Source of the DNA: an uncultured Acidobacteriaceae bacterium
GTDB taxonomy: Bacteria; Acidobacteriota; Terriglobia; Terriglobales; Acidobacteriaceae
Length of the DNA: 64,000 bases
Direction: 5' to 3'
NCBI GenBank assembly: GCA_963697175.1
Contig: CAVONC010000028.1
Span: 19,718-83,717 of the forward strand
Shown: positions 1 to 64,000 of the stretch, one piece after another
How positions within the stretch are numbered: position 1 is the first letter of the stretch
Layout: each line of letters begins with the position of its first letter
The notes under the pieces: generated by a model
Told to the model about the DNA's origin: nothing
The model's input: only the letters and a program-made list of their open reading frames with translations
Databases searched by the model: none
Translations under genes and position numbers: made by a program

Positions 1-153
1 ATGGCCGCCGGCTTCACTAGGATTCGCCCATCCGTTCGGAAGTCGAAGTCGCGAAAAGTAACTTACCGCTCCCGTGAGAAGTCGGCTAGAATCACAGCAG
101 TATCTGCGGTGCGGGCCATTGCGCCCCGTGAGCGTCAATCAGCGGAGCCACTC

Positions 154-423
154 GTGATCAAACTCGATCTGATTAACGAAGTTGTTACCAAGACCGGCGT
201 CACCAAGACCAAGGCGGAGATGGCGGTCGAAACCGTGTTCGAAAGCATGAAGAAGTCGCTAGCCAAAGGCGATCGCATTGAGCTGCGCGGCTTCGGCGTC
301 TTCACCGTGCGGCCGCGCAAGACCGGCATCGGCCGCAACCCGCGCACCGGCGCTGAGGTCAACATTCCGCCCGGCAAGGCCGTCCGCTTCAAGCCCGGCA
401 AGGAGTTGCAGTCGATCGAGTAG
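154..423 (+). CDS. HU/IHF-family DNA-binding protein (IHF-like)
   Basis: There is an in-frame GTG at 154 inside ORF 1..423. The product IKLDLINEVVTKTG...GDRIELRGFGVFTVRPRKTGIGRNPRTGAEVNIPPGKAVRFKPGKEL carries the HU/IHF beta-arm signature (RNPRTG). The ORF upstream of 154 is Arg/Ser-rich and looks untranslated. Confidence 0.85.
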   Translation: MIKLDLINEVVTKTGVTKTKAEMAVETVFESMKKSLAKGDRIELRGFGVFTVRPRKTGIGRNPRTGAEVNIPPGKAVRFKPGKELQSIE

Positions 424-530
424 TGGTCAGTGCTGCAGTGCCAGTCAAGGCAACGACCTGGCCGCTTGTGGCTGACTTGTCCGTCCTGCGATGTTCGCCC
501 GGAATCTTGTAGACTGGTATGGGCTGCTGG

Positions 531-559
531 CCACTAGTCACTGGACCACTAGCCACTGC
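531..559 (+). repeat. period-7 tandem array, CCACTRG-like (4 units)
   Basis: The array ccactag tcactgg accactag ccactgc ends 5 nt before the M50 start codon. Confidence 0.6.
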
Positions 560-564
560 TTTCC

Positions 565-1560
565 ATGTCTGATCCCACGCGGCCAGTCTCCTACACCTTC
601 GAAGTATCTTCCTATCCACAGGTCTTTGTTGCGGCGCCCTCGTACCGTCGGCCCTACTGGCTGCATGCTCTTCTGCTGCTGTTGACGCTGTTCACCACCC
701 TGGTCGTCGGCGCTCGGCTGCAATTCAACTTCATCCACGGCCTGCCGGCTTTCACCACCGACACTTACACTCTGCCGCTATTCCCTATACGCTGGATCTG
801 GCAGAGTCCCGCACGCCTGCTGATGGGTCTGCCATTCTCGCTGACGCTGCTTGGCATACTGCTCGCGCACGAGTTCGGGCATTTCATCGTCGCAGAGCGG
901 AACGGCGTCTACGCTACTCTCCCCTACTTTGTCCCCGCGCCCACGCTGATCGGCACCTTCGGCGCGCTGATCCGAATCAAGTCGCCCATCCGCTCGCGCA
1001 AGGCGCTCTTCGATATCGGAATCGCCGGTCCCATCGCCGGCTTCCTGGTCGCGCTGCCCGTGCTCTTGTGGGGACTGGCGCTATCGAAGCCGATGCCTCC
1101 CGATGCATCAGCTTCGGGACTGGAGTTCGGCTATCCGCTGATCTTCAGCCTCTTCCATCGCGCTTTGGCGTCTTACACACACAGCACCGCACCGCTGGAT
1201 GCGCTCTATCTGCATCCTGTCGGCATCGCCGCCTGGGTGGGAATGTTCGCGACCGCTCTGAACCTTTTGCCTGGCGGTCAGTTTGATGGCGGCCACATCA
1301 TCTATGCAGTGTCACCGCGATCGCACAAGTGGGTCACGAGAACGACCATCGGCATCCTCATTCCGCTGGGAATCTTCTTCTGGATGGGCTGGCTGGTGTG
1401 GGCGCTGATCCTCACCTTCACCGGCATGAGGCATCCCAATGTTCCGCAGTGGCCCGACCTCGGTCGCGAACGGCGCTGGCTCGCCTTAGCCGCAGTGCTG
1501 ATGCTGGCGCTCACGCTGGTTCTCGCACCGTTCCACGGAGCCGCCTTGTTCGGCAGCTAG
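565..1560 (+). CDS. M50-family (site-2 protease-like) membrane metalloprotease
   Basis: 331-aa polytopic membrane ORF with the zinc motif HEFGH (LLAHEFGHFIVAE) and a later LNLLPGGQFDGGH segment, both typical of peptidase M50. Confidence 0.8.
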   Translation: MSDPTRPVSYTFEVSSYPQVFVAAPSYRRPYWLHALLLLLTLFTTLVVGARLQFNFIHGLPAFTTDTYTLPLFPIRWIWQSPARLLMGLPFSLTLLGILLAHEFGHFIVAERNGVYATLPYFVPAPTLIGTFGALIRIKSPIRSRKALFDIGIAGPIAGFLVALPVLLWGLALSKPMPPDASASGLEFGYPLIFSLFHRALASYTHSTAPLDALYLHPVGIAAWVGMFATALNLLPGGQFDGGHIIYAVSPRSHKWVTRTTIGILIPLGIFFWMGWLVWALILTFTGMRHPNVPQWPDLGRERRWLALAAVLMLALTLVLAPFHGAALFGS

Positions 1561-1594
1561 CGCAGTAGACCAACTCAACCGGCACTGATCGAGA

Positions 1595-1990
1595 TCAACC
1601 GCTGCTCTTCTGATGGCACTCAGCGCACTTCACTGGTGCTGCCTTCCCGCTGGCGTTCTGCTCCTTGTGGCAATCGATGCACAGACCGCTTGTGGCCGCA
1701 GCGTTGTGAAACGCCCCGCGCAAGCCAGTGGTCACCGGCGGAGTAGCTGGATTGGTGTGGCAATCGGTGCAGGCTTCCTGTGAAGACTTAAGCGGCTTCA
1801 GCGGTTTGGACGCATGATGGCAGACGACACACTTGGCCGCGACCTGGAGGTGGGAAGTGTGCTCGAACTTGACCGCGCCGATCGTTCCGTCCTTCAGAAC
1901 GATGGGATGTTGCGGCGGCTGCTGCGCGATCAGGTTAACGCAAGCGAGGAGAGTGGAAAGACACCAGCGCATTCCTGTCAGTGCTTTCAT
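1595..1990 (-). CDS. secreted tetrahaem c-type cytochrome (class III, c3/c7-like)
   Basis: 131 aa with an N-terminal signal peptide. Four CxxCH haem motifs (CVVCH, CTDCH, CIDCH, CAECH) lie within about 100 mature residues. Confidence 0.8.
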   Translation of the reverse strand: MKALTGMRWCLSTLLACVNLIAQQPPQHPIVLKDGTIGAVKFEHTSHLQVAAKCVVCHHASKPLKPLKSSQEACTDCHTNPATPPVTTGLRGAFHNAAATSGLCIDCHKEQNASGKAAPVKCAECHQKSSG

Positions 1991-2133
1991 GACAGCTCCG
2001 AAGACGGCGATGCTTCCGGATAGGGTCTCAACGACAGCTCACCTGGGACACCCCGATTCTAGGACTCGGCGGATTGGCTTTCAGTGATGGCCGCGCCAGT
2101 CTTCTGTGATGCGCGGACACGCGAGACGCCGCT

Positions 2134-2805
2134 TCAGAAGCTATACCCGACTTCGAGGACAACGGTTGGCGTTATGTCCGGGTTGAAGACGTAGGTCGTG
2201 AACTCCATTTGCTTGAACGACACGCCAACCAGGAAACCACGCTGCGTGTCGAGCGGGGTTTCAAATGCCTTGGTGTGTTGCGCTACGCCTCCAACCTTTA
2301 GCCAGCTAAGCGGCGAGAAGGTCAATTCCGGCCAGCTGTAGAAGAAGCTGCCTGACTTCTCGGTGGTGTCGAACACGTATTCGTTCGAACTCGAAAACGC
2401 AAACTTCTTGTAGGTCAGCGAAAACTCGCAGCCCGGAGCTATGCCGGTGGTCCGCCCGAAGACCCCGCCGATCATGGGCGTGACTGCAAGCTGTAGCGTC
2501 TTGCCGGCGGTGAAGTTGTAGCCGGCCCATAGCGATCCCGTGTGCAGATTCTCGTAGTTGTAACGCGCTTCCAGGTGCAGCCACTTATGGTCGGCGGTGA
2601 GATACGGGTCAGCGTAGGAGTCGCCATCCGGCACGATGTAGCCGTCGACAGTTAACGAGTACTTCCACGCGTTGGCATTGGCCTGGTCGGCGTCGCTTGG
2701 AGTCTTCGCCGGCGGCGGGGCCGGTGCCGGCGTCTCCTGGGCCGGCAAATGACAGCTCCACAAAGTCAGCAACATCACGCCTGCGAGTTTGAGGATCGCT
2801 TTCAT
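2134..2805 (-). CDS. hypothetical outer-membrane beta-barrel protein
   Basis: I moved the start to ATG 2805 (MKAILKLAGVMLLTLWS..., a signal peptide). The sequence has an alternating beta-strand pattern and ends ...VVLEVGYSF with a terminal aromatic residue. The start overlaps the stop of the upstream gene by 4 nt. Confidence 0.55.
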   Translation of the reverse strand: MKAILKLAGVMLLTLWSCHLPAQETPAPAPPPAKTPSDADQANANAWKYSLTVDGYIVPDGDSYADPYLTADHKWLHLEARYNYENLHTGSLWAGYNFTAGKTLQLAVTPMIGGVFGRTTGIAPGCEFSLTYKKFAFSSSNEYVFDTTEKSGSFFYSWPELTFSPLSWLKVGGVAQHTKAFETPLDTQRGFLVGVSFKQMEFTTYVFNPDITPTVVLEVGYSF

Positions 2806-3494
2806 CCGCCCAGTGCAATGCAGAGCCCGATCATAATGCCGCCAATCGCGACCATCGACAACCCCCAACCCCAGGGACTGTGTCCGGCGTAGCGCCCGTA
2901 AGCGTGCCCGGCAAAGAACAGCATTACCAGGCCGATCACATCCGAGACGCGGCCGGCCACCTTGATATCGTGAGTGATCACGAAAGGTATCACGATTGGA
3001 AACGTCGAGAGAAACACCAGCAGGAAAACTCCCACCGCCCCGCGCCAATCGTCCCTGGTCAGCTTCGGTCGCGGCGGCATATCGGTCAGCTTGATCAGGT
3101 TCTGCCGCATTCCGTCGAGCGCTCCGGCAGGCAGCGCCGCGACCACAACCGGCGGCAGCTCATCCGCGATGATCTGATTGGCCTCCTCCGGTTGCGGTGC
3201 GCGGTGCAGCTTTCTGAGAATCGCGAAGTTGTGCCCGCGCACACTAACGCACGACATCAGGTACATGATCGCGTCGATCAGTCCCCAGGCCAGATTGCAG
3301 CCCAGCGCGCCAATCAACATCTCGCGCACTTGTGCGCGGTCGGCTCGCGCCACGCGCAGCGAGACCGTAAACGTGAGCACCATGATGACGCCGAACAGAA
3401 TCTCCGAGAGTCGCTCCAGCGGATCGAGCACCCGCTTGGAACTCTTGTTCTCGTCCTTCGTAACTTTGGCTGATGCAACGGCTGTTTCAGTCAT
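2802..3494 (-). CDS. VIT1/CCC1-like (Fe/Mn transporter family) membrane protein
   Basis: The start is ATG 3494 (MTETAVASAK...). LDPLERLSEILFGVIMVLTFT, GALGCNLAWGLIDAIMYLM and the C-terminal helices ending IALGG resemble VIT-family proteins. This assignment is from remembered family motifs only. Confidence 0.5.
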   Translation of the reverse strand: MTETAVASAKVTKDENKSSKRVLDPLERLSEILFGVIMVLTFTVSLRVARADRAQVREMLIGALGCNLAWGLIDAIMYLMSCVSVRGHNFAILRKLHRAPQPEEANQIIADELPPVVVAALPAGALDGMRQNLIKLTDMPPRPKLTRDDWRGAVGVFLLVFLSTFPIVIPFVITHDIKVAGRVSDVIGLVMLFFAGHAYGRYAGHSPWGWGLSMVAIGGIMIGLCIALGG

Positions 3495-3526
3495 GGTCGT
3501 GTTAAGTTTGGAACTCGCCCACCTCG

Positions 3527-3550
3527 CAAGGCAATATCTATTTTGCCTTG
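3527..3550. promoter_or_regulatory. inverted repeat CAAGGCAA-N8-TTGCCTTG, candidate operator in the VIT-operon leader
   Basis: The 8-bp arms are perfect. The repeat lies 33-56 nt upstream of ATG 3494 (minus-strand gene). It overlaps a -10-like GATATT downstream of a TTGCAT -35-like hexamer on the minus strand. The TGCCTTGG half-site recurs at 3630. Confidence 0.45.
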
Positions 3551-3584
3551 GGTATGCAAGTCCGGTCTGTGATGCACGGGCCCA

Positions 3585-3752
3585 TGAAACTTGAAACTCG
3601 AAACCTGAAACTCGAAACTGCCTTCTTGTGCCTTGGCCATGCAAATCCGGGCGGTGACGCGCGGCCGGGTTGCTCTGACAATCCGGGTTTTGAAACTTGA
3701 AACTCGAAACTCCGAAACTGCCTTTGAAACTCGAAACTCGAAACTTGAAACT
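3585..3752 (+). repeat. three blocks (3585-3619, 3691-3719, 3725-3752) of YGAAACT heptamer tandem repeats, 13 units, each block ending CTGCC
   Basis: Direct reading gives tgaaact tgaaact cgaaacc tgaaact cgaaact gcc; tgaaact tgaaact cgaaact ccgaaact gcc; tgaaact cgaaact cgaaact tgaaact gcc. Blocks 1 and 2 are each preceded by a TGCCTTGGnnATGCAArTCCGG module. Confidence 0.9.
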
Positions 3753-3842
3753 GCCTATTACGTTTCCAGCTTCCGCCCGTATATGTTGTTGACACTGGTT
3801 TTCGGGTCTCGCAGAATTGAGCCTGGCAGGAAAGGATCTGTG

Positions 3843-4682
3843 ATGCTCCTAGAAGAAGCGACCCCGGCGCCTGAACCTCGAGCGAGTAGCTTCGACAAAA
3901 GCTCCATCCTGATGTACGTCTTGCTGGCGGCTGCGGTGATTTACGTGGCTGCATCGCTGTACCTCATCTACGGGCTGAAGACAAAGCTCGTCGCACTGGA
4001 GCAGAAGCAGCAGGACATGGAAGCTTCCCAGGCGGACTTGGGCGAACGGTTGAACGCAACGTCAGCCGCATTCAAGCAGGAGCTAGCCTCCGCAACCGGC
4101 CAAACCGAACAGCAGATCGCCGCGCGCACTGCCGAGTTGGAGAAGGCGCAGAAGGCCGCTGCCGCCCGGCTCTCTGCCGAACAGCATCAGCAGGGCCAGC
4201 AGATTGCCGCGGTCAGCGGTGAGGTCAGCAGCGTGAAGACCGATGTCGGCGCAGCCAAGACCGATATTCAAAAGACGCAGACTGATTTAGCCGCGACCAA
4301 TCAGAAGCTGGAGAAAACCATTGGCGACCTCGGCCTGCAGAGCGGCCTCATCGCGCATAATTCGTCGGAGCTGGCCGAGCTGAGGCGAAAAGGCGAGCGC
4401 AACTATTACGACTTCACGCTGCAGAAGGGCGCGCGCACGCCGGTCTCGACTATAAGCCTGCAGCTGAAGAAGGTGGATGCGAAGAAGAGCCGCTTTACCG
4501 TTAACGTCATCGCCGACGATCGCACCATTGAAAAGAAGGATCGCACGGTGGGCGAGCCTTTGCAGTTCTATACCGGGCGCGATCACATGCTGTACGAGGT
4601 AGTCGTGTTCAACGCCGACAAGAACTCCATCACCGGCTATCTCTCGACCCCAAAGAACGCCCCCACCCCGGTGTCGCAGTAG
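3843..4682 (+). CDS. hypothetical membrane-anchored coiled-coil protein
   Basis: The start is ATG 3843. One TM helix (ILMYVLLAAAVIYVAASLYLIYGL) is followed by a Q/A/E/K-rich coiled coil and a beta-rich C-terminal domain. I recognise no family. Confidence 0.5.
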   Translation: MLLEEATPAPEPRASSFDKSSILMYVLLAAAVIYVAASLYLIYGLKTKLVALEQKQQDMEASQADLGERLNATSAAFKQELASATGQTEQQIAARTAELEKAQKAAAARLSAEQHQQGQQIAAVSGEVSSVKTDVGAAKTDIQKTQTDLAATNQKLEKTIGDLGLQSGLIAHNSSELAELRRKGERNYYDFTLQKGARTPVSTISLQLKKVDAKKSRFTVNVIADDRTIEKKDRTVGEPLQFYTGRDHMLYEVVVFNADKNSITGYLSTPKNAPTPVSQ

Positions 4683-4784
4683 GGCTCGCGGTGGGTGGAG
4701 CACCGCTTTCCGAGCCGGCTTCACCGGTCGCTGAAAAAGTCGTCCTGCAACCGGTTCGTAACAGGGCACGACTTCAGTGCCTGG

Positions 4785-4939
4785 GTGAGAACTAGGTTTG
4801 CAAAATCGTGGTGGAGCGTCGCGATGGTTGAACAGCCAACAAACCAGCGCCTCGGGCGCGAAATAGGAAAGCCCAGCGCTTCAGCGCTGGGTAAGTGGTA
4901 AAAGGAGTCAGAGTCCCCCGGGGACGACACGGTTCTCAC
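4785..4939 (+). mobile_element. MITE-like ~150-bp element with terminal inverted repeats GTGAGAAC...GTTCTCAC (copy 1)
   Basis: It is about 85 percent identical by eye to 14366..14503. Shared stretches include caaaatcgtggtgga.cgtcgcga, accagcgcctcgggcgcgaaataggaaagcccagcgcttcagcgct.ggt.agtggt and tccccggggacgaca.ggttctcac. It has no coding capacity. Confidence 0.7.
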
Positions 4940-5024
4940 GCAGACACTTCAGTCGTGCCGATACGCTGCCTAATTCTTATCCGAGCCGGCTTCCGCCGGC
5001 TGCTGAAAAAATCGATTGCGGAAT

Positions 5025-5135
5025 GTTTTGAAGGGGCGCAGCTTCAGCTGGCGCCGTTGCCAGTCTTTTGTTTTTGTCATCACGAGGAGGCCTTCAGGCC
5101 GACGAGGGATCTGCTTCTCGCCTTTTCAGCAGCCT
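5025..5135 (+). repeat. 111-bp dispersed repeat (copy 1) at the 3' side of the epimerase gene
   Basis: gttttgaaggggcgcagcttcagctg.cgccgttgccagtcttttgtttttgtcatc.cgaggagg..tt.ag.ccgacgagggatctgc...cagcagcct is nearly identical to 6024..6134. Confidence 0.85.
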
Positions 5136-6014
5136 ATTCCGCCGGCGGCACCGCGCACGTCCCTCATCGCCTCGTCCTCTGGCACAACTTCCCTGTATCC
5201 CAGCTCCGTGCGAATTCGCGCCGTGTCGTACGCAATGTCCTGCTCGAAATTGAACTTCGCATCCGCGTTGACCGGAATCTCCGACGGCGGCAGTTTCGCC
5301 AGTCCGTTCCGCAATCGTCGGCGTGTATTCCTCGCCGACGTTGTACGTCCTGCCGGCCGCTGCCGGATGCACCGCAGCCAGCACAATCGCCGCGGCCACG
5401 TTTTCTACATATCCGTGCGTCCATCGCCACTGCGGATGGTCGCGAAACGCGTAAACCGTCGCCAGATCGGAATTACTCTCGCGGCCGTAGACCTTCGGCA
5501 AGCGCAGAATCGTCGCCGGCAATTCGCGCTCGCTCGCCGCGATTCGCTCTACCAGAACCTTGTCATAGGTGTTGGCAATGTCGTCGGCAGCTTTCGCGTC
5601 GTCGCGATAGGGATACAGCACCGTTCGCAGCAGCGAGTCTTCCGTCAGCAACCCGGGCAGGACAGGCCCCGGCTCTGTTCCCGTGAATCGTCCATAAGCG
5701 AGATAGACATCGCCGCTGCTGATCCAAACCATCCGGCCCGTGTTGCCGCGAAAGAACTCGACAGCGGCCTGCGCATCAACTTCGCCCATCGCGACCATGT
5801 GGATCACAACGTCCGGCTGCGGCGTCAACAACTCCGCGGCAAAGCTGCGAACCAGCATCGACTCCTCGGTTCGCAGAACGTGCAGCACGCCTGCGGCAAG
5901 CTTGCTCTCGTATTTTCCGCGATGGTAGACAGTGACCGAGTGTCCGCTGTCGATAAGCTGGCGTACGACATACACGCCGATGAACCGTGTCCCGCCAATG
6001 ACCAGGATGTTCAT
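5126..6014 (-). pseudogene. NAD-dependent epimerase/dehydratase (SDR family), apparent frameshift near 5301-5310
   Basis: The N-terminus MNILVIGGTRFIGVYVVRQL is a Rossmann motif. The protein-like C-terminus (GLAKLPPSEIPVNADAKFNFEQDIAYDTARIRTELGYREVVPEDEAMRDV) lies in the frame of ORF 5126..5386. The tail of the original frame is Arg/Gly-rich nonsense running into a repeat element. Confidence 0.75.
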
Positions 6015-6023
6015 GTGCGATGG

Positions 6024-6134
6024 GTTTTGAAGGGGCGCAGCTTCAGCTGCGCCGTTGCCAGTCTTTTGTTTTTGTCATCCCGAGGAGGACTTTAGTCCGA
6101 CGAGGGATCTGCGGTTCGAGTCTCTCAGCAGCCT
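6024..6134 (+). repeat. 111-bp dispersed repeat (copy 2) at the 5' side of the epimerase gene
   Basis: It is a direct repeat of 5025..5135. Related shorter versions occur at about 14290-14345 and 18930-18990. Confidence 0.85.
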
Positions 6135-6159
6135 CTTTAGCCGCTGCTCGAAAAGCCCG

Positions 6160-6873
6160 CTATTTCCCCGCCGCACCCTTCTCGTGCACCACGATCGGCC
6201 CCTGGTCGTAGGGCTCAATGGTCACCGTCAGGTCTTTGCGCGCGTCAAACTGCTGCTGGGTCACGGGCAGCGAAATCATCACCGCACCTTTCTGCGTCGC
6301 CCCCGGCGCAATCTTCATCTCCACCTTGAGCGGCGCTGCGTGGCCGGACAGCGCCGGATAAGCCATGAGGTAGCGATCGTAATCCGTCGCCGCGGCCGCT
6401 CCATCCGACTGATCGCCCTGGTCGGTCATCACATCAGCCTTGATTTCTTTGATGTAGAGCGTCTTGTCGCTGACATTGTGCAGCGTGACCTCTACCAGAA
6501 TCATCGGGTTCGACATATTAGCCGGCTGGCTGAACCACACGCCGTCGATGCTGCCCTGCGCCGCCGGCTTGGCGCGATTGGTGTAGGCGATGATCGCGAT
6601 CACAATTGCCACCAGCACGATTGCAATCGCAACCGGCGCGGCCGGAGGCAGGTTACGCTTGGCTGTCCCGAACTCGTCGTAAGCGGGACCACCGGGCGTA
6701 GCGCCAGCCGATGGGTTCGCTTCGGGTTGCACTTCCCCAGTTGGCGGTGACGCGGCATTCGCCGGAGGCGTTGCCTTCCGTTGAATATCATCGCCAGCCT
6801 TCAATGCAGCTTCTTCAGCTGGCTTCGCCGGAGGCTCATTCGCTGTCTTAGGCAGATTCTCGTTCTCAGCCAT
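6160..6873 (-). CDS. hypothetical membrane-anchored protein
   Basis: 237 aa. A Pro/Ala-rich N-terminus is followed by a single TM helix (VAIAIVLVAIVIAIIAY) and a beta-rich extracytoplasmic domain. I recognise no family. Confidence 0.5.
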   Translation of the reverse strand: MAENENLPKTANEPPAKPAEEAALKAGDDIQRKATPPANAASPPTGEVQPEANPSAGATPGGPAYDEFGTAKRNLPPAAPVAIAIVLVAIVIAIIAYTNRAKPAAQGSIDGVWFSQPANMSNPMILVEVTLHNVSDKTLYIKEIKADVMTDQGDQSDGAAAATDYDRYLMAYPALSGHAAPLKVEMKIAPGATQKGAVMISLPVTQQQFDARKDLTVTIEPYDQGPIVVHEKGAAGK

Positions 6874-6893
6874 AAATCAATCCTGGTTTTACT

Positions 6894-6921
6894 TGAAACA
6901 CGAAACTTGAAACTCGAAACT
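6894..6921 (+). repeat. YGAAACW heptamer array (4 units)
   Basis: The array reads tgaaaca cgaaact tgaaact cgaaact. It overlaps the polX stop codon (6920-6922) and lies 21 nt from the start of the next minus-strand gene. Confidence 0.85.
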
Positions 6922-8674
6922 ACTCCGCCACTGGCCACTGTTTCTTCATCGCCTTGCGAAATTCCTTCTCCGGCAGAGTATTCAGTACATCGGCCGGCGT
7001 CAGCCAAGCGCGCCGCGCCTGGAGAATTCCATACTTCACCTTCTCGAAGTGCGACGTATGGTGCGCATCGGTGTTGATCACAATCTTCACTCCACGCTCG
7101 CGCGCCATGCGCAGATGCACATCGTTCAAGTCGAGCCGATCAGGATAGGCATTCAGCTCCATCGCAACTTGATTCCTAAGCGCCGACTTCAGCACCGCAT
7201 CCATGTCGAAGCGATAAGCGTCGCGCCGCAACAGCAACCTTCCCGTTGGATGCCCCAGGATCGACACATTCTTGTCATCCAGCGCGCGCAGCAGGCGATC
7301 GGTCATCTGTTGTGGCTCCTGATTGAATGCCGAATGCACGCTGGCGACGACCACATCCAACTGCTCCAGCACCGAATCCGACAGGTCAAGCTCGCCATCG
7401 CTCAGAATGTCGACCTCAACTCCAGCCATGATGGTGATGCCGTCGATCTGCTTGTCCGCCGCACGAATGCGCGCCATGTGTTCAACCGCGCGCTTGTCGT
7501 CCAAGCCATTGGCGAAAGCGAGATTCTTCGAGTGATCGGTAATCGCGATGTACTTGTAGCCGCGCTCTTTCGCCGCCTCCGCCATCTCCTCGATGGTGCA
7601 CTTACCGTCGGTCTCAACGGTATGCATGTGAACTTCGCCGCGAAGGTCCTTCAGCGTGATCAGCCGGGGAAGCTTATGTTCAGCGGCTAAGTCGATCTCG
7701 CCGCAGTTCTCGCGCATCTCGGGAGGAATGCAGTCGAGCTTGAGCGCGCCGTAAATCTCGTCTTCAGTGGCTCCAGCGATACGCTTTTCATTGTCCAGCC
7801 GAAACAGCCCGTACTCACTGAGCGTATATCCCATCTTCAGCGCGCGCTGCCGCAGCGTCACGTTGTGGTTCTTCGATCCCGTGAAGTACTGCATTGCCGC
7901 GCCGTAGGATTCCGGCGGCAACAGGCGCACATCAACTTGCATGCCGCTGCGCAACTTGAAGCTGACCTTGTTATCGCCTTTCGCCAGCACTTGCGTAATC
8001 CCCGGGAAACGCAAAATCTCTTCGATCAGCTCAGCCCTTTTCTGATCGTCCAAGCAACACGGTCCGGTGATCAGCACATCGAGATCGCCAACGGTTTCGC
8101 GGCCGCGTCGCAGCGACCCGGCAGGCGTGATCTTCTCGATGCCCTTGATGTGCTTCAGATGTTCCGTCAGCTTCTCCGCCGTGCGGTCGGCTTCGTCCAG
8201 CAGAAAGCGTCCGGAGATGCGGCGATAGTCCTCGATCGCCTTCAAGATTTTCTGCTCGCTCTTTTCGCTCAGCCGCGGCAGCTCGCGCAGCTTGCCTTCG
8301 CGCGCCAGCTGTTCGACGCCGGCAAGGTCGCTCACCTGAAAGGCGCTCCAGATGAGCGCAATCGTCTTCGGCCCCAGTCCCTGAATCTTCAGCAGCTCCA
8401 ACATGCTGGGCCGATATTTCTGCAGCAGTTCCTGATGCAGTCCAAGCTTTCCGTCGCGGCATAGCTCCTGGATGTTGCCCGCCATTCCTTTTCCGATGCC
8501 GGGAATCTCCAACAACTTCTTGGGCTCGTCGGTGAGTCCGCAAACCTGTTGGTGATGCGCTTCCAGCGCCTCCGCGGCGCGACGGTAGGAGCGGATGCGA
8601 AAAGAGTCGTCGCCGTTGACCTCCATCAGGTCGGCGGTTTCGTACAGGACTTGCGCGATGGCCTTATTTTCCAA
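6920..8674 (-). CDS. polX: DNA polymerase/3'-5' exonuclease PolX (Pol-beta-like domain + PHP domain)
   Basis: 584 aa. The N-terminal region has HhH and nucleotidyltransferase features (GIGKGMAGNIQEL, GSLRRGRETVGDLDVLI). The C-terminal domain is PHP-type (VHMHTVETDG ... IVINTDAHH). Confidence 0.9.
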   Translation of the reverse strand: MENKAIAQVLYETADLMEVNGDDSFRIRSYRRAAEALEAHHQQVCGLTDEPKKLLEIPGIGKGMAGNIQELCRDGKLGLHQELLQKYRPSMLELLKIQGLGPKTIALIWSAFQVSDLAGVEQLAREGKLRELPRLSEKSEQKILKAIEDYRRISGRFLLDEADRTAEKLTEHLKHIKGIEKITPAGSLRRGRETVGDLDVLITGPCCLDDQKRAELIEEILRFPGITQVLAKGDNKVSFKLRSGMQVDVRLLPPESYGAAMQYFTGSKNHNVTLRQRALKMGYTLSEYGLFRLDNEKRIAGATEDEIYGALKLDCIPPEMRENCGEIDLAAEHKLPRLITLKDLRGEVHMHTVETDGKCTIEEMAEAAKERGYKYIAITDHSKNLAFANGLDDKRAVEHMARIRAADKQIDGITIMAGVEVDILSDGELDLSDSVLEQLDVVVASVHSAFNQEPQQMTDRLLRALDDKNVSILGHPTGRLLLRRDAYRFDMDAVLKSALRNQVAMELNAYPDRLDLNDVHLRMARERGVKIVINTDAHHTSHFEKVKYGILQARRAWLTPADVLNTLPEKEFRKAMKKQWPVAE

Positions 8675-8749
8675 GCGAAATACCCGAACGAAATTGTATC
8701 GCGATCCGATAAGGTAAGAATCTGAGGACTGGTGCCCTTCAGGGCATTG

Positions 8750-9562
8750 CTATCGCAACCGCTCGGGCGCCCAGAACAGCACCTTCAACTCGCGCGCGAA
8801 GTAGGCCAGGTCGGGCTGCGCGGGGAGTAGCAGTCCCGTGCCCTGCGTCATCGTGTTCTCTTCGAGATCGACGACCGCCTCCTGCAACTCCCATGGCAGG
8901 TGGTGAATCTCCCCGCGATAGAGGTGCTTTCGACTGACGGTGTAGAGGCAGTATCGCTCCGTCAGAAAGTGCTCGAGCGAGCCTGGCCGCGCCTGAAACC
9001 GCTCCCGGCTCGCCGGGCCATACAAACATTTCAGCTCCGCCGGCTTGGGGCCGTGCTGCCGCTTCGACAAATAATCGATCTTCGCCTCGCCCTTGCCTTT
9101 CACCTTCATCGACGCCTGCCAGTAGGGCAGCCGGTAGAACACGCGCGCGCCCCACACCGCCGACAAATTGCTGGCATCGAGGCTGAAGAAATATATGCCC
9201 GGCTTGCCGTCGTAGCTGACATAGGTGCGCACGTTGACCTCGGAGAAATGCGAGAACCACGGCAGCGAAGGCACACCCGGCGGACGCAGATGATTAATCC
9301 AGAACGGCGCAACCGTGATCCACGCGCGCTGTTCGTAGGTGTCGAGCGTCAGCACCTCGGGAACCACCGCTCGCACCACCTCCGGCGCCATCGCATAGTG
9401 CAGGAACAGCAGATCGTTCCAGCGCTGCGTCATGATCCAAGGCGCCATGGGCGCGGGCCATGGGCGATGAGCTGTAGCAAACAGAATGGAATCGGCGCCC
9501 ACCCACTGCGTGCGCACGTCATGATAAGACGGCGACGCGGGCTCGGGCGGCAATCGGCGCAA
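8750..9562 (-). CDS. DUF2071 family protein
   Basis: WNDLLFLHYAM ... WITVAPFWINHLRPPG ... FSEVNVRTYV ... PGIYFFSLDASN matches the DUF2071 pattern as I remember it. Confidence 0.7.
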   Translation of the reverse strand: MRRLPPEPASPSYHDVRTQWVGADSILFATAHRPWPAPMAPWIMTQRWNDLLFLHYAMAPEVVRAVVPEVLTLDTYEQRAWITVAPFWINHLRPPGVPSLPWFSHFSEVNVRTYVSYDGKPGIYFFSLDASNLSAVWGARVFYRLPYWQASMKVKGKGEAKIDYLSKRQHGPKPAELKCLYGPASRERFQARPGSLEHFLTERYCLYTVSRKHLYRGEIHHLPWELQEAVVDLEENTMTQGTGLLLPAQPDLAYFARELKVLFWAPERLR

Positions 9563-9564
9563 GG

Positions 9565-10404
9565 CTAGGGCTGCCCGGCAGCAGCGCTCGTCTGCAGCGA
9601 TGCCACGAGTGGTTGCGGTTCATACTGCCGGTGGAAGATATCGACGACCACCTTGCCGACGAAGCTGGCGCGGGCCGTGGTGTGCAGTTGTAACGGCAAA
9701 GTGTAGCCGCCAACGTCCGTGTAATCCTGCACAAACTCGATGTGCCGCAGGAAGAACGAAGGCGACTTGGCGATCGTCCCTTCCGAACGCACCAGCGTTC
9801 CCGCGCTCGAGTCGATGTAGACGTGGCCCTTGAACAGCCCGGCGCGCTTGTGATGCGGCTTTACCTGATAGACGTGGACATTGCGGCCGTTCAGCTCCTC
9901 ATCTCCTTTGTAAGAGAACTTGTAGTTTGCCGCAGTCAACGCGGTGCGCGAGGCATCGTCCTTGCTCACATAATCCACTTCCGATTGCAATATCCGCGTG
10001 ATCACGTTGCTCTTAACAAACGGATCGCCCGTGTAGCGAAGGGGCTTGAAGGTGAGCGAGTGAGGTGCCACGTAGGAGCTCTGCACCTCGAAGGCTCCGC
10101 GCTGCGAGCTGTCCAGCAGCTCAGCCATCACCAGCGTTTGATCGGTGTAGGACTGCAGCTCAGCTTTCTGCCACGGGCCTCGGCTCTCAAACGTCTGCAG
10201 CGCCAGTTCGGGAGCCATGATCAGCCTGACATTGTGCGAGAGCGGCAAGGATCCGGGGTTAGCAGCGCCGGGGACGTCCGATCCCGACGTCAATCCCATC
10301 CGTGGAGACAGCCCGCTAAATCCCGGCTGCGCTTGCTGACCGCTGGTTATCGCAGGAATGCACAGCAGCAGGGCTGCCAGCAGATAATTCCGTATCATTC
10401 GCAA
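9565..10404 (-). CDS. hypothetical secreted protein (possibly LolA-like lipoprotein-sorting fold)
   Basis: It has a signal peptide (MRMIRNYLLAALLLCIPAITSGQQ) and a beta-rich body. The stop lies 2 nt before the start of the DUF2071 gene, so the two are probably co-transcribed. The fold call is weak. Confidence 0.4.
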   Translation of the reverse strand: MRMIRNYLLAALLLCIPAITSGQQAQPGFSGLSPRMGLTSGSDVPGAANPGSLPLSHNVRLIMAPELALQTFESRGPWQKAELQSYTDQTLVMAELLDSSQRGAFEVQSSYVAPHSLTFKPLRYTGDPFVKSNVITRILQSEVDYVSKDDASRTALTAANYKFSYKGDEELNGRNVHVYQVKPHHKRAGLFKGHVYIDSSAGTLVRSEGTIAKSPSFFLRHIEFVQDYTDVGGYTLPLQLHTTARASFVGKVVVDIFHRQYEPQPLVASLQTSAAAGQP

Positions 10405-10528
10405 TATCGTCTCGTTATGAACTCTGGGAATAAGTACAAACTACCATCAATTTCAGCTCAGATTTTTCCGAGATTCCCACAGCCCGGTCGGTTGCCCGCC
10501 GGTGCCATACCGCATATGATTCACCGCA

Positions 10529-11251
10529 ATGTCATCCGGATACAAGCCTGGGACAAATAACGGCGAACCGCTCTCCCAAAATGACCTGAGCACCGACGTT
10601 TACGCCGTCCACGGCGCCGATCCCGAGGTGCAGGCCTATGGCATGGCTAAGTATTCGCGCTCGGCACTGTCCATGCGCGAGTCTTTGTCGGAAATCAATG
10701 ACCAGAAAGCCGAAAAGTTCCTCAACACCTTCTACTTCCAGTACGGCCATCGCAGCATCGCAGATCTCGCGCACATCGCCTTTGCCATCGAGCGCCTCTC
10801 GATTCTGGCGGCAACGGTCGCCGTCGACGAGCCGCGCTGGGATGGCCAGGAGCGATCGACCCGCTATCAGGATTTCCAGAAAAGCGGCTACTACGTTCCA
10901 GATTTTGGCGATGATGCGGCCGCGCGCGCCCTGTATCGGGAAACCATCGACCATCTCTTCTCCGAGTATCGCCACTTCTCCGAAGAGATGTTTGGCTATC
11001 TTCGCGAGCGCACACCCAAGCCCGCGGAGATGAAGCAGGAAACCTACGAGCGTACTCTGCGCGCCCGGGCGTTCGATATCTCTCGTTACCTTCTGCCCTT
11101 GGCGGCGAACACCTCTCTTGGTCAGATTGTCAGCGCGCGCACGTTGGAGAACCAGGTCTCGCGGCTGCTGTCGCACACCCACGCCGAAGTGCGCCGCCTC
11201 GGCGAGCTGTTGCGGCGTGCGGCTCAAGAGCCGGCGTATGACGTCGACTGA
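10529..11251 (+). CDS. ThyX-like protein, degenerate N-terminal Thy1 domain (possibly the 5' half of a fused tandem ThyX-like gene)
   Basis: YGHRSIADLAHIAFAIERLS ... GQERSTRYQDF follows the ThyX fold pattern, but the RHR motif is replaced by EPRWDG. The gene ends 14 nt after the ATG of the next ThyX-like ORF. Confidence 0.6.
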   Translation: MSSGYKPGTNNGEPLSQNDLSTDVYAVHGADPEVQAYGMAKYSRSALSMRESLSEINDQKAEKFLNTFYFQYGHRSIADLAHIAFAIERLSILAATVAVDEPRWDGQERSTRYQDFQKSGYYVPDFGDDAAARALYRETIDHLFSEYRHFSEEMFGYLRERTPKPAEMKQETYERTLRARAFDISRYLLPLAANTSLGQIVSARTLENQVSRLLSHTHAEVRRLGELLRRAAQEPAYDVD

Positions 11252-12182
11252 AGCGAAGGCGCGTGAGTTGCTCAAGAGTTTTGAAGGTGAAGGTGTCATC
11301 CCGAGCCAAGGCGGGTCGGTTTTGGCCGCTGAAGTCGGGGCCCTCTACGATAGTCTGCGCGACTTCCTGCTGCGCCCAGTGCGCGTAGCTCCCACGCTGA
11401 TGAAGTACGCCGAGCCGAATGCCTACGAGATCGAGACTCGGCGCGAACTGAGAGCGGCAGCCACGGAATTACTAGCGCCGATTGCGATTGGCGACGCGCC
11501 GACCGTGGATCTGCTGGACGACGATCCGCTGGAGATCGAACTGGCGGCCACGCTGCTTGTATCAACATTCGCACCATTCGTATCGCCAGATTCGCGAAGT
11601 CGTCAGCGGACTTTGCCCGAATCACGGCGTAACGAGATCATCGACCTCGGCCTGCGTCACCGCGGTCGCCATGACGAAGTCTTGCGGCCTTTCTGCGCCG
11701 GACAGCAGTTTCGCTTCGACATCCTGATGGATATCGGCGGCTTTCGCGATATGCATCGCCATCGCCGCTGCGTGCAGATCGTGCAGGATTACACCACGGC
11801 GCACGGACACGATATGCCGGTCGAGATCGAGTCCGCCGGCCTCGCTGATCGCTACCAATCTGCGTTGGAGCGCGCCAGACAAACTGCAACTCGACTCGCC
11901 AGCCGTTCGGTGAGCGAAGCCCTCGTTGGTCAGCCCGCGACTGAGACGGAAGCTCAGTCGCAATATGTCATCCCGCTGGCCTTCCGCAAACGCACCCTCT
12001 TCAAGATGGACTTTGCCGAGGCGCTTTATATCAGCGAACTGCGGACCGGCGCAGCCGGACACTTCTCCTATCGCAACGTGGCCTTCGCAATGTACGAAGC
12101 CGTGGCCCAGCGATATCCCGCGCTGGCAAAATACTTCCGTGTAACCGACGTACGCGAGCCGGTGGATTTACTGAAACGATAG
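11238..12182 (+). CDS. FAD-dependent thymidylate synthase ThyX-like protein (RHRR-containing domain)
   Basis: GGFRDMHRHRRCVQ carries the ThyX RHR signature. ATG 11238 overlaps the end of the previous ORF. The pair may be one gene split by a 1-nt indel. Confidence 0.6.
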   Translation: MTSTEAKARELLKSFEGEGVIPSQGGSVLAAEVGALYDSLRDFLLRPVRVAPTLMKYAEPNAYEIETRRELRAAATELLAPIAIGDAPTVDLLDDDPLEIELAATLLVSTFAPFVSPDSRSRQRTLPESRRNEIIDLGLRHRGRHDEVLRPFCAGQQFRFDILMDIGGFRDMHRHRRCVQIVQDYTTAHGHDMPVEIESAGLADRYQSALERARQTATRLASRSVSEALVGQPATETEAQSQYVIPLAFRKRTLFKMDFAEALYISELRTGAAGHFSYRNVAFAMYEAVAQRYPALAKYFRVTDVREPVDLLKR

Positions 12183-12205
12183 CCGGCAATGGAGCAATTC
12201 TGACA

Positions 12206-12730
12206 ATGAAATCTCGGAACATAACTGTCGTCGGGGTTGTCATGCTGTGCTTCAGCCTGACATCTGTTGCAGCTGCGCAGGCATCATCTCCGGCTCAAAC
12301 GCCTGGCAAAAAGGGGGCGATGGTGACGGGTCATGCAACCGGAACATTCGAGGTAAAGATGATTCCGCAGACCGCGGATGAGCAAGCACAGGCTGCGGGT
12401 ATCGGGCGGATGGCCTTCGACAAACAGTGGCACGGCGATCTTACTGGCACCAGCAAAGGCGAGATGTTGGCCTTTGGCACCGGCGCGAAGGGATCATCGG
12501 GTGCCTATGTCGCCATGGAGCAGTTCACCGGAACGCTGGCCGGCCATAGCGGCGGCTTCGTCCTGCAACAAGCGGGGACCATGACTCGTGGCGTGCCGAA
12601 ACTGACCATCAGCGTGGTCCCGGACTCGGGCACGGGACAACTGGTGGGCCTGACCGGCACGATGAATATCATCATCGCCGACGGAAAACATTCCTACGAC
12701 TTTGAGTACACGCTGCCCGAAAGCCATTGA
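12206..12730 (+). CDS. DUF3224 family secreted protein
   Basis: A signal peptide is followed by GTFEVKMIPQ...WHGDLTGTSKGEMLAF...YVAMEQFTGTLAGHSGGFVLQQAGTM...VVPDSGTGQLVGLTGTM...HSYDFEYTL. Confidence 0.65.
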   Translation: MKSRNITVVGVVMLCFSLTSVAAAQASSPAQTPGKKGAMVTGHATGTFEVKMIPQTADEQAQAAGIGRMAFDKQWHGDLTGTSKGEMLAFGTGAKGSSGAYVAMEQFTGTLAGHSGGFVLQQAGTMTRGVPKLTISVVPDSGTGQLVGLTGTMNIIIADGKHSYDFEYTLPESH

Positions 12731-12870
12731 AATCTAATGCGGCACGATCATAAATTTACTGAACGGTTAATATTGCTCAAGGAACCGCCGAACCGTGATG
12801 CTCGCGAAGGTCGCGCCAAACGCCGTCGAAACAGGGCATCCGTAACCGGCGTCACAAGCCAATGTGAGAC

Positions 12871-12892
12871 ACGAAAGTACATGTACTTTCGT
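12871..12892. promoter_or_regulatory. perfect 22-bp palindrome ACGAAAGTACATGTACTTTCGT upstream of recA (candidate operator or hairpin)
   Basis: The palindrome is perfect. It lies 230 nt upstream of the recA ATG and 141 nt downstream of the DUF3224 stop. No T-tract follows it. Confidence 0.4.
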
Positions 12893-13121
12893 TCCGGGAT
12901 GCTTCGCTATTTCTTCGCTTTTTGACGATAACTGGATGTATAATAGGCCGTCAGGATTCAGGCGCTCTTCACCCGCGAATCGCCCATTCCGAACCGCCAT
13001 TTGCGCGCCAAACCGGCGTGTAATGAGGACCCGAACGGCGCCTGCTCACTGACCCATCACAATTTACTTTTGCTTGCCCTCCCGCACCAAGCGGGGATGG
13101 AGCAGCCAAGGAGCGGCACTC

Positions 13122-14207
13122 ATGGCGGACGAGAAAACTGAAAAAGGCCGGGCAATCGACCTGGCTCTATCGCAAATCGAAAAGCAGTTTGGCAAAGGCT
13201 CCATCATGAAGTTGGGCAGCAAGGGAGCCGTGGTTCCCATCTCCGTGATCTCCACCGGTGCCATTTCCTTCGACGCGGCGCTGGGCGTCGGCGGCTTCCC
13301 GCGCGGTCGTGTGGTCGAGGTCTTCGGCCCGGAGTCGTCCGGCAAAACCACCATCGCGCTGCAAGTGATTGGTGAGGCGCAGAAGCAGGGTGGAATGGCA
13401 GCCTTCGTCGATGCCGAGCACGCCCTCGATCCCATCTACGCGGCCAAGCTGGGCGTGGATGTCGACAACCTGCTGGTCTCGCAGCCCGATTATGGCGAGC
13501 AGGCGTTGGAGATTGCCGAGGCGCTGGTCCGTTCGGGCGCAATCGACGTGCTCGTGGTCGACTCGGTCGCGGCGCTCGTCCCCAAGGCTGAGCTTGACGG
13601 CGAAATGGGCGACAGCCATGTCGGCCTGCAGGCGCGCCTCATGTCGCAGGCCTTGCGCAAACTCACCGGCATCGTTGCCAAGTCGAATACCTGTCTGGTC
13701 TTCATCAACCAGATTCGCGAAAAGATCGGCGTCATGTTCGGCAATCCCGAGACCACAACTGGCGGCCGCGCGCTGAAGTTTTACTCCTCGGTTCGCATCG
13801 ACATCCGCCGCATCGGCGCCATCAAGGACGGCGACCAGGTGGTCGGCTCGCGCACCCGCGTGAAGATCGTGAAGAACAAGGTCGCCGCTCCCTTCCGCGA
13901 GGCCGAGTTCGACATGATGTATGGCGAAGGCATCTCGCGCGAGGGCGACCTGATCGATCTGGCAGTGAACGCCAATCTGCTGGAGAAGTCGGGTTCGTGG
14001 TTCAGCTACAAGGGCGAACGCGTTGGCCAGGGACGCGAGAATGCCAAGACATTCCTGAAGGAGAACAAGGACATCGCTGCGAAGCTCGACGCCGAAGTAC
14101 GCAAGGCGCTGGGCTTAATATCAGTGGCCGACAAGGCACAAGCCGCGGTTGCCAATGCCGAGGCCGCGCCGGCTGCGCAGCCCAAAGGACCCGCCGGGCG
14201 CAAGTAA
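13122..14207 (+). CDS. recA: recombinase RecA
   Basis: The start is ATG 13122. It has [18 protein letters not shown], the Walker A motif GPESSGKTT, and [12 protein letters not shown]. Confidence 0.97.
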
Positions 14208-14365
14208 GCATTGTCCAGACCGATCCGGGGCGCGTTCGAGGCGCAGCCTTCGCTCTAGCCGTTCGCTGAAAACTCTGTGCAGTGCCTTGCTCGGGTAGTG
14301 CGGCGCTTCAGCGCCGCGTTCAACTGCTTTATTCTTGTCATCCCGACGAGGACTTTAGTGTCTGC

Positions 14366-14503
14366 GTGAGAACTGAGTTTACAAAATCGTGGTGGAACGT
14401 CGCGAACGTTAGCCACCCAACCAGCGCCTCGGGCGCGAAATAGGAAAGCCCAGCGCTTCAGCGCTAGGTGAGTGGTCAGTCCCCGGGACGACAGGGTTCT
14501 CAC
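14366..14503 (+). mobile_element. MITE-like element with GTGAGAAC...GTTCTCAC termini (copy 2)
   Basis: Same family and orientation as 4785..4939. It lies in the recA-coaD intergenic region. Confidence 0.7.
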
Positions 14504-14687
14504 GCTTTAGTCCGAGGAGGGATCTGCGGTTCCGATTTTTCAGCTACTGTTTGCCCCACGCTTCGAATTGCGACCCTGATTTCCACAAAACTGTTTCGCT
14601 TCAATCACCGATTCAGCTGGATTCCCGATTGCCTGCCAAACCTCTGCCAGAATAAAATCATCGCGTAAATTCCCGCTCCGAGGGCCC

Positions 14688-15209
14688 TTGAAAAATATCG
14701 TCGCCATTTACCCCGGGTCGTTCGATCCGGTTACGAACGGCCATCTCGACCTCATCCGCCGGGGAGCCAAACTCTTCGATAAACTGATCGTGTCCATTGC
14801 GCGGAATCTCGATAAGGGAGAGCCGCTCTTTTCGTTACCGGAGCGCAAAGAGATGCTGATGGCCATGACCTCGGACATCGACAACGTTTCCATCGATACC
14901 TTCGAGGGCCTGCTGGTCAGCTATTGCGTCCAGCACAACGCCAACGCCGTGTTGCGCGGCATCCGCGCCATCAGCGACTACGAATTCGAGTTGCAGATGG
15001 CGCTCATGAATCGCAAGATGGAACCGCGCGTGGAAACCATCTTTATGATGCCGGCGGAACAGTATTCTTACCTCAGCTCACGCATTGTGCGTGAGATTGC
15101 TAAACTCGGTGGGCCGTTAACCGGCCTGGTGCCGGAAATGGTCGAAGAGAAAGTGCGCCAGCGAATTGCCCAGAGACATATTTCAGCGACAGGCAAACAT
15201 CTTTTATGA
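14688..15209 (+). CDS. coaD: phosphopantetheine adenylyltransferase
   Basis: TTG start. It has AIYPGSFDPVTNGHLDLI and RGIRAISDYEFELQMALMNR, and the 173-aa length is typical. Confidence 0.93.
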   Translation: MKNIVAIYPGSFDPVTNGHLDLIRRGAKLFDKLIVSIARNLDKGEPLFSLPERKEMLMAMTSDIDNVSIDTFEGLLVSYCVQHNANAVLRGIRAISDYEFELQMALMNRKMEPRVETIFMMPAEQYSYLSSRIVREIAKLGGPLTGLVPEMVEEKVRQRIAQRHISATGKHLL

Positions 15210-15219
15210 AGGGGAAACC

Positions 15220-16422
15220 ATGACGACTGCCGGAACCCAGCTTTCTTCGTTCCTGACCAATCGCATTCAACGCATCGAAGTTTCCGCCACCATGGCGGTG
15301 GCCGGCGAAGCTGAAAAGCTGCGCGCCACGGGCGCTGACTTGGTCGATCTGGGCGCGGGCGAGCCGCATTACCCCACGCCGGAGCACATCAAGGAAGCCG
15401 GAATCGCAGCCATCCGCGCGGATTTCACGAAATACACAGCGGTGGCCGGCACGGCGGAATTACGCGATGCGATCGTCAAGCGGCATGCGACCGACTTCGG
15501 CTCCGACTACAAGCGCGAAGACTGCATTGCCGCGGTCGGCGGCAAACATGCGCTGTTCAACGCCATCCAGGTGCTGGTCGATCATGGCGACGAAGTCATC
15601 ATTCCGGTGCCGTACTGGGTGTCGTTCAAGGACATCGTGCGCTATGCCGGCGGCGAGCCGGTGTACATCGCCACCGACGAGCGGCACGATTTCGCGCTGA
15701 CCGCCGACATGGTGGAGCGCGCGATCACTCCGCACACCAAGGTCATCATCTCTGAATTCGCCCAACAACCCCTCCGGCGCGGTGATGAATCCCGACGATA
15801 TGGCCGAGGTGCTCCGCCTGGCGCATGATCGCGGCATCTATGTCGTCTCCGATGAGTGTTATGTCTACCTGAACCACACCGGCAAAAAGTTTTCGGCAGG
15901 CTGCGTTCACGAAGTGCGCGAGCGGCTGATCATCATCGGCTCGCTCTCGAAGACGTATGCCATGACCGGCTGGCGGCTCGGCTATGCGCTCGGGCCGGCG
16001 CCCATCATCAGCGCGATGAACAAGCTCCAGAGCCAGAGCACGTCGAATCCCACGTCGATCGTGCAGAAGGCAGCGGTGGCAGCGTTGAACGGCCCGCAGG
16101 ATTGCGTTCAACAGATGCTGACCGGCTACATCGCGCTACGCGATCAGATCGTCAATGGACTGCGTTCGATTCCCGGCATCACCTGCGCGGCCCCAAACGG
16201 CGCGTTCTATGCCTATCCCAACGTCAGCCATTACTTCGAGCGCGGCGGGCTGAACTCCGCCTCCGATGTAGCGCGCAAGCTGTTGCATCAGGCTCATGTC
16301 GTCGTGGTTCCGGGTGAAGGATTCGGCACGCAGGATCACGTACGGCATTTCGTATGCAACGTCGCCGTGAAAACTTGCAGCGTGGCATCGAACGGATGGC
16401 GCGATTCTTCGCCAGCGTGTAA
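15220..16422 (+). pseudogene. aspartate/aromatic aminotransferase (class I PLP enzyme), three apparent +1 frame shifts
   Basis: The N-terminus (ATG 15220) reads ...LGAGEPHYPTPEHI.... NSPNNPSGAV and SLSKTYAMTGWRLGY are in the next frame (from about 15755). ISYATS is in the third frame (16347). ENLQRGIERMARFFASV-stop is back in the starting frame and ends at TAA 16420-16422. Confidence 0.85.
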
Positions 16423-16450
16423 CCGATGCGCCCAACTCTATCCATTCCTG

Positions 16451-17491
16451 ATGCTCCCCATCTTTGACGAGCGGCCCTGGGGCGTCCGCGATCTGCGCCC
16501 CATCTACACCCGCGCCGTCGCCGAGCCCATCGGCGAAAGCTGGCTCACGTGGGAAGACAATCGCGTCGCCAATGGACCGCTCGCCGGCCGCAGCCTGGCG
16601 GATCTGAGCAAGGAATTTCGACGCGAGATGGTCGGGCGTTTGTCCTGCTACGAAGATCGCTTTCCGCTGCTGGTGAAGTTTCTGTTTCCCGGCTCCAAGT
16701 TGTCGGTGCAGGTCCACCCTGACGACGAGCAGGCACAGAAGAACGGTTATCCCTGCGGCAAGACGGAGTGCTGGTATGTGCTGCGGGCGCAGCCGGGAGC
16801 GCAGGTCGCGCTGGGATTTAAGCCTGGAGTGACGCTCGAGGAATTTCGCCGAGCCATCGAAGAGACGCGCGCGGAAGATCTGCTGAACTGGGTCGACGTC
16901 TTCGCCGGCGACATGCTGTACGTTGCGGCGGGCACGGTTCATACCATCGGTGGTGGGATGATTCTGGTCGAGACGCAGCAGACCTCCGACGTCACCTATC
17001 GCTTGTACGATTACGGCCGTCCGCGCGAGCTCCACATCAAAGAAGGCCTGGCCGCAACCAAGCTGCATACCAACGCCGGCAAAGTCGTGGGTAGAGCGGA
17101 CCCTTCGACAGGCTCAGGGCAGGCTCTTCAGGGCTGCGTCCACGCCGATAGAAATTCTGTTGAGCCGGCTTCAGCCAGCGCCGACTCCAACGTTCTGGTG
17201 CGCTCGCCCTTCTTCGAAGTTGAGAAGATGAAGCTGCGCGAGGATCTGCAAGCCGAGCTTTCCGGCGATTCGCCGCACATCATCGTCGCCATAAGCGGCG
17301 CCGGAATCGTGGAATCGGAAGGCATGGAGCCGATCACCTTCGCTACCGGTGACGCGGTTGTGATTCCGGCTTGCGTGCGCGAATATCGCGTGCGGCCGCA
17401 GTGGGAAATTGAATTGATGCGCATGTCGCTACCCGCCGGCCCAGTCGAGGAGCCACAGACCGAGCTGCCGCAATCAGTCAGCGCGAAGTAG
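16451..17491 (+). CDS. manA: type I mannose-6-phosphate isomerase
   Basis: Cupin motifs are present: LSVQVHPDDEQA, GKTECWYVL, GTVHTIGGGMILVETQQTSDVTYRLYDYGR. The first in-frame ATG is 16451, but the conserved QLYPF begins upstream. An ATG at 16426 is 1 nt out of frame, so another indel is possible. The gene carries an in-frame repeat-derived insert at about 17089-17180. Confidence 0.75.
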   Translation: MLPIFDERPWGVRDLRPIYTRAVAEPIGESWLTWEDNRVANGPLAGRSLADLSKEFRREMVGRLSCYEDRFPLLVKFLFPGSKLSVQVHPDDEQAQKNGYPCGKTECWYVLRAQPGAQVALGFKPGVTLEEFRRAIEETRAEDLLNWVDVFAGDMLYVAAGTVHTIGGGMILVETQQTSDVTYRLYDYGRPRELHIKEGLAATKLHTNAGKVVGRADPSTGSGQALQGCVHADRNSVEPASASADSNVLVRSPFFEVEKMKLREDLQAELSGDSPHIIVAISGAGIVESEGMEPITFATGDAVVIPACVREYRVRPQWEIELMRMSLPAGPVEEPQTELPQSVSAK

Positions 17492-17667
17492 TTCGCCTCA
17501 CCACAGAGCCACAGAAGGCACCGAGAAATCCTGAAGAATCCAAATTAATTTGTCGAGTCGTTAGCCCCTCCAGTTTCATCTTTCTTCCGAGCATCCCGAC
17601 ACGATGTATAGTTGCGTGTCGCCGGATCGGACATGAATAGCTACGAGATCACCGCGAGAGAACTATC

Positions 17668-18159
17668 GTGATGCCACCAAGAGCAGATTCCGAGCACCAT
17701 AACCTTGCCTCATGCGGACTGGCCTTGGTTCGCGTGACCATTGGCGCGATGTTTGTCTGGGTGTTCTTCGAGAACCTGGGCAAGGGACTCTACACGCCGG
17801 GCGGCTACGCCGGACTGATCCACTATTACATTGAGAAGGGTCACTCGCCGGCTGCGTGGAAAGCCTTTATGGCGCTGGCGGCGAGCCATGCCGCCATGGC
17901 AGCTCCCATGCAGGGGATACTCGAGCTCTCGCTCGGCGTGCTGCTCGTCGTCGGTCTGTTCACGCGCCCCGTGGCGCTTGTTGCGTTCTTGTACCTGGGC
18001 AGCCTTTGGATGTCGGAATGGGGCACGGCATGGACCTGGGAGCTGCTGAACCCGGTTCTAGCGTCGCTCGCGCTGGCGATAGGACGTGCAGGCCGAGCCT
18101 GGGGTGTCGACGCCTGGCTGGCACAGCGCTGGCCGAACGCTCCGTGGTGGTTGCTCTGA
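17668..18159 (+). CDS. DoxX/DoxD-like family membrane protein
   Basis: 163 aa with 4 TM helices. LALVRVTIGAMFVWVFFENL and GLFTRPVALVAFLYLGSLW are typical of DoxX-family proteins. Confidence 0.6.
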   Translation: MMPPRADSEHHNLASCGLALVRVTIGAMFVWVFFENLGKGLYTPGGYAGLIHYYIEKGHSPAAWKAFMALAASHAAMAAPMQGILELSLGVLLVVGLFTRPVALVAFLYLGSLWMSEWGTAWTWELLNPVLASLALAIGRAGRAWGVDAWLAQRWPNAPWWLL

Positions 18160-18169
18160 GCCAGGACCA

Positions 18170-18861
18170 GTGCGCGTCTCCGTCATCATTCCCACGCATA
18201 ATGAAGCGCAGGCAATCGGACGCGTCCTCGCCGATCTTCCCGCGCGATCATTGTCACCGAAGTCCTGGTGGTCGATAGCAATTCCACCGATGGGACAGCC
18301 GAGATTGCCGAAACGTTGGGAGCACGCGTCCTGCGCGAACCACGCCGCGGATACGGACGCGCCTGTCTGACCGGGATCGCCGCCACCAGCGCCCCCGACA
18401 TCGTCGTTTTCCTCGACGGAGACTACAGCGATCGCCCGGATGAGCTGCCGCTTCTGCTCGCTCCCATCATCGAAGGCCGAGCGGACATCACACTGGGCTC
18501 GCGGCTGGCGAAACAGAACCATCCTGACGCGCTGCCTTGGCACTCGGTATTTGGGAATCGGCTGGCAGCCGGCATGATCCGGGTCTTATATCGCCAGCGA
18601 ATCAGCGATCTGGGTCCGTTTCGCGCCGCGCGTGCCGATGTCCTGCGGCAACTCGCACTCGAAGAGGCCACCTACGGCTGGGCAGTTGAGATGATCCTGA
18701 AGGGCGCGCTCGGCGGCTTCCGGATTGTCGAGGTGCCGGTCAGCTATTATCCGCGCATTGGGAAATCGAAGATCAGCGGCACGCTGCGGGGCACGGTCGG
18801 TGCGGCGTGGTTTATCCTCACTCTGATCGTGCGCTACCGTTTCCGGCGCCGGCAGCTATGA
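18170..18861 (+). pseudogene. family-2 glycosyltransferase (polyprenyl-phosphate sugar synthase-like), apparent frameshift near 18246-18250
   Basis: GTG 18170 gives VRVSVIIPTHNEAQAIGRVLADLPA. The sequence continues in the next frame as IVTEVLVVDSNSTDGTAEIA...VVFLDGDYSDRP (DxD) ...ISDLGPFRAA. Confidence 0.75.
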
Positions 18862-18900
18862 TGGCGCAGCCAGGCTTAGCGTCATCATGGACCTAGACGC

Positions 18901-19060
18901 TTTGAAAGGGCATGGCTTTAGCCGTGCCATCGCAAGCGTCTTGTCATCACGAGGGGCCTTCAGCCACGAGGGGATCTGCTTTCCAGACTCGTTTCCGCAG
19001 CGGCTAAAGCCATCATTCGACAAGATCTCAACGGCACGGCTGAAGCCGTGCCCCTTCAAA
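18901..19060. mobile_element. composite MITE-like element bounded by inverted TTTGAAAGGG-hairpin modules
   Basis: The left end is tttgaaagggcatggctttagccgtgcc (18901-18928). The right end is ggcacggctgaagccgtgccccttcaaa (19033-19060). The interior carries the gtcatcacgagg...gatctgc motif shared with the 111-bp repeat family. Confidence 0.65.
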
Positions 19061-19806
19061 CCTCGCAGCGCGCGATGAATAATCCAGCTATGGAATCCGG
19101 CGAGACCCATCCTTCAAGCGACCGCACGCTCGTCATCATGGCGAAAGCGCCACGGCCGGGAACGGTCAAAACGCGTTTAGCGCAGAGCCTTCCCGTGGAA
19201 GCGGTCACGGAGCTTTATCGTTGTCTTCTGGACGACACTTTGGCTCTGGCGCACTCGCTGCGTGGCGTGCAGGTCGCCATCATGTGCCCTGCGCCGGATG
19301 TCAAGGAACTGGCACAGATGGCCGGATCTGCGGCTGTCGTAGCGCAGCCAGTGGAAGGACTGGCGGCAGCATTGACGTCGGTATTTGCGAACTTTGCAGC
19401 GGATGGCCGGCAGCGCGTTATCGCCTTCAACAGCGACAGCCCGCACCTGCCCGCTTCGGTTCTGACGAGCGCATTCGAGCTGCTCACCGCGCACGATGTC
19501 GTGGTTGGGCCGACCTATGACGGCGGCTATTATCTGGTTGGGGCGAAGGCCGCCCATGCCGGTCTTTTTGACGGCGACAGGATGGGTACCGACAGCGCAC
19601 TCGACGCTCTGCTGGCCCGGGCTCGCAAGCTGCAGCTTTCCGTGGCCTTCACAGATCCCTTCTACGATATCGATGTGGAGAGCGACTTAACCCGCCTTGA
19701 GGCGGAACTGCGGCTTGCTCCGTCGCGGGCGCCGCGAACGGCGGCGTGGTTGAAACAGCGGCAACAGGTGATCGCACTCTTGCGAATCGCCGCTGGGGAC
19801 CTGTGA
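19048..19806 (+). CDS. DUF2064 / TIGR04282-like glycosyltransferase-related protein
   Basis: LVIMAKAPRPGTVKTRLA...LLDDTLA...AFNSDSPHLP...GPTYDGGYYLVG is the DUF2064 pattern. The true start may be ATG 19090, because 19048-19089 lies in a repeat element. Confidence 0.7.
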   Translation: MPLQTSQRAMNNPAMESGETHPSSDRTLVIMAKAPRPGTVKTRLAQSLPVEAVTELYRCLLDDTLALAHSLRGVQVAIMCPAPDVKELAQMAGSAAVVAQPVEGLAAALTSVFANFAADGRQRVIAFNSDSPHLPASVLTSAFELLTAHDVVVGPTYDGGYYLVGAKAAHAGLFDGDRMGTDSALDALLARARKLQLSVAFTDPFYDIDVESDLTRLEAELRLAPSRAPRTAAWLKQRQQVIALLRIAAGDL

Positions 19807-21091
19807 AGTTCACGCCGTCGCATCGGCTATACGCGCTCGGCGTGATTCTACTGGTGTCGCTGGTCATTTGCGCGCGCAAGTTCGGCGGCCAGGGCGAGGC
19901 TTTTCCCATCATTCCGCTGGCGGTAGCCGGCGTCGCATATCTTCTCGCCGTCCGCGAGTTATTTCGCACCCCAACCTTTCCCAAGCGCGCCATCGTCATA
20001 GCTCTCGGGTTGGCCGCAGTCTGGCACGTAGCGTTTCTCGCGATACCGACGGGCTCCGATGACGACGTTCGCCGCTATGTTTGGGATGGCCGCCTGCAGC
20101 GGCTCGGCTACAACCCCTACATTGTGGTACCCAACGATCCCGCGGTCGCCGCTTTGCACACGGCCGAGACGCGCACGATGAACCATCCGGATCTTCCCAG
20201 CCCGTATCCGCCCGGGGCGCAGCTTTTCTTTCGCGCCGTCACCGCGATTCACGAGTCTGTTTTTGCGATGCGAATCGTGTTTGTGATTTGCGACCTGGGT
20301 ATCGTTGTGGTTTTGTTCGATGTCTTGCGTAGTACCGGGCCGCGGAGCGCATTGGATTCTGGCTTATGCATGGAACCCGCTGCTGGCGACGGAAGTGGCG
20401 GGCAGCGGGCACATCGATATTCTCGGCGCGCTGTTGCTGCTGATATCCTTCGCCGCGCTCCTGCGCCGCTGGCGCACGATTGCGGCCGTCGCATTCGCGC
20501 TGGCGGTCGCCGTAAAGTTTCTCCCGATTGTGCTGCTGCCGTTGTACTGGCGGCGTGTTCGCGTGCGCGACGCGATCCTGGCCGCAGCCGTGTTCGCACT
20601 CCTGTATGTGCCATTTCTAAACCACGGGCGAATTCCGACAGGCTCGCTCGGTACTTACATCCAGAGCTTTCGTTTTAACGATCCGGTATTCACTTTGCTC
20701 GAGCGAGTGGCGCACTCCGCAGGTCATAGCGGCACTCGCAGCCTTTGTCGGCGTTCTGATCGCAGTCTGGTTTAGAACCAAATCCCAGACACTGTCCGCG
20801 GACGCATTTGCCTGGCCGATAGCTGCGTCGCTTCTCTGTGCGCCGGTGGTGTATCCATGGTATTTACTCTGGCTGCTGCCGTTCGTGCGATCGAAGTCGA
20901 CGTTGCCGCTGATCATCTGGACGGTGAGCATTATCCCGACATACATCGTCTGGCACCTGCGCACGCTAGGACGTCCGTGGGTGCTCCCTGGCTGGGTAAT
21001 GCTGCTGGAATATGGATCTGTTGCAGTGACCGCTGCAATCATCCTGTTGCGCCGAATCACCCGACCGGTCGCACCGCACTCAACCGAGTAG
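19803..21091 (+). pseudogene. GT-C type integral-membrane glycosyltransferase (DUF2029/GT87-like), two apparent frameshifts (about 20325-20350 and 20712-20722)
   Basis: GTG 19803 overlaps the stop of the DUF2064 gene (GTGA). Three consecutive frames give one polytopic protein: ...DDDVRRYVWDGRLQRLGYNPY..., then ...WILAYAWNPLLATEVAGSGHIDIL..., then ...CAPVVYPWYLLWLLPF.... Confidence 0.65.
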
Positions 21092-21118
21092 AAGGCTAAA
21101 GGGTTTTCGGCCTGACGC

Positions 21119-21167
21119 GGCGCTAAGAGCCCGCCCTGAGCGCAGTCGAAGGGCGCCGCTCTACCCG
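21119..21167 (-). repeat. REP-like element GGGTAGAGCGG..CCCTTCGAC..GCTCAGGGC.GGCTCTT (intergenic copy)
   Basis: The reverse complement cgggtagagcggcgcccttcgactgcgctcagggcgggctcttagcgcc matches 17088-17136 inside manA at about 40 of 48 positions. Confidence 0.75.
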
Positions 21168-21240
21168 TATAGTTCTTCGTATCCTGAAGCACCTGCCCGT
21201 CATCCAACATCCGTTGTCAAACTCACCAAGGAGTACCACC

Positions 21241-21976
21241 ATGACACATCTGCGCTGCAATAGAGCGATACGTCTTCTGCCGATCCTTGGGGTAATGCTT
21301 CTGGCTACAACTTCCTGGGCGCAGCAGCACTCGCCCATCGCTGAAAAACTTGCCAAGACTTATGGTCTCGATTCGTTTGGGCAGATCGAAGCCATCCGCT
21401 ATACCTGGAACGTAACCTTCCCGGGCGTCACTCTTTCTCGAACCTGGACTTGGGAGCCCAAGACCGGCCAGATCACCTATGAGGGAAAAGATAAAGACGG
21501 CAAGCCGGTGAAGGTCACGTACCAGCGCTCCGAGCTCAGCCAGCCAGCCGGCCAACGTGAAGGACGACATCGACCCTGGCTTCCAGAATGACAACTATTG
21601 GCTGATCTTCCCGCTTCATGTTTACTGGGACACCAGCGCCACTGTGACCGATGAAGGTCAGCAGAAGCTGCCGCTGGGCAAGGGTTCGGCTGACAAGGTC
21701 GTGGTGAAGTATCCTTCTGGCGGCGGCTATACGCCGGGCGACACCTGGACGTTATATGTCGGAACCAACGGGCGAGTGGAAGCGTTCCAATATGACCGCG
21801 GCGGCCCCAAGAAGCCAAAAGTGGTCATTGCGACGTGGACTGGCTACAAGATGGCAGGCCCGCTGCTCATCTCAACCGAGCACCGCGGCACCGCCGACGG
21901 CGGTCCGTTCCACCTCTGGTTCACGAACATTGCCGTCAAGCTGGCGGGATCGAACACCTGGATGGACGCGAAATAA
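21241..21976 (+). pseudogene. hypothetical secreted protein, apparent frameshift near 21545-21556
   Basis: The signal peptide is MTHLRCNRAIRLLPILGVMLLATTSWAQQ. ORFs 21214..21591 and 21557..21976 join smoothly (YQRSELSQPA / VKDDIDPGFQNDNYW). Confidence 0.5.
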
Positions 21977-22294
21977 GCCGTGGTGTACTTCTTCGTGGGT
22001 TGGTAGAGCGGGCCTTCAGGCCCTCGTCATCGCCGTCATTATTGCCTGAGTCGCTTTATAGCCGACGACAGAGTGTCGCCGGCTGAACAGTCCACTGAAA
22101 AAGTCTTTCCATCATTTCGGCGAATCGACGTAAGTGATTAATCTTCGTTCGCGAAGCGCCGAAATTACTGAGTTCTTTTTCAGCGGCCTGTGAAGCCGGC
22201 TCCATCTGGAAAGAGGGGCAGCATAACGCGGCGCTAAAGCGCCGCTCTACCCGGATGCAAGAAAGGCAAAATCGCAGGAAGCGGCGAGTCCACT

Positions 22295-23308
22295 CTATCG
22301 GGCCATTACTACCGTCGTGCAGCAACTGCTCAGCTTGGGCAGGTCGCGGCTGGCGGCCATGCGGACCTCAAGCTTCGGCCGCTCTCCGCGAATGATCGGG
22401 CAATAGCAATCGGGCTGTAACAGCGCATCCTGCAAGCGTCGACGTCCGGCACATCCGCCATGACAAGAGTCGCGGAATTCGCACGGCTGGCATGCGTCGG
22501 GAAGGGTTCGCGCCTGCTCGAAGGGCCGCGAGTTCAATACGTCGACGCCGGCCGAGATCAATTCCGATAGCGGCTCGCCTGGTCCCGGCCAATACACGCA
22601 CGGCTGCGTTGTGGCGCGCGGCGTCACTCGCACCGTGCTCACGCCGCATCCGCCTTGAAGTGGCGGAAGTCCTGCCATGGCTCGCACCAGAGGTTCGCCG
22701 ATGGCGATCACATCGGTTTCCGCAAAGAGACGCCGGAATCCCTCCCAATACTCTTCGTAGGACAACGCGTAGATATCGGATCGCACGGACTGGTAGACGT
22801 TCACACGCAGAGGAGCGTCGAATTGTTTGGCCACTCGCGCTACCTCTGCCAGGCGCAAGTAATTCGACTTCATCATCACCGCAATGATGGTCACGGGCAC
22901 GCCCAGCTTCACACAGCGCGCTGCCTGTTGATGAATGAGCGCCCAGTTTCCCAGTCCGCGCTGCGCATCCTGCTCGGCTTCGGTGGGGTAGTCGAGAGAG
23001 AATTCGATGTCATGAAAAGCACGCAGTTCGCTGTCTTCCAAAACGGCAATGCTGTGACCGTTCGAAGTAATCGTCAGCTTGACAGGCTGGCTGCGAAGGT
23101 ACGCAAGCATCGCCCGGAAGTCGGGATGCATTCCGTTCTCGCCCGTCCCCAGATTCACCGAGCGGATGGGCAGCCGTTCCATCACCGACTTGACCTGCTC
23201 TAGCGTAAGCCGATCCGTACGCGCCGGATCGCGATAACAAAACGCACAAGCGAGATTGCACTCGTTCGTGAGCCCGAGCCCGAGCGCGATTCCGTCGGAC
23301 GTGCTCAC
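22295..23308 (-). CDS. radical SAM protein with C-terminal SPASM domain
   Basis: GTG start. CNLACAFC is the CxxxCxxC motif. The C-terminal GGCG...PC... and CQPCEFRDSCHGGC (CX2CX5CX3C) form the SPASM auxiliary-cluster signature. Confidence 0.85.
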   Translation of the reverse strand: MSTSDGIALGLGLTNECNLACAFCYRDPARTDRLTLEQVKSVMERLPIRSVNLGTGENGMHPDFRAMLAYLRSQPVKLTITSNGHSIAVLEDSELRAFHDIEFSLDYPTEAEQDAQRGLGNWALIHQQAARCVKLGVPVTIIAVMMKSNYLRLAEVARVAKQFDAPLRVNVYQSVRSDIYALSYEEYWEGFRRLFAETDVIAIGEPLVRAMAGLPPLQGGCGVSTVRVTPRATTQPCVYWPGPGEPLSELISAGVDVLNSRPFEQARTLPDACQPCEFRDSCHGGCAGRRRLQDALLQPDCYCPIIRGERPKLEVRMAASRDLPKLSSCCTTVVMAR

Positions 23309-23344
23309 GGCAGGGTGAAATCGGGGATTCGCTGGCGAGATTCT

Positions 23345-24146
23345 TCATGCGCGATTCTCCATACGCCGCGCCAGGCATTGCGTATAGCGGGCCACCGTCG
23401 CGAACTCCGGCCGGCTGCCTAGCTTCCGCTCCAGCTCCAGAATCCGCGCATATTCCGAGCTGCGAGAAACACGAGGCGGCAAGTAATCCGCCAGGACGCG
23501 GATACCTCGCTCGGCGATCAACTCCAGCGACGCCGCTTGCAACATAGTTTGCAGGCCTTGTGAGGTGAAGAGTCGCACTTTACCTCCGTAGAGAGACTCG
23601 AAGCCCCACTCAGCGGAGAGATTGGCTTCGGCAGCCGTCAGGTCGCCCGCCTGGATTGCAGCCTTCACGACTTCGCCCGCCTGGTTGCGCACAACGATTG
23701 ACAGTATCGCCGATGAGTCTCGCAAAACGCGAGCCGCACCGTGCAACACAACAGCCGGATCGTCGACATATTCAAGTAGATTGTGGCAGAGAATGACATC
23801 GAACGACGCAGCCGGAAACAGGTTCGTCAATTGGCCAGCGTCGCCGCGCCGGAGCGTGACTTTGCTCAATACTCCTGCTTCGTCTGCGGCGCGTCTGGCC
23901 AGGTCGAGCATCGCCTGTGACGAATCCAGTCCGCTGACGTGAAAGCCAAGCTGTGCCAGGCGAACTGCGGTAGCTCCCGTGCCACATCCTACGTCCAGTG
24001 CATGCATCGGCTTGTTCGCCTGCGCTGGCGAAAGAAAATCCTGCAGGTTGGCAGAACGCCAGGTCTGCGCGCAATCGGCCCTCGAAGGTCTCGAGGTACG
24101 CAGCGTAATCCTGCGCGCCGTTCTGGAACCGCTCGTCGGTACTCAC
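23345..24146 (-). pseudogene. class I SAM-dependent methyltransferase (SmtA/CmoM-like layout), apparent frameshift near 24051-24060
   Basis: GTG 24146 gives STDERFQNGAQDYAAYLETFEGRLRADLAF. The sequence continues in the next frame as ANLQDFLSPAQANKPMHALDVGCGTGATAV (motif I) ...ILCHNLLEYVDDP. The start overlaps the stop of the upstream propeller gene (GTGA). Confidence 0.75.
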
Positions 24147-26440
24147 GGTGCGAAATAGCCGGAGATGTCAAGAATCAGGTGCGTCAGGCCCTGCGCCCAG
24201 GCGTCGATAGAGCCGTTCGTTGCCGGCACGACAGCCATATTCGAGGTGATGAAGCCATCGTAGGCATTGAGCGTGGAGGCCACTGGTTGTTGTTGCCCGT
24301 CCGGCCACAATGTGAGATACGGCATCTGCCCCGGCGGCACAACGGTTGCGTTGAAGATGTAGGCCTGCGCTGCGCTCGGAGGAGCACAAACGCTGTTGAC
24401 TACATTCACCGTCTTCTCGCCTTGGAATGGAGAACCATTGTTATTACGCGTATCCAGCACGCGGCAGGGAGGAGCGGGATACATGGACAGGCCGTTCTGG
24501 CCCGGCGGAGCGAAGTAGCCGTTGATGTCCATAATCAAATCGGTGCTGTTATAGCCATAGACATCGATGTCGCCGCCCAGCGCTGCCGGCACGATGGCCG
24601 CATTAGCGACCACGGTTGCCGTCGGATTGTTTAGCGTCGACACCGTGGGCTGGGTTTGGCCGCTGGGCCACACCGTCAAGTAGCCGAGTGGTTGCCCCGC
24701 AGGATAGGGCACCGCTGTGACGTTGAACGAATATGCTTGCGGGTTGGTGATGCCCTTCAGGCATGGACTGTTCAGGATGGGCAGATTACGCCGCTGCTGC
24801 GTCTGCAGCGATGGCGGACCCAGTCCTTGCGGCTGGTTCGATCCCGCGCGCGTGTCAACCACGCGGCACGGCGTCAGCGGATAGAACTGAAGGCTCTGCG
24901 AGGTCGGGGGAGCGAAGTAGCCATCGATGTCAAGGATGAGATCGGTAGTGTCGGTGGCGTAGACGCTGACGCCGCTATCGAAGCCCGAGGGCACGATAGC
25001 GGCATTGGCCTTGATGCGGCCGTCCGGCGAATTCATGGTCGAAACGGTCGGCTGGTCTTCTCCGGTCGGCCAGATCGTTAAATAGCCGAGCGGCCCATGT
25101 GGAACGACCGTGACGTTGAGCGAGAACGCCGTCGAACTGATCGGAATCCCGCAGCTTCCCAGTTGCGTAATTGGGTAGTTCTGCGACGTGCCGCCCTGGA
25201 TCGGGTTACCCGTTTGCCGCGTGTCGACGAGGCGGCAGGGGGTGACCGGAACGAACTGCCAGGCGCCGAAGTTGGCGAACTGAAATGCCACCAGGTTGGT
25301 GCCTGCAGGAACCAGTAGCATGCCGTTCCCCGCACTAAGACCCGCCAACGGAACGCTGAAGTACTCTGAGCAGCCGATACCCGCGCCGACGTTGGTGGAA
25401 AAGACCGTGCTGCCGTTGGTAGCCGAGAATCCGTAGAGTTCGCCGGCACTGGTCCCGGCGTAAACCACTCCATTCACCACAATGGGAGAACAGGAGTAGC
25501 TGTCTCCACTCTGGGGCAATGCAGTCCAGAGCGTTTGCGAAGTCGAAAGCTTAACGGCGGTAAGCGACCCGGTCTCGGTATAGAAGGCGGTTCCTTGCCA
25601 GAACGCCGGCGAATATTTGCTGTTGAACCCGCCCGAATAAAGACCGTTGCTCGCGTTGAGGGTGATGCCATCGGTCGAAAAGTCGTAAAGATCGCGAACG
25701 TAGACCTGATCCTGATACACAGCGACACTCTCTCCGCCGCCGCCTTCACACTGACCGCTGTAATGCCAAATTGGCTGTCCGCTGGTGGGATTGAACTTGT
25801 ACGTCTGCGGGCAAGCGTAGGAAACATACACACCGTCGGAAGTGACAGCGGGAGCGGAGGAGTCGCCGTTCTCAACGCCCTGCGTCCATAGCAGTGTTCC
25901 ATCAGACTCGCGCAGCGCGTACACCGTTCCACCAGAGCCCGCTCCACCGGTGTAAACGATGCCGTTGAATGCGGTTGGGGCCGAAGTGAAATGGTATTGG
26001 CCTGGCAGAGGCGCGGCCCAAACCTGGTGTCCATCGACGGCGGAAAAGGCGAACATCGCTCCGTTGTCCCCCGTGGTGAGAGCGGGGACGGCGAATAGAA
26101 GGCCGTTATCATAGGCCGCACCCACCCAGGCGGTATAGCCCGACGGCACCGGTTGTGACCAGAGGATGTGTCCGGTGCCGGCGTCCAGGGCGTACAGGCC
26201 GGAGTTGTCGTATCCGGCGGTGACGAAGATCCTGGTACCCACAATGATCGGATAGGAGACGTTTGCTCCAAGACTGGTGGACCACTTCAGAGATAGCGGC
26301 GGGTCCATGCTGGGGAAGTACAGTGCGCCCTGATGATCGGGAGTAATCTGGAAGCCGAGAGACCCTTGCCCGAAAGCAAATGGAGCTACAGCCAGCACGC
26401 AAGAGACTACAAGAAGCTGAAAGTGGCGTTGAAGCTTCAC
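24143..26440 (-). CDS. secreted protein: PQQ-like beta-propeller repeats + three tandem ~115-aa PCR(V/L)xDTR...GYFAP domains
   Basis: GTG 26440 has an AAGGAG motif 6 nt upstream and encodes a signal peptide (LLVVSCVLAVAPFAFGQ). Repeats such as GHILWSQPVP, DGHQVWAAPLP and DGTLLWTQGV are beta-propeller blades. The C-terminal half holds three paralogous domains. Confidence 0.7.
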   Translation of the reverse strand: MKLQRHFQLLVVSCVLAVAPFAFGQGSLGFQITPDHQGALYFPSMDPPLSLKWSTSLGANVSYPIIVGTRIFVTAGYDNSGLYALDAGTGHILWSQPVPSGYTAWVGAAYDNGLLFAVPALTTGDNGAMFAFSAVDGHQVWAAPLPGQYHFTSAPTAFNGIVYTGGAGSGGTVYALRESDGTLLWTQGVENGDSSAPAVTSDGVYVSYACPQTYKFNPTSGQPIWHYSGQCEGGGGESVAVYQDQVYVRDLYDFSTDGITLNASNGLYSGGFNSKYSPAFWQGTAFYTETGSLTAVKLSTSQTLWTALPQSGDSYSCSPIVVNGVVYAGTSAGELYGFSATNGSTVFSTNVGAGIGCSEYFSVPLAGLSAGNGMLLVPAGTNLVAFQFANFGAWQFVPVTPCRLVDTRQTGNPIQGGTSQNYPITQLGSCGIPISSTAFSLNVTVVPHGPLGYLTIWPTGEDQPTVSTMNSPDGRIKANAAIVPSGFDSGVSVYATDTTDLILDIDGYFAPPTSQSLQFYPLTPCRVVDTRAGSNQPQGLGPPSLQTQQRRNLPILNSPCLKGITNPQAYSFNVTAVPYPAGQPLGYLTVWPSGQTQPTVSTLNNPTATVVANAAIVPAALGGDIDVYGYNSTDLIMDINGYFAPPGQNGLSMYPAPPCRVLDTRNNNGSPFQGEKTVNVVNSVCAPPSAAQAYIFNATVVPPGQMPYLTLWPDGQQQPVASTLNAYDGFITSNMAVVPATNGSIDAWAQGLTHLILDISGYFAP

Positions 26441-26764
26441 ACCGTTCTCCTTCAAACCACAGGGTAGTGCGACGCAACGGCAGGTTAGCAAGCCTCAACC
26501 TGCTGCGTCACTGGATTCACTACCGGCCAGAAAAATCCATAGTACAGCCGTGGCATCGTGGTTGAGCCCTTTTTTTGAAATGCATTCCTGATTCCGGCGC
26601 TGCCACAGGTAGGTTTATGCCAGGAGTCCCCATCCCTGCTCAGTGCCCGAGAGATGGCGACGTCCGCCCGTTTGTTCCTAAATTGGGAAACGCGCGCGTT
26701 TCGGGTCGAGAATCCTAGTGTCCCCGCCCGCTTCGGCATAGCATTTAAGTCGGAGATATTTGCC

Positions 26765-27394
26765 ATGCTGGCATTGTCAAAGATGTTGCTGGTAACCGCG
26801 ATGGCGGCTGCCTTTTTTTCGCTTTCTGGCTGCTCGCAGCCCTTGGGTACTGATATAACCACTGTGAAAGCGAGCGAGCCCGCTGCACCTGAACCAGTCA
26901 CAGCCAAGACGGCTTATTTGGCGATGTACAAGTCCGCCTATAAGTGGTCCCCCGACGTCGTCTTGCTGCGGCTTAACTCCGACGAAAAATCCGGATTCAC
27001 ATTTAATGCCGGTAAAGCCGGACTCTGGGAGGCAACGTTTGCTTCACTGAGTAAACACGAATGCCGGACCTTCACCTATGCGATCGCCGCACATTCGCCG
27101 GACATTTACAAAGGCGTAACCGTCGGCAACGGGATACAGTGGGTCGGAGCAACCCGCGACGTCATGCCGATCCCGGCGGCTGACTTCACGGTCGATTCCG
27201 ATGCGGCCTACAACACGGCAGCAGCGGACGCCGCCCCGTGGATCAAGAAGAATCCGGACAAGAAGGTCGCCACCTTCCAGCTGGGGAATGGCTACAGCTT
27301 TCCAAGCCCGGTCTGGTATGTGGTGTGGGGCGACAAGAAATCAGGCTATGTCGCTTATGTGAATGCCACCACCGGCAAGGTGATGAAGAAGTAG
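26765..27394 (+). CDS. hypothetical lipoprotein
   Basis: ATG 26765 gives MLALSKMLLVTAMAAAFFSLSGC, a lipobox (LSGC). I recognise no family. Confidence 0.55.
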   Translation: MLALSKMLLVTAMAAAFFSLSGCSQPLGTDITTVKASEPAAPEPVTAKTAYLAMYKSAYKWSPDVVLLRLNSDEKSGFTFNAGKAGLWEATFASLSKHECRTFTYAIAAHSPDIYKGVTVGNGIQWVGATRDVMPIPAADFTVDSDAAYNTAAADAAPWIKKNPDKKVATFQLGNGYSFPSPVWYVVWGDKKSGYVAYVNATTGKVMKK

Positions 27395-27493
27395 TCCTCC
27401 AGCGAACGCGATGGACAAAGCTGCGTACCAGGCGCGGCTATGGGGAGCGGTGCACTGTGCCAGGGGCGCTGTGCCCAGCCCTTATGCCGGCGC

Positions 27494-29584
27494 TTACCAC
27501 ACCTTGCATACCTTGTCGGCGGGCTTCACCATTGCCGAGCCGGGCTTGCAACTGAACGCCGCGCCGAACTCCGGCATGTTTACCACCACGCCGTTGATGC
27601 GGTACTTTGCCGGCGAATGCGGATCGGTTATGGAGCGCGCACGCAGGTCCTCAGGCCGGTCGTTCTCACAGGCCCACTGTGCGAAGCCGACGAAGTAGCG
27701 CTGATCGGGAGTGAGCCCATCGCGATCCGTTAACTGCATGCTCTTGTCGGCATCCTTCCAGGCGATGTAGGCGAGGATGGTCCCACCGAGGTCGGCTATG
27801 TCTTCGCCCTCGGTCAGCTTCGAATTAATGCGGATGTCGTCGACAATAACGTACTTCGCGTACTGATCGACTACGCAGCTGGCATGTTTGTTGAACTGCA
27901 CCGCATCCTGCGTCGTCCACCAATCCTTCAGGTTGCCCTTGGCGTCGAATTGGCGGCCTTCATCGTCGAAGCCGTGGGTCAGCTCATGACCGATGGTCGA
28001 ACCAGTATTGCCGTAGTTGGGCGCGTCGTCCATTTTGGCGTCATACAGCGGCGGCTGGAGAACACCGGCAGGGAAGTTGATGTCGTTCATCTGGCCGTTG
28101 TAGTAGGCATTGACGGTCGGCGGTGTCATGCCCCATTCGGTGCGATCGGTGGGCTTTCCGACTTTATTGAACTCGCGGTGACTCTCAAAGACGGTGGCCC
28201 GCTCGACGTTGCCGAAGAAGTCGTCACCCACAATCTCGACCGAGCTGTAGTCGCGCCACTTGTCCGGATAACCGATCTTGTTGCGGATGGAATGGAGCTT
28301 GTTTATCGCCTGCTGCTTGGTCGCCGGGCTCATCCAATCCAACTGCTGGATGCGCAGGGCCATCGCGTCTTCGATCTCCTGCGTCATCTTCAGGGTCGCT
28401 GATTTCAGCTCGGGCGGAAAGGTCCGGCGAACGTACTCCTGTCCCAGGGCTTCGCCCAGCTGATCGTCAACGTACTCGACGCAGCGCTTCCAGCGTGGCT
28501 GCAGCTCTTTAGCGCCGTGCAGATATTTTCGATAGAACTCGAAATTCTGGTTGACGAAGGCGGCGGAAAGATACGGCGCTCGCGAGTTAACCAGATGGAA
28601 GCGCAGGTAGACCTTCCAGTCTTCCAGCGGAACCGAGGAGAGTTGGGCACTCATAGTCTTAAAGAAGTCGGGGGACTCGACGTTGAGGATGTCGAACGGA
28701 GGCACCTGACTGGCGGAGAAATATGCCGTCCAATCGAGATTGGGAGCCAGCTTCTCCAGTTCACCGACCTTCATTTTGTGGGTGACCTTGTACGGGTCAC
28801 GACGGTCAACCCGAGTGAGGGAAGCCTTCGCCAGCACGGTCTCGATGCGCATTACCGTCGCAGCTTCCTTCTTGGCGACATCCGGCGAATCGCCAAGCAG
28901 TTCGAACATCTTCTGCACGTGTTGCAGATAGCGTTGGCGGATTTCCTTCGACTTGGGATCGTCCTTGGTGTAGTAATCGCGATCCGGCAGCCCCAGACCA
29001 CCCTGGTTGATGCCGACGATCATCGCATCGGAGTTGTCGGAGTCCTGTTGCGAGCCGCTATCGAAGAGCATGGAGTCGCCGGCAAGGTGCAGGCGGGCAA
29101 CCAGAGGAGCCATCTCGCGCACGTTTTGTAATCCCTGGATCTCAACGATATCCGGAACCAGGGGTTTGACGCCGCGCTTGTCGACCGCGTCCTCGTTCAT
29201 GCAAGCGGCGTAATAGTCGCCGATCTTCTGGGTGACGGCTGCCCGGTCCTTGGCCGCGGCCGCCTGCTCCAGGATGGCGCGCAGATAGGCGAGATTGTCT
29301 TCATACAGCTTGCCGTAAACGCTCCACGAGGTCTGGTCAGGCGGGATAGGGTTATTCTTTAGCCAACCGCCGCAGGAGTACGTATAGAAATCGCCGCACG
29401 GGTCCACAGAGCGGTCCATGGCCTTAGTGTCGAGGCTGGGCGTGTAGGGCAGAACCGGCTCGACGTACATTTCGGTTTTCGGCGGGTTCGACCCCGAAGT
29501 GGAGGTTTGAGGACTGGATTGCTGGGCAACGGCTACAACGGCGAACAGTAAGGAAGCGGTGCAGATAAGTGGTCGAAGGGGCAT
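27494..29584 (-). CDS. M13-family zinc metallopeptidase (neprilysin/PepO-like)
   Basis: The start is ATG 29584, followed by a signal peptide. It has the motif HELTHGFDDEGRQFD (HExxH), NAYY, GEDIADLGG and the C-terminal ...CKVW typical of M13. Confidence 0.9.
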   Translation of the reverse strand: MPLRPLICTASLLFAVVAVAQQSSPQTSTSGSNPPKTEMYVEPVLPYTPSLDTKAMDRSVDPCGDFYTYSCGGWLKNNPIPPDQTSWSVYGKLYEDNLAYLRAILEQAAAAKDRAAVTQKIGDYYAACMNEDAVDKRGVKPLVPDIVEIQGLQNVREMAPLVARLHLAGDSMLFDSGSQQDSDNSDAMIVGINQGGLGLPDRDYYTKDDPKSKEIRQRYLQHVQKMFELLGDSPDVAKKEAATVMRIETVLAKASLTRVDRRDPYKVTHKMKVGELEKLAPNLDWTAYFSASQVPPFDILNVESPDFFKTMSAQLSSVPLEDWKVYLRFHLVNSRAPYLSAAFVNQNFEFYRKYLHGAKELQPRWKRCVEYVDDQLGEALGQEYVRRTFPPELKSATLKMTQEIEDAMALRIQQLDWMSPATKQQAINKLHSIRNKIGYPDKWRDYSSVEIVGDDFFGNVERATVFESHREFNKVGKPTDRTEWGMTPPTVNAYYNGQMNDINFPAGVLQPPLYDAKMDDAPNYGNTGSTIGHELTHGFDDEGRQFDAKGNLKDWWTTQDAVQFNKHASCVVDQYAKYVIVDDIRINSKLTEGEDIADLGGTILAYIAWKDADKSMQLTDRDGLTPDQRYFVGFAQWACENDRPEDLRARSITDPHSPAKYRINGVVVNMPEFGAAFSCKPGSAMVKPADKVCKVW

Positions 29585-29894
29585 GATTGCACTCCAAGGG
29601 AAGGATGAGGATAGCAGAGGCAGGTGTAGCACGGAAAAACACCTGGGACGAACGGCAGAACTTCCGAAAACGGGAAGGGTTCTTCCCGAAGTCAGCCGAG
29701 GGCCGGATCCCAGCAAAAAAGAGTTTGCATTTAGTAATGATTCAGTTACTCTGCTACCCTATACGCGCTATGCGGTCGCCCAAAGTACGTGATCTGACGA
29801 GCCGCCGGATACAGCGAAAGGCTTCTGTCAGTTTGGCGGTCCGATCCCCGGAATAGCGTCTAAACCAGCTTCTGTCGAATCAACAAGGAGATCC

Positions 29895-32096
29895 ATGCGA
29901 GGGGTAAAGCCTTTCCTGTATTTGTTTTTGGGATGTCTGGTGTGTGCAATTTTAAGCGGCTGCGCCGGCAGCGTGCCGCAGAATGGTCCCAGCCAGTTGG
30001 TCATCTCGCAGGTTGGCCTGGCCGAAGGAGTCCCCGGCTTAGCGTATAAGCAGTTACTGATCGCCACAGGGGGCCAGACGCCTTACACCTGGACCGTGAG
30101 CGCCGGATCTTTGCCGCCGGGTTTGAGCCTGACTACCGACGGAGTCATCAGCGGCACGCCTACGACGACAGGAACTTTTAGCTTCACCGCACAGGTCATA
30201 GATTCGCAGGCCCCCACCAAGGCCGGGGCCACGCAAGGTTTCATGATTACGATTAATCCTCCGCTGTCGCTGTCTTCAGTAGCGTTGGCCAGCGGCTTCG
30301 TGGGAGGGTCTTATGGGCAGTCGATCGTTGCTGCCAACGGTGTCCAGCCCTACGCCTATGAAGTGGCTTATGGTAGCTTGCCTCCTTGTGCGCCGACTCC
30401 ACCTTGTACCAATGGGGTGATGACCCTGACCACGAATCCCCCGCCCATGGGCGGAGGGGCGAACAATGCCACGATTGCCACGCCGGTGAAGGCAGCACTC
30501 AGCGAGGCGGGCACCTTTAATTTCACCATTCAGGCGACCGATGCGCTGGGAGAGGTTGCTACGGCTACCTTCAGCATTACGGTTACTGGCAGGTTGCAAG
30601 GGAATTACTCTTTCAGCTTCAATGGCTTCGAGGAGAATCCTCCAAGCAGCGGTCAGTATCAACCGGTATATCTGGCCGGCAGTTTTATGGCTGATGGCAA
30701 CGGCAACATCCTCAGCGGCGTGATGGATCAAGCCGGTCCTGGCTCGGCGTCTTTCCCCGATGTCGCCCTTAAGCCGTCAAAGTACAACATTCCCACCGGC
30801 AGCAATATCGCCAGCATCAATCTGACCTCCACGTTGGGCACCTATGGACTCGCCGCGGGGCTGTCCACCAACAACGATTCCTCGTTCATCATCACCAACT
30901 CGACCTTCTGGGGCTCCGGTCTGTTGAAGAAGCAGACGACCTTCTCGTTACCGGCGAACATCTCCAGCTACGCCTTTGGTCTCTTCGGTAACGACTCGAG
31001 CGGGCTCCGTTACGCCGGAGCGGGCATGTTCACGCTAAACTCACTGAACATCACAGCTGGTGCGGAGGACACCAATGACGGCGGAACTCCATCCGGGGAA
31101 CTTCCGATTACCAGCGGCACTCTGGGGAGTCCGAATGGCAACACCGGACGTGGAACGTTGACGCTGAACGTCAATGGCCAGGCTTACAACTATGCCTACT
31201 ACACCACGGTCTCGACCACGAATGAGTTAGTTGCAGTCGAGATCGATAACGGCGGCCCACAGACGATGGTTACGCTGTTGCCGCAGGAAGCGGGTGGTAT
31301 CACCGGGAGTTTCTCGAATAACAGTCTGACCTGCAAGGGCCCGGGGGCGTGTGTGGTAATCCAACAGGCGGGGCTCAATTCGTCTGGCCCGGATGCTTCG
31401 ATTGGTGTGGCGACCTTCGATGGCAATGGCAATATCACACGGACGGGCATCGATAGTCTGCCCGGCTACTTTACCGACGAAAACAACGCCGGGACAGCTT
31501 CGCAGAACAGCTACGACGGCACCTACAGTGTGGATTCGACCTGCGGAAGCATCGCCAGCGCCTGCGGCCGAGTGACGGTTACCCTGACCTCAAACGGCCA
31601 ACCCATCCAGTATCAGCCGATCTGGTATCTGGTCACCAAGAACCAGGGGTTCACTCTGGGTACTGATCCGGCGGTTAGCTCGGGACAGTTCTCCGCGCAG
31701 TCGGGCGCTCCCTATCAGCTGCTGTCGTTGCTTGGCTCGTTCCTGGGCGGGACGATCAATCCGACGTCGCAAAGCGTGACCAACGAAACCGACGTGGCTG
31801 GAACTCCGCCGCCTGGTGGAATCTGGGCCGTCATTTATGACTCAAATGGACCACCACCAGGTTTGAAGGTGAACCAGAAGTTCAATGGTCCGTATGTATT
31901 CGATCCTACCTATGGAAAGCCCTTCGGCAGGTTTGAAGTTACGACCACCAAGGGTCAACTGGTGAGCGTGCTGTATGTCGTAAGTACAGGGTCGGCGGGC
32001 GTCACTGGCAGCCAGGCGGGCCTGGTCGGTTTGAACGTGGGACAGTACAACGGCACGCCGGATCCGAATCCGCGGGTCTCGCAATACGGGCGCTAG
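29895..32096 (+). CDS. large lipoprotein with putative Ig-like (He_PIG/cadherin-like) repeats
   Basis: The lipobox is LVCAILSGC. LPPGLSLTTDGVISGTPTTTGTFSFTAQVIDS is the putative-Ig-domain motif. The rest is a Gly/Thr/Ser-rich beta protein. Confidence 0.6.
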   Translation: MRGVKPFLYLFLGCLVCAILSGCAGSVPQNGPSQLVISQVGLAEGVPGLAYKQLLIATGGQTPYTWTVSAGSLPPGLSLTTDGVISGTPTTTGTFSFTAQVIDSQAPTKAGATQGFMITINPPLSLSSVALASGFVGGSYGQSIVAANGVQPYAYEVAYGSLPPCAPTPPCTNGVMTLTTNPPPMGGGANNATIATPVKAALSEAGTFNFTIQATDALGEVATATFSITVTGRLQGNYSFSFNGFEENPPSSGQYQPVYLAGSFMADGNGNILSGVMDQAGPGSASFPDVALKPSKYNIPTGSNIASINLTSTLGTYGLAAGLSTNNDSSFIITNSTFWGSGLLKKQTTFSLPANISSYAFGLFGNDSSGLRYAGAGMFTLNSLNITAGAEDTNDGGTPSGELPITSGTLGSPNGNTGRGTLTLNVNGQAYNYAYYTTVSTTNELVAVEIDNGGPQTMVTLLPQEAGGITGSFSNNSLTCKGPGACVVIQQAGLNSSGPDASIGVATFDGNGNITRTGIDSLPGYFTDENNAGTASQNSYDGTYSVDSTCGSIASACGRVTVTLTSNGQPIQYQPIWYLVTKNQGFTLGTDPAVSSGQFSAQSGAPYQLLSLLGSFLGGTINPTSQSVTNETDVAGTPPPGGIWAVIYDSNGPPPGLKVNQKFNGPYVFDPTYGKPFGRFEVTTTKGQLVSVLYVVSTGSAGVTGSQAGLVGLNVGQYNGTPDPNPRVSQYGR

Positions 32097-32120
32097 GACA
32101 GAACTCACAGCGTTCAACCA

Positions 32121-32151
32121 GGCCGGTACTATTCAGGTACCGGCCTTTTTT
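32121..32151 (+). terminator. rho-independent terminator after the large lipoprotein gene
   Basis: The stem is ggccggtac / gtaccggcc, the loop is tattcag, and it is followed by tttttt. Confidence 0.8.
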
Positions 32152-32409
32152 CATGCGGGCACTGGACTGATGGGGACGCAGCCAGGCTTCGACGGAGCCC
32201 GGTTAATCTACGGGAGAGGTTGAGCGGAAGCGCCAAATAACGTCAGATACCACTAATTAGCGATGCATTTTAGTTCCCATGTTGTACAATAAGCCTGCGT
32301 ATGTTCGAACGGCGTGTCTAGCAGCCATCCCTCCTATGTTTCGAGCGATTTCTGCCTGTAACCTTCCGATTCAAAAACGCAACATCAATTAAGGACATTC
32401 AAGACACAA

Positions 32410-32610
32410 ATGGAACAAGGAACAGTAAAGTGGTTCAATGATGCCAAAGGCTTTGGTTTTATCTCACGTCAGAACGGCGAAGACGTCTTCGTGCACTTTT
32501 CGGCGATTCAGTCGAACGGTTTCCGCTCGCTGCAGGAAGGCCAGGCCGTTAGCTTCGACGTAAAGCGTGGCGCCAAAGGTTGGCAGGCTGAGAACGTTCA
32601 GGTTCTGTAA
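32410..32610 (+). CDS. cspA: cold-shock protein (CspA family)
   Basis: 66 aa. [15 protein letters not shown] is RNP1 and DVFVHFS is RNP2. A long upstream leader precedes the gene. Confidence 0.95.
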
Positions 32611-32773
32611 CTGAAGTATTAAAGCGAGGGCGGCAGTAGTCGCCCTCCGCTATTTCCGGCGATGAGAAGTCTGTTGAGTCTTCGGTCGTAAACACCCCAA
32701 TTTCGGGCCGCCCTGGGCCGCCAATTTGGATCGGCGGCAAACGGCCCAATCTGAAAGTTAAAGTGAGGAAGCA

Positions 32774-33115
32774 ATGAAGAATATCTACGTGGGGAACCTG
32801 AGTTTCAACGCGACTGAAGACCAGGTGCGCGGGCTTTTCGAAGCGTATGGCCCAGTCGACAGGGTTAGCATTGTGACAGATCGCGATACCGGGCAGTCAC
32901 GCGGCTTCGCGTTTGTCGAAATGTCGGACGACGACGCGGCCCAGAAAGCGATGGAAGCGCTGAACGGCAGCCCCATGGGTGGCCGCAATCTGACCGTAAA
33001 CGAGGCGCGGCCGAAAGCGGATCGTCCTCGCCACGAGGGCGGAGGCGGCGGACGCGGTGGTCGCGGCGGCCGCGGCGGTGGTGGTGGCGGCGGCGGCGGC
33101 TGGGGACGGTACTAG
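32774..33115 (+). CDS. RRM-type RNA-binding protein with Gly/Arg-rich tail
   Basis: IYVGNLSF is RNP2 and RGFAFVEM is RNP1. The C-terminal tail is GGGGRGGRGGRGGGGGGGGGWGRY. Confidence 0.9.
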   Translation: MKNIYVGNLSFNATEDQVRGLFEAYGPVDRVSIVTDRDTGQSRGFAFVEMSDDDAAQKAMEALNGSPMGGRNLTVNEARPKADRPRHEGGGGGRGGRGGRGGGGGGGGGWGRY

Positions 33116-33141
33116 TTCGACAATCAGAATCTAAGAATCAT

Positions 33142-33182
33142 GCCGGGGCAGCTTGTGAAAGCTGCTCCGGTATTTGTGTTTG
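33142..33182 (+). terminator. rho-independent terminator after the RRM protein gene
   Basis: The 11-bp stem ccggggcagct / agctgctccgg has one G-U pair. The loop is tgtgaa and a T-rich tail (tatttgtgtttg) follows. Confidence 0.7.
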
Positions 33183-33245
33183 CGGAATCAAAACCACCCC
33201 CAATCGCAACTCTGATACGCTGGTGCGGCATTCTTCCTGCGACCA

Positions 33246-34013
33246 ATGCCTGGCGACTCCGACATTGCCATCGAATTTGCCGGCGCCGGCTTTCGCTTGC
33301 CGGATGGTAAGACACTCCTGTCCGATCTGAATCTCGCGGTGCAACGTGGCGAGACCCTGACGCTGGTGGGTCGCAGCGGATCGGGTAAAACCACCTCACT
33401 CAAACTCATTAACCGACTGCTGACGGCTACCTCGGGCCGAGTCCGCGTCGATGGCAAGCCCGTCGGCGAGTGGGACACGATTACTCTCCGTCGCGGCATC
33501 GGCTACGCCATTCAGGATGTCGGCCTCTTTCCCCATTACACCGTCTTCGAAAACGTGGCACTGGTGCCGAAGCTCGAGCGATGGGAGCCGAAGAGAATTG
33601 CGGCGCGCGTCGAAGAGGTGTTGGCGCTGGTAGGACTGCCGGTCGCCGAGTTCGCATCGCGATATCCCAATGAGCTTTCCGGCGGCCAGCGGCAGCGAGT
33701 TGGATTGGCCCGTGCGCTGGCGGCTGATCCGCCCATCCTTCTTATGGACGAACCTTTTGGCGCGCTCGATCCCATCACGCGAGCCGACCTGCGCACCGAA
33801 TTCAAGCGCCTGCAGCAAAAGCTGGGCAAGACGGTCGTCTTTGTAACCCACGACGTGGGTGAGGCGTTGCAATTGGGCAATCGCATTGCGCTGCTGGAAC
33901 AAGGCACGCTGCGCGGAGTGTATCGGCCGGAGGAATTCTTGGCGACGACGGATGCATCCGTGAAGGCGTATGTGGACGTCTTTCGCGCCGGACAGCAGAT
34001 GTTTCTGAACTAA
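33246..34013 (+). CDS. ABC transporter ATP-binding protein (osmoprotectant/glycine-betaine-choline type)
   Basis: Walker A is GRSGSGKTT, the signature motif is LSGGQRQRV, and Walker B is LLMDEPFGALD. Confidence 0.85.
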   Translation: MPGDSDIAIEFAGAGFRLPDGKTLLSDLNLAVQRGETLTLVGRSGSGKTTSLKLINRLLTATSGRVRVDGKPVGEWDTITLRRGIGYAIQDVGLFPHYTVFENVALVPKLERWEPKRIAARVEEVLALVGLPVAEFASRYPNELSGGQRQRVGLARALAADPPILLMDEPFGALDPITRADLRTEFKRLQQKLGKTVVFVTHDVGEALQLGNRIALLEQGTLRGVYRPEEFLATTDASVKAYVDVFRAGQQMFLN

Positions 34014-34034
34014 TTCTAGTGGTGAGTAGAAGTC

Positions 34035-34670
34035 TTGAATTTTCTTTTCACTCATCCTCGCGAAGTCGCAACGCTCACAGCGGAACACCTGTGGCTGGTC
34101 GGGGTGTCGATGCTGCTGGCCATCGTCATCGGAGTGCCGCTTGGAATTCTGCTGACGCGGCGGCCAAAATGGAAAGCTGTTGTCTTAGGCAGCACAAATG
34201 TCGTCCAGACGATTCCCAGCCTCGCTCTCTTCGGATTGCTGCTACCGCTGCCCTGGCTGGGCGCGCGGGCAGATCGCCTGGCCATCGTTGCCCTGGCCTT
34301 GTACGCGTTGCTGCCGATCGTTCGCAACACGTATGTCGGCATCGCCGGCATCAGCCCGCCGGTTCGTGAGGCCGCGGTTGCGATGGGGCTCACGTCGGGA
34401 CAGCTTCTCTGGAAGGTCGAACTTCCGCTGGCGCTGCCGGTGATGCTCGCGGGAATTCGCGTCGCTGCCGTGATCACCATCGGAGTGGCGACGATCGCGG
34501 CTGCGATTGGAGCGGGAGGTCTCGGCGAGTTCATCTTTCGCGGCATCGCCATGGTGGATAACGGAGTGATTCTGGCCGGAGCGATTCCCGCCGCGTTGAT
34601 GGCGCTCGCCGCCGATCTTTCGCTGAGCGGCGTCGAGAAGCTGCTGGTTCGCAACCGAAAAGACAGTTAA
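34035..34670 (+). CDS. ABC transporter permease (osmoprotectant type)
   Basis: TTG start. The protein is polytopic, and NVVQTIPSLALFGLLLPLP...LYALLPIVRNT is typical of OpuBB/OsmW-type permeases. Confidence 0.85.
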   Translation: MNFLFTHPREVATLTAEHLWLVGVSMLLAIVIGVPLGILLTRRPKWKAVVLGSTNVVQTIPSLALFGLLLPLPWLGARADRLAIVALALYALLPIVRNTYVGIAGISPPVREAAVAMGLTSGQLLWKVELPLALPVMLAGIRVAAVITIGVATIAAAIGAGGLGEFIFRGIAMVDNGVILAGAIPAALMALAADLSLSGVEKLLVRNRKDS

Positions 34671-34804
34671 CCACAGAGACACGGAGAAAATCGGGATTCT
34701 TCAATTCATGAAGGGAATAGAGATTCTGTGCAATCCGAAGATGCGGGTTTGGTGAACTCCTGAATGAAATCTCTTGGTTCCTCCGTGTCTCCGTGACTCC
34801 GTGG
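34669..34804. repeat. long inverted repeat built from CACGGAG/CTCCGTG heptamers
   Basis: The left arm is accacagagacacggag (34669-34685). The right arm is ctccgtgtctccgtgactccgtggt (34780-34804). It lies between the permease stop and the binding-protein start. Confidence 0.75.
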
Positions 34805-34819
34805 TGAAAAGATTCCGAT

Positions 34820-35714
34820 ATGGATCGCCGCACATTTCTCTCCGGATTGATGCTGGCCTGTTGCGCGGGCTGCACGTCCCACGAACCCGAGTTAACTGTG
34901 GGCTCCAAGAATTTCACCGAGCAGCTGATCCTGGGCGAACTCCTCAAGCAATATCTCGGCAACGTTTGCCGGATGCGGGTCGAGGGGCGTTTCTATCTCG
35001 CCGGAACCTACATCTGCCAACAGGCAATCCTCGCCGGACGCATCGACGCTTATGTCGAGTACACGGGCACCGCGCTGGCGGCGATTCTTGAAAGAGCAAT
35101 ACTCCGGAAGTCCGGCTGCGGTTTATCAGCGCGTGAAGGAGGAGTACAAACGCCGCTTTGATCTGGACGTGATGCCGCCGCTGGGATTCAACAACAGCTT
35201 CGCGATGGTGATGCGAGGGGATGAAGCGCGACGGCTGGGAGTAACCACGCTGTCGCAGCTGGCCAAATTCGCTCCGCAGATGCGGCTGGGCGTCGGCTAT
35301 GAATTCCTCGAGCGGCAGGATGGATACAAAGGCCTGGTCAAGACCTATGATTTGCGCTTCGCCGATGACCCACGCGTCATGGATCTCGGCCTGCTGTATC
35401 GCGCGCTGCAGAACAAGTCAGTCGATATAGTTGCGGGGAACAATACCGACGGTCTGATCGCTGCGATGGGGCTGGTCGTGCTCGAAGACGACAAGCACTA
35501 CTTTCCGCCGTACGACGCGGTGCCGATTGTGCGACCGGCGATGTTGCAGAAATGTCCGCAGGCACAAGCGGCATTCGATCGCCTGGCTGGCCGCATCACC
35601 GCCGACGACATGCGCGCGATGAACTACGCAGTCGATGGAGAGAAGAAAGATGCAGGAGCAGTGGCCAGGGAGTTCCTGGCGAGCCATCAACTGTTGTCAC
35701 CGCAAACCGCATGA
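34820..35714 (+). pseudogene. osmoprotectant ABC transporter substrate-binding lipoprotein, apparent frameshift near 35087-35094
   Basis: The lipobox is LACCAGC. The first frame reads ...LTVGSKNFTEQLILGELL...YVEYTGTALAAIL. The next frame continues KEQYSGSPAAVYQRVKEEY...LGFNNSFAMVM...FPPYDAVPIV. Confidence 0.8.
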
Positions 35715-35862
35715 ATTAGGTCGTCTGCGGAAGCGGCGACGCGACCGCTGTGATCCGAGCTCCCAATCACAAGCTGCGCGGCCGGTTCACCTGCTATTTG
35801 CAGAAAACTGCGCAATGCGCATAATCATCTTACCGGCTGATCGGCAATGGCCGACTGGAACG

Positions 35863-37356
35863 ATGCAGATACGAGCCTTCTTATTTTTCATCATCGCACT
35901 CTGTGCACTGCCGATGCCGGCACAGACTCGAATGGAAACCATCACCATCGACGCCAGCGCCTCTGCTCGTCCGTTTCCGCATTACTGGGAGCAGATGTTC
36001 GGCTCGGGTCGGGCGATTCTGAGCTTGCGCGATTCCTATCGCCGTGACCTCAAAGCGGTGCATCAGATCACAAATTTCCAGTACGTCCGCTTTCACGGAA
36101 TCCTGCTGGACGACGTCGGAGTTTACGACGAAGACAAGCACGGGCAGCCGGTCTACAACTTTTCTTATGTCGATCAGATCTACGACGGACTGCTTGCCGC
36201 GGGGGTAAAGCCGTTCGTCGAACTAAGCTTCATGCCATACAAGCTGGCGGCGCAACAGCACCTGCAGTCATTCTGGTATCACCCCAACGTTTCGCCGCCG
36301 AAGGATTACGCAATCTGGGACGATCTGATCACCAAGCTGGTCAAGCACCTGGTCGATCGATACGGCATTGAGCAAGTCTCGAAGTGGTACTTCGAGGTAT
36401 GGAACGAACCGAATCTCGATTTCTGGACGGGAGCGCCGCGCCAGAAGACCTACTTTGAGCTGTACGACCACACCGCGCGCGACATCAAAGCGGTGAGTCC
36501 GAAGTTGCGCGTTGGGGGGCCGGCAACGGCACAGGCGGCGTGGGTTGGCGACATGATCAAGCACACCGAGCAGTCGCATGTGCCACTAGATTTTGTTTCC
36601 ACGCATGTCTACGGCAACGATCAAGCCAGCGACGTCTTCCATACCGATGAAAAGATTACGCGCGATCAGATGGTCTGCCGGGCGGTGAAGAAAGTGCACG
36701 AGGAGATCAAGTCGTCGTCGCGTCCCGACATGCCGCTGATTTGGAGCGAGTTCAACGCCGCCTATGACAATGAGGTTGCGGTGACCGATTCCACCTACAT
36801 GGGCCCGTGGCTGGCGACGACCATTGCGCAGTGCGACGGCCTGGCCGAGATGATGTCGTTATGGACCTTCTCCGACGTCTTCGAGGAGCAGGGCGTGGTG
36901 AAGACGCCGTTCTATGGCGGTTTCGGACTGATCGCCGCCGGCAATATTCCCAAGCCGTCGTTCTATGCGATGCAATTGCTGCACCGGTTGGGCGATCAGC
37001 GTATCGAAAACAGTAATGCAAATATTCTCGTAACGAAAGCAAGCGATGGGTCGCTGGTAGTCGCGGTCTGGAATCTGGTGAATCCCGGCTCAACCGGCGA
37101 GCCAAAAACGGTGAAACTGCAATTCAAGGGAGTGCGGCCCAATGCCAAGGTTTCCGTCTGGTATGTCGACGAGCAGCACGGCAATACTCTTGGAGCCTGG
37201 GAAAAGATGGGTAGCCCACAATATCCGACGCAGGCCCAGACGAAGCAGCTGCGCGAGCAAGCGCGAACCGTAGCTCCAGAAGACGAAACCCTGACCGACG
37301 GCACAATAACGCTGCGGCTGACGGTGAACGGGCTGGCCGTGCTGCAGTTGCGATAG
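35863..37356 (+). CDS. glycoside hydrolase family 39 (beta-xylosidase-like), secreted
   Basis: ATG 35863 precedes a signal peptide. YVRFHGILLDDVGVY and WYFEVWNEPNLDFW (acid/base Glu context) are typical of GH39. Confidence 0.8.
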   Translation: MQIRAFLFFIIALCALPMPAQTRMETITIDASASARPFPHYWEQMFGSGRAILSLRDSYRRDLKAVHQITNFQYVRFHGILLDDVGVYDEDKHGQPVYNFSYVDQIYDGLLAAGVKPFVELSFMPYKLAAQQHLQSFWYHPNVSPPKDYAIWDDLITKLVKHLVDRYGIEQVSKWYFEVWNEPNLDFWTGAPRQKTYFELYDHTARDIKAVSPKLRVGGPATAQAAWVGDMIKHTEQSHVPLDFVSTHVYGNDQASDVFHTDEKITRDQMVCRAVKKVHEEIKSSSRPDMPLIWSEFNAAYDNEVAVTDSTYMGPWLATTIAQCDGLAEMMSLWTFSDVFEEQGVVKTPFYGGFGLIAAGNIPKPSFYAMQLLHRLGDQRIENSNANILVTKASDGSLVVAVWNLVNPGSTGEPKTVKLQFKGVRPNAKVSVWYVDEQHGNTLGAWEKMGSPQYPTQAQTKQLREQARTVAPEDETLTDGTITLRLTVNGLAVLQLR

Positions 37357-37365
37357 GTCTGACTA

Positions 37366-37437
37366 GTTCCTCAGCGGCAAAAGCCGCAGTCATTTTGCGG
37401 CATCAACGGACGGCCTGAAGGGCGTCCCCTTCAAAGA
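37366..37437 (+). repeat. 72-bp REP family: GTTCCTCAGCGGC.AAAGCCGCAGTCATTTTGCGGCAT.AACGGACGGCCTGAAGG.CGTCCCCTTCAAAGA (copy 1)
   Basis: It is nearly identical to 43021..43092, and a partial copy occurs at 49027..49079. It contains two hairpins. Confidence 0.85.
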
Positions 37438-37444
37438 CAACGGC

Positions 37445-38365
37445 TTAATCAGCGCCTCTCTGGCGTCTGCGATTCGACGTTGCTGCACCTTCCGCGCTCT
37501 TGAGTTCTCTCTCCAACAGCTTGCGGTTTCTCACGGGCAGAAAATTGAGTGAAGCGCGAGCCAGCGCGACGTAGACGGCTCTGGCTTCGGGCAGGTTCAG
37601 GAGCTCCGCCAGATGCTTGCGCACGGTTGCCACGTCTCCGCGGACGAGCGGTCCGCTGAAGGCCGAGGCAGCTTCCTGCTGCAAGTAATTGCGAAGCGTC
37701 TGCGACAGCAGTGGCTCCATCACACGTTTGATTTCGGATTGACGAATGCCGGCCGCGCGAGCCACCTCCTCGAGCGATGCCATCAGCGCAATCACCATCG
37801 GCGAAGCGAAGCTGCCGAAGACGTGATACAGCACCTTGTTCTGCTTCTTGATGACGAACGATCTACCGCCGAGATCCTCGACGATGGATCTTGCCATCCG
37901 CACTGCGCCCGCGTCACCCTCGACAGCGAACGAGATGCCAGCCATTTCTGGCACCGCGCTGCGCACGAACGTCATCATGGGATGAACCGAGGCGACGCGT
38001 GCGCCCTTCGCTCGCAGAGGCGACAACTCGTCGCTGGTGAGCGCGCCACTGGAGTGAAAGACGGTCTTACCTTTCCAATCCTGTGAGGACGCCAGAAGGC
38101 TCGCTACGCTCGCGATTGCATCGTCAGGGACGGTGATCCAGACCACGTCGGTTGGCAGAGGCTTGCCCACGTCGATGACCCGCGCATGTATCTTGCGCCC
38201 CAGAGCTTTGACATGAGCTCGCTTGTGACGTGCCACGAGGAACTGCACTTGATAGCCTGCGCGAGGCAAGAGTCAACGCCAGGGCAGTGCCGAGATTCCC
38301 TGGACCGACGATGCTGATCGACGGGACGGGCTTTGGATGGCGATGGCTTGGCCACGGCGGGCAGA
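37445..38365 (-). pseudogene. Rossmann-fold DUF2520 domain protein, two apparent frameshifts in the 5' end (about 38262-38272 and 38318-38326); start uncertain
   Basis: The body (HSSGALTSDELSPLRAKGARVASVHPMMTF...LYHVFGSFASPMVIAL...GPLVRGDVATVRKHL) is DUF2520-like. The dinucleotide-binding SISIVGPGNLGTALALTLA lies in a second frame, and a possible N-terminus (VAKPSPSKARPV) lies in a third. Confidence 0.65.
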
Positions 38366-38422
38366 ATAGCAGATTTCGGTGGAGTTAGCGGGCGGCATCG
38401 CGCCGCCCGCATCAGGGACAAC

Positions 38423-39475
38423 CTATTTGGGTTTGGCGCCGAAGGTGATGCCCAGACCGGTGGTCAGCACCAGATCATTGTCCTTCTTGCCAGTGAGCGG
38501 TTTGCTATTGTAGATATCGCCGAAGGCCAGGTTCCAGGTAAGCGCTTTGTAGAATTTGCTGGCCACGGTGAAGGTACCCACGCCGCGATAGTTCCCCGAA
38601 TCATTCAGGTAAGGATAGAAATAAAGATTCTGCGTAATGGTGGTGTTGGCGTTGAAGGCGTACGTCAAAATCTCACCGATGTTGGCGTTGACGTAGTTAT
38701 TGGTTACGCCTCCGACGTAGTTCTCATAGGTGTAGCCGAAACCGCCCTGGAGGTCGAGGGTGGTCGTCTTACTGGCGATGACGTGATAGCCCAGGCCGCC
38801 GTCGGGGCTGAGACGTTCATTCAAACCCTGCAGGTCGTCGTAGAGTCCGGTAAACATTCCAAAGCCATAAAGGCGCGGAGTCAGGTTGTGGCTGTAGGTA
38901 AGTGCGCCTCCGAATGTGTTGGCGGTGGTGGCAGTAACGTTGCTGGCCGTGCTGGTGCTGTACAACGACGCCGCGACGACGTTCCACTCGTCGGTCGTGG
39001 TCTTGCGATCGGCGGTGAAGCCGAGAGCCAGGTTCGTCGTGTCGGAGTTGCCGCGCGCCAGCGCGAAGCCGAAGCTACCGCCTCCCATCCAGTCCTCGAG
39101 GAATCCTGGGTGAAGCGAATGCTCGTAGGCAGCCTGATCAGCTTGCGAGCGGATAACGGCAACGTCAGACTGCGGGATGGTCTGTGTGCCGGAAGCTGTT
39201 GCGACAGCGATTGACGAGTCCTGCGCGTTGACCGTGCCGGAGACGACCTGCTTGTCGGTCTTGGTCACCACCATGGGCTGGTCGGAGGTGAACTGCGTAA
39301 CTGCGGCCCAGTCAATCGTGACATCGCCGGCATAGTCCGTATGAACGGTCAGCTTCTTGTCAGTAAGGCTGACGATGGCGCCGGTAAGGCGATCACCGTT
39401 CTTGAGCGTGACTTGCGCGGCCTGCAGGGCCACGCAGCAACAGCAAACCAGGGTGATGCAGACAAAGGTCTTCAT
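38423..39475 (-). CDS. DUF481 family outer-membrane protein
   Basis: A signal peptide is followed by VTLKNGDRLTGAIVSL...LTVHTDYAGDVTIDW and then a barrel region (GGGSFGFALARGNSDTTNL...). This matches the DUF481 (YdiY-like) architecture. Confidence 0.7.
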   Translation of the reverse strand: MKTFVCITLVCCCCVALQAAQVTLKNGDRLTGAIVSLTDKKLTVHTDYAGDVTIDWAAVTQFTSDQPMVVTKTDKQVVSGTVNAQDSSIAVATASGTQTIPQSDVAVIRSQADQAAYEHSLHPGFLEDWMGGGSFGFALARGNSDTTNLALGFTADRKTTTDEWNVVAASLYSTSTASNVTATTANTFGGALTYSHNLTPRLYGFGMFTGLYDDLQGLNERLSPDGGLGYHVIASKTTTLDLQGGFGYTYENYVGGVTNNYVNANIGEILTYAFNANTTITQNLYFYPYLNDSGNYRGVGTFTVASKFYKALTWNLAFGDIYNSKPLTGKKDNDLVLTTGLGITFGAKPK

Positions 39476-39692
39476 GGCGAGGATTCTCCATTGGCGATGT
39501 AGTAACGACGCGAGACGAGGGCGCTATGAGGGGCCCGGATGAGTCGCAGTAGGAAGCTGGCTGCGCCTCTGATTGGTCACAGACTGTTGACCGGTTCACT
39601 CATTCTAAACGCAAAGTAGCCGGCTGAGCGCACAATTAAGAGGTAGAAAGCGATGGACTGGTGCCGCAGCTCCCGTCTGAAGTGCAGTTACA

Positions 39693-40718
39693 ATGTTGTA
39701 CAAGATGAAGTTTCGCCCGCGCTTCTCATCCCGGTGCATTTCCATCCTTCTTAGCTTGGCTGCTTGCAGCGTCGGTTGTAACAAGCAACAGCAGCCGCCC
39801 GCGGAGGCTTCAGCTGCGAGCGCTCCTTTGCCTGCCAGCAGCACCTCGGAAACTCCGCAGCCGGTATCGACGACGGCCGTTGCTGGCCGCAATACTTCGA
39901 AGCCGCAATTCAACGGAAAACGCGCCATGCAATATGTGAAGGAGATTGTCGCGATGGGCGCGCGTCCGCCGGGAAGTGCAGCGCACGCGAAGCTGGAGGA
40001 ATACATCCTTTCCAAGTTGAACGGGGTGGAGGTGGAGCAGGACAAGTTCACCGCGCAAACGCCGGTGGGGAAATTTCCGATCAACAACATCATCGCGAAA
40101 TTTCCCGGCACGAAGGATGGCGTGATCGTCGTCGCCGGCCACTACGACACCGCATATCCGCTAGGGAAATCGTTTGTGGGCGCGAACGATGGCGGCTCGT
40201 CGACGGCCCTGTTGCTGGAATTGGCGGATGAACTTCGCGGTAAACAGCTGGAGGGCTACAGCATCTGGCTGGTGTGGACCGACGGGGAAGAGGCGTTCGT
40301 ACGATGGACCGATACGGACAGCGTGTACGGCGCGCGCCAGCTCGCGCAGAAGTGGCAGGCGGATGGCACGGCGAAAAAGGTCAAGGCGTTCATTCTGGTC
40401 GATATGATCGGCGATGCCGATCTCGACATTTTGAAAGATGCCAAGTCCACACCCTGGTTGCGAGATCTGGTGTATCAAGCGGCTAGTAATCTCGGTTATC
40501 AGTCCCACTTTTACGATTGGTCGACTCCCATGGAGGACGACCATGGCCCGTTCGTCAAGATTGGCATCCCTTCGGTCGACCTGATCGACTTCAGCTACGG
40601 ATACAACAATGTTTTCTGGCATACGCCGGATGACACGGTCGACAAGCTGAGCGCGCAATCGATGGCGATTACCGGGGATGTGGTGCTGGAGACGATACGG
40701 CTGGTGAATGGCAGGTAG
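39693..40718 (+). CDS. M28-family peptidase (aminopeptidase/glutaminyl-cyclase-like) lipoprotein
   Basis: The lipobox is LAACSVGC. It has NIIAKFPGTKDGVIVVAGHYDT, GANDGGSSTALLLELA, LVWTDGEEA and FWHTPDDT. Confidence 0.8.
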   Translation: MLYKMKFRPRFSSRCISILLSLAACSVGCNKQQQPPAEASAASAPLPASSTSETPQPVSTTAVAGRNTSKPQFNGKRAMQYVKEIVAMGARPPGSAAHAKLEEYILSKLNGVEVEQDKFTAQTPVGKFPINNIIAKFPGTKDGVIVVAGHYDTAYPLGKSFVGANDGGSSTALLLELADELRGKQLEGYSIWLVWTDGEEAFVRWTDTDSVYGARQLAQKWQADGTAKKVKAFILVDMIGDADLDILKDAKSTPWLRDLVYQAASNLGYQSHFYDWSTPMEDDHGPFVKIGIPSVDLIDFSYGYNNVFWHTPDDTVDKLSAQSMAITGDVVLETIRLVNGR

Positions 40719-40734
40719 TTACACAAGAGAGTCT

Positions 40735-40811
40735 TTCACCACGGAAACACGGAAAGCACGGAGTGCAAGAGAACAGGATCATTTCTGTGTATTCCGTGCT
40801 TCCGTGGTGAA
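40735..40811. repeat. inverted repeat built from CACGGAA/TTCCGTG heptamers
   Basis: The arms are ttcaccacggaaacacggaaagcacggag and attccgtgcttccgtggtgaa. It lies between the M28 peptidase and fur. Confidence 0.75.
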
Positions 40812-40883
40812 ACTCGCATTCCCGGGGCGAGTATTATGCTGATAGCAATTTGGGCGCGACGTAATTGAGATCCCGGGGAGCAG

Positions 40884-41381
40884 GTGCCTATGCTCCAGAA
40901 ACGCATCGACGATCAGCCGACGATCTCGCGCCAGATGGTGCGCGAGGCGGAAGGCGTATTTCACACCCACCTGAAGCGCGTTGGATTGAAGCGCACCGGG
41001 CAGCGCGATATCATCCTGCGCACCTTTCTCGACACCCGCGACCATCTCTCCACCGACGAACTGTACCGGCTGGTCAAGAAGCAGGACGACTCGATCGGAT
41101 TCACCACCGTCTATCGCACTTTGAAGCTGTTGGCCGATTGCGGACTGGCCAGCGAGGTCGCCTTTCATGACGGCATCGCGCGTTACGAGCATCAGTATCA
41201 GCGGCGCAATCACCATCACATGGTTTGCACCGAATGTGGCAGTTCGGTGGAGTTCTTCTCGCCCGACATCGAGCGCATCGAGCAGGAGATTGGGCGCAAG
41301 AACAAGTACGTGCCCACACGGCATACCTTCCAGATCTATGGCGTGTGCGCGAAATGCCAGAAGAAACAGAAGCGGGCGTGA
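40884..41381 (+). CDS. fur: Fur-family transcriptional regulator
   Basis: It has LKRTGQRDIILRTF, STDELY...SIGFTTVYRTLKLL and HHHMVCTECGSSVEF...CAKC. The start could be 40890. Confidence 0.9.
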   Translation: MPMLQKRIDDQPTISRQMVREAEGVFHTHLKRVGLKRTGQRDIILRTFLDTRDHLSTDELYRLVKKQDDSIGFTTVYRTLKLLADCGLASEVAFHDGIARYEHQYQRRNHHHMVCTECGSSVEFFSPDIERIEQEIGRKNKYVPTRHTFQIYGVCAKCQKKQKRA

Positions 41382-41590
41382 AGAAGGGGATCCTACAGTA
41401 GGTGGAGGACGCCTTCAGGCGTCAAAGCCATCTCGCCTTGGTTGTGCGCTTTAGCGCCCGAGGTACGGGGTTGATTCACCGCAGTGGCTAAAGCCAAATC
41501 TGTAGGGCAGCACGCTGATGCACCGCTAAAGCAGTGCTCCACCCTTTCCGCTACCAACTCGACCTTGTTTCTGCAACAATCTCGACGCTT

Positions 41591-42943
41591 ATGCCCACTC
41601 TCACCGAAGCAGCGGAACAGATTCGCAGCCGCCGTTTGTCTCCTGTCGAACTGACGCGCGAGTGTCTGGCGCGCATTGAGCGACTCAATCCGGATCTCAA
41701 CGCATTTATCACGGTTACTGCCGAGCAAGCTCTGGAATCGGCACGTCAAGCCGAGTCCGAGATCAGCGCCGGCAACTATCGCGGACCGCTGCACGGCATT
41801 CCAATTGGCCTTAAGGATCTGTTCGACACTGCCGGCGTACGCACTACGGCGGCGAGCAATCAGTATCGCGATCGCGTGCCAACAGAGGATGCCGAGGTTG
41901 TGCGGCGCTTGAGGCAGGCGGGCGCCGTGATCGTGGGCAAGCTCAACATGCACGAATTTGCTTTCGGAATGAGCGGCGTGGTCAGTGCTTTTGGGCCGGT
42001 GCGGAATCCGTGGAATCGGGAACGCATTACTGGCGGATCATCGTCCGGTTCGGCGGCTGCGGTTGCGGCGGGACTTTGCTTGGCGGCGTTGGGAAGCGAC
42101 ACATCAGGATCGATTCGGTGCCCTCCGGCATTGTGTGGAATTGTTGGACACCGCCCGAGCGCGGGCTTGGTCAGTACCAAGGGAGTCGTGCCGCTGTCGA
42201 CGTCGTTCGACACGGTCGGGCCGATGACAAGCACAGTGCGCGACGCGGCGATGTTGTTGGATGTTCTAGTGGGTCAGTCGAGCTACGCGTCGGTGTTGGA
42301 AGAGGATGTGTCGCGGCTGAGGGTCGGGGTTGCTCGCAAGAACTTCTTCGACGATCGTGGATCCCGATGTCGCGGCCTGCGTGGAAGCTGCATTGGGCGT
42401 GGTGAAGAAGTTAGTGGCTGAGGTTCACGACGTGGAAGTGCCCGTCGACGGCTTCCGCACGATTTTTGACGCGGAGATTTATGAGTATCACGAAGGGATG
42501 ATCACCGACCATCCAGAGCGGTACCAGCCGCTTACGTTATTCCGGCTGCAGAAGTGTGCCGGCATCAACGCCACCGACTACATCCGCACGCGTCATCAAC
42601 TGGAGGCTCACCGTGCGAAGGCGGAGAGAATCTTCGAGGCTGTAGATGTGGTGGTCACGCCGACAACGCCGTCACCTGCTCCCAAGATTGCTGATCTGGA
42701 GGCGCTGCCTATCGCGGATGTGCGACCGTTCGAAATGAAACATCTCATGCGGAATACTCTGCCGTTCAGCGCGCTGTATTGGCCGAGCTGTCGGTGCCAT
42801 GCGGATTTACCCGCGATGGGCTGCCGGTGGGAATGCAGATTTCGAGCCGGCCGGGTGGGGATTCGACTTGCCTGCGGCTGGGTTATGCGTATGAGCGCGA
42901 GACGGGGTGGAACGAGCATAAGCCACCGATGGCGCGACTATAG
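41591..42943 (+). pseudogene. amidase (amidase-signature family, GatA-like), two apparent frameshifts (about 42352-42358 and 42783-42790)
   Basis: The start is ATG 41591. It has GIPIGLKDLFDTAG and GGSSSGSAAAVAAG...GSDTSGSIRCPPALCG. Later segments continue in other frames (VDPDVAACVEAAL..., then ELSVPCGFTRDGLPVGMQISSRPGGD...). The stop is TAG 42941-42943. Confidence 0.85.
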
Positions 42944-43000
42944 GGGTCCTTCGACTCCGCGCGAGCAAAGGCGGCTCGCGCTCCGCTCAGGATGACACGG
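42942..43000 (+). repeat. REP family AGGGGTCCTTCGAC...GCTCAGGATGACACGG (copy 1)
   Basis: It shares both ends with 51518..51571, and the central hairpin differs. Confidence 0.75.
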
Positions 43001-43020
43001 ATTGAAGAAACTCTGAGTAA

Positions 43021-43092
43021 GTTCCTCAGCGGCTAAAGCCGCAGTCATTTTGCGGCATTAACGGACGGCCTGAAGGCCGTCCCCTTCAAAGA
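43021..43092 (+). repeat. 72-bp REP family (copy 2)
   Basis: See 37366..37437. It lies downstream of the amidase gene. Confidence 0.85.
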
Positions 43093-43157
43093 TAACGACT
43101 CAGTCAAAGCCTCCTGAGTAGTTGGCGCGCCTTGCAAATTGACAGTGGTGCCCTTCG

Positions 43158-43210
43158 GCGAAAAGCGAAAAGCGATCCGCGAGAAGAGATGGGCGAAGAG
43201 CGGCCAGCGG
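43158..43210 (+). repeat. period-7 tandem array GCGANNN (7.5 units)
   Basis: The array reads gcgaaaa gcgaaaa gcgatcc gcgagaa gagatgg gcgaaga gcggcca gcgg. It abuts the murB stop (43214). Confidence 0.8.
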
Positions 43211-43213
43211 TCT

Positions 43214-44267
43214 TCAAAATCCTACGAAGACCGGCTCCGGGTCGAGCGCGATATCGAATTTCTCCATTACGCAAGCCTGGATTTCATCTTTTAGCGCGAT
43301 GATCTCGGCTGCGGTTGCGCCCCCGCGGTTGATGATCGCCAACGCGTGTCGTGCGCGAGATGCCGGCGTGCCCTTTGATGTATCCCTTGGTGAAGCCGGC
43401 GTGCTCCACCAGCCACGCTGCCGGCAACTTGCGGAGGCCGTCGGCTGCTGGATAACTCGGCAGCTGCAACTCGGCGCTCAAGAGCCGCGCAGAGAGTTGC
43501 TCAAAGAAAGTGTGCGGCACGATGGGATTCTTGAAGAACGATCCCACACTGTGGGAGTCTTCATCGCCGGGAACGATGAGCATGGCCTTGCGGCGGCGAA
43601 TCTCTCGGACGGCGTCTCTTACCTCGGCCAGCGTCGGCTCATTCGAACGGGCCGGCGAAAAATTGTTGCAGATCGGCGTAACGGAGCAGTTGGTTTGCCG
43701 CCCTGCCGGAGCGCAAACGAGACGCGCAGGATGATGTATCTTCCGCGTTCGCTGGTATTGAAGATGCTGGAGCGATAGGCGAAGCCGCACTCTGCATTCG
43801 ACAGGGTTTTCACCTCCATCGACTGCAGATCAAGCACGCGCACTTCCTGGATCGTGTCGGAGACTTCCTGGCCATAAGCGCCGACGTTTTGCACGGGCGT
43901 GCCGCCGACGGTGCCGGGAATTCCACTCAGGCATTCCAGGCCAGCGCAATCCGCCTCGACCGTCTCCTGCGACGAGTGCGTCCCAGTCGTACCCCGCGCC
44001 GGTGACGAAGGTCACGATGCCATGTGGCGCCGTGGAAACTGCGAAGTCGCTGATCGCGATCTTCAGCACCAGCCCGGCAAATCCTGTGTCCGCGATTACG
44101 ACATTGCTGCCGCCACCGAGTACGAAGAGCGGCAGCGCGCGCGAGCGGGCGAACTCGACGGCTTCGATGACGTCGGATTCCGTCGACGCTTCGGTAAAAT
44201 AGCGCGCTGGGCCGCCGACGCCGAGGGTCGTGAGAGGAGCCAGGGGGGCGTGTTCACGGATGAGCAT
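43214..44267 (-). pseudogene. murB: UDP-N-acetylenolpyruvoylglucosamine reductase MurB, at least four apparent frameshifts
   Basis: The fragments MLIREHAPLAPLTTLGVGGPARYF...VLGGGSNVV, ...GTPVQNVGAYGQEVSDTI...CGFAYRSSIF, ...EVRDAVREIRRRKAML...SVGSFFKNP and ...HALAIINRGGATAAEIIALKDEIQ...DPEPVFVGF-stop lie in alternating frames. The breaks are near 43970, 43700, 43650 and 43353. Confidence 0.85.
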
Positions 44268-44394
44268 CGCGTTGGAAACATAGTAATTGGAATGCGACGG
44301 GATTGCCTCGTCTTAGCCGCCCGTGGTGACAGAGGAGAGTTCTTGAAATCGGTCCCTCTGGGGCTAAAGCCCCGCTGATATTTGTGGGCTTTAC

Positions 44395-44423
44395 GGCACG
44401 GCTGAAGCCGTGCCCCTTCAAAA
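44395..44423 (+). repeat. REP hairpin GGCACGGCTGAAGCCGTGCC-CCTTCAAAA
   Basis: The same module occurs at 19033-19060, 45693-45721 (ggcacgactaaagtcgtgccccttcaaaa), 55119-55138, and inverted at 18901-18928. Confidence 0.8.
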
Positions 44424-44862
44424 CCGGACTTTCACCACGGGCTGCCAGCCGAAAGAAGGCTAGAACAGGGCACCCGGCAACTGCCCCGCCCTAGCCAAAA
44501 GACTTGGAAAAAAGCAGGTCCCTCGGCTCGCTACGCTCGCTCGGGATGACAGAACGGGGCACCCGGCGTTTTCTCACAGCGTTGAACGCGGGCCTGAAGG
44601 CCCGGCTCTTCAACCGAACCATTGAGCCCTCATGTACGGCCGCTCCGGCTGCCGGTCACAATGTCATGTGATGGTGTGACGAAGATCACAAACACCTGGC
44701 CCGTCGAAAAGCTATGCTGAATCTCGTTTATCCGCCGGAGAAGGCCCACCTCAGGCGGTTCGCTCGAGCAAAGAAGCGGCCCGGTTTCTTGACTTGCTCT
44801 GTTGGCGAACTCGATAATCAAAGGTTATCTCTACGCTCCCGCGTTCATAAGGAGTCGGCCTC

Positions 44863-45591
44863 GTGGCTTCATCGGCCAGTTCCATCGAAACCAGTACGAC
44901 CAGAATTCCGAAAGGAGTAGCTCCGCTGCGTGCCGGCGAAGGCTCCTCTTTTATTTTGCGCCGACTGCATTCGCTCTCCGGCATCGTGCCCATCGGCGCG
45001 TTTCTGATCGAGCATTTCATCTCCAACTCGGAATCCGCCAACGGAGTGCAGGCCTATAACGACCAGGTGAAGTTTCTGACCAGTCTGCCTTTTGTGCACG
45101 TGCTGGAATGGGTCTTCATCTTTCTGCCGCTGCTTTACCACGGTCTGTACGGAATCTATATCTGGTATCGCGGCGATGCCAATGTCGGCGAATATCCGTG
45201 GAGCGGCAATTGGCTGTATACGGCGCAGCGCTGGACGGGAATCATTGCCTTCGCCTACATCCTGTATCACGTGATCGACATGCGCTTCATGGGCGTTCAT
45301 CTGATGGGCGGGGGATATAACAACGCGTTCTCGAAAGTCTGGTTCGATTTCCAGAAGCCGTGGGTGGTAGCGGTGTACGTCATCGGAATTGTGGCGGCGT
45401 CGTGGCACTTTGCCTATGGCGTGTGGCTGTTCGCGGCCAAGTGGGGATTGACGGTGGGCGAGCAGGCGCGGCGCAAGTTTGGATATGTCTGTTTCGCGCT
45501 GGCGATTTTGCTGGTCGGCATCGGCATGTATAGCGTGCGAGGATTTGTAACCACGCCGGCTGATCAGGTTCCTTACGTCGAGCACGACTAG
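44863..45591 (+). CDS. sdhC: succinate dehydrogenase/fumarate reductase cytochrome b subunit (b558 type)
   Basis: GTG 44863 has AAGGAG 8 nt upstream. FILRRLHSLSGIVPIGAFLIEHF plus five TM helices is typical, and the gene lies upstream of sdhA/sdhB. Confidence 0.8.
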   Translation: MASSASSIETSTTRIPKGVAPLRAGEGSSFILRRLHSLSGIVPIGAFLIEHFISNSESANGVQAYNDQVKFLTSLPFVHVLEWVFIFLPLLYHGLYGIYIWYRGDANVGEYPWSGNWLYTAQRWTGIIAFAYILYHVIDMRFMGVHLMGGGYNNAFSKVWFDFQKPWVVAVYVIGIVAASWHFAYGVWLFAAKWGLTVGEQARRKFGYVCFALAILLVGIGMYSVRGFVTTPADQVPYVEHD

Positions 45592-45724
45592 GTTTGAAAG
45601 GTTAGCGCTTTAAGAGGCTGCTGAAAAACTCTGACCTGCCCGGTTTGTGCCGCCGGCTGAAGCCGGCTCGGGCGAGAAATAAACGACTGGTCGGCACGAC
45701 TAAAGTCGTGCCCCTTCAAAAATT

Positions 45725-47513
45725 ATGGCTCATCCTAAGATCATCGTTGTGGGTGGCGGACTGGCGGGACTCGCCGCGACCATCAAGATTGCCGAGATGG
45801 GAGGTCACGTCGACCTCTTCTCCATCGTTCCGGTCAAGCGGTCTCACTCGGTGTGCGCGCAGGGCGGCATCAACGCCGCCAAGAACCTGAAGGGTGAAGG
45901 CGACTCCACCTGGATCCACTTCGACGACACCGTCTACGGCGGCGATTTCCTGGCGAACCAGCCGCCGGTGAAGGCAATGTGCGATGCGGCACCCGGCGTC
46001 ATCGACCTTCTCGATCGCATGGGCGTTCCCTTCAATCGCACGCCGGAAGGATTGCTGGATTTCCGCCGGTTTCGGCGGCACGCTCTACAACCGCACCGCC
46101 TTTGCCGGCGCGACCACAGGCCAACAACTGTTGTACGCGCTGGACGAGCAGGTGCGGCGCTACGAATCCGAAGGCAAGGTTAAGAAGTACGAAGCGTGGG
46201 AGTTCCTCTCGGCGGTCATCGACGAGAATCGTGTCTGCCACGGCATCTGCGCGCTGGACCTTCGCGGCATGGGAGTTCACACCTTTCCGGCGGAAGCCGT
46301 CATCATGGCGACCGGCGGCAACGGCGCCATCTTCGGCAAATCCACCAACTCGGTGGTGTGTACGGGATCGGCGCAATCGGCGCTGTATCAGCAGGGCGCG
46401 TTTTACGCCAACGGTGAATTCATCCAGGTGCATCCGACGTGCATTCCCGGCGAAGACAAGCTGCGGCTGATGTCGGAGTCGGCGCGCGGCGAGGGCGGCC
46501 GCGTTTGGGTGCCAAGACAGCCGAGTGACAAGCGCGATCCCAAGAGCATTCCGGAGAGTGAGCGCTGGTACTTCCTGGAAGAGTGGTATCCGAAGTACGG
46601 CAACCTGGTGCCGCGTGACATCGCGACTCGCGCTATTCACAAGGTTGTCTACGAGCACAACCTGGGCATCGACGGCCAGCCGATGGTCTACCTCGACCTG
46701 ACGCACATCGATCGCAAGACTCTTGATCGCAAGCTGGAAGGCATTCTGGAGATCTACGAGAAATTTGTCGGCGACGATCCGCGCGATACGCCGATGAAGA
46801 TCTTCCCCGGCATGCACTACACCATGGGCGGCCTGTGGGTGGACTTCGAGCAGCGGACGAACATCGAAGGGCTGTACGCCGCGGGCGAGTGCGACTACTC
46901 GATTCACGGCGCCAACCGGTTGGGCGCGAACTCGCTGTTGTCGTGCATCTATGGCGGATTTATCGCTGGGCCGCACTCGGTGAAATATGCGCACGGCATG
47001 ATCAAGAGCGGAAAACATCCCGGCCAGCACGTCTTCGACTCCGAACGGAAGCGGCAGGAAGAAATTAACGCTCGCCTGATGAAGAACGATGGCACGGAGA
47101 ATCCGTTCCTGCTGTGGCGCGAGTTGGGTGACACCATGACCAAGAACGTCACGGTCATTCGCTACAACAAGAATATTCAGGAGACCGATGCGAAGCTGGT
47201 CGAGTTGCTGGAGCGCTACACGCATGTGAATCTCAGCGACAAGTCAATGTGGGCGAATACGTCGTTCGTCTTTGCGCGGCAGCTCTACAACATGCTGCAA
47301 CTGGCGCGCGTGATCGCACAGGGCGCGGCGATGCGCGATGAGTCGCGTGGGGCGCATTACAAGCCGGACTTCCCGGAGCGTGACGATGCGAACTGGTTGA
47401 AGACGACGAAGGCATACTTTGCGGCGGACGCCGACGAGCCGCGCTTCGAGTTCGAGCCGGTGGACACGTCGCTGATCAAGCCGCGGCCGAGACGGTACGA
47501 CGCGGCGACGTAG
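45725..47513 (+). pseudogene. sdhA: succinate dehydrogenase flavoprotein subunit, apparent 1-nt insertion at 46070-46072 (TT to TTT)
   Basis: It has IIVVGGGLAGLAA (FAD) and HSVCAQGGINA. LLDFRRF is followed in the next frame by GGTLYNRTAFAGATTGQQLLYALDEQ. MSESARGEGGRVW is also present. Confidence 0.9.
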
Positions 47514-47517
47514 AGGC

Positions 47518-47543
47518 AGTTTCAGTTTCAGTTTCGAGTTTCA
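47518..47543 (-). repeat. AGTTTCN array (reverse complement of the YGAAACT family), preceded by GGC
   Basis: The array ggc agtttc agtttc agtttcg agtttca lies 5 nt after the sdhA stop. Confidence 0.85.
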
Positions 47544-47569
47544 GGCGCGCTAGGAAGTGACAGTCTGGC

Positions 47570-47604
47570 GCGAAGAGCGAACAGCGAATAGCGATAAGCG
47601 AACA
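47570..47604 (+). repeat. period-7 tandem array GCGANNA (5 units) running into the sdhB start codon
   Basis: The array reads gcgaaga gcgaaca gcgaata gcgataa gcgaac-ATG. Confidence 0.8.
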
Positions 47605-48355
47605 TGGCAAATTCTAAAACCGTACTCATAAAGATCAAGCGGCAGGACACTCCCGAGTCGAAACCGTACTGGGAGGAGTTCGAACTGCAGTTTCGTCCGG
47701 GGATGAACGTGACCTCGGCGCTGATGGATATCGCCGCCAATCCGGTGACCAAGCAGGGCAAGCCGACGACGCCGGTCACCTACGATTCCAACTGCCTGGA
47801 AGAGGTGTGCGGCTCGTGCGCCATGATCATCAACGGGCAGGCGAAGATGGCGTGTTCGACGCTGATCCATCAATTGAAGCAGCCGATCACGCTGGAGCCG
47901 TTCTCCAAGTTCCCGGTGGTGCGCGATCTGGCGGTCGATCGCAGCGTGCTGTTCGAGAATCTGAAGAAGGTGAAAGCGTGGGTCCCGGTGGACGGCACCT
48001 ACGATCTCGGCGCCGGCCTGCGCCAGATGTCGCAGGAGCAGGAAGAGGCCTATCCGCTGTCGCGCTGCATTTCGTGCTGCTGCTGCATGGAAGCGTGTCC
48101 GCAGTTCAACGAGAAGACCGGATTCGTCGGCGCGGCCACCATCTCGCAGGTGCGGCTGTTTAATTCGCATCCCACGGGCAAAGGCTGAAGATCGAGCGCC
48201 TGCAAGCGTTGATGGGCGAAGGCGGCATCCAGGAATGCGGCTACGCGCAGAACTGCGTCGAAGTCTGCCCCAAGGAAATTCCGCTGACCAAGTCGATCGC
48301 CGATGTAGGCGGGCAAGTGATGTGGCAGGCGGTGAAGGACTTCTTCCGGTCGTAA
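47604..48355 (+). pseudogene. sdhB: succinate dehydrogenase iron-sulfur subunit, apparent frameshift near 48178-48188
   Basis: It has CLEEVCGSCAMIINGQ and CISCCCCMEACPQF. After HPTGK the conserved end LKIERLQALMGEGGIQECGYAQNCVEVCPKEIPLTKSI... continues in another frame to TAA 48353-48355. Confidence 0.9.
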
Positions 48356-48359
48356 ACGG

Positions 48360-48390
48360 GCTGTCAGCTGTCGGCTCTGAGCTGTCGGCT
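48360..48390 (+). repeat. period-7 tandem array GCTGTCN (4.5 units)
   Basis: The array gctgtca gctgtcg gctctga gctgtcg gct lies directly after the sdhB stop. Confidence 0.75.
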
Positions 48391-48405
48391 AAAGCGAAAT
48401 TTAAA

Positions 48406-48433
48406 AGCTCGGATTCCGATCCGAGCTTTTGTT
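48406..48433. terminator. bidirectional rho-independent terminator between sdhB and the convergent DinB-family gene
   Basis: The 9-bp stem is agctcggat / atccgagct and the loop is tccg. AAAA lies on the left and TTTGTTT on the right. Confidence 0.75.
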
Positions 48434-48465
48434 TGGCTTCAGAGTCGTGTGAACGGGGTTGTCGT

Positions 48466-48966
48466 CTAACCTTCCAGGACCTTGCGGATCTGCTCCATGT
48501 GGTTGAGATCGTGGCCGGCGATGAGCTGTACCAGGTCGCGGACGGTCAGGCGGCCGCGTTCCGCGTGCATGCCATAGTGCTCCCACTGCTCGGGAGTGAG
48601 GCGATCGAACACACGCAGATTGTTCTCGCGCAGCATGCGAAAGAGTTGCAGCGAATCGGCCGGCGTACGCGAAGGGTAATCTCCCAACTTGTTCCACATT
48701 TCCTGGTCGTAGGGCGAGAGCGGGCAGCCATTCTGCTCGACCATCTGGCGATAGCGCCAGGAGTTGACGATCTCAGCCTCGGCGAGATGCGCGATCACCT
48801 CGCCGATCGACCACTTGGCGGGATCGGGACGCTGGTACAGTTTGCTGTCGGAAACGCCGACGATCAATTGCGCCAGCGCGGCCGGCGTTTGGCGCTGGAC
48901 TTCGATTGGGTCTTTGCCTTCCACGAAGGACAGGATGCGAGCTTTGTATACGTCGGCAGTTGCCAC
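48466..48966 (-). CDS. DinB-family protein
   Basis: 166 aa. WSIGEVIAHLAEAE ... LIAGHDLNHMEQI is the His-triad four-helix-bundle pattern of the DinB superfamily. Confidence 0.7.
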   Translation of the reverse strand: MATADVYKARILSFVEGKDPIEVQRQTPAALAQLIVGVSDSKLYQRPDPAKWSIGEVIAHLAEAEIVNSWRYRQMVEQNGCPLSPYDQEMWNKLGDYPSRTPADSLQLFRMLRENNLRVFDRLTPEQWEHYGMHAERGRLTVRDLVQLIAGHDLNHMEQIRKVLEG

Positions 48967-49442
48967 AAAAGCCTCCAGGAAGTCGATCGGTAAAGAGTTT
49001 AGGAAACTCTGATTAAGTTCCAGCGGCTAAAGCCGCAATAATTTTGCTGAGCTTACGGACGGCCTGAAGAGAGTGTGTCGCGGCCCGTGCCGCCGCTCCG
49101 CGGCTCGAACCGCAGATCCCTCGGTCGGGCTGAAGCCCTCGGTCGGGATGACAAAAAAAAGAGCCGGAACGTTGGCCTGAAGGCCGTCCCCTTCAAGGCT
49201 CAAGTCCGTCCCCGTCACAACTGAAGTCCGTCCCCTCAAGGCTAAAGTCCGTACCCTTCACAGCCGGAAGATTGTTCCCTTCAGACCCGGACTTTAGCAG
49301 AGTCTTCTTGGCCGTTCCATCTGAACAGCGCGAGAAGGCCACTATGGGCGTTCGACGTGGATCGGCGATAGTCGTGAGCGCCGCCCGCATCATTTACAAT
49401 CCAAGCGCAGCCAATTTTCTGCTGGAGCTGGCGATCCGCCTG

Positions 49443-50727
49443 ATGAGACGTACTTATCGATTCGTTCTGTTCGTTCTCTGTTCCGCCGCGATAGCTTTCA
49501 CACAAACTGCGCCTTCAACGCAATCAACGGGGACGGCCAAGGGTGGCGACCCGCTCACCCCGGAACAGGCTCTCGCGGTCCACAACTCGGCGATCATTAT
49601 CGACACGCACGCTGACACGCCGGGGCGATTCGTCGATGAGAACTTCGATCTGGCGCAGGATGCCGGGCACGGGCTATCTCGACTTCAACAAGATCAAGGC
49701 GGGCAATCTGGGCGCGGAATTCTTTTCCATCTGGGTTGAGCCGAAGGCGTTCAAAGGCAACGAAGCCAAGCGCGCGCTGGACATGATCGACTCGGTGTAC
49801 GAGCAGGCGCGGCGGCATCCCGACAAGATGATGATGGCGTACGGCACCCACGACATCATTGTGGCGCATCGCGAGCACAAGCTGGCGGCGCTGCTGGGCG
49901 TCGAGGGCGGGCACGCGATCGAGGGCGACATCCGAATCCTGCGCGATTATTACCGGCTGGGCGTGCGTTACATGACGCTGACGTGGTCGAACACCAACGA
50001 CATTGGCGACTCCAGCGGCGACATGACCGACCAGAACATTCAGCATCACGGCGGGCTCACTCCGTTTGGGCGCGAGGTGGTGACGGAGATGAACCGGATG
50101 GGGATGATGGTCGACATCTCGCACGTTGCCGATTCGACGTTCTACCAGGCGCTGGAGCTGAGCAAGGCGCCGGTGATTGCGTCGCACTCGTCGTCGCGCG
50201 CGCTGACTAACGCGCCGCGCAATATGACCGACGACATGCTGAAGGCGCTGGCGGCGAAGAACGGCGTGGCGCAGGTGAATTACTATTGCGCGTTCGTTTC
50301 GCAGAAGTATCTGGACACGGCGAAGCAGCTGGGGGCGCAACACGATCCGGATTATGAGGCGGTGCAGGCGCTGTTCATCAAGCCACAGACGCCGGAGGTG
50401 GTGAAGCAGTTGGCGGAGGCGAAGGCAAAGCTGGCGCCGAAGCTGCCGCGGCCGCCGCTCAGCGATCTGATAGATCACATCGACCATATGGTGAAGGTTG
50501 CGGGCGTGGATCATGTGGGACTGGGATCGGATTTCGATGGCATTGATTGCTCGCCGCAGGGGCTGGATTCGGCGGCCGATCTGCCGAAGATCACGGAAGC
50601 GCTCTCCCAGCGCGGATATTCGGCGGCCGATCTTGATAAGATTCTTGGCGGAAATCTGTTGAGAGTGTTTGGAGAAGTGGAGAAGGTGTCGAGGGAAATG
50701 CAGAAGGCGGGGACTGGGGGATCGTGA
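49443..50727 (+). pseudogene. membrane dipeptidase (peptidase M19), apparent 1-nt insertion at 49665-49667 (GG to GGG)
   Basis: ATG 49443 precedes a signal peptide. It has IIIDTHADTP. DLAQDAG is followed in the next frame by TGYLDFNKIKAGNLGAEFFSIW. GVEGGHAIEG, MTLTWSNTN, DISHV and ASHSSSRAL are also present. Confidence 0.85.
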
Positions 50728-50775
50728 ATCGTTGATCGTGAATCGTTGATCGTGGATGGTGAATCGTGGGGCGTG
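50720..50775 (+). repeat. period-7 tandem array NNNCGTG (8 units)
   Basis: The array reads gatcgtg aatcgtt gatcgtg aatcgtt gatcgtg gatggtg aatcgtg gggcgtg and spans the dipeptidase stop codon. Confidence 0.85.
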
Positions 50776-50815
50776 AGACTCAGTGCAATCAGTCGCCAGT
50801 GACGATACACCGATT

Positions 50816-50848
50816 GACGAGCCACGAATCACGAGCCACGAGCCACGG
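50816..50848 (+). repeat. period-7 tandem array CACGANN (4.5 units), roughly complementary to 50720..50775
   Basis: The array gacgagc cacgaat cacgagc cacgagc cacgg ends 14 nt before the cyclophilin ATG. Confidence 0.85.
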
Positions 50849-50862
50849 TCTTTGGAGGAATT

Positions 50863-51501
50863 ATGAATCGAATTTTCATCGCAATTCTTTGTCTGGCGAG
50901 CCTGGCGGCGGCGCAGACGACTTCGCAGCAACATTCAACAACCGAGAAGAGCAATCAGAAGACAGCCGAGCCGGTGGCGGTGATCGAGACGACGGCCGGC
51001 AACATCACCTGCACATTGTTTCCTAACCAGGCGCCGCTGTCGGTGGCCAACTTTATTGGTCTAGCGACGGGCACGAAGGACTGGAAGGATCCCAAGACCG
51101 GCAAGACGATGCACGGCGTGCCGCTGTACGACGGCACCATCTTTCATCGCGTGATTCCAAACTTCATGATTCAGGGCGGCGATCCGATTGGGACGGGGAC
51201 GGGCGATCCTGGCTACCAGATCAAAGACGAGGTCAGCTCGACTCTGACGTTCAATCAGCCGGGACGGCTGGCATACGCCAACAGCGGACCGAATACGAAT
51301 GGCTCGCAGTTCTTCATCACCGAAGTTCCGTATGAATCGCTGAACGGCCATTACAGCATTTTTGGGCAGTGCCAGGACCTCGACGTGGTGAAGAAGATCG
51401 CGCGGATGGCGCGAGATCCGCGGAATGATAAGCCGTACGATCCGGTGAAGATCACCAAGATCAAGATCAGTAACGCGCCGGCAGGGAAGAAGGGGCAGTA
51501 G
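50863..51501 (+). CDS. cyclophilin-type peptidyl-prolyl cis-trans isomerase, secreted
   Basis: GGAGGA lies upstream of the ATG. After the signal peptide come FHRVIPNFMIQGGDP and NSGPNTNGSQFFIT. Confidence 0.92.
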   Translation: MNRIFIAILCLASLAAAQTTSQQHSTTEKSNQKTAEPVAVIETTAGNITCTLFPNQAPLSVANFIGLATGTKDWKDPKTGKTMHGVPLYDGTIFHRVIPNFMIQGGDPIGTGTGDPGYQIKDEVSSTLTFNQPGRLAYANSGPNTNGSQFFITEVPYESLNGHYSIFGQCQDLDVVKKIARMARDPRNDKPYDPVKITKIKISNAPAGKKGQ

Positions 51502-51517
51502 GGTTCTGGGCCACGAT

Positions 51518-51571
51518 AGGGGTCCTTCGACTGCGTTCGGCTGACGCCTCACTGCGCTCAGGATGACACGG
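51518..51571 (+). repeat. REP family AGGGGTCCTTCGAC...GCTCAGGATGACACGG (copy 2)
   Basis: See 42942..43000. It lies downstream of the cyclophilin gene. Confidence 0.75.
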
Positions 51572-51915
51572 CGGTTGTTGGTTAATGCGCGCGAAAGCCC
51601 AGTTAGCGTCCAAAGGACTGACGCCGAACTGCGCTCGACGACCATTGATTCAGCGCGGGCAATCGTCAGATTCCCGATGGCGCGAAACCCCGACAACAAT
51701 TCCCGATGACGATCCCCGAGGACAATTCCCTTTATGGGACGGCGTTCGCGACGGGCATGCGTCACCTTAGGACGTGAGGCGCGTCACAGCCCGTCGGTCC
51801 GGCTTGGGGAACAATGGGCACAGGGATGGGTAGCCGAAGGGGTAGCTGAACCCCGCCCGAGTCCAAAACGGAACTTGCCGGGGGCCCCGAATTTACCCTG
51901 CCGGGGGTGTCGATT

Positions 51916-52311
51916 ATGTCCGACGATAAGCGCGATGTGCTGGAAGTCCTTCGTTATGAACTAAATTTCCTGGAACAGGGCGGATATGGGAATTGGTATA
52001 GCACGCCCTGGGGCCCGGCCTCGATTTTCCAGGATTCGCTCAGCTGTCCCAACCATGGCGATCCCACGCGGCCTCACGCCTGCCATGAGTGCCTGCTCTA
52101 CGACTTTGTGCCGGAGGAGTACCGCACTGACGACATTCCGTGCCATCACATCCCGTTGAATCGAAACGGGGTAACGGTGGAGACCTCGAGCCAGTCGGAA
52201 GAGGAGCTGCGCGAGAACGTGAAGCACTGGCTGAAGCGGACGATCGCGAGGATCGAAGCCGACCGTGCCAAGCAGGCCAAGGACTGCACCGAAGTAAAGC
52301 AGCCGGCGTAA
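51916..52311 (+). CDS. hypothetical Cys/His-rich protein
   Basis: The ORF has a cluster of potential metal ligands (CPNHGDPTRPHACHEC ... CHH). The start may be ATG 51916 or GTG 51907. I recognise no family. Confidence 0.4.
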   Translation: MSDDKRDVLEVLRYELNFLEQGGYGNWYSTPWGPASIFQDSLSCPNHGDPTRPHACHECLLYDFVPEEYRTDDIPCHHIPLNRNGVTVETSSQSEEELRENVKHWLKRTIARIEADRAKQAKDCTEVKQPA

Positions 52312-52437
52312 CATCGCGGAATTTCCCAATTTGGAACGGATGAAAAATTCTCCGGACGGTTCTGCGTCTGGCTGAGCGTGTTGCAGGTAGAATGCCGCCT
52401 GACTGCCCATTTGTTTGGTTCTGTGGAAAGGTGTGCC

Positions 52438-52953
52438 ATGCAACGAACGTTTGCCTCATTGACCGCTCAGGAGGCGCTAGGAATCGCCATCTCCATTGAG
52501 GAGCGCAACGCCGAGATCTACCATCGCTTCGCCGAGATGTTCACCGAATTCGCAGACGAGGAGTCGCTGGAGATTGCCTCCGTCTTCTGGGAGATGGCGG
52601 TGGAGGAACGGGGTCATCATGCCATGCTGGAGGGGAAATACTGGGAGCAGTACGGAATTCCGGAGCGCCTCTCGACCGAAGACGATCTGATCGAGCTGAT
52701 TGAGGTTCCCAAGCTGAATACAGCGGAGGTCTTTGCCGGGGGTAGCGAGCTCTCGGCGCGCCAGCGCGCGTTGCAGGTAGCGTTACGGGCGGAGGCGAGC
52801 GCACAACAGTTCTACAGCAAGCTGGCGGAGCAAGCTCCTGACAGCCCCCTGCGGCAGACGTATCAGGAACTGGCGGCGATGGAGGACGGGCACATCGCCT
52901 TCCTGGAAGCGAGGCTGGCGCAAGATGAGGCCGGGAAGCCGACCGTGCAGTGA
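52438..52953 (+). CDS. ferritin-like (rubrerythrin/erythrin-type diiron four-helix bundle) protein
   Basis: The start is ATG 52438. Two ExxH motifs (VEERGHH, MEDGHI) and paired Glu-containing helices (SIEERNAEIY, RAEASAQQFY) are present. Confidence 0.6.
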   Translation: MQRTFASLTAQEALGIAISIEERNAEIYHRFAEMFTEFADEESLEIASVFWEMAVEERGHHAMLEGKYWEQYGIPERLSTEDDLIELIEVPKLNTAEVFAGGSELSARQRALQVALRAEASAQQFYSKLAEQAPDSPLRQTYQELAAMEDGHIAFLEARLAQDEAGKPTVQ

Positions 52954-52981
52954 GGCGGCGGACCAAGGTTCGCGGAGTTTC

Positions 52982-53551
52982 TTACCTTACCTTCAATGGG
53001 TGCTGTTGAGTGGCGGGTGGCACGATTCCGTTCATCCGCAGATATTCGGCGATCTGCCCGTAGTGATCGGAGATGTGCCACACCGCGACGACGGCCAAGC
53101 CGAGCTTGGTGTTCGGCGCGGCATAGGGGCCATTGACCCTGTCCAGCGCATTCTTAGCATTGACGGTCGCCAGGACCTTCTCGCTGTAGGCGAACGAATC
53201 GCGCAGATACTGGAGCAACTCGGCCTTCGTATTGGCTTTCGATGGACCACCCTGCGCGCAGCGATCAGGCGGAGTCTTACCTTCGATCTCGTTGAAGAAG
53301 CCCTCGTTCACGCACGCCACATGCTTCACTTGCTCGCCGAAAGAGCGCGCGTCTTTGAAGCTGCCGGCGGGTGGGATGAAGGAGTACTTGTCGGCAGGCA
53401 TGGCTTCGGCTGCGGAGAGAAACTGTTGCTGAGCGAATTGAAGCACGTCGCCTACGCTGGCGGAAATGCTCTTGGGGATGTCGTCGTTTTGGGCGAGAGC
53501 CGGCGCGATCATTAGCAACATCAACAACAAAGTGCAGGTGAGGGTTTTCAT
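52982..53551 (-). CDS. DinB-family protein, secreted
   Basis: ATG 53551 precedes a signal peptide (MKTLTCTLLLMLLMIAPALA). FGEQVKHVA ... VWHISDHYGQIAEYLR is the DinB-like His pattern. Confidence 0.65.
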   Translation of the reverse strand: MKTLTCTLLLMLLMIAPALAQNDDIPKSISASVGDVLQFAQQQFLSAAEAMPADKYSFIPPAGSFKDARSFGEQVKHVACVNEGFFNEIEGKTPPDRCAQGGPSKANTKAELLQYLRDSFAYSEKVLATVNAKNALDRVNGPYAAPNTKLGLAVVAVWHISDHYGQIAEYLRMNGIVPPATQQHPLKVR

Positions 53552-53715
53552 GGACGCTCCTTGCGTTTGCGGCGCAATCATACCGTGTGAGCTGCGTTCG
53601 TAGACAGCCGCCGGTCACTTGATTGCCACGCTTCATCCCACGCTAGTGGCAGGCTGCGGCGGCGAATTTGCGCAACTAATCCGAAGGATGGGGTATCCTT
53701 ATAGAGGGAGTTGAC

Positions 53716-53889
53716 ATGCTTGATAACCTGTTTCAGCCGATGCACCTGCTGGTGATCCTGTTTATCGCCTTGCTGGTGTTTGGCCCCAAGAAGCTGCCTG
53801 AGCTTGGCAAGGGACTGGGTGAGGGAATTCGCAGCTTCAAAGAATCGATGAAGGACCAGACGCCCAGCGACGGAGAGAAGAAGCCGTAA
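53716..53889 (+). CDS. tatA: twin-arginine translocase subunit TatA/E
   Basis: This 57-aa ORF is too short for the supplied track (track minimum is 60 aa). It reads MLDNLFQPMHLLVILFIALLVFGPKKLPELGKGLGEGIRSFKESMKD..., with a GGGAG motif upstream. Confidence 0.85.
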   Translation: MLDNLFQPMHLLVILFIALLVFGPKKLPELGKGLGEGIRSFKESMKDQTPSDGEKKP

Positions 53890-53945
53890 CGGCCGAGGTT
53901 GGCCCTCCGTTGCAGTGAGCGATTCCTGAGCTACGGCTGTTCCCA

Positions 53946-54206
53946 ATGCCTGACATTCTTTTCATCCTGCTATTGGCCCTGATCATCTTCGGCCCCAAGC
54001 GGCTGCCGGAGATCATGCGCCAAGTGGCGAAATTTTTGGCCCAGGCTCGCATGATGCGCGACGATCTGAAGCGGCAGCTGGAAAGCGAGATGATCAACAT
54101 CGAGCTGGAAGAAAAGCAGAAAGCCGCCGCGGTTGCTCCCAAACAACTCGAAGCCGCTCCGCAGCCTGCACCTGCCGAGACGATACAGCAAGGGTCGGTG
54201 ACGTAG
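53946..54206 (+). CDS. tatB: TatA/TatB-family Sec-independent translocase subunit (TatB-like)
   Basis: MPDILFILLLALIIFGPKRLPEIMRQVAKFLAQARMMRDDLKRQLE has the TM helix, FGP hinge and amphipathic helix layout. Confidence 0.75.
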   Translation: MPDILFILLLALIIFGPKRLPEIMRQVAKFLAQARMMRDDLKRQLESEMINIELEEKQKAAAVAPKQLEAAPQPAPAETIQQGSVT

Positions 54207-54319
54207 CAGGGTTGTTCCTTTCTTAATCCCGCAGACAAAATCTTGATAGATTTCTGCGTCGCCGATGATAGAGTGACAGGAATCGCGTTGTGCCGCAGCT
54301 GAAGCCGACTCAGACGAGC

Positions 54320-54363
54320 AAATAAATGGCTTAGACGCTGACCTGAAGGTCAGCTCTACCCGA
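54320..54363 (+). repeat. REP family AAATAAA..GC.TAGACGCTG.CCTGAAGG.CAGC.CTACCCGA (copy 1)
   Basis: It matches 55199..55242. The two copies bracket the STAS-domain gene in direct orientation. Confidence 0.8.
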
Positions 54364-54370
54364 GGAGAGC

Positions 54371-55060
54371 ATGTCACTGTCTCTGGATTGCCGCGCGTGC
54401 GGCAAGGTGTATGTGATCAAAAGCATGGGCCGCATCGTCACCGGCGAAGAGGCGACGATGTTGCAGGCGGCGCTGAGCCGCGCCATGCTGGAATTCCGCC
54501 ATGTGGTGCTGGACGTTTCGGAAACGACGCGTCTGGACAGTACCGGCATGGGCCTGCTGGTGCGATTCCTGACGCACGCGCGCAATCGCGGCGGCGACCT
54601 GCGGCTGGCCGCTCCACAACCGTTCTTCCGTACCCTGCTGCAGATGACCAAGCTGTCCAGCATCTTCCGGGTCTACGATTCCGATGAGCAAGCCATCGTT
54701 TCGTTCCTGAAGGAGCCGCAGGAGTTGCATCCCAAGCCCAAGGGCGTGGGACCACTGGTGCTGTTTGTCGATCAGTCGCCGGACCTGTGCGCGTTTGTGC
54801 GAACGCTGCTCGATCATCAAGGCTACGTGGTGATTTCGACTTGCCGCATGCGGGACGCGAGGATTTTACTGACCGCCTCGGACGTGGCGTACATTGTGCT
54901 TGGTCCCGACTGCTCGGAGCTGCCGTCTGACAATGTGGTAGATTCGCTGAAATTGCTGGCTCCCAAGGCCATGACCGTGAAGCTGGATCGGGGCTTTGAG
55001 CTGGGCGATCCGGAACGCGCCAGCCAAGAGCTTTTGCGCAAGATGCAGCCGCAGGCGTAG
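54371..55060 (+). CDS. STAS-domain (anti-sigma-factor-antagonist-like) protein fused to a receiver-like C-terminal domain
   Basis: The N-terminal half (VVLDVSETTRLDSTGMGLLVRFL...LRLAAPQPFFRTLLQMTKLSSIFRVYDS) is SpoIIAA/STAS-like. The C-terminal half (LVLFVDQSPDLCAFVRTLLDHQGYVV...AYIVLGPD) looks like a CheY-like fold. The receiver call is weak. Confidence 0.6.
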   Translation: MSLSLDCRACGKVYVIKSMGRIVTGEEATMLQAALSRAMLEFRHVVLDVSETTRLDSTGMGLLVRFLTHARNRGGDLRLAAPQPFFRTLLQMTKLSSIFRVYDSDEQAIVSFLKEPQELHPKPKGVGPLVLFVDQSPDLCAFVRTLLDHQGYVVISTCRMRDARILLTASDVAYIVLGPDCSELPSDNVVDSLKLLAPKAMTVKLDRGFELGDPERASQELLRKMQPQA

Positions 55061-55198
55061 CAGGTATCCCTCGCGGACTAAAGTCCGCTCGGGATGATCA
55101 AAAATTGAGCGGCTTAGTGGCACGACTGAAGTCGTGCCCTGTTACAAAGCGCGCGTGAATCGAGTTTTGCAGCAGACGGCAAAGACGACTCAGGAACG

Positions 55199-55242
55199 AA
55201 ATAAACCGCCTAGACGCTGGCCTGAAGGCCAGCACTACCCGA
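55199..55242 (+). repeat. REP family AAATAAA..GC.TAGACGCTG.CCTGAAGG.CAGC.CTACCCGA (copy 2)
   Basis: See 54320..54363. Confidence 0.8.
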
Positions 55243-55287
55243 ACAGATCGTAAGACTCTTTTAGCAGCCTGTTACGCCGGAAGGGCG

Positions 55288-56382
55288 CTAGTCCCGCAAT
55301 GCTGTCTTTAAGGACGTGGCTGGCAGTGGCGGCTCGGATGTAGCGTAGTATCTCCGCTGAAAATAGAGTGCGACATTGACCAAACCAATCATCGCTGGAA
55401 CCTCGACCAGCGGGCCGATCACGGCGGTGAATGCCTCGCCGGAATTGATGCCGAAGACGGCCACCGCAACGGCAATGGCAAGCTCAAAATTGTTGCTCGC
55501 GGCGGTGAATGAAAGCGTCGCCGATTTGGAGTAGTCCGCCCCCAGCTTGTAGCCGAGAAAGAACGACACCAGAAACATCAGCACAAAATAAATCAACAGC
55601 GGAATGGCGATGCGAACGACATCGAACGGAAGACGCAGGATGTACTCGCCCTTCAGCGAGAACATGACGACGATGGTGAACAGGAGTGCGATCAGCGTGA
55701 GCGGGCTGATGCGCGGAATGAAACTCTTCTCGTACCAGTCGCGTCCCTTGAGCGCGACCAGGGAGAAGCGCGTGATGATTCCAGCGAGGAACGGAATGCC
55801 GAGATAGATGAAGACGCTCTCAGCGATGTCGCGGATGGAGACGTTGACGGCCATTCCGCGCAGGCCGAACCAGAGCGGGAGCTTGGTGACGAAGATCCAG
55901 GCATAGACGGAATAGAAGAGCACCTGGAAGACCGAGTTGAACGCCACCAGGCCGGCGGCATATTGCGTGTCACCTTTGGCGAGTTCGTTCCACACGATCA
56001 CCATGGCGATGCAGCGCGCGAGGCCGATCAGAATCAACCCTGCCATGTAGTGCGGATATCCGCGCAGGAAAATGATTGCCAGTGCAAACATCAGCACGGG
56101 GCCGATCAGCCAGTTCTGCAGCAGCGAGAGCGCGAGAATTTTTCGGTTGCGGAAGACTTCGCCCAGTTCTTCGTAACGAACTTTGGCCAGCGGAGGGTAC
56201 ATCATCAGGATGAGGCCGACGGCGATGGGAACCGAGGTGGTGCCGACGCTGAAGCGGTTGAGGAAGGGAACGATGCCGGGAAGCGCCCATCCCGCGAGCA
56301 CGCCGGCCAGCATGGCGACAAAGATCCAGAGCGTGAGGTAGCGATCGAGAAAGCTGAGACGAGATGTCACGTGGCTTTGCAT
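55288..56382 (-). CDS. acr3: arsenite efflux permease, ACR3 family
   Basis: The start is ATG 56382. It has [29 protein letters not shown] and [11 protein letters not shown]. Confidence 0.92.
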
Positions 56383-56389
56383 ACGCGTG

Positions 56390-56884
56390 CTATTGCTGGC
56401 GGCCAATTTGGTCGATCTCCTTCTGGATGGCGAGGGCGCCGAGGCTGGCCAACGGCAGCGAAACGAAGAGCCCGATCCTGCGATCAAGCATGAAAAAGGC
56501 TTCGCGATAAGCGCGGTCGATTTCGTCCTGCGTGCCGGTGACTGCCGCGGGATCAGGGATTCCCCAGTGCGCCGTCATGGGCTGGCCGGGCCAGACCGGA
56601 CAGACTTCGTTGGCCGCGTTATCGCAGACGGTGAAGACGAAGTTCATTTGCGGCGCACCAGGCTGAGCGAACTCGTCCCAATCCTTACTGCGCAGGCCGG
56701 CGGTGGAGAGGTGAGCGCTTTCGAGTTGGCGAAGCGCCTCGGGACGAACCGTGCCGGAGGGATGACTGCCGGCGCTGTAAGCCGTAAAGGTAGGCCGGCC
56801 TTTGCGATTGAGGATCGCCTCCGCCATGATGGAGCGCGCCGAATTGCCGGTGCAGAGGAAGAGAACGTTGTAGTGCGTGGGCAT
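56390..56884 (-). CDS. arsC: arsenate reductase, LMW-PTPase (thioredoxin-coupled) type
   Basis: The start is ATG 56884. It has [16 protein letters not shown] (the CX5R P-loop) and [11 protein letters not shown]. Confidence 0.92.
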
Positions 56885-56889
56885 GATAG

Positions 56890-57725
56890 TTATTTCCTCG
56901 CGGCGGCTTGTGGCTTTCTGGCGCGGATGAAGGCGCTCCATGAATTTGCCGTCGACCTGCGGCGCCAGGGCGTTCGACGTCGAGGCCTTGTTCGGTCAGA
57001 AAGACGCGCGCGTCCTCGACTTTGTGAACGCGCGTGGGTTCGATGTCGATGGCTTCGAAGCCTGCCGCGGCCAGCTTGGCGGAGTAATCCGCGTCCTGCA
57101 ACGCTCCCGCGATACAGCCCACCCACAGCAGCACGTTCTTGCGGACTTCATCCGGCACGTCGCCATGTACCACAACGTCAGACACGGCGAAACGGCCACC
57201 TGGCTTGAGCACGCGGAAGGCTTCGCGGAGAACGCGGTCCTTGTCGGCCGAGAGATTGATGACGCAGTTGGAGATGATGACGTCGACGGAGTTATCGGGC
57301 AGGGGAATGTTTTCGATTTCGCCCTTGAGGAACTCGACATTCTGGACACCGGACTGGCGCTGATTCTGGCGCGCGAGAGCGAGCATCTCGTCGGTCATGT
57401 CGAGTCCGTAGGCTTTGCCGGTGGGACCGACGCGCTGAGCCGAGAGCAGGACATCGATGCCGCCGCCGGAGCCGAGGTCGAGAACGATCTCGCCGGCGTT
57501 CAGCTGCGCCAGCGCCGTAGGATTGCCGCAACCGAGAGAAGCTTTCAACGCCGCTTCCGGAATTTGTTGCGCCTGGGTCGGGTCGTAAAGATTGCTGGTG
57601 ATGGGATCGCAGCAGAGTTCGCCTGCGGGAGCGGCGCCGCAGCAGCTGCTGGCCGATCCGGATTGCACACGCAAGGCCGCCTGCCCGTATTTCTCTTTCA
57701 CCGTTTGCTTGATGTCGGTCGTCAT
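56890..57725 (-). pseudogene. arsM: arsenite S-adenosylmethionine methyltransferase ArsM, two apparent 1-nt insertions near the 3' end (about 56969-56978 and 56932-56941)
   Basis: ATG 57725 gives [14 protein letters not shown]...SSCCG...[16 protein letters not shown] and WVGCIAGAL. The conserved end [11 protein letters not shown] / [14 protein letters not shown]-stop lies in the two other frames. Confidence 0.88.
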
Positions 57726-57739
57726 GGTTTCTCCTGTTT

Positions 57740-58087
57740 TTATCTTGGGGTTCGTAGCACTTCTTCGGGGCGGACGACTTTGTTGCGGGTGCAGCATTCG
57801 CTGAAGAGGAACGTCAGCAGCTCGCGCAGCGCTTCCGTGTTCGCGGTGTACCACAGGAAGGTGCCGTCGCGCCGGACCTTCACCAGGCCTTCGTTCTTCA
57901 GCTTGTCGAGATGATGCGAGAGGGTAGAGCTGGGAATGTCGAGCTCGCTGCCGATCTCGCCGACCACCATGCCGGTAGGGTGAGCGGAGAGGAGCAGTTG
58001 CACGATGCGGAGGCGGGGCTCGGTGCCCATGGCCGAGAACATGTCGGCGCAGCGGGTGGTGAGCTCGGGATCGTGCTTGCCGGTCAT
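57740..58087 (-). CDS. arsR: ArsR/SmtB-family metalloregulator
   Basis: It has RLRIVQLLL...[30 protein letters not shown] (wHTH) and a C-terminal Cys pair (SECC). It is the first gene of the ars operon. Confidence 0.88.
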
Positions 58088-58448
58088 GCGCCTCCTTCGA
58101 TGTTTCCATGATTACGGAAATATCGAAGGATTGTCAAGAGGGAGGATGAAAAGATTTTGCGGCGGTCTCGATTTGGGAATGGGGAGTGCCGCCCCTGAAG
58201 GGGCTCGGGAGCTAATCAACGCGAGTTACCCAGCGCTTCCGCGCTGGGCTAATTACTTTGGACCTGCGGCGGGACTCGGTTCTATTGCAACCGAGAATCC
58301 GTCCGCGCCCAGGTTAGCCCAACAGAAGGGCGAACCTGGGGCACCGGGCTTCCGGCGAACCACAGATCCCTCCGCTGCGCTTCACTCCGGTCGGGATGAC
58401 AAATCAAATCGGGGTGGTTTGAACTGGCGTCTCTAGAGACATCAAGGT

Positions 58449-58805
58449 ATGGTAGAAGCGATTCAGAATAGCCCTATGGCAATACCCCTACGCTTCGTCG
58501 ATGACGAATACACGCCCCGGCTCTGGGCCGAGCTGTACCCCGTGCTGCGCAACATCAAGACCGAGGATCTGGCCAAGAAGATGCTAGTCTACAAGAATAA
58601 GCCGGCGCAGAGTTGGAGGGCCGACGACTGGGGCCTGCTGGATGCTTTGAACCACATGCTCACGCTGAGGGCCAGCGCCAAGGGTCACCGCTTGCGCAAC
58701 GACTCACCTGCAAACCAGGACGCGGCATTCTGGGCCAAACTGGACAAGGAGCTGAGCTTCTACTATGACGCTGAATACCCTGGCAAGGAGCTCGCCGAAG
58801 AGTAG
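58449..58805 (+). CDS. hypothetical protein
   Basis: 118-aa ORF with balanced composition at the edge of a lower-GC segment. I recognise no family. Confidence 0.4.
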   Translation: MVEAIQNSPMAIPLRFVDDEYTPRLWAELYPVLRNIKTEDLAKKMLVYKNKPAQSWRADDWGLLDALNHMLTLRASAKGHRLRNDSPANQDAAFWAKLDKELSFYYDAEYPGKELAEE

Positions 58806-59295
58806 TCTGCCAATTTTACCGAGCGCGGCGTGCTACGTTTCTGTGAAAAAGATGTGAATTGACCTTGGACATTTTTCAGCCACATTCGGCGGCGCTTTTG
58901 GATACTGAGATTTAGTTGAGAAGATTCCCACAGCAAAATAAGTGGCGTATGCACAAACCTTGGGCGTTGACATTCTTCAATCCTGGGATAGGATGGCATT
59001 CGTCGACGGCAGAAAAGGGCGGGCAACTAATAGCGGCCAACCCGAAGTATGCTGAGTGATTGGTTCCGCGGGGCGACCCGAGGGAATCGCCAGACCCGAA
59101 AAAACCGACTGCGCTGCGAGGTGTCAGCCGGGGTTTGGAACCGCAAAAGCGGTGATCGCTTCAAGGGCTGTGACGGTACATGCATCCACGCCGGTAACTC
59201 CCTCGCAGGAGTTGGCGGCTAGAGCATAACCAAAGTCACGGCCCTTTCTATTTTGTCTGAAAGTGACATTGCTTCAGGATTCTGCGCCCGGCAAT

Positions 59296-59526
59296 CTAGT
59301 TTGTTCCGGGTGTGGCCACGGGATCCGGCAATTTCTTGCCCTGTACTACCGTTGCTTCGGCGATCTGGGTCAACCGCTCCTGAAGATTGCAGTGGGGGAT
59401 CGGATCTCCCTCAGCAGTCGAGAGCCTTCTCCACGTAAAGAAAACACCACTTGCTATCGCTACGATCGCTATGCCCGCGGCTGCGCATAGCAGTAGCACC
59501 CAAAGCTGAGTCATATTGCCGGCCAT
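59296..59526 (-). CDS. hypothetical small membrane protein
   Basis: 76 aa with one clear TM helix (LWVLLLCAAAGIAIVAIASGVFF). It lies in the lower-GC segment, and coding status is uncertain. Confidence 0.3.
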   Translation of the reverse strand: MAGNMTQLWVLLLCAAAGIAIVAIASGVFFTWRRLSTAEGDPIPHCNLQERLTQIAEATVVQGKKLPDPVATPGTN

Positions 59527-59719
59527 TCAGTCACCCCGTTGACAACTTCCCTTGACGTTCACGAAGAGTTGGCTCTTCGTGTCAAAACTACTGGCGCTTA
59601 TCTACAGAGTAGGTGTCCATCAGTGCACTGTATAGACCACTGAGGTGCAACCATTTCATGGCGCTGATGGAGCCCTTTAGTGGTCAGGGTGGGGCTGTAG
59701 ATGTTGACGCTTAGCCTGG

Positions 59720-60334
59720 TTGCCTACACACGCGGCGTGTTTGCCGGTGAATTATCATCGATCAGTGGTTCGCCGCGCCGCCATTGTCGCTTTCGCGTTT
59801 CTTTTCATCCCCGCAGCTCTGTTCGGGCAGTACGCTGGCCGACATGGTGGCTCGAAGTCCGGTAACCCGGGCAGTTCAACGGCGCCGGCCGACGATCCTG
59901 CTTTGACCAACCTGAAACACGCGGTTGCGGTGGAAGCGACAGACGCGCAAGCAGCGCAATTCAGGGTTCTGGCCAAGTGTACGGATGCGGCTCGCCAGAG
60001 GGCGCAAGTTCTCCAGCAAGCAGGCTCAGACGCGGCGGTCTCGAACGCCACGGCTTTGCAGGACGCGCTCGACGAAGTCCAGCGCCAAGGTCGACACTTC
60101 CTCAACACGTTTTCGGATGCGCAAACTTCCGGGCTGAAGAAGCAAACCAAGAAGCTAAACCAGTCGGATGAAACGGTGGTGAAGGGAGCGAAGAAACTCG
60201 CAGAGCAATTGGATCAAATTCCACCAGACCCACAGCGCTTGAAGGAAAGTGCGACGAACCTGGAGCAGGCGTTGACCAAGTTGCAGGTTGAACAAAATGC
60301 GCTGAGCAAGGAAATGGGGATCGAAGCACAGTGA
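59720..60334 (+). CDS. hypothetical secreted alpha-helical protein
   Basis: A signal-like segment (AAIVAFAFLFIPAALFGQ) is followed by Ala/Gln/Lys-rich helices. The start may be TTG 59720 or GTG 59747. Confidence 0.45.
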   Translation: MPTHAACLPVNYHRSVVRRAAIVAFAFLFIPAALFGQYAGRHGGSKSGNPGSSTAPADDPALTNLKHAVAVEATDAQAAQFRVLAKCTDAARQRAQVLQQAGSDAAVSNATALQDALDEVQRQGRHFLNTFSDAQTSGLKKQTKKLNQSDETVVKGAKKLAEQLDQIPPDPQRLKESATNLEQALTKLQVEQNALSKEMGIEAQ

Positions 60335-60400
60335 CGAACATCGGACCGAGCAACGGGTTTGGGGGAATCGCGTGGTATCTGGGAAGCCGACTTGTGGCTC

Positions 60401-63259
60401 TTAGTTTTCGGCGGCGAGCGCCGAAACGGGCGACAGGCAGTCAGGCGTGCTTTCCAGGTCCAGGCCTTTAGGAAGCGGCTCGCCGAAGGTTCGAGCTACA
60501 TCGGATCGATCCGGCGTGATCAACTCCGCGAGCGGGCGCAACAGCGATTGGTCAGACAGGCTGGCGGCTTTCAGGCGAGCGAGAGCAGACTGTCGCACAT
60601 CTTCGCTGATGTCTCGCGATCGGTCTCCGGTGCGCCTGCCAAGCTGAAGTATCGCGCTGGCGGTTTCGTGATCGAGTTCGCGCAGATCGAGCAAGGCCAG
60701 GATCCAGTCCTGCGCAGCTTCCGCCGGCACAATGCACGCAAGCGAACCGTACAGCGGAATGCGCGCGCCAAATCGGCCGAGCGCCCACAACCACGCGCTG
60801 TCGGCGGGCTCCTTCTTGAGTTTGCGTAGCAGCTCGCCACCGAGCGCGGCCCGAGTGGCGCCCGACAGGTTTTCGAGACTGGCCAGCAGGCGCCAGCCGT
60901 CGCGTTCCAGTTGCGCGTTCAGGCGCGGTCCGCGCGCCTTCCGTGCGATGCCAATTTCGCCCAGATATTTGCGAACCTCATGCTGGTGGGCCGCGCTCAG
61001 GCCGCCCGCGATTCGACGCCAAAGCACCAGCCAGTTGATTTGATTCTGCAGATCGGAACCAAATGCCAGCCCCGATTGATAGATCTTGCGCAACATGGTC
61101 ATGCGCTCGGCATCCTGCTGGTCGCCGAAGCCCGGACGCAAGCAGAATCCGAGCAGGTTGAGCCAGCGGGCTTCATGCTGGGCACTCAACCTTCGCCCGC
61201 CGGCAACTTCCAGCAACATGTCCGAGAGTGCGCGTACTAGCTCGATGGGCCAAGATTCTTTCTTCGATCCCAGGCGCGCTTCCAGGTCATTGGGCAGCGC
61301 TGCCGGATCGCCAGGCTGCGCGTCGCCAGACTTGTTGAACACAGCTTGGATTGCCTGCCTGGCAGCGGCAAGCGATTCCTCGGAAATCTCTGACGATAAC
61401 GCTCCCGACGACTTCGGCCGACTCGCTCCGGCTTGCGTTTCCGCAGCAGCGTCGCCCCGCAATTCAAACTGAAGCCGCCAACGATGCGGCGAGATCACCG
61501 ATTCGCACCACAGCTCGAGCGTGCCGACTTCGGTGAAGCTAACCGACAAGCGCACGGCCAGATTCTTTTGCTCCAGCTTCTTGCCGTAGCGCAGCAATGT
61601 GACCAGCGGCGCGTGCTGATGCACCTCAGCGCGATCCAACTCAGCAATGGACCCATGCGCGTCGTGCCGTACCGTCGAGCTATACAGGTTGAACGATACG
61701 GGCCGGTTGGCCAGCACCGAGAATTCGCGGGCCAGAGGCAGCGTGGTCCCCTCGTCGGTTCCAGCGGGCAACACGCAAACTGCATTGCCCTCGGCACGCG
61801 TCCCGATGTAGTAGGTGCGCGCGCTGCCGGCTTTTACGCGCAAGCCGTCTCCTCGCCGCACCCGGCCGTAGTACGCTGCCCCGACGGCTACGGCGCTGCC
61901 CATCGCGTCGCTGGAGAGAATCCTGGGACGCCAGCCGTGTTCCTTGCCAAACCAATGCGAGATCGCTTCGACGATTCGCTCACGCGCGATTTCCGGAATG
62001 CAGAAGCCGCCGTTGAACAGAATTGCATCCGGCCTGATCATGCGCGGAGCGCTGGATTTGCCGGCGTCGACATGGGCTCCTTCGTTCATGGTGGCCGCCG
62101 CTTGCCTCAGGAAGGCGGCAAGATGCTTCGTAATCGCCGGATCGCTGACATAGGGAAGTCCAACTTCGCGCAGTCCCGAGTGCCGAGTGCGCAACGGAGT
62201 TTCTTCTGGAGTCGTTAACGGCAGGAAGCCATTGGTGAGCAGGTCCGTGACTTCATCACGGGTTAGCTCGCTACTCAGCGTCTGGCCAACGACTGCACGC
62301 CCACTACCCAAAATGCTGATGGGCAGGCGGTCGACATCAGAATCGCTGAGCAGCCGCTCCTTCGCTGCGCAACAGGCGATTTCGAGTGCGTGACGTTGTC
62401 GCAGGCCCAGTTTCGCATTGAGTTTTTGTTCGACGCGGCGTGCCAGGGCGAGGTCGAGGTTTTCTCCGCCAAGCAACAGGTGGTCGCCGATGGCCGTCCT
62501 TTCGAACTGCACCTTGCCGTCGGCAATGTGCGTCCGTACCAGGCTGAAATCCGAGGTGCCGCCGCCGATGTCGCAGATCAGCACGATGTCACCGTCCTGC
62601 ACCTGGGTCGCGATCGCTTGCTGATGCACGGCAACCCAGGCGTAGAAGGCTGCCAACGGCTCTTCCAGCAACGTGAGGTGTTCCAGACCGGCTCGCCGCG
62701 CTGCTTCCACCGTCAATTCGCGCGCCTCTTCATCGAAGGACGCGGGGACGGTGAGAACGATCTCCTGGTTCTCGAAGGCCAGCTCCGGAGCGCTGCCATC
62801 CGCGCCAGCGATCACGTGGTTCCACGCGTTACGCAAATGCATGAGGTAACGCGCCGAAGCGTCGACCGGAGAAATCCTCGGCTCTTGCGGCTCCGCTTCG
62901 CGCGGCAGTATTTCAGCGGTTCGATTTACGGCATCCTGGCATAGCCAGGATTTCGCCGACGAAACTTGCCGTCCCGGAACGAGCGCGCCTTGCTCACGAG
63001 CCGCAACTCCCGCGATTGAAGACGGCCGATCTTCCCAAGGCAAGTTGAACGCACCTGAGTCAATCTCATCTTTGGTGGGGAAGTAGAGAAAGGAAGGAAG
63101 CGCGGGAACGGCCCGGACCTCATGTGCGGCTACGATTTGGGGAATGTCGAAAACATGAATGCCATGCGATTCCTCACCGGGCACGACCGCGGTGTCGAGG
63201 TAGGCCACTACGGAGTTGGTCGTGCCCAGGTCGATGCCAATCAGGTAGCGGGAAGACAT
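60401..63259 (-). CDS. atypical Hsp70-family ATPase with ~330-aa helical C-terminal extension
   Basis: 952 aa. Hsp70/actin-fold motifs are present: YLIGIDLGTTNSVVAY, VLTVPASFDE, ICDIGGGTSDFSLV and LFNGGFCIPE. A beta-rich module follows, ending GTLELWCESV..RWRLQFELR. A long helical region of unrecognised family completes the protein. Confidence 0.8.
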   Translation of the reverse strand: MSSRYLIGIDLGTTNSVVAYLDTAVVPGEESHGIHVFDIPQIVAAHEVRAVPALPSFLYFPTKDEIDSGAFNLPWEDRPSSIAGVAAREQGALVPGRQVSSAKSWLCQDAVNRTAEILPREAEPQEPRISPVDASARYLMHLRNAWNHVIAGADGSAPELAFENQEIVLTVPASFDEEARELTVEAARRAGLEHLTLLEEPLAAFYAWVAVHQQAIATQVQDGDIVLICDIGGGTSDFSLVRTHIADGKVQFERTAIGDHLLLGGENLDLALARRVEQKLNAKLGLRQRHALEIACCAAKERLLSDSDVDRLPISILGSGRAVVGQTLSSELTRDEVTDLLTNGFLPLTTPEETPLRTRHSGLREVGLPYVSDPAITKHLAAFLRQAAATMNEGAHVDAGKSSAPRMIRPDAILFNGGFCIPEIARERIVEAISHWFGKEHGWRPRILSSDAMGSAVAVGAAYYGRVRRGDGLRVKAGSARTYYIGTRAEGNAVCVLPAGTDEGTTLPLAREFSVLANRPVSFNLYSSTVRHDAHGSIAELDRAEVHQHAPLVTLLRYGKKLEQKNLAVRLSVSFTEVGTLELWCESVISPHRWRLQFELRGDAAAETQAGASRPKSSGALSSEISEESLAAARQAIQAVFNKSGDAQPGDPAALPNDLEARLGSKKESWPIELVRALSDMLLEVAGGRRLSAQHEARWLNLLGFCLRPGFGDQQDAERMTMLRKIYQSGLAFGSDLQNQINWLVLWRRIAGGLSAAHQHEVRKYLGEIGIARKARGPRLNAQLERDGWRLLASLENLSGATRAALGGELLRKLKKEPADSAWLWALGRFGARIPLYGSLACIVPAEAAQDWILALLDLRELDHETASAILQLGRRTGDRSRDISEDVRQSALARLKAASLSDQSLLRPLAELITPDRSDVARTFGEPLPKGLDLESTPDCLSPVSALAAEN

Positions 63260-63269
63260 GGCTGCCTGC

Positions 63270-64000: not shown

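Follow-up and report, generated by a model that had tools for sequence, protein, structure and literature searches.

The intergenic DNA of an uncultured Acidobacteriaceae bacterium carries many tandem arrays whose cores are unrelated, whose common period is 7 nt and which adjoin gene boundaries, and we consider it likely that they are slippage-driven heptanucleotide simple-sequence repeats, locally shaped by selection into mRNA hairpins. They represent a new lineage (a Terriglobales acidobacterium) of a known bacterial repeat class and not a new kind of element. The stretch of DNA analyzed (the window) is 64,000 nt of contig CAVONC010000028.1, and its arrays are collected in Table 1.

Heptamer arrays in the window

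Arrays were detected with Tandem Repeats Finder (TRF) and with our own lag-autocorrelation, which scores matches per 21 positions at lag p. At a threshold of at least 17 matches out of 21 the autocorrelation, which agrees with TRF, found six period-7 and four period-14 segments in the window, while each of the remaining periods between 2 and 15 gave 0-1 segment, stemming from a GGC coding tract at 33038-33100. Markov-1 shuffles of the window contained 0.0 period-7 segments at this threshold, and with a looser cut-off of 15/21 the window had eight period-7 segments where 0.87 were expected. It is clear from these counts (six to eight strong arrays versus less than one expected) that arrays with unrelated cores have one 7-nt period in common, as claimed in the initial annotation. 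The further statement that the period is strictly 7 nt everywhere holds for 3585-3619, 3690-3752, 6894-6921, 43158-43210, 47570-47604, 50720-50775, and 50816-50848, but not for the two CACGGAR loci (34669-34804 and 40735-40811), which are inverted repeats with arms of 8-9-nt units and a TRF period of 8. Nor does it hold for 531-559, where 7- and 8-nt units are mixed (TRF score 33), for 47518-47543, which reads AGTTTC AGTTTC AGTTTCG AGTTTCA and has a TRF period of 6, or for the weak array at 48360-48390, which falls below the 15/21 threshold (TRF score 34).

Table 1 Tandem arrays in the window, their genetic context and predicted RNA folding (MFE in kcal/mol).
Position	Strand	Array	Detection	Context	Folding and higher-order features
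531..559	+	CCACTRG, about 4 units (7 and 8 nt mixed); CAGTGNN-like units at 424-450 are complementary	TRF; individually weak	Ends 5 nt upstream of M50 peptidase ATG (565; Pfam); complementary units just past HU gene stop (421-423)	MFE fold of the 141-nt HU-M50 spacer closed by arms 424-450/531-559; whole-spacer z only -0.9
3585..3619	+	YGAAACT, 5 units	TRF, autocorrelation	Divergent spacer between VIT-family gene (start 3494, -) and unannotated gene (start about 3840, +)	No significant RNA structure by folding (z -1.0)
3690..3717, 3724..3752	+	YGAAACT, two sub-arrays of 4 units each, one 8-nt unit; GCC after each sub-array	TRF, autocorrelation		Higher-order 34-nt duplication (TRF period 34, 2 copies, 91% matches)
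6894..6921	-	AGTTTCR (sense strand), 4 units; two CAGTGGC units just upstream, within PolX 3' end	TRF, autocorrelation	TAG stop of PolX/PHP gene (6920-8674) inside first unit; next gene start 6873	Region unstructured by RNA folding (z +1.0)
34669..34804	+	Inverted CACGGAG/CTCCGTG arms, period 8, not 7	TRF, folding	Begins at ABC-permease stop (34668-34670), finishes 16 nt upstream of ATG 34820, likely the OpuAC binding-protein gene start (judged from the ORF list and an apparent frameshift)	Hairpin, MFE -48.7, z -2.7
40734..40812	+	Inverted CACGGAA/TTCCGTG arms, 8-9-nt units	Complementarity, folding	Begins 16 nt past M28 peptidase stop, upstream of fur	Near-perfect hairpin, 29-bp arms, 86% complementary; MFE -42.9, z -7.6; 0/200 shuffles equally stable
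43158..43210	-	GCGANNN, 7.5 units, strict 7-nt register	TRF, autocorrelation	4 nt beyond murB stop (43214-43216, minus strand)	No RNA structure by folding (z 0.0)
47518..47543	+	AGTTTC(N), units of 6, 6, 7, and 7 nt	TRF	Begins 4 nt past sdhA stop (47511-47513)	
47570..47604	+	GCGANNA, 5 units	TRF, autocorrelation	Runs into sdhB ATG (47604); no Shine-Dalgarno motif at this start	
48360..48390	+	GCTGTCN, 4.4 units, weak	TRF	5 nt past sdhB stop (48353-48355); terminator-like hairpin and T-run next (about 48403-48434)	Partial self-pairing, MFE -15.3, z -1.7
50720..50775	+	NNNCGTG, 8 units	TRF (period 14, 100% matches)	TGA stop of M19 dipeptidase gene (50725-50727) inside first unit	14- and 21-nt higher order; 5' arm of long hairpin
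50816..50848	+	CACGANN, 4.7 units	TRF, autocorrelation	Ends just upstream of GGAGGA Shine-Dalgarno motif and cyclophilin ATG (50863)	3' arm of dipeptidase-cyclophilin hairpin

The proposed unit pattern, a constant core with the other positions variable, is borne out statistically. Across 58 arrays there were 243 invariant columns against 215.5 +/- 4.2 with randomly placed substitutions, and 0 of 500 simulations reached 243; with unique unit variants only, the numbers were 237 and 207 +/- 4.7, a signal that shared descent of the units could inflate.

An origin of the arrays as errors of sequencing or assembly in a long-read MAG, or as chance patterns, we regard as effectively refuted. It is true that sdhB, murB, and a gene for an amidase are frameshifted in the assembly, and that the arrays at 531-559 and 48360-48390, taken singly, do not exceed chance. 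Against this stand the six strong period-7 segments versus none in shuffles, and arrays of these kinds also occur at the orthologous positions of dozens of assemblies made independently and with different methods, as well as in RNA-derived contigs.

Spread beyond the window and position at gene boundaries

The survey comprised the window and loci from 80 relatives, together 1.51 Mb (relatives alone 1.445 Mb). It contained 37 intergenic and 4 coding period-7 arrays, whereas intergenic arrays with periods of 4, 5, 8, 10, 11, and 13 numbered 1, 0, 5, 1, 1, and 1, respectively, and arrays with periods of 3, 6, 9, and 18 were mostly coding. In the intergenic DNA of these loci period 7 is thus commoner than periods 4, 5, 8, 10, 11, and 13 (37 arrays versus 0-5), and the arrays are almost absent from coding DNA. 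Their density per 100 kb was 9.4 in the window, 6.2 in the closest clade and 1.5 in more distant Terriglobales, and two 50-kb regions of E. coli used as a control contained no period-7 arrays. In loci from many phyla that had been selected by one array pattern, we counted another 126 period-7 arrays whose cores differ from it, compared with 1-20 arrays for other periods. A scan of our collection found the multi-core heptamer syndrome in Chloroflexota, Planctomycetota, Verrucomicrobiota, cyanobacteria, and many Acidobacteriota. The arrays are therefore not confined to the window, and the view that they are unusual outside cyanobacteria is not supported.

Closeness to start and stop codons had also been claimed, and the counts agree: of the 62 arrays, 28 are no more than 5 nt away from a called boundary (7.0 expected) and 19 lie at stop codons (within 5 nt; 4.0 expected), where both counts rest on home-made gene calls and include several orthologous, non-independent sdh sites. 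Among independent loci from many phyla there were 4.55 arrays per nt within +/-5 nt of a long-ORF end versus about 0.9 farther off, and this pile-up persisted for arrays devoid of a stop codon in the sense frames. The arrays are thus concentrated immediately at stop codons and, to a lesser degree, at start codons.

Arrays at orthologous positions

Orthologous spacers retain arrays while unit sequence and copy number change. At the position following sdhA an array is found in all relatives L001-L013 (89-97% SdhA identity), composed of CAGTTGY, CAGTGGC, CAGGGGC, or GTTTCRA units, and upstream of the sdhB ATG nearly all relatives L001-L018 carry GCGAANA, GCTAANA, or GCTGANN arrays. The latter range from about 4 to 26 units among orthologues, and the units are homogenized within each array. 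Arrays grow and shrink in 7-nt units and in 14-, 21-, and 34-nt multiples. Close relatives differ by gain and loss of arrays: the hairpin at 40734-40812 is missing from L001 and L002, with one arm kept in L004, and the array at 48360-48390 is not conserved in the relatives compared.

Variation in copy number between relatives, and the location of several arrays within leaders (47570-47604) or a divergent promoter region (3585-3752), would suit contingency loci in which the copy number in a promoter or leader switches the neighboring genes, as in phase variation of Haemophilus and Neisseria. We find this very improbable: the majority of arrays are found after stop codons or within housekeeping operons (sdhCAB, ABC transporter) and not next to surface or restriction genes, and their units are imperfect, which lowers slippage rates.

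Another conceivable source is a small mobile cassette akin to 23S rRNA intervening sequences, with a gene for a PF05635 four-helix-bundle protein inside an inverted-repeat stem; the arrays would then be intact or residual arms of such cassettes, and ORF-less hairpins and solo arrays would be decayed copies. Such an arrangement exists in L137 (Blastocatellia), where inverted TCAGCNN (2181-2216) and GCTGANN (2630-2662) arrays exactly bracket a PF05635 gene (E = 1e-40), and L179 contains a second homologue that is likewise flanked by arrays on either side. This association is not independent, however, because the cassette loci were selected for GCTGANN arrays. Scanning ten small ORFs of the window against Pfam revealed no PF05635 member, tblastn with the L137 protein gave no match in the window or in 80 Terriglobales loci, and other inverted array pairs surround ordinary genes (xseB, a PilZ gene, rplM). 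As the unit sequences differ at every site, unlike the copies of one mobile element, and orthologous arrays evolve in place, we consider a cassette origin improbable.

Hairpins and transcription

Where a spacer holds two arrays in opposite orientation, these are predicted to fold into one long hairpin that begins at the stop codon and extends to the ribosome-binding site. The dipeptidase-cyclophilin hairpin (50720-50848) has an MFE of -59.2 kcal/mol (z -3.1), and a stop-to-Shine-Dalgarno hairpin is found in the orthologous spacers of L001, L002, L005, L007, and L012, where the unit sequences differ. The spacer of L036, whose orthology is not close (dipeptidase identity of 60%), folds alike with arrays that stop short of the Shine-Dalgarno motif. 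The arms of this hairpin co-vary between relatives, as cognate arms gave -32.1 kcal/mol versus -20.2 kcal/mol for non-cognate ones, and 22 of 5040 permutations reached the cognate value. The sdhA-sdhB spacer of the window is not structured according to folding (z +1.2), and arm pairing in this spacer was significant only in L001 and L002.

The arrays are transcribed within operons. Metatranscriptome contigs of a relative span sdhA, a 305-nt spacer and sdhB, and a separate RNA loose end begins at the sdhA stop and reads a CAGTTGY array. Contigs from public runs were short and broken at arrays. At independent loci the units showed no general strand asymmetry relative to transcription, which fits an origin at the DNA level.

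These observations bear on a further explanation, in which the arrays would serve as docking sites for an abundant protein that binds single-stranded RNA or DNA and has a footprint of some 7 nt (for example a cold-shock-domain or small RRM protein). Each protein would read one 4-5-nt core, the footprint would set the period and loose specificity would give the varied cores. The conserved core with 2-3 variable, mostly contiguous positions has statistical support, and the arrays are present in RNA. A gene at 32774-33115 of the window codes for a small RRM protein that has a glycine-rich tail and that we take to be of the type used by cyanobacteria, a classic heptamer-array lineage; RRM domains typically bind 5-8 nt. 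Binding of heptamer repeats with one protein per heptamer is known for B. subtilis CspB (MacGregor 2015, PMC4679880). Still, we think this unlikely: the cores are so diverse (GAAAC, GCGA, CGTG, CCACT, GCTGA, CAGTTG, and others) that a single reader protein is hard to envisage, the units lack a general strand bias, many arrays are locked in hairpins and therefore not single-stranded, and the clustering of invariant columns could stem from shared descent.

Relation to known repeats

The stems resemble, by inference, the REP/BIME elements of enterobacteria, which are stable stem-loops in transcribed spacers just past stop codons. The stems here are not members of that class: REPs repeat a single imperfect palindrome and are tied to RAYT transposases, whereas our stems consist of local tandem heptamers, different at each site. 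A separate REP-like family is also present in the window.

The short tandemly repeated repetitive (STRR) sequences of heterocystous cyanobacteria (Calothrix, Nostoc, Anabaena) likewise consist of tandem 7-nt units and are intergenic, with several unrelated units per genome and a lineage-wide occurrence. The present arrays, found in Acidobacteriota, are shorter (4-8 units) and more degenerate (a 4-5-nt core plus variable positions), and their units differ from the three classical STRR units. Contrary to what was first supposed, STRRs are not the only comparable class, since a heptamer excess is reported for many bacteria, as far as summarized in PMC4679880, PMC4692102, and PMC2700814. According to the first two of these sources, Mrazek et al. 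(2007) found heptanucleotides to be the commonest long simple-sequence repeats in most surveyed genomes, and multi-core heptamer arrays have been described in Xanthomonas, Nostoc, Microcystis, Beggiatoaceae, some Bacteroidetes, and Geobacter (PMC4679880, PMC4692102, PMC2700814). The repeats of Mrazek, Guo and Shah (2007) share the excess of period 7 over other non-triplet periods in non-coding DNA and slippage as proposed origin; in the form summarized in PMC4679880 and PMC4692102 they differ from ours in having neither a stop-codon pile-up nor co-varying inverted arms.

The GGGAATC and GGGGA(C/T)T repeats of Xanthomonas and Nostoc, for which distances to start and stop codons have been analyzed, are also intergenic, often lie between the same genes in related strains, vary extensively in length and sequence and include inverted pairs that can form stem-loops (Rehm et al. 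2015, PMC4692102). They are G-rich and G-quadruplex-capable with one dominant unit family, while our arrays have many cores, mostly lacking G-runs. The TAACTGA repeats of marine Beggiatoaceae, some cyanobacteria and Bacteroidetes comprise 2-6 or more intergenic heptamer copies, often directly upstream of start codons, for which a translational role was suggested (MacGregor 2015, PMC4679880); there one dominant unit is common to distant taxa, whereas the present arrays have diverse units and are most strongly biased to the position just past stops. Geobacter metallireducens has GGACCGG x4 at 49 sites and MTYCTGA x5 at 15 sites (PMC2700814), similarly 4-5 tandem heptamers dispersed in the genome and annotated as putative regulatory elements. 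Each of those families has one consensus and some intragenic copies, whereas each site here has its own unit.

Proposed origin of the arrays

Since period 7 prevails, the arrays spread beyond the window and they are biased towards gene boundaries, the suggestion of a common generating or selecting mechanism appears fair, and of the candidates put forward with it slippage and RNA structure have evidence here. The arrays would be generated by slipped-strand mispairing, of which unit-wise change and higher-order copies are the signature, and periods not divisible by 3 would be purged from genes because each slip shifts the reading frame. A slippage length related to the polymerase has been proposed in the literature for the favored heptamer length. 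Slippage alone accounts neither for the preference of 7 over 5, 8, 10, or 11 nor for arrays that begin flush with stop codons, because the units it adds come to lie within the array, whose edge stays in place. The column-clustered substitutions and the persistence of the post-sdhA array point to some constraint beyond neutral slippage.

Local selection may retain only those units that are compatible with the site, for example the A-rich, structure-poor GCGAANA-type leaders of an sdhB that lacks a Shine-Dalgarno motif. Elsewhere it may preserve complementary arms, giving an intercistronic stem that, judged from the predicted folds, would act like a REP/BIME hairpin as a barrier to 3' exonucleases and possibly as a device for translational coupling. 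The solo arrays would probably be near-neutral, self-renewing filler.

Period-7 arrays in the window and in related loci

The initial annotation had described at least ten arrays with unrelated cores and a strict period of 7 nt, and an array was listed by TRF at every site that it named. When the sequences were read directly, nine arrays of the window were found in a true 7-nt register, two were of mixed period, one was weak, and both CACGGAR loci were inverted repeats of 8-9-nt units with a period of 8 (see the table). The core of the observation is therefore right, and it is the strictness ascribed to all of the arrays that was overstated. The arrays consist of at least three 7-nt units in head-to-tail tandem, as do heptanucleotide SSRs and STRR-like arrays. 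With lag-autocorrelation at a threshold of at least 17 of 21 matches at a given lag, the window holds six segments of period 7, four of period 14 and 0-1 of any other period, with 0 in shuffled sequence, and looser thresholds gave 7-8 period-7 segments where 0.2-0.9 were expected.

All statements beyond the window refer to individual loci, namely to 80 loci from relatives, found through SdhA, and to loci selected by a repeat pattern. The relatives' loci (1.445 Mb) contain 35 segments of period 7 and 22 of period 14, against 0-15 at other periods. For the window and these loci together (1.51 Mb), 37 period-7 arrays are intergenic and 4 are coding, with 81% of the DNA called as coding by our home-made codon log-odds model. 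Intergenic arrays of periods 4, 5, 8, 10, 11 and 13 number 1, 0, 5, 1, 1 and 1, respectively, and arrays of periods 3, 6, 9 and 18 lie for the most part in coding DNA. Per 100 kb, the window has 9.4 arrays, its closest clade (SdhA identity of 89% or more) has 6.2 and Terriglobales at a greater distance have 1.5, and there are none in the 100 kb of E. coli K-12 examined.

Scanning a sequence collection with four tandem copies of GCTGANN gave matches in at least 119 loci, which were examined as 8-kb loci. Many of the matches listed are from Acidobacteriota, and others are from Chloroflexota, Planctomycetota, Verrucomicrobiota, Poribacteria, Nostoc and Okeania. The listed loci contain 126 additional period-7 arrays with other cores, compared to 1-20 at other periods, showing that the combination of many cores with a single period characterises entire lineages across several phyla. 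Period 7 exceeds chance in the window and the other periods in the window, in the relatives' loci and in the pattern-selected loci, and unrelated units occur within one genome as a trait common to its relatives.

The SdhA protein of the window shares 96-97% identity with proteins from uncultured Acidobacteriaceae/Korobacteraceae MAGs, and the best 80 SdhA loci carry Acidobacteriota labels, mostly Terriglobales, apart from 2 of the 80 with other labels. The GC content of the window is 57-62%. None of the public sequencing runs holds the complete window sequence, the highest share of its words being 0.40, in soil metagenomes. In the assembly, frameshifts split sdhB, an amidase gene and murB, and RNA contigs from relatives have one additional base at 48184/48185 compared with the sdhB of the window; the splits probably reflect indel errors in the assembly of a long-read MAG and not pseudogenes.

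Features of the window and of loci in other genomes (window positions unless a locus is named)
Feature	Position	Strand	Remarks
Mixed-period array	531-559		7/8 nt
Mixed-period array	47518-47543		6/6/7/7 nt
Weak array	48360-48390		
CACGGAR locus	34669-34804		spacer from ABC-permease stop to probable OpuAC start
CACGGAR locus	40734-40812		M28 peptidase-fur spacer
26-unit GCTGAGA/GCTAAGA array	L003 (locus of a relative) 12043-12224		ahead of sdhB; longest array seen by far
sdhA	45984-47513		
sdhB leader end	47570-47606		
Frameshift in sdhB	48184-48209		
Frameshift in amidase gene	42330-42421		
murB, split by frameshifts	43214-44267		
PF05635 gene	L137 (Blastocatellia MAG) 2181-2662, with bracketing arrays		E = 1e-40
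PF05635 homologue	L179 (pattern-selected locus) 1582-2142, with bracketing arrays		
REP-like copies	18907-18936, 19031-19060, 37406-37435, 43061-43090, 44393-44422, 45691-45720, 55117-55146		
22-nt tandem version of REP-like element	49177-49263		
Larger modules common to REP-like sites	37365-37458 and 43020-43113		
Acido-Lenti-1 RNA (Rfam)	4846-4891	minus	47.1 bits (gathering 37)
Acido-Lenti-1 RNA (Rfam)	14423-14468	minus	41.4 bits (gathering 37)
Duplicated ~130-nt intergenic module	4770-4899 and 14351-14476		
~105-nt module	5025-5131 and 6024-6129		flanks gene 5094-6014
Partial third copy of ~105-nt module	14328-14359 and 14505-14544		
RRM_1 protein	32774-33115		E = 1.4e-23; GGC tract 33038-33100

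Position at gene boundaries

The arrays are placed preferentially at the ends of genes. Of 62 arrays, 28 lie within 5 nt of a called boundary, where 7.0 were expected from uniform placement in the same spacer. At stop codons 19 arrays were observed and 4.0 expected, with seven of the 19 representing one orthologous sdhA site and hence being non-independent, and at starts 9 were observed and 3.0 expected. The pattern-selected loci are mutually independent, and among their listed matches the density is 4.55 arrays per nt within 5 nt on either side of an ORF end (ORFs of at least 150 codons), compared to approximately 0.9 arrays per nt at a distance of 16-100 nt. Since arrays devoid of a stop codon in any sense frame peak in the same way (18 within 5 nt in the listed pattern-selected loci), the peak is not created by stop codons that the arrays themselves contain.

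A strand-specific use of units, T-rich after stops and A-rich before starts, is striking in the sdhA-sdhB spacers, but it disappears in independent loci, where the AT skew is approximately 0, and was rejected as a general feature. GCTGANN is the one exception, as ahead of starts it favours the sense strand at a ratio of 2:1 (51 vs 26 among the matches listed, with crude ORF calls).

Persistence and turnover at orthologous sites

In the spacer between sdhA and sdhB an array begins approximately 4 nt past the sdhA stop codon in the window as well as in thirteen relatives (L001-L013), with a unit that varies between these loci (AGTTTCN, CAGTTGY, CAGTGGC or CAGGGGC). Almost every relative with an SdhA identity of 81% or more has a purine-rich array that reaches into the sdhB ATG, with GCGAANA, GCTAANA or GCTGANN as unit and a copy number from about 4 to 26, and other small repeats have been inserted into the stretch between this array and the one at the sdhA stop. 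In L003 the insertion of several small hairpin elements has lengthened the spacer to 807 nt. The array that follows sdhB and the one that precedes fur in the window are not shared with its nearest relatives. Both unit and copy number change rapidly between close relatives. In metagenome runs, which were examined for copy-number polymorphism, the contigs are short and end at arrays. Collectively, the arrays behave like satellites, with local persistence, homogenisation within each array and quick turnover between lineages.

Within arrays the substitutions gather in few, mainly neighbouring columns, and there are 243 invariant columns compared to 215.5 ± 4.2 for random placement, or 237 compared to 207 ± 4.7 when only unique unit variants are counted. 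Columns with at least three different letters show no significant enrichment (45 vs 39.5), and part of the clustering signal may therefore stem from units descending from each other. TRF also frequently detects higher-order repeats in the arrays, with lengths of 14, 21 and 34 nt.

The sdhB gene is without a Shine-Dalgarno motif throughout the clade (window and L001-L018), and its leader always ends in A-rich units of the GCGAAAA or GCTAAAA type (...GCGAAAATG). The possibility that arrays substitute for Shine-Dalgarno motifs was rejected, as a motif of this kind is present in 31% of all called genes, a share resting on rough start calls, and in 6 of 16 array-adjacent genes, which is no difference.

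Hairpins and transcription

The inverted arrays fold much more stably than shuffled sequences at 40730-40815 (z -7.6), 50715-50855 (z -3.1) and 34665-34810 (z -2.7), and the solo arrays of the window are unstructured (z -1 to +1.2). In the dipeptidase-cyclophilin spacer the hairpin extends from the stop codon to just before GGAGGA in the window and in five relatives (L001, L002, L005, L007 and L012); the spacer of a distant locus (L036, 60% dipeptidase identity) also folds, with arrays that stop short of the Shine-Dalgarno sequence. Depending on the locus the arms are built from CGUG/CACG, AGUGGC/GCCACU or UAGGGG/CCCCUA, and their mean pairing is -32.1 kcal/mol for cognate and -20.2 kcal/mol for non-cognate arms, with 22 of 5040 permutations matching the cognate set. 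The same test on the sdh spacer gave a weak result. A general pairing between stop and start arrays in the sdh spacer was rejected, as it rises above shuffles only in L001, with a z of about -5, and in L002, with a z of about -2.4, and the sdhA-sdhB spacer of the window itself has a z of +1.2.

In two wetland metatranscriptome runs, contigs connect sdhA to sdhB across a stretch of 305 other letters. This stretch fits a relative with an L001-like spacer, and a loose end located at the sdhA stop has the sequence AAAGAGCAGTTGTCAGTTGCC... Such contigs place the arrays within the sdh operon transcript of a relative, with carry-over of DNA being possible in libraries of this kind.

Inverted arrays also enclose genes. 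In L137, TCAGCNN and GCTGANN arrays in inverted orientation precisely bracket a PF05635 gene (23S rRNA IVS protein), and L179 has a homologue with an array on each side, both apparently direct. These two loci could suggest that the arrays originate from PF05635 cassettes. However, other inverted array pairs enclose xseB, a PilZ gene or rplM, and the loci with cassettes had been selected for arrays beforehand. In the window no PF05635 gene was found, either in ten small ORFs scanned against Pfam or by tblastn with the L137 protein, and a cassette there was rejected.

Other repeated elements in the window

Separate from the arrays, the window carries a REP-like dispersed hairpin family (GGCACGGCTGAAGCCGTGCC..CCTTCAAA) in at least seven copies, with the consensus GGCACGGC-TGAA-GCCGTGCC followed by CCTTCAAA. 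The depth of metagenome contigs is 10-100 times higher at these spots, indicating that the element is abundant in soil communities. The only two Rfam 15 matches in the window are to Acido-Lenti-1, both away from the arrays and both within a duplicated intergenic module. The copies of another module, 998 nt apart and 94-100% identical, flank a single gene. The window also encodes a small RRM_1 protein, with a GGC tract specifying its glycine-rich tail, which we take to be a single-strand RNA binder of the cyanobacterial/Bacteroides Rbp type.

Relation to known repeat classes

Heptamer arrays have been known since 1990. None of the classical cyanobacterial STRR1-3 units (CCCCAGT, TTGGTCA and CAACAGT) is used as an array unit in the window, and Rfam 15 gave no match over any window array at gathering score. 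The arrays differ from REP/BIME elements, which are many dispersed copies of one imperfect palindrome, in having their own unit at each site. Cyanobacterial STRRs had been regarded in the initial annotation as the only comparable class; Mrazek et al. 2007, as related in PMC4679880 and PMC4692102, found that among long SSRs heptanucleotides rank first in abundance in the majority of the surveyed genomes, and proposed a polymerase-related slippage length. Rehm 2015 (PMC4692102) described intergenic G-rich heptamers in Xanthomonas and Nostoc at the same gene pairs across related strains, varying in length and sequence between strains and in some cases forming inverted pairs. Those G-quadruplex heptamers have a G3-G4 run per unit, unlike the units of the window, which are devoid of G-runs; units with G-runs are present in some pattern-selected loci (L109, L118 and L149). 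MacGregor 2015 (PMC4679880) reported TAACTGA repeats directly upstream of start codons, mentioned that Microcystis and Bacteroidetes have mixed assemblages of heptamers, and pointed to CspB binding with one heptamer per protein, and Geobacter metallireducens has dispersed heptamer elements of four and five units (PMC2700814). Our literature search found no paper on heptamer arrays in Acidobacteria.

The arrays of the window are real and extend through the lineage, for which they are new, and the class to which they belong is already known, though unexplained. We consider it likely that they are slippage-driven heptanucleotide SSRs of the STRR class, locally shaped by selection, and we are far less sure of any particular function. 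It seems improbable that paired arrays are a selected, register-tolerant ("slippery") intercistronic device with a period set by a lineage-specific trans factor. The stem of such a device would bridge two genes, beginning at the stop codon of the first and ending at the ribosome-binding site of the second; ribosomes that terminate there could open it from the base, and the complementarity of the arms would be maintained as their sequence drifts. The trans factor imposing the 7-nt period could be a small single-strand binder, of the RRM or cold-shock type, whose footprint is 7 nt, and would account for the presence or absence of the multi-core heptamer syndrome in entire lineages; the RRM-glycine-rich protein of the window is one candidate, and linking it to the arrays is pure speculation.

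A new kind of element is not established by the features described here. The window adds a soil Acidobacteriota lineage of high array density to the heptamer-array class, together with three quantitative and testable handles: the approximately five-fold pile-up right at stop codons, which this clade shares with loci of other phyla, the retention of an array in orthologous spacers despite a changing unit and copy number, and the co-variation of whole arms that preserves the stop-to-RBS hairpin of inverted arrays.

Follow-up and report, generated by a model that had tools for sequence, protein, structure and literature searches.

Heptamer blocks between divergent VIT-like and coiled-coil genes of an Acidobacteriaceae bacterium are probably local members of a genome-wide class of intergenic repeats

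Intergenic heptamer repeats were described in cyanobacteria in 1990 and, to our knowledge, have not been accounted for since then. Repeats of this kind with the unit GGGAATC are present in Xanthomonas and with the unit GGGGAYT in Nostoc, where they are intergenic and where the authors identify no function (Rehm et al. 2015; PMC4692102). TAACTGA repeats have been described for marine Beggiatoaceae as well as for some Cyanobacteria and Bacteroidetes (MacGregor 2015; PMC4679880). As far as their citation in PMC4692102 goes, the STRR sequences of heterocystous cyanobacteria (Calothrix PCC 7601) are also heptamers, and the same article cites work according to which many bacteria have an excess of heptamer SSRs, with polymerase slippage as the proposed cause. 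A further system enters the comparison through a protein family. The IVS in the 23S rRNA of Coxiella burnetii carries an S23p/PF05635 ORF and has a 28-bp terminal stem that is cut by RNase III, and this element is held to be selfish and horizontally spread (PMC4990558). PF05635, in turn, is similar to Avd, an accessory protein of DGRs (PMC10053308).

Here, we analysed a stretch of 64,000 nt (the window) from the genome of an uncultured Acidobacteriaceae bacterium (G000; assembly of 5.71 Mb, 59% G+C, 97.5%-complete). In this window, the gene of a VIT-like membrane protein of 230 aa (2802-3494, minus strand; start ATG at 3494) and the gene of a membrane-anchored coiled-coil protein of 279 aa (3843-4682, plus strand; ATG at 3843) are divergently oriented, and a spacer of 348 bp (3495-3842) separates their start codons. 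The ORF and the start of the VIT-like gene are kept in relatives; its product matches Pfam VIT1 weakly, i.e. with 25.4 bits, which is under the cut-off of 28.1 bits, and with the C-terminal 85 aa only. The Pfam search assigned the coiled-coil protein to no Pfam family. Its orthologues are present across Korobacteraceae MAGs, and the divergent VIT-like gene is retained at 15 of the 80 orthologous loci.

A preliminary description of the spacer had listed an inverted repeat, two copies of a module and 13 heptamers, and had read them together as a regulatory cassette. All of these features are present in the sequence where they had been placed. Likewise, the idea that a higher-order unit was duplicated, rather than that single units merely slipped, is borne out, since module plus heptamer block are present twice in the spacer. 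What does not stand is the notion of one purpose-built device. It is probable that the blocks are unexceptional local representatives of an already known class of intergenic heptamer repeats, without being a control device dedicated to this gene pair.

Some observations concern the annotation of the locus. The longest ORF of the coiled-coil gene (3633-4682, plus strand) starts with a TTG at 3633 and reads through the second and third heptamer blocks (B and C, see below), but only because this frame is free of stop codons within them. In the relative G008 the extension is not kept, and an automatic annotation could therefore mis-call the coiled-coil start. A small ORF ending at TAATAG beside block C was considered and rejected, as its frame is not kept in relatives according to a reading of the alignment. 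Folding of the RNA of 3520-3760 provided no sign of a structured RNA on either strand: the minus strand had z = -0.66 and the plus strand z = -2.56, with the inverted repeat forming a hairpin in the predicted plus-strand fold. An Rfam scan of 2500-5000 returned no match in the spacer; the sole match was a full-length Acido-Lenti-1 RNA (RF01687; 4846-4891, minus strand) located just 3' of the coiled-coil gene, which scored 47.1 bits as compared to the gathering score of 37.

The 13 YGAAACT units of the spacer are arranged on the plus strand in three blocks. Block A (3585-3619) comprises five units, block B (3691-3719) four units, one of them with an extra C, and block C (3725-3752) another four; each block is followed by GCC, which yields the sequence CTGCC, and blocks B and C form a 34-nt tandem repeat. 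These blocks could be taken for an array specific to this locus. However, GAAACTNGAAACT with up to one mismatch has 13 matches in the window as compared to 0.17 expected, and four of the 13 fall outside the range that had been described, at 6895-6921 and 47530-47542, showing that the heptamer motif is not specific to the spacer. The former site is a further GAAACT block (6895-6921, plus strand), whose end overlaps the stop codon of PolX on the opposite strand. The latter belongs to a block of the form GGC(AGTTTCN)x4 (47520-47545, minus strand), which lies directly after the stop codon of a putative sdhA gene. Genome-wide, the same family is found at ~50 sites beside unrelated genes.

In G000, there are 49 GAAACNN arrays of at least three units, and their lengths peak at four units (two units, 32 arrays; three units, 15; four units, 31; five units, 3). 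GAAACTY/RAGTTTC is one of ~10 related unit types that coexist in this genome. Tandem Repeats Finder, applied to the whole assembly, returned 891 arrays of period 7, 14 or 21, which total ~27 kb and have a mode of four units (28 nt); by crude gene calls, 437 of 578 period-7 arrays are intergenic. After choice of strand and phase, the units follow a common pattern, NNYTNGC, with an information content of 5.1 bits as compared to 3.5 bits for shuffled units, and GAAACTY reads AACT[TC]GA in this frame. At the 5' end of an array on the NNYTNGC strand there is usually a purine-rich, GGCAG-like unit, that is, the CTGCC of the preliminary description seen from the opposite strand. An all-against-all BLAST comparison of the flanks of the GAAACT arrays detected no common longer element, just sporadic other short repeats. 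In this context, a short dispersed sequence, CCGGTGCCCCAGGTTCGGCC, was seen after heptamer arrays at two unrelated sites of G000 (C16:~27990 and C11:~80260), and array-containing spacers have other repeats of 20-40 nt in common. At C13:201913-202126 of G000, four GAAACT blocks of four units each succeed one another with a 62-63-nt period and an identical linker, 5' of an ORF of 175 aa. The blocks are themselves tandemly repeated there, as blocks B and C are in the spacer, but over a greater length.

To describe the placement of the arrays, each array was oriented by its NNYTNGC strand and random placement within the same intergenic gaps served as expectation; the gene calls come from a crude ORF caller, so that distances to stop codons are reliable and distances to start codons indicative only. 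The 5' end of the array lies 0-9 nt after a stop codon of the same strand in 115 of 301 cases, as compared to 24.1 expected (sd 4.1). No such excess was seen for the 3' end (48 vs 43.6 expected). There is also a weaker excess of array 5' ends just upstream of start codons on the opposite strand (35 vs 19.5), to be taken as indicative. GAAACT arrays located after genes have the form TAA-NNNCA-GTTTC, and those located before genes have the form GAAACTG-N4-18-ATG with no Shine-Dalgarno sequence. Their neighbours are functionally unrelated and encode L23, TyrRS, HslV, a ZIP transporter, SelA, glycogen synthase, TrpE, PolX, an MFS transporter, an ABC permease and the putative SdhA. The blocks in the spacer point toward the coiled-coil start, as the polarity of the family predicts. 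They are atypical in that they are 86 nt away from the nearest gene start, most family members being situated at gene boundaries.

Four-unit GAAACT arrays are present in 16 of the 25 genomes of the genus (0-35 per genome) and absent from the 16 genomes that represent the sister family, and their distribution across the phylum is patchy (13 of 301 genomes). In G050, which represents another Acidobacteriota family, the control pattern CAAAGYTCAAAGYTCAAAG, i.e. the GAAACT pattern written backwards, had 80 matches, indicating that a different heptamer family has expanded there. Turnover is seen between close relatives: along ~170 kb of synteny between G008 and G000 with ~91% nucleotide identity, orthologous arrays vary in copy number and are sometimes absent, and at one orthologous site the unit type differs. 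Thus, the G000 arrays, which display all four properties of the intergenic heptameric repeat class, namely dispersed intergenic 7-nt units, a preference for four units, polarity and rapid change, are a new addition to this class; polarity applies here to the family as a whole, the spacer blocks being 86 nt away from the start.

These data also bear on the idea that the arrays are plain microsatellites, which arise by in-place slippage of the polymerase, thought to favour 7-nt units, and which have neither a connection to PF05635 nor a function. Copy numbers indeed differ between relatives, and slippage is what has been proposed for over-represented heptamer SSRs in the work cited in PMC4692102. 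Yet, ~10 related unit types at hundreds of loci share the same GGCAG-like boundary, the length distribution peaks at four units and does not decay, the arrays have a strong polarity relative to stop codons, and they are tightly associated with PF05635 genes and their clades, as detailed below. We therefore find this explanation hardly credible.

How does the spacer itself compare between relatives? G000 has two modules and heptamer blocks of 5 + 4 + 4 units. In G008, whose coiled-coil protein shares 95% aa identity with that of G000, there are one module, one block of four units that is orthologous to block B and has the same extra C, and a degenerate block of ~2 units at the position of block C. 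CAWDWG (84% aa identity) likewise has one module, five units and a degenerate remnant at the position of block C (~1.5 to ~2 units), and JASHXK (92% aa identity) has one module and no heptamers at all. Thus, the number of heptamers differs between relatives, as the preliminary description would require. Relative to G008, G000 contains an extra segment of ~85-88 nt, which corresponds to block A together with the second module copy. Besides G000, only G008 and CAWDWG have heptamers at loci with the same gene pair; the others, among them 12 more distant ones, have none, and their spacers measure 134-185 nt (134-182 nt for the 12 distant ones) as compared to 348 nt in G000. That is, the heptamer blocks are dispensable in close relatives. 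By the condition that the preliminary description itself had set, their absence from JASHXK, which is 92% identical, and from the 12 distant loci speaks against a required control element.

Elements other than the heptamers are conserved in the spacer. The module TGCCTTGGnnATGCAArTCCGG occurs in two copies with 0 mismatches (3544-3565 and 3629-3650), as compared to 0.02 expected by chance. When extended to 39 nt, the copies are spaced by 85 nt and only 79% identical (31/39), implying that the duplication is old or that the sequence evolves fast. Copy 1 (CAATATCTATTTTGCCTTGGnnATGCAAnTCCGG; 3531-3566, minus strand) is unique in the genome and reads TTGCAT...TAGATATTG on the minus strand. Its core of ~35 bp, CAATATCTATTTTGCCTTGGnnATGCAAnTCCGG, located beside the VIT-like gene, is kept in all members of the four-way alignment, heptamer-free JASHXK included, and this conservation makes it a candidate for a promoter of the VIT-like gene or for a site at which a regulator acts on this gene. 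Copy 2 (3626-3664, plus strand) is diverged and partial. It is without the ATATCTATT part and without a -10-like part, it is missing from G008, JASHXK and CAWDWG, and its distance to the various alleles is nearly uniform (31-32 of 39 positions).

On the side of the coiled-coil gene, a sigma-70-like promoter, TTGACA-N17-CAGAAT (3789-3817, plus strand), agrees with the consensus at 10 of 12 positions and is the sole match of a sigma-70 scan in 3400-3950; it is located 3' of all repeats. Its hexamers are kept in the four-way alignment as TTGACA-N17-(C/G)AGAAT, also in relatives that have no heptamers. Just 5' of the -35 element, the block TTACGTTTCCAGCTTCCGCCCGTATATG (3758-3785, plus strand) is kept in the same alignment, and a Shine-Dalgarno-like sequence, AGGAAAGGA (3828-3836, plus strand), which is kept in relatives, precedes the ATG of the coiled-coil gene by 6 nt. 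The heptamer blocks end 36 nt 5' of the predicted -35 element, which makes a phase-variable promoter less likely, as the SSR of such a promoter would lie between or over the -35/-10 elements or at the 5' coding end. The scan called no promoter on the VIT side, the module at 3531-3566 included, and a sigma-54 reading of the module (TTGCA/GGCAC, by eye) was rejected because order and spacing of the elements are wrong. A duplicated promoter-like module is thus not supported, as copy 2 has no -10-like part and as the only sigma-70 match, at 3789-3817, lies 3' of the repeats.

The inverted repeat CAAGGCAA-N8-TTGCCTTG (3527-3550; 8-bp arms), which had been considered operator-like, is a single site in the whole genome. 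The closest relatives, G008, JASHXK and CAWDWG, have all lost or never had the sequence of its left arm, the repeat is perfect in G000 only, and the right arm alone belongs to the conserved module. Moreover, 5% of random 348-nt spacers hold an inverted repeat of comparable quality and the 64-kb window contains 49 perfect inverted repeats with arms of at least 8 bp and loops of up to 12 nt, corresponding to 0.27 per 348 nt; by both measures the repeat is unremarkable. The operator of a palindromic repressor, e.g. of the Fur type, would have its inverted repeat kept in orthologous promoters, whereas here one arm, the left, has another sequence in each of these three relatives.

Sites for regulators that bind direct repeats, such as OmpR/PhoB and SARP sites, have a period of 10-11 bp. 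The heptamer units of the spacer are contiguous at 7 bp and do not approach the spacing of about one helical turn that is characteristic of response regulators and SARPs. This spacing, together with the data above, is relevant to the concept of a dedicated divergent control region, in which a repressor would bind CAAGGCAA-N8-TTGCCTTG over the VIT promoter, the TTGCAT promoters would be duplicated and the heptamers would be cooperative binding sites of a locus-specific regulator, e.g. a metalloregulator. The features on which this concept builds are real, the module is unique in the genome and its core is kept in the four-way alignment, and the inverted repeat forms a hairpin in the plus-strand RNA fold. 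However, the left arm of this repeat is unconserved and comparable repeats are common; the heptamers occur genome-wide beside unrelated genes and are missing from the 92%-identical relative and 12 other loci with the same pair; their contiguous 7-bp spacing contrasts with the period of known direct-repeat regulators; and module copy 2 is devoid of the -10-like part. As the blocks are solo arrays of a genome-wide family, lie outside the conserved elements and are dispensable in relatives, we consider a locus-specific operator or regulator array very unlikely.

A connection of the heptamers to a protein family emerged from the cassettes around PF05635 genes. All four PF05635 genes of G000 are located between heptamer arrays, which are of the types CTAGC/CGAGC, AATTAGC, TTCGC and GTTTC/GAAAC (one each). 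The GTTTC/GAAAC cassette at C30:167556-168154 has the unit type of the spacer blocks. The spacer contains no PF05635 ORF and all three of its blocks are direct; because of the matching unit type, these blocks are counted as solo arrays and not as a cassette. When every PF05635 locus in the 25 genomes of the genus was surveyed, 87 full-length genes were obtained, most of them with inverted heptamer arrays nearby and 75 with a classifiable array type. Upstream of the gene, the cassettes have an arm of the NNYTNGC type, and downstream of it the reverse complement of this arm; most arms measure 24-31 nt. On the PF05635 protein tree, the unit type changes 14 times as compared to ~54 times for shuffled labels, and the eight GTTTC-flanked proteins form one clade (SH-aLRT 97). 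The GTTTC-type cassette itself occurs in at least 3-4 different genomic neighbourhoods. Four-unit GAAACT arrays number 1-35 (median 4) in the nine genomes that have a GTTTC cassette and 0-7 (median 0) in the 16 that have none (Mann-Whitney p = 4e-4, a statistic that ignores phylogeny). Since seven GAAACT arrays are present in G008, where a PF05635 gene of the GTTTC type is missing, arrays can persist in the absence of the cassette. Moreover, the array types GTTGYC (~45), TCAGC (~56) and AGTGGC (~29) of G000 have no matching PF05635 gene in the assembly, which is 97.5%-complete.

The GTTTC/GAAAC site of G000 (C30:167556-168154; L229 1257-1855) was also compared with the syntenic, 93%-identical site of G008 (C4:191810-192180; L233). 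Here, the arms are kept and the cargo is exchanged: in G008, a palindrome-rich, non-coding insert replaces the PF05635 gene between the GTTTC/GAAAC arms, and the flanks of the site are 264 nt apart as compared to 500 nt in G000. The G000 PF05635 protein is related to XCC0516 of Xanthomonas (E = 3e-23), which is the PF05635/S23p protein of PDB 2GSC. In supplement file 2 of PMC4692102, repeat no. 15, a 28-nt four-unit GGGAATC array, overlaps the annotated start of XCC0516 and lies 6 nt from bccP (XCC0517), and XCC0516 is entered only as 'conserved'. A published link between PF05635 and heptamers was not found in the literature searched. A DGR-like mechanism with PF05635 as an Avd-like protein was also considered and is unsupported, since G000 has no match to the reverse transcriptase family PF00078 (RVT_1).

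We tentatively propose a system that spans several phyla, in which PF05635 (Avd/S23p-like) pentameric proteins with a four-helix bundle may have the heptamer arrays as their cis-elements. Each clade of these proteins would read or propagate its own 7-nt unit, the cassette, bounded by 28-nt, four-unit arms, would insert after a stop codon and ahead of the gene that follows, and solo arrays would be footprints or extra binding sites. The solo arrays of the type seen in the spacer may thus derive from, or be maintained by, the PF05635 cassette system.

Another reading would have the arrays act as sequence-read elements throughout the genome, bound as DNA or RNA by the clade-matched PF05635 pentamer or by a global RNA-binding protein and acting on mRNA ends, i.e. 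on processing, stability, termination or translation start; in the spacer, they would modulate the divergent promoters or an upstream transcript. This is consistent with their fixed polarity to transcription and the sharp distance of 0-9 nt to stop codons, with the preference for four units in the absence of G-tracts, which renders the G-quadruplex explanation of Rehm et al. inapplicable, and with the co-variation of PF05635 protein clade and unit type. Arrays also stay at orthologous sites while their sequence changes, and some are found directly before start codons that have no Shine-Dalgarno sequence, similar to TAACTGA in Beggiatoaceae. On the other hand, arrays are gained and lost at housekeeping genes between close species with no obvious cost, several array types have no matching protein in G000, and the spacer blocks are outside the predicted transcripts of both genes. 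On balance, we regard such a role as rather unlikely.

Returning to the interpretation of the blocks as a local instance of the repeat class, the following scenario may apply to the spacer. A native divergent promoter region of ~150-185 bp would have been inflated to 348 bp by three lineage-specific repeat blocks, which would be solo arrays of the GAAACTY/RAGTTTC type. The copy number of the blocks would change through slippage and unequal recombination, and one such event may have co-duplicated ~85 bp including part of the neighbouring native module. Most likely, functional control resides in the single module by the VIT-like gene and, for the coiled-coil gene, in the TTGACA-N17-CAGAAT promoter and its RBS. 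The heptamers lie upstream of both and could at most alter the spacing between the two promoters. The solo arrays presumably have little regulatory role at the spacer, although the blocks may have a modest effect on promoter spacing or on upstream contacts. In practical terms, this interpretation keeps the insertion of a repeat family from being mistaken for a metal-responsive operator and moves attention to the conserved elements, that is, to the single module and the promoter at 3789-3817. For the repeat class, the association with PF05635 is the lead that promises most and can be tested. The co-variation of unit type and PF05635 clade across 25 genomes of the genus, with the same adjacency in the Xanthomonas table, provides a concrete biochemical test.

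Comparison with the described systems places the G000 arrays as follows. Like the IVS of Coxiella, the G000 cassettes consist of a small PF05635 ORF bounded by inverted repeats, and the 28-bp stem of the former has the length of four heptamers. Unlike the IVS, the cassettes are located between protein-coding genes and not in rRNA, and their arms are made of tandem heptamers, whereas the spacer has direct solo blocks only and no ORF. With the TAACTGA repeats (PMC4679880), the G000 arrays share the organization as heptamer direct repeats of 2-6 copies, the mostly intergenic location, the fixed orientation, the lack of a functional pattern among neighbours and the patchy phylogenetic distribution; some GAAACT arrays also resemble them in that a start codon with no RBS follows the array within a few nt. 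However, most G000 arrays abut stop codons and not start codons. In the spacer, the array does not end a few nt from the start codon in place of an RBS, as the promoter-like site and AGGAAAGGA lie between the end of the last block, at 3752, and the ATG at 3843; with 86 nt to the start and promoter and Shine-Dalgarno sequence intervening, a TAACTGA-like translational role does not fit the spacer. STRR sequences, as far as they are covered by the citation in PMC4692102, resemble the G000 arrays in that several families of tandem heptanucleotides coexist in the intergenic DNA of one genome, and differ in phylum and unit sequences. The repeats of Xanthomonas and Nostoc (PMC4692102) agree with those of G000 in the dispersed intergenic 7-nt units, the four-unit preference, the inverted pairs, the neighbours from all functional classes and the variation of length and sequence between close species. 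In contrast to one dominant unit type in Xanthomonas, ~10 coexist in G000, and the link to PF05635 genes is not remarked in PMC4692102. Furthermore, the GAAACT units are not G-rich and form no G-quadruplex; since they have no G-tracts, the G-quadruplex rationale given there for four units cannot apply, although the GAAACT units follow the same rules of length and polarity. If true, the PF05635 system proposed here would provide one mechanism for the STRR, the Xanthomonas/Nostoc and the TAACTGA repeats.
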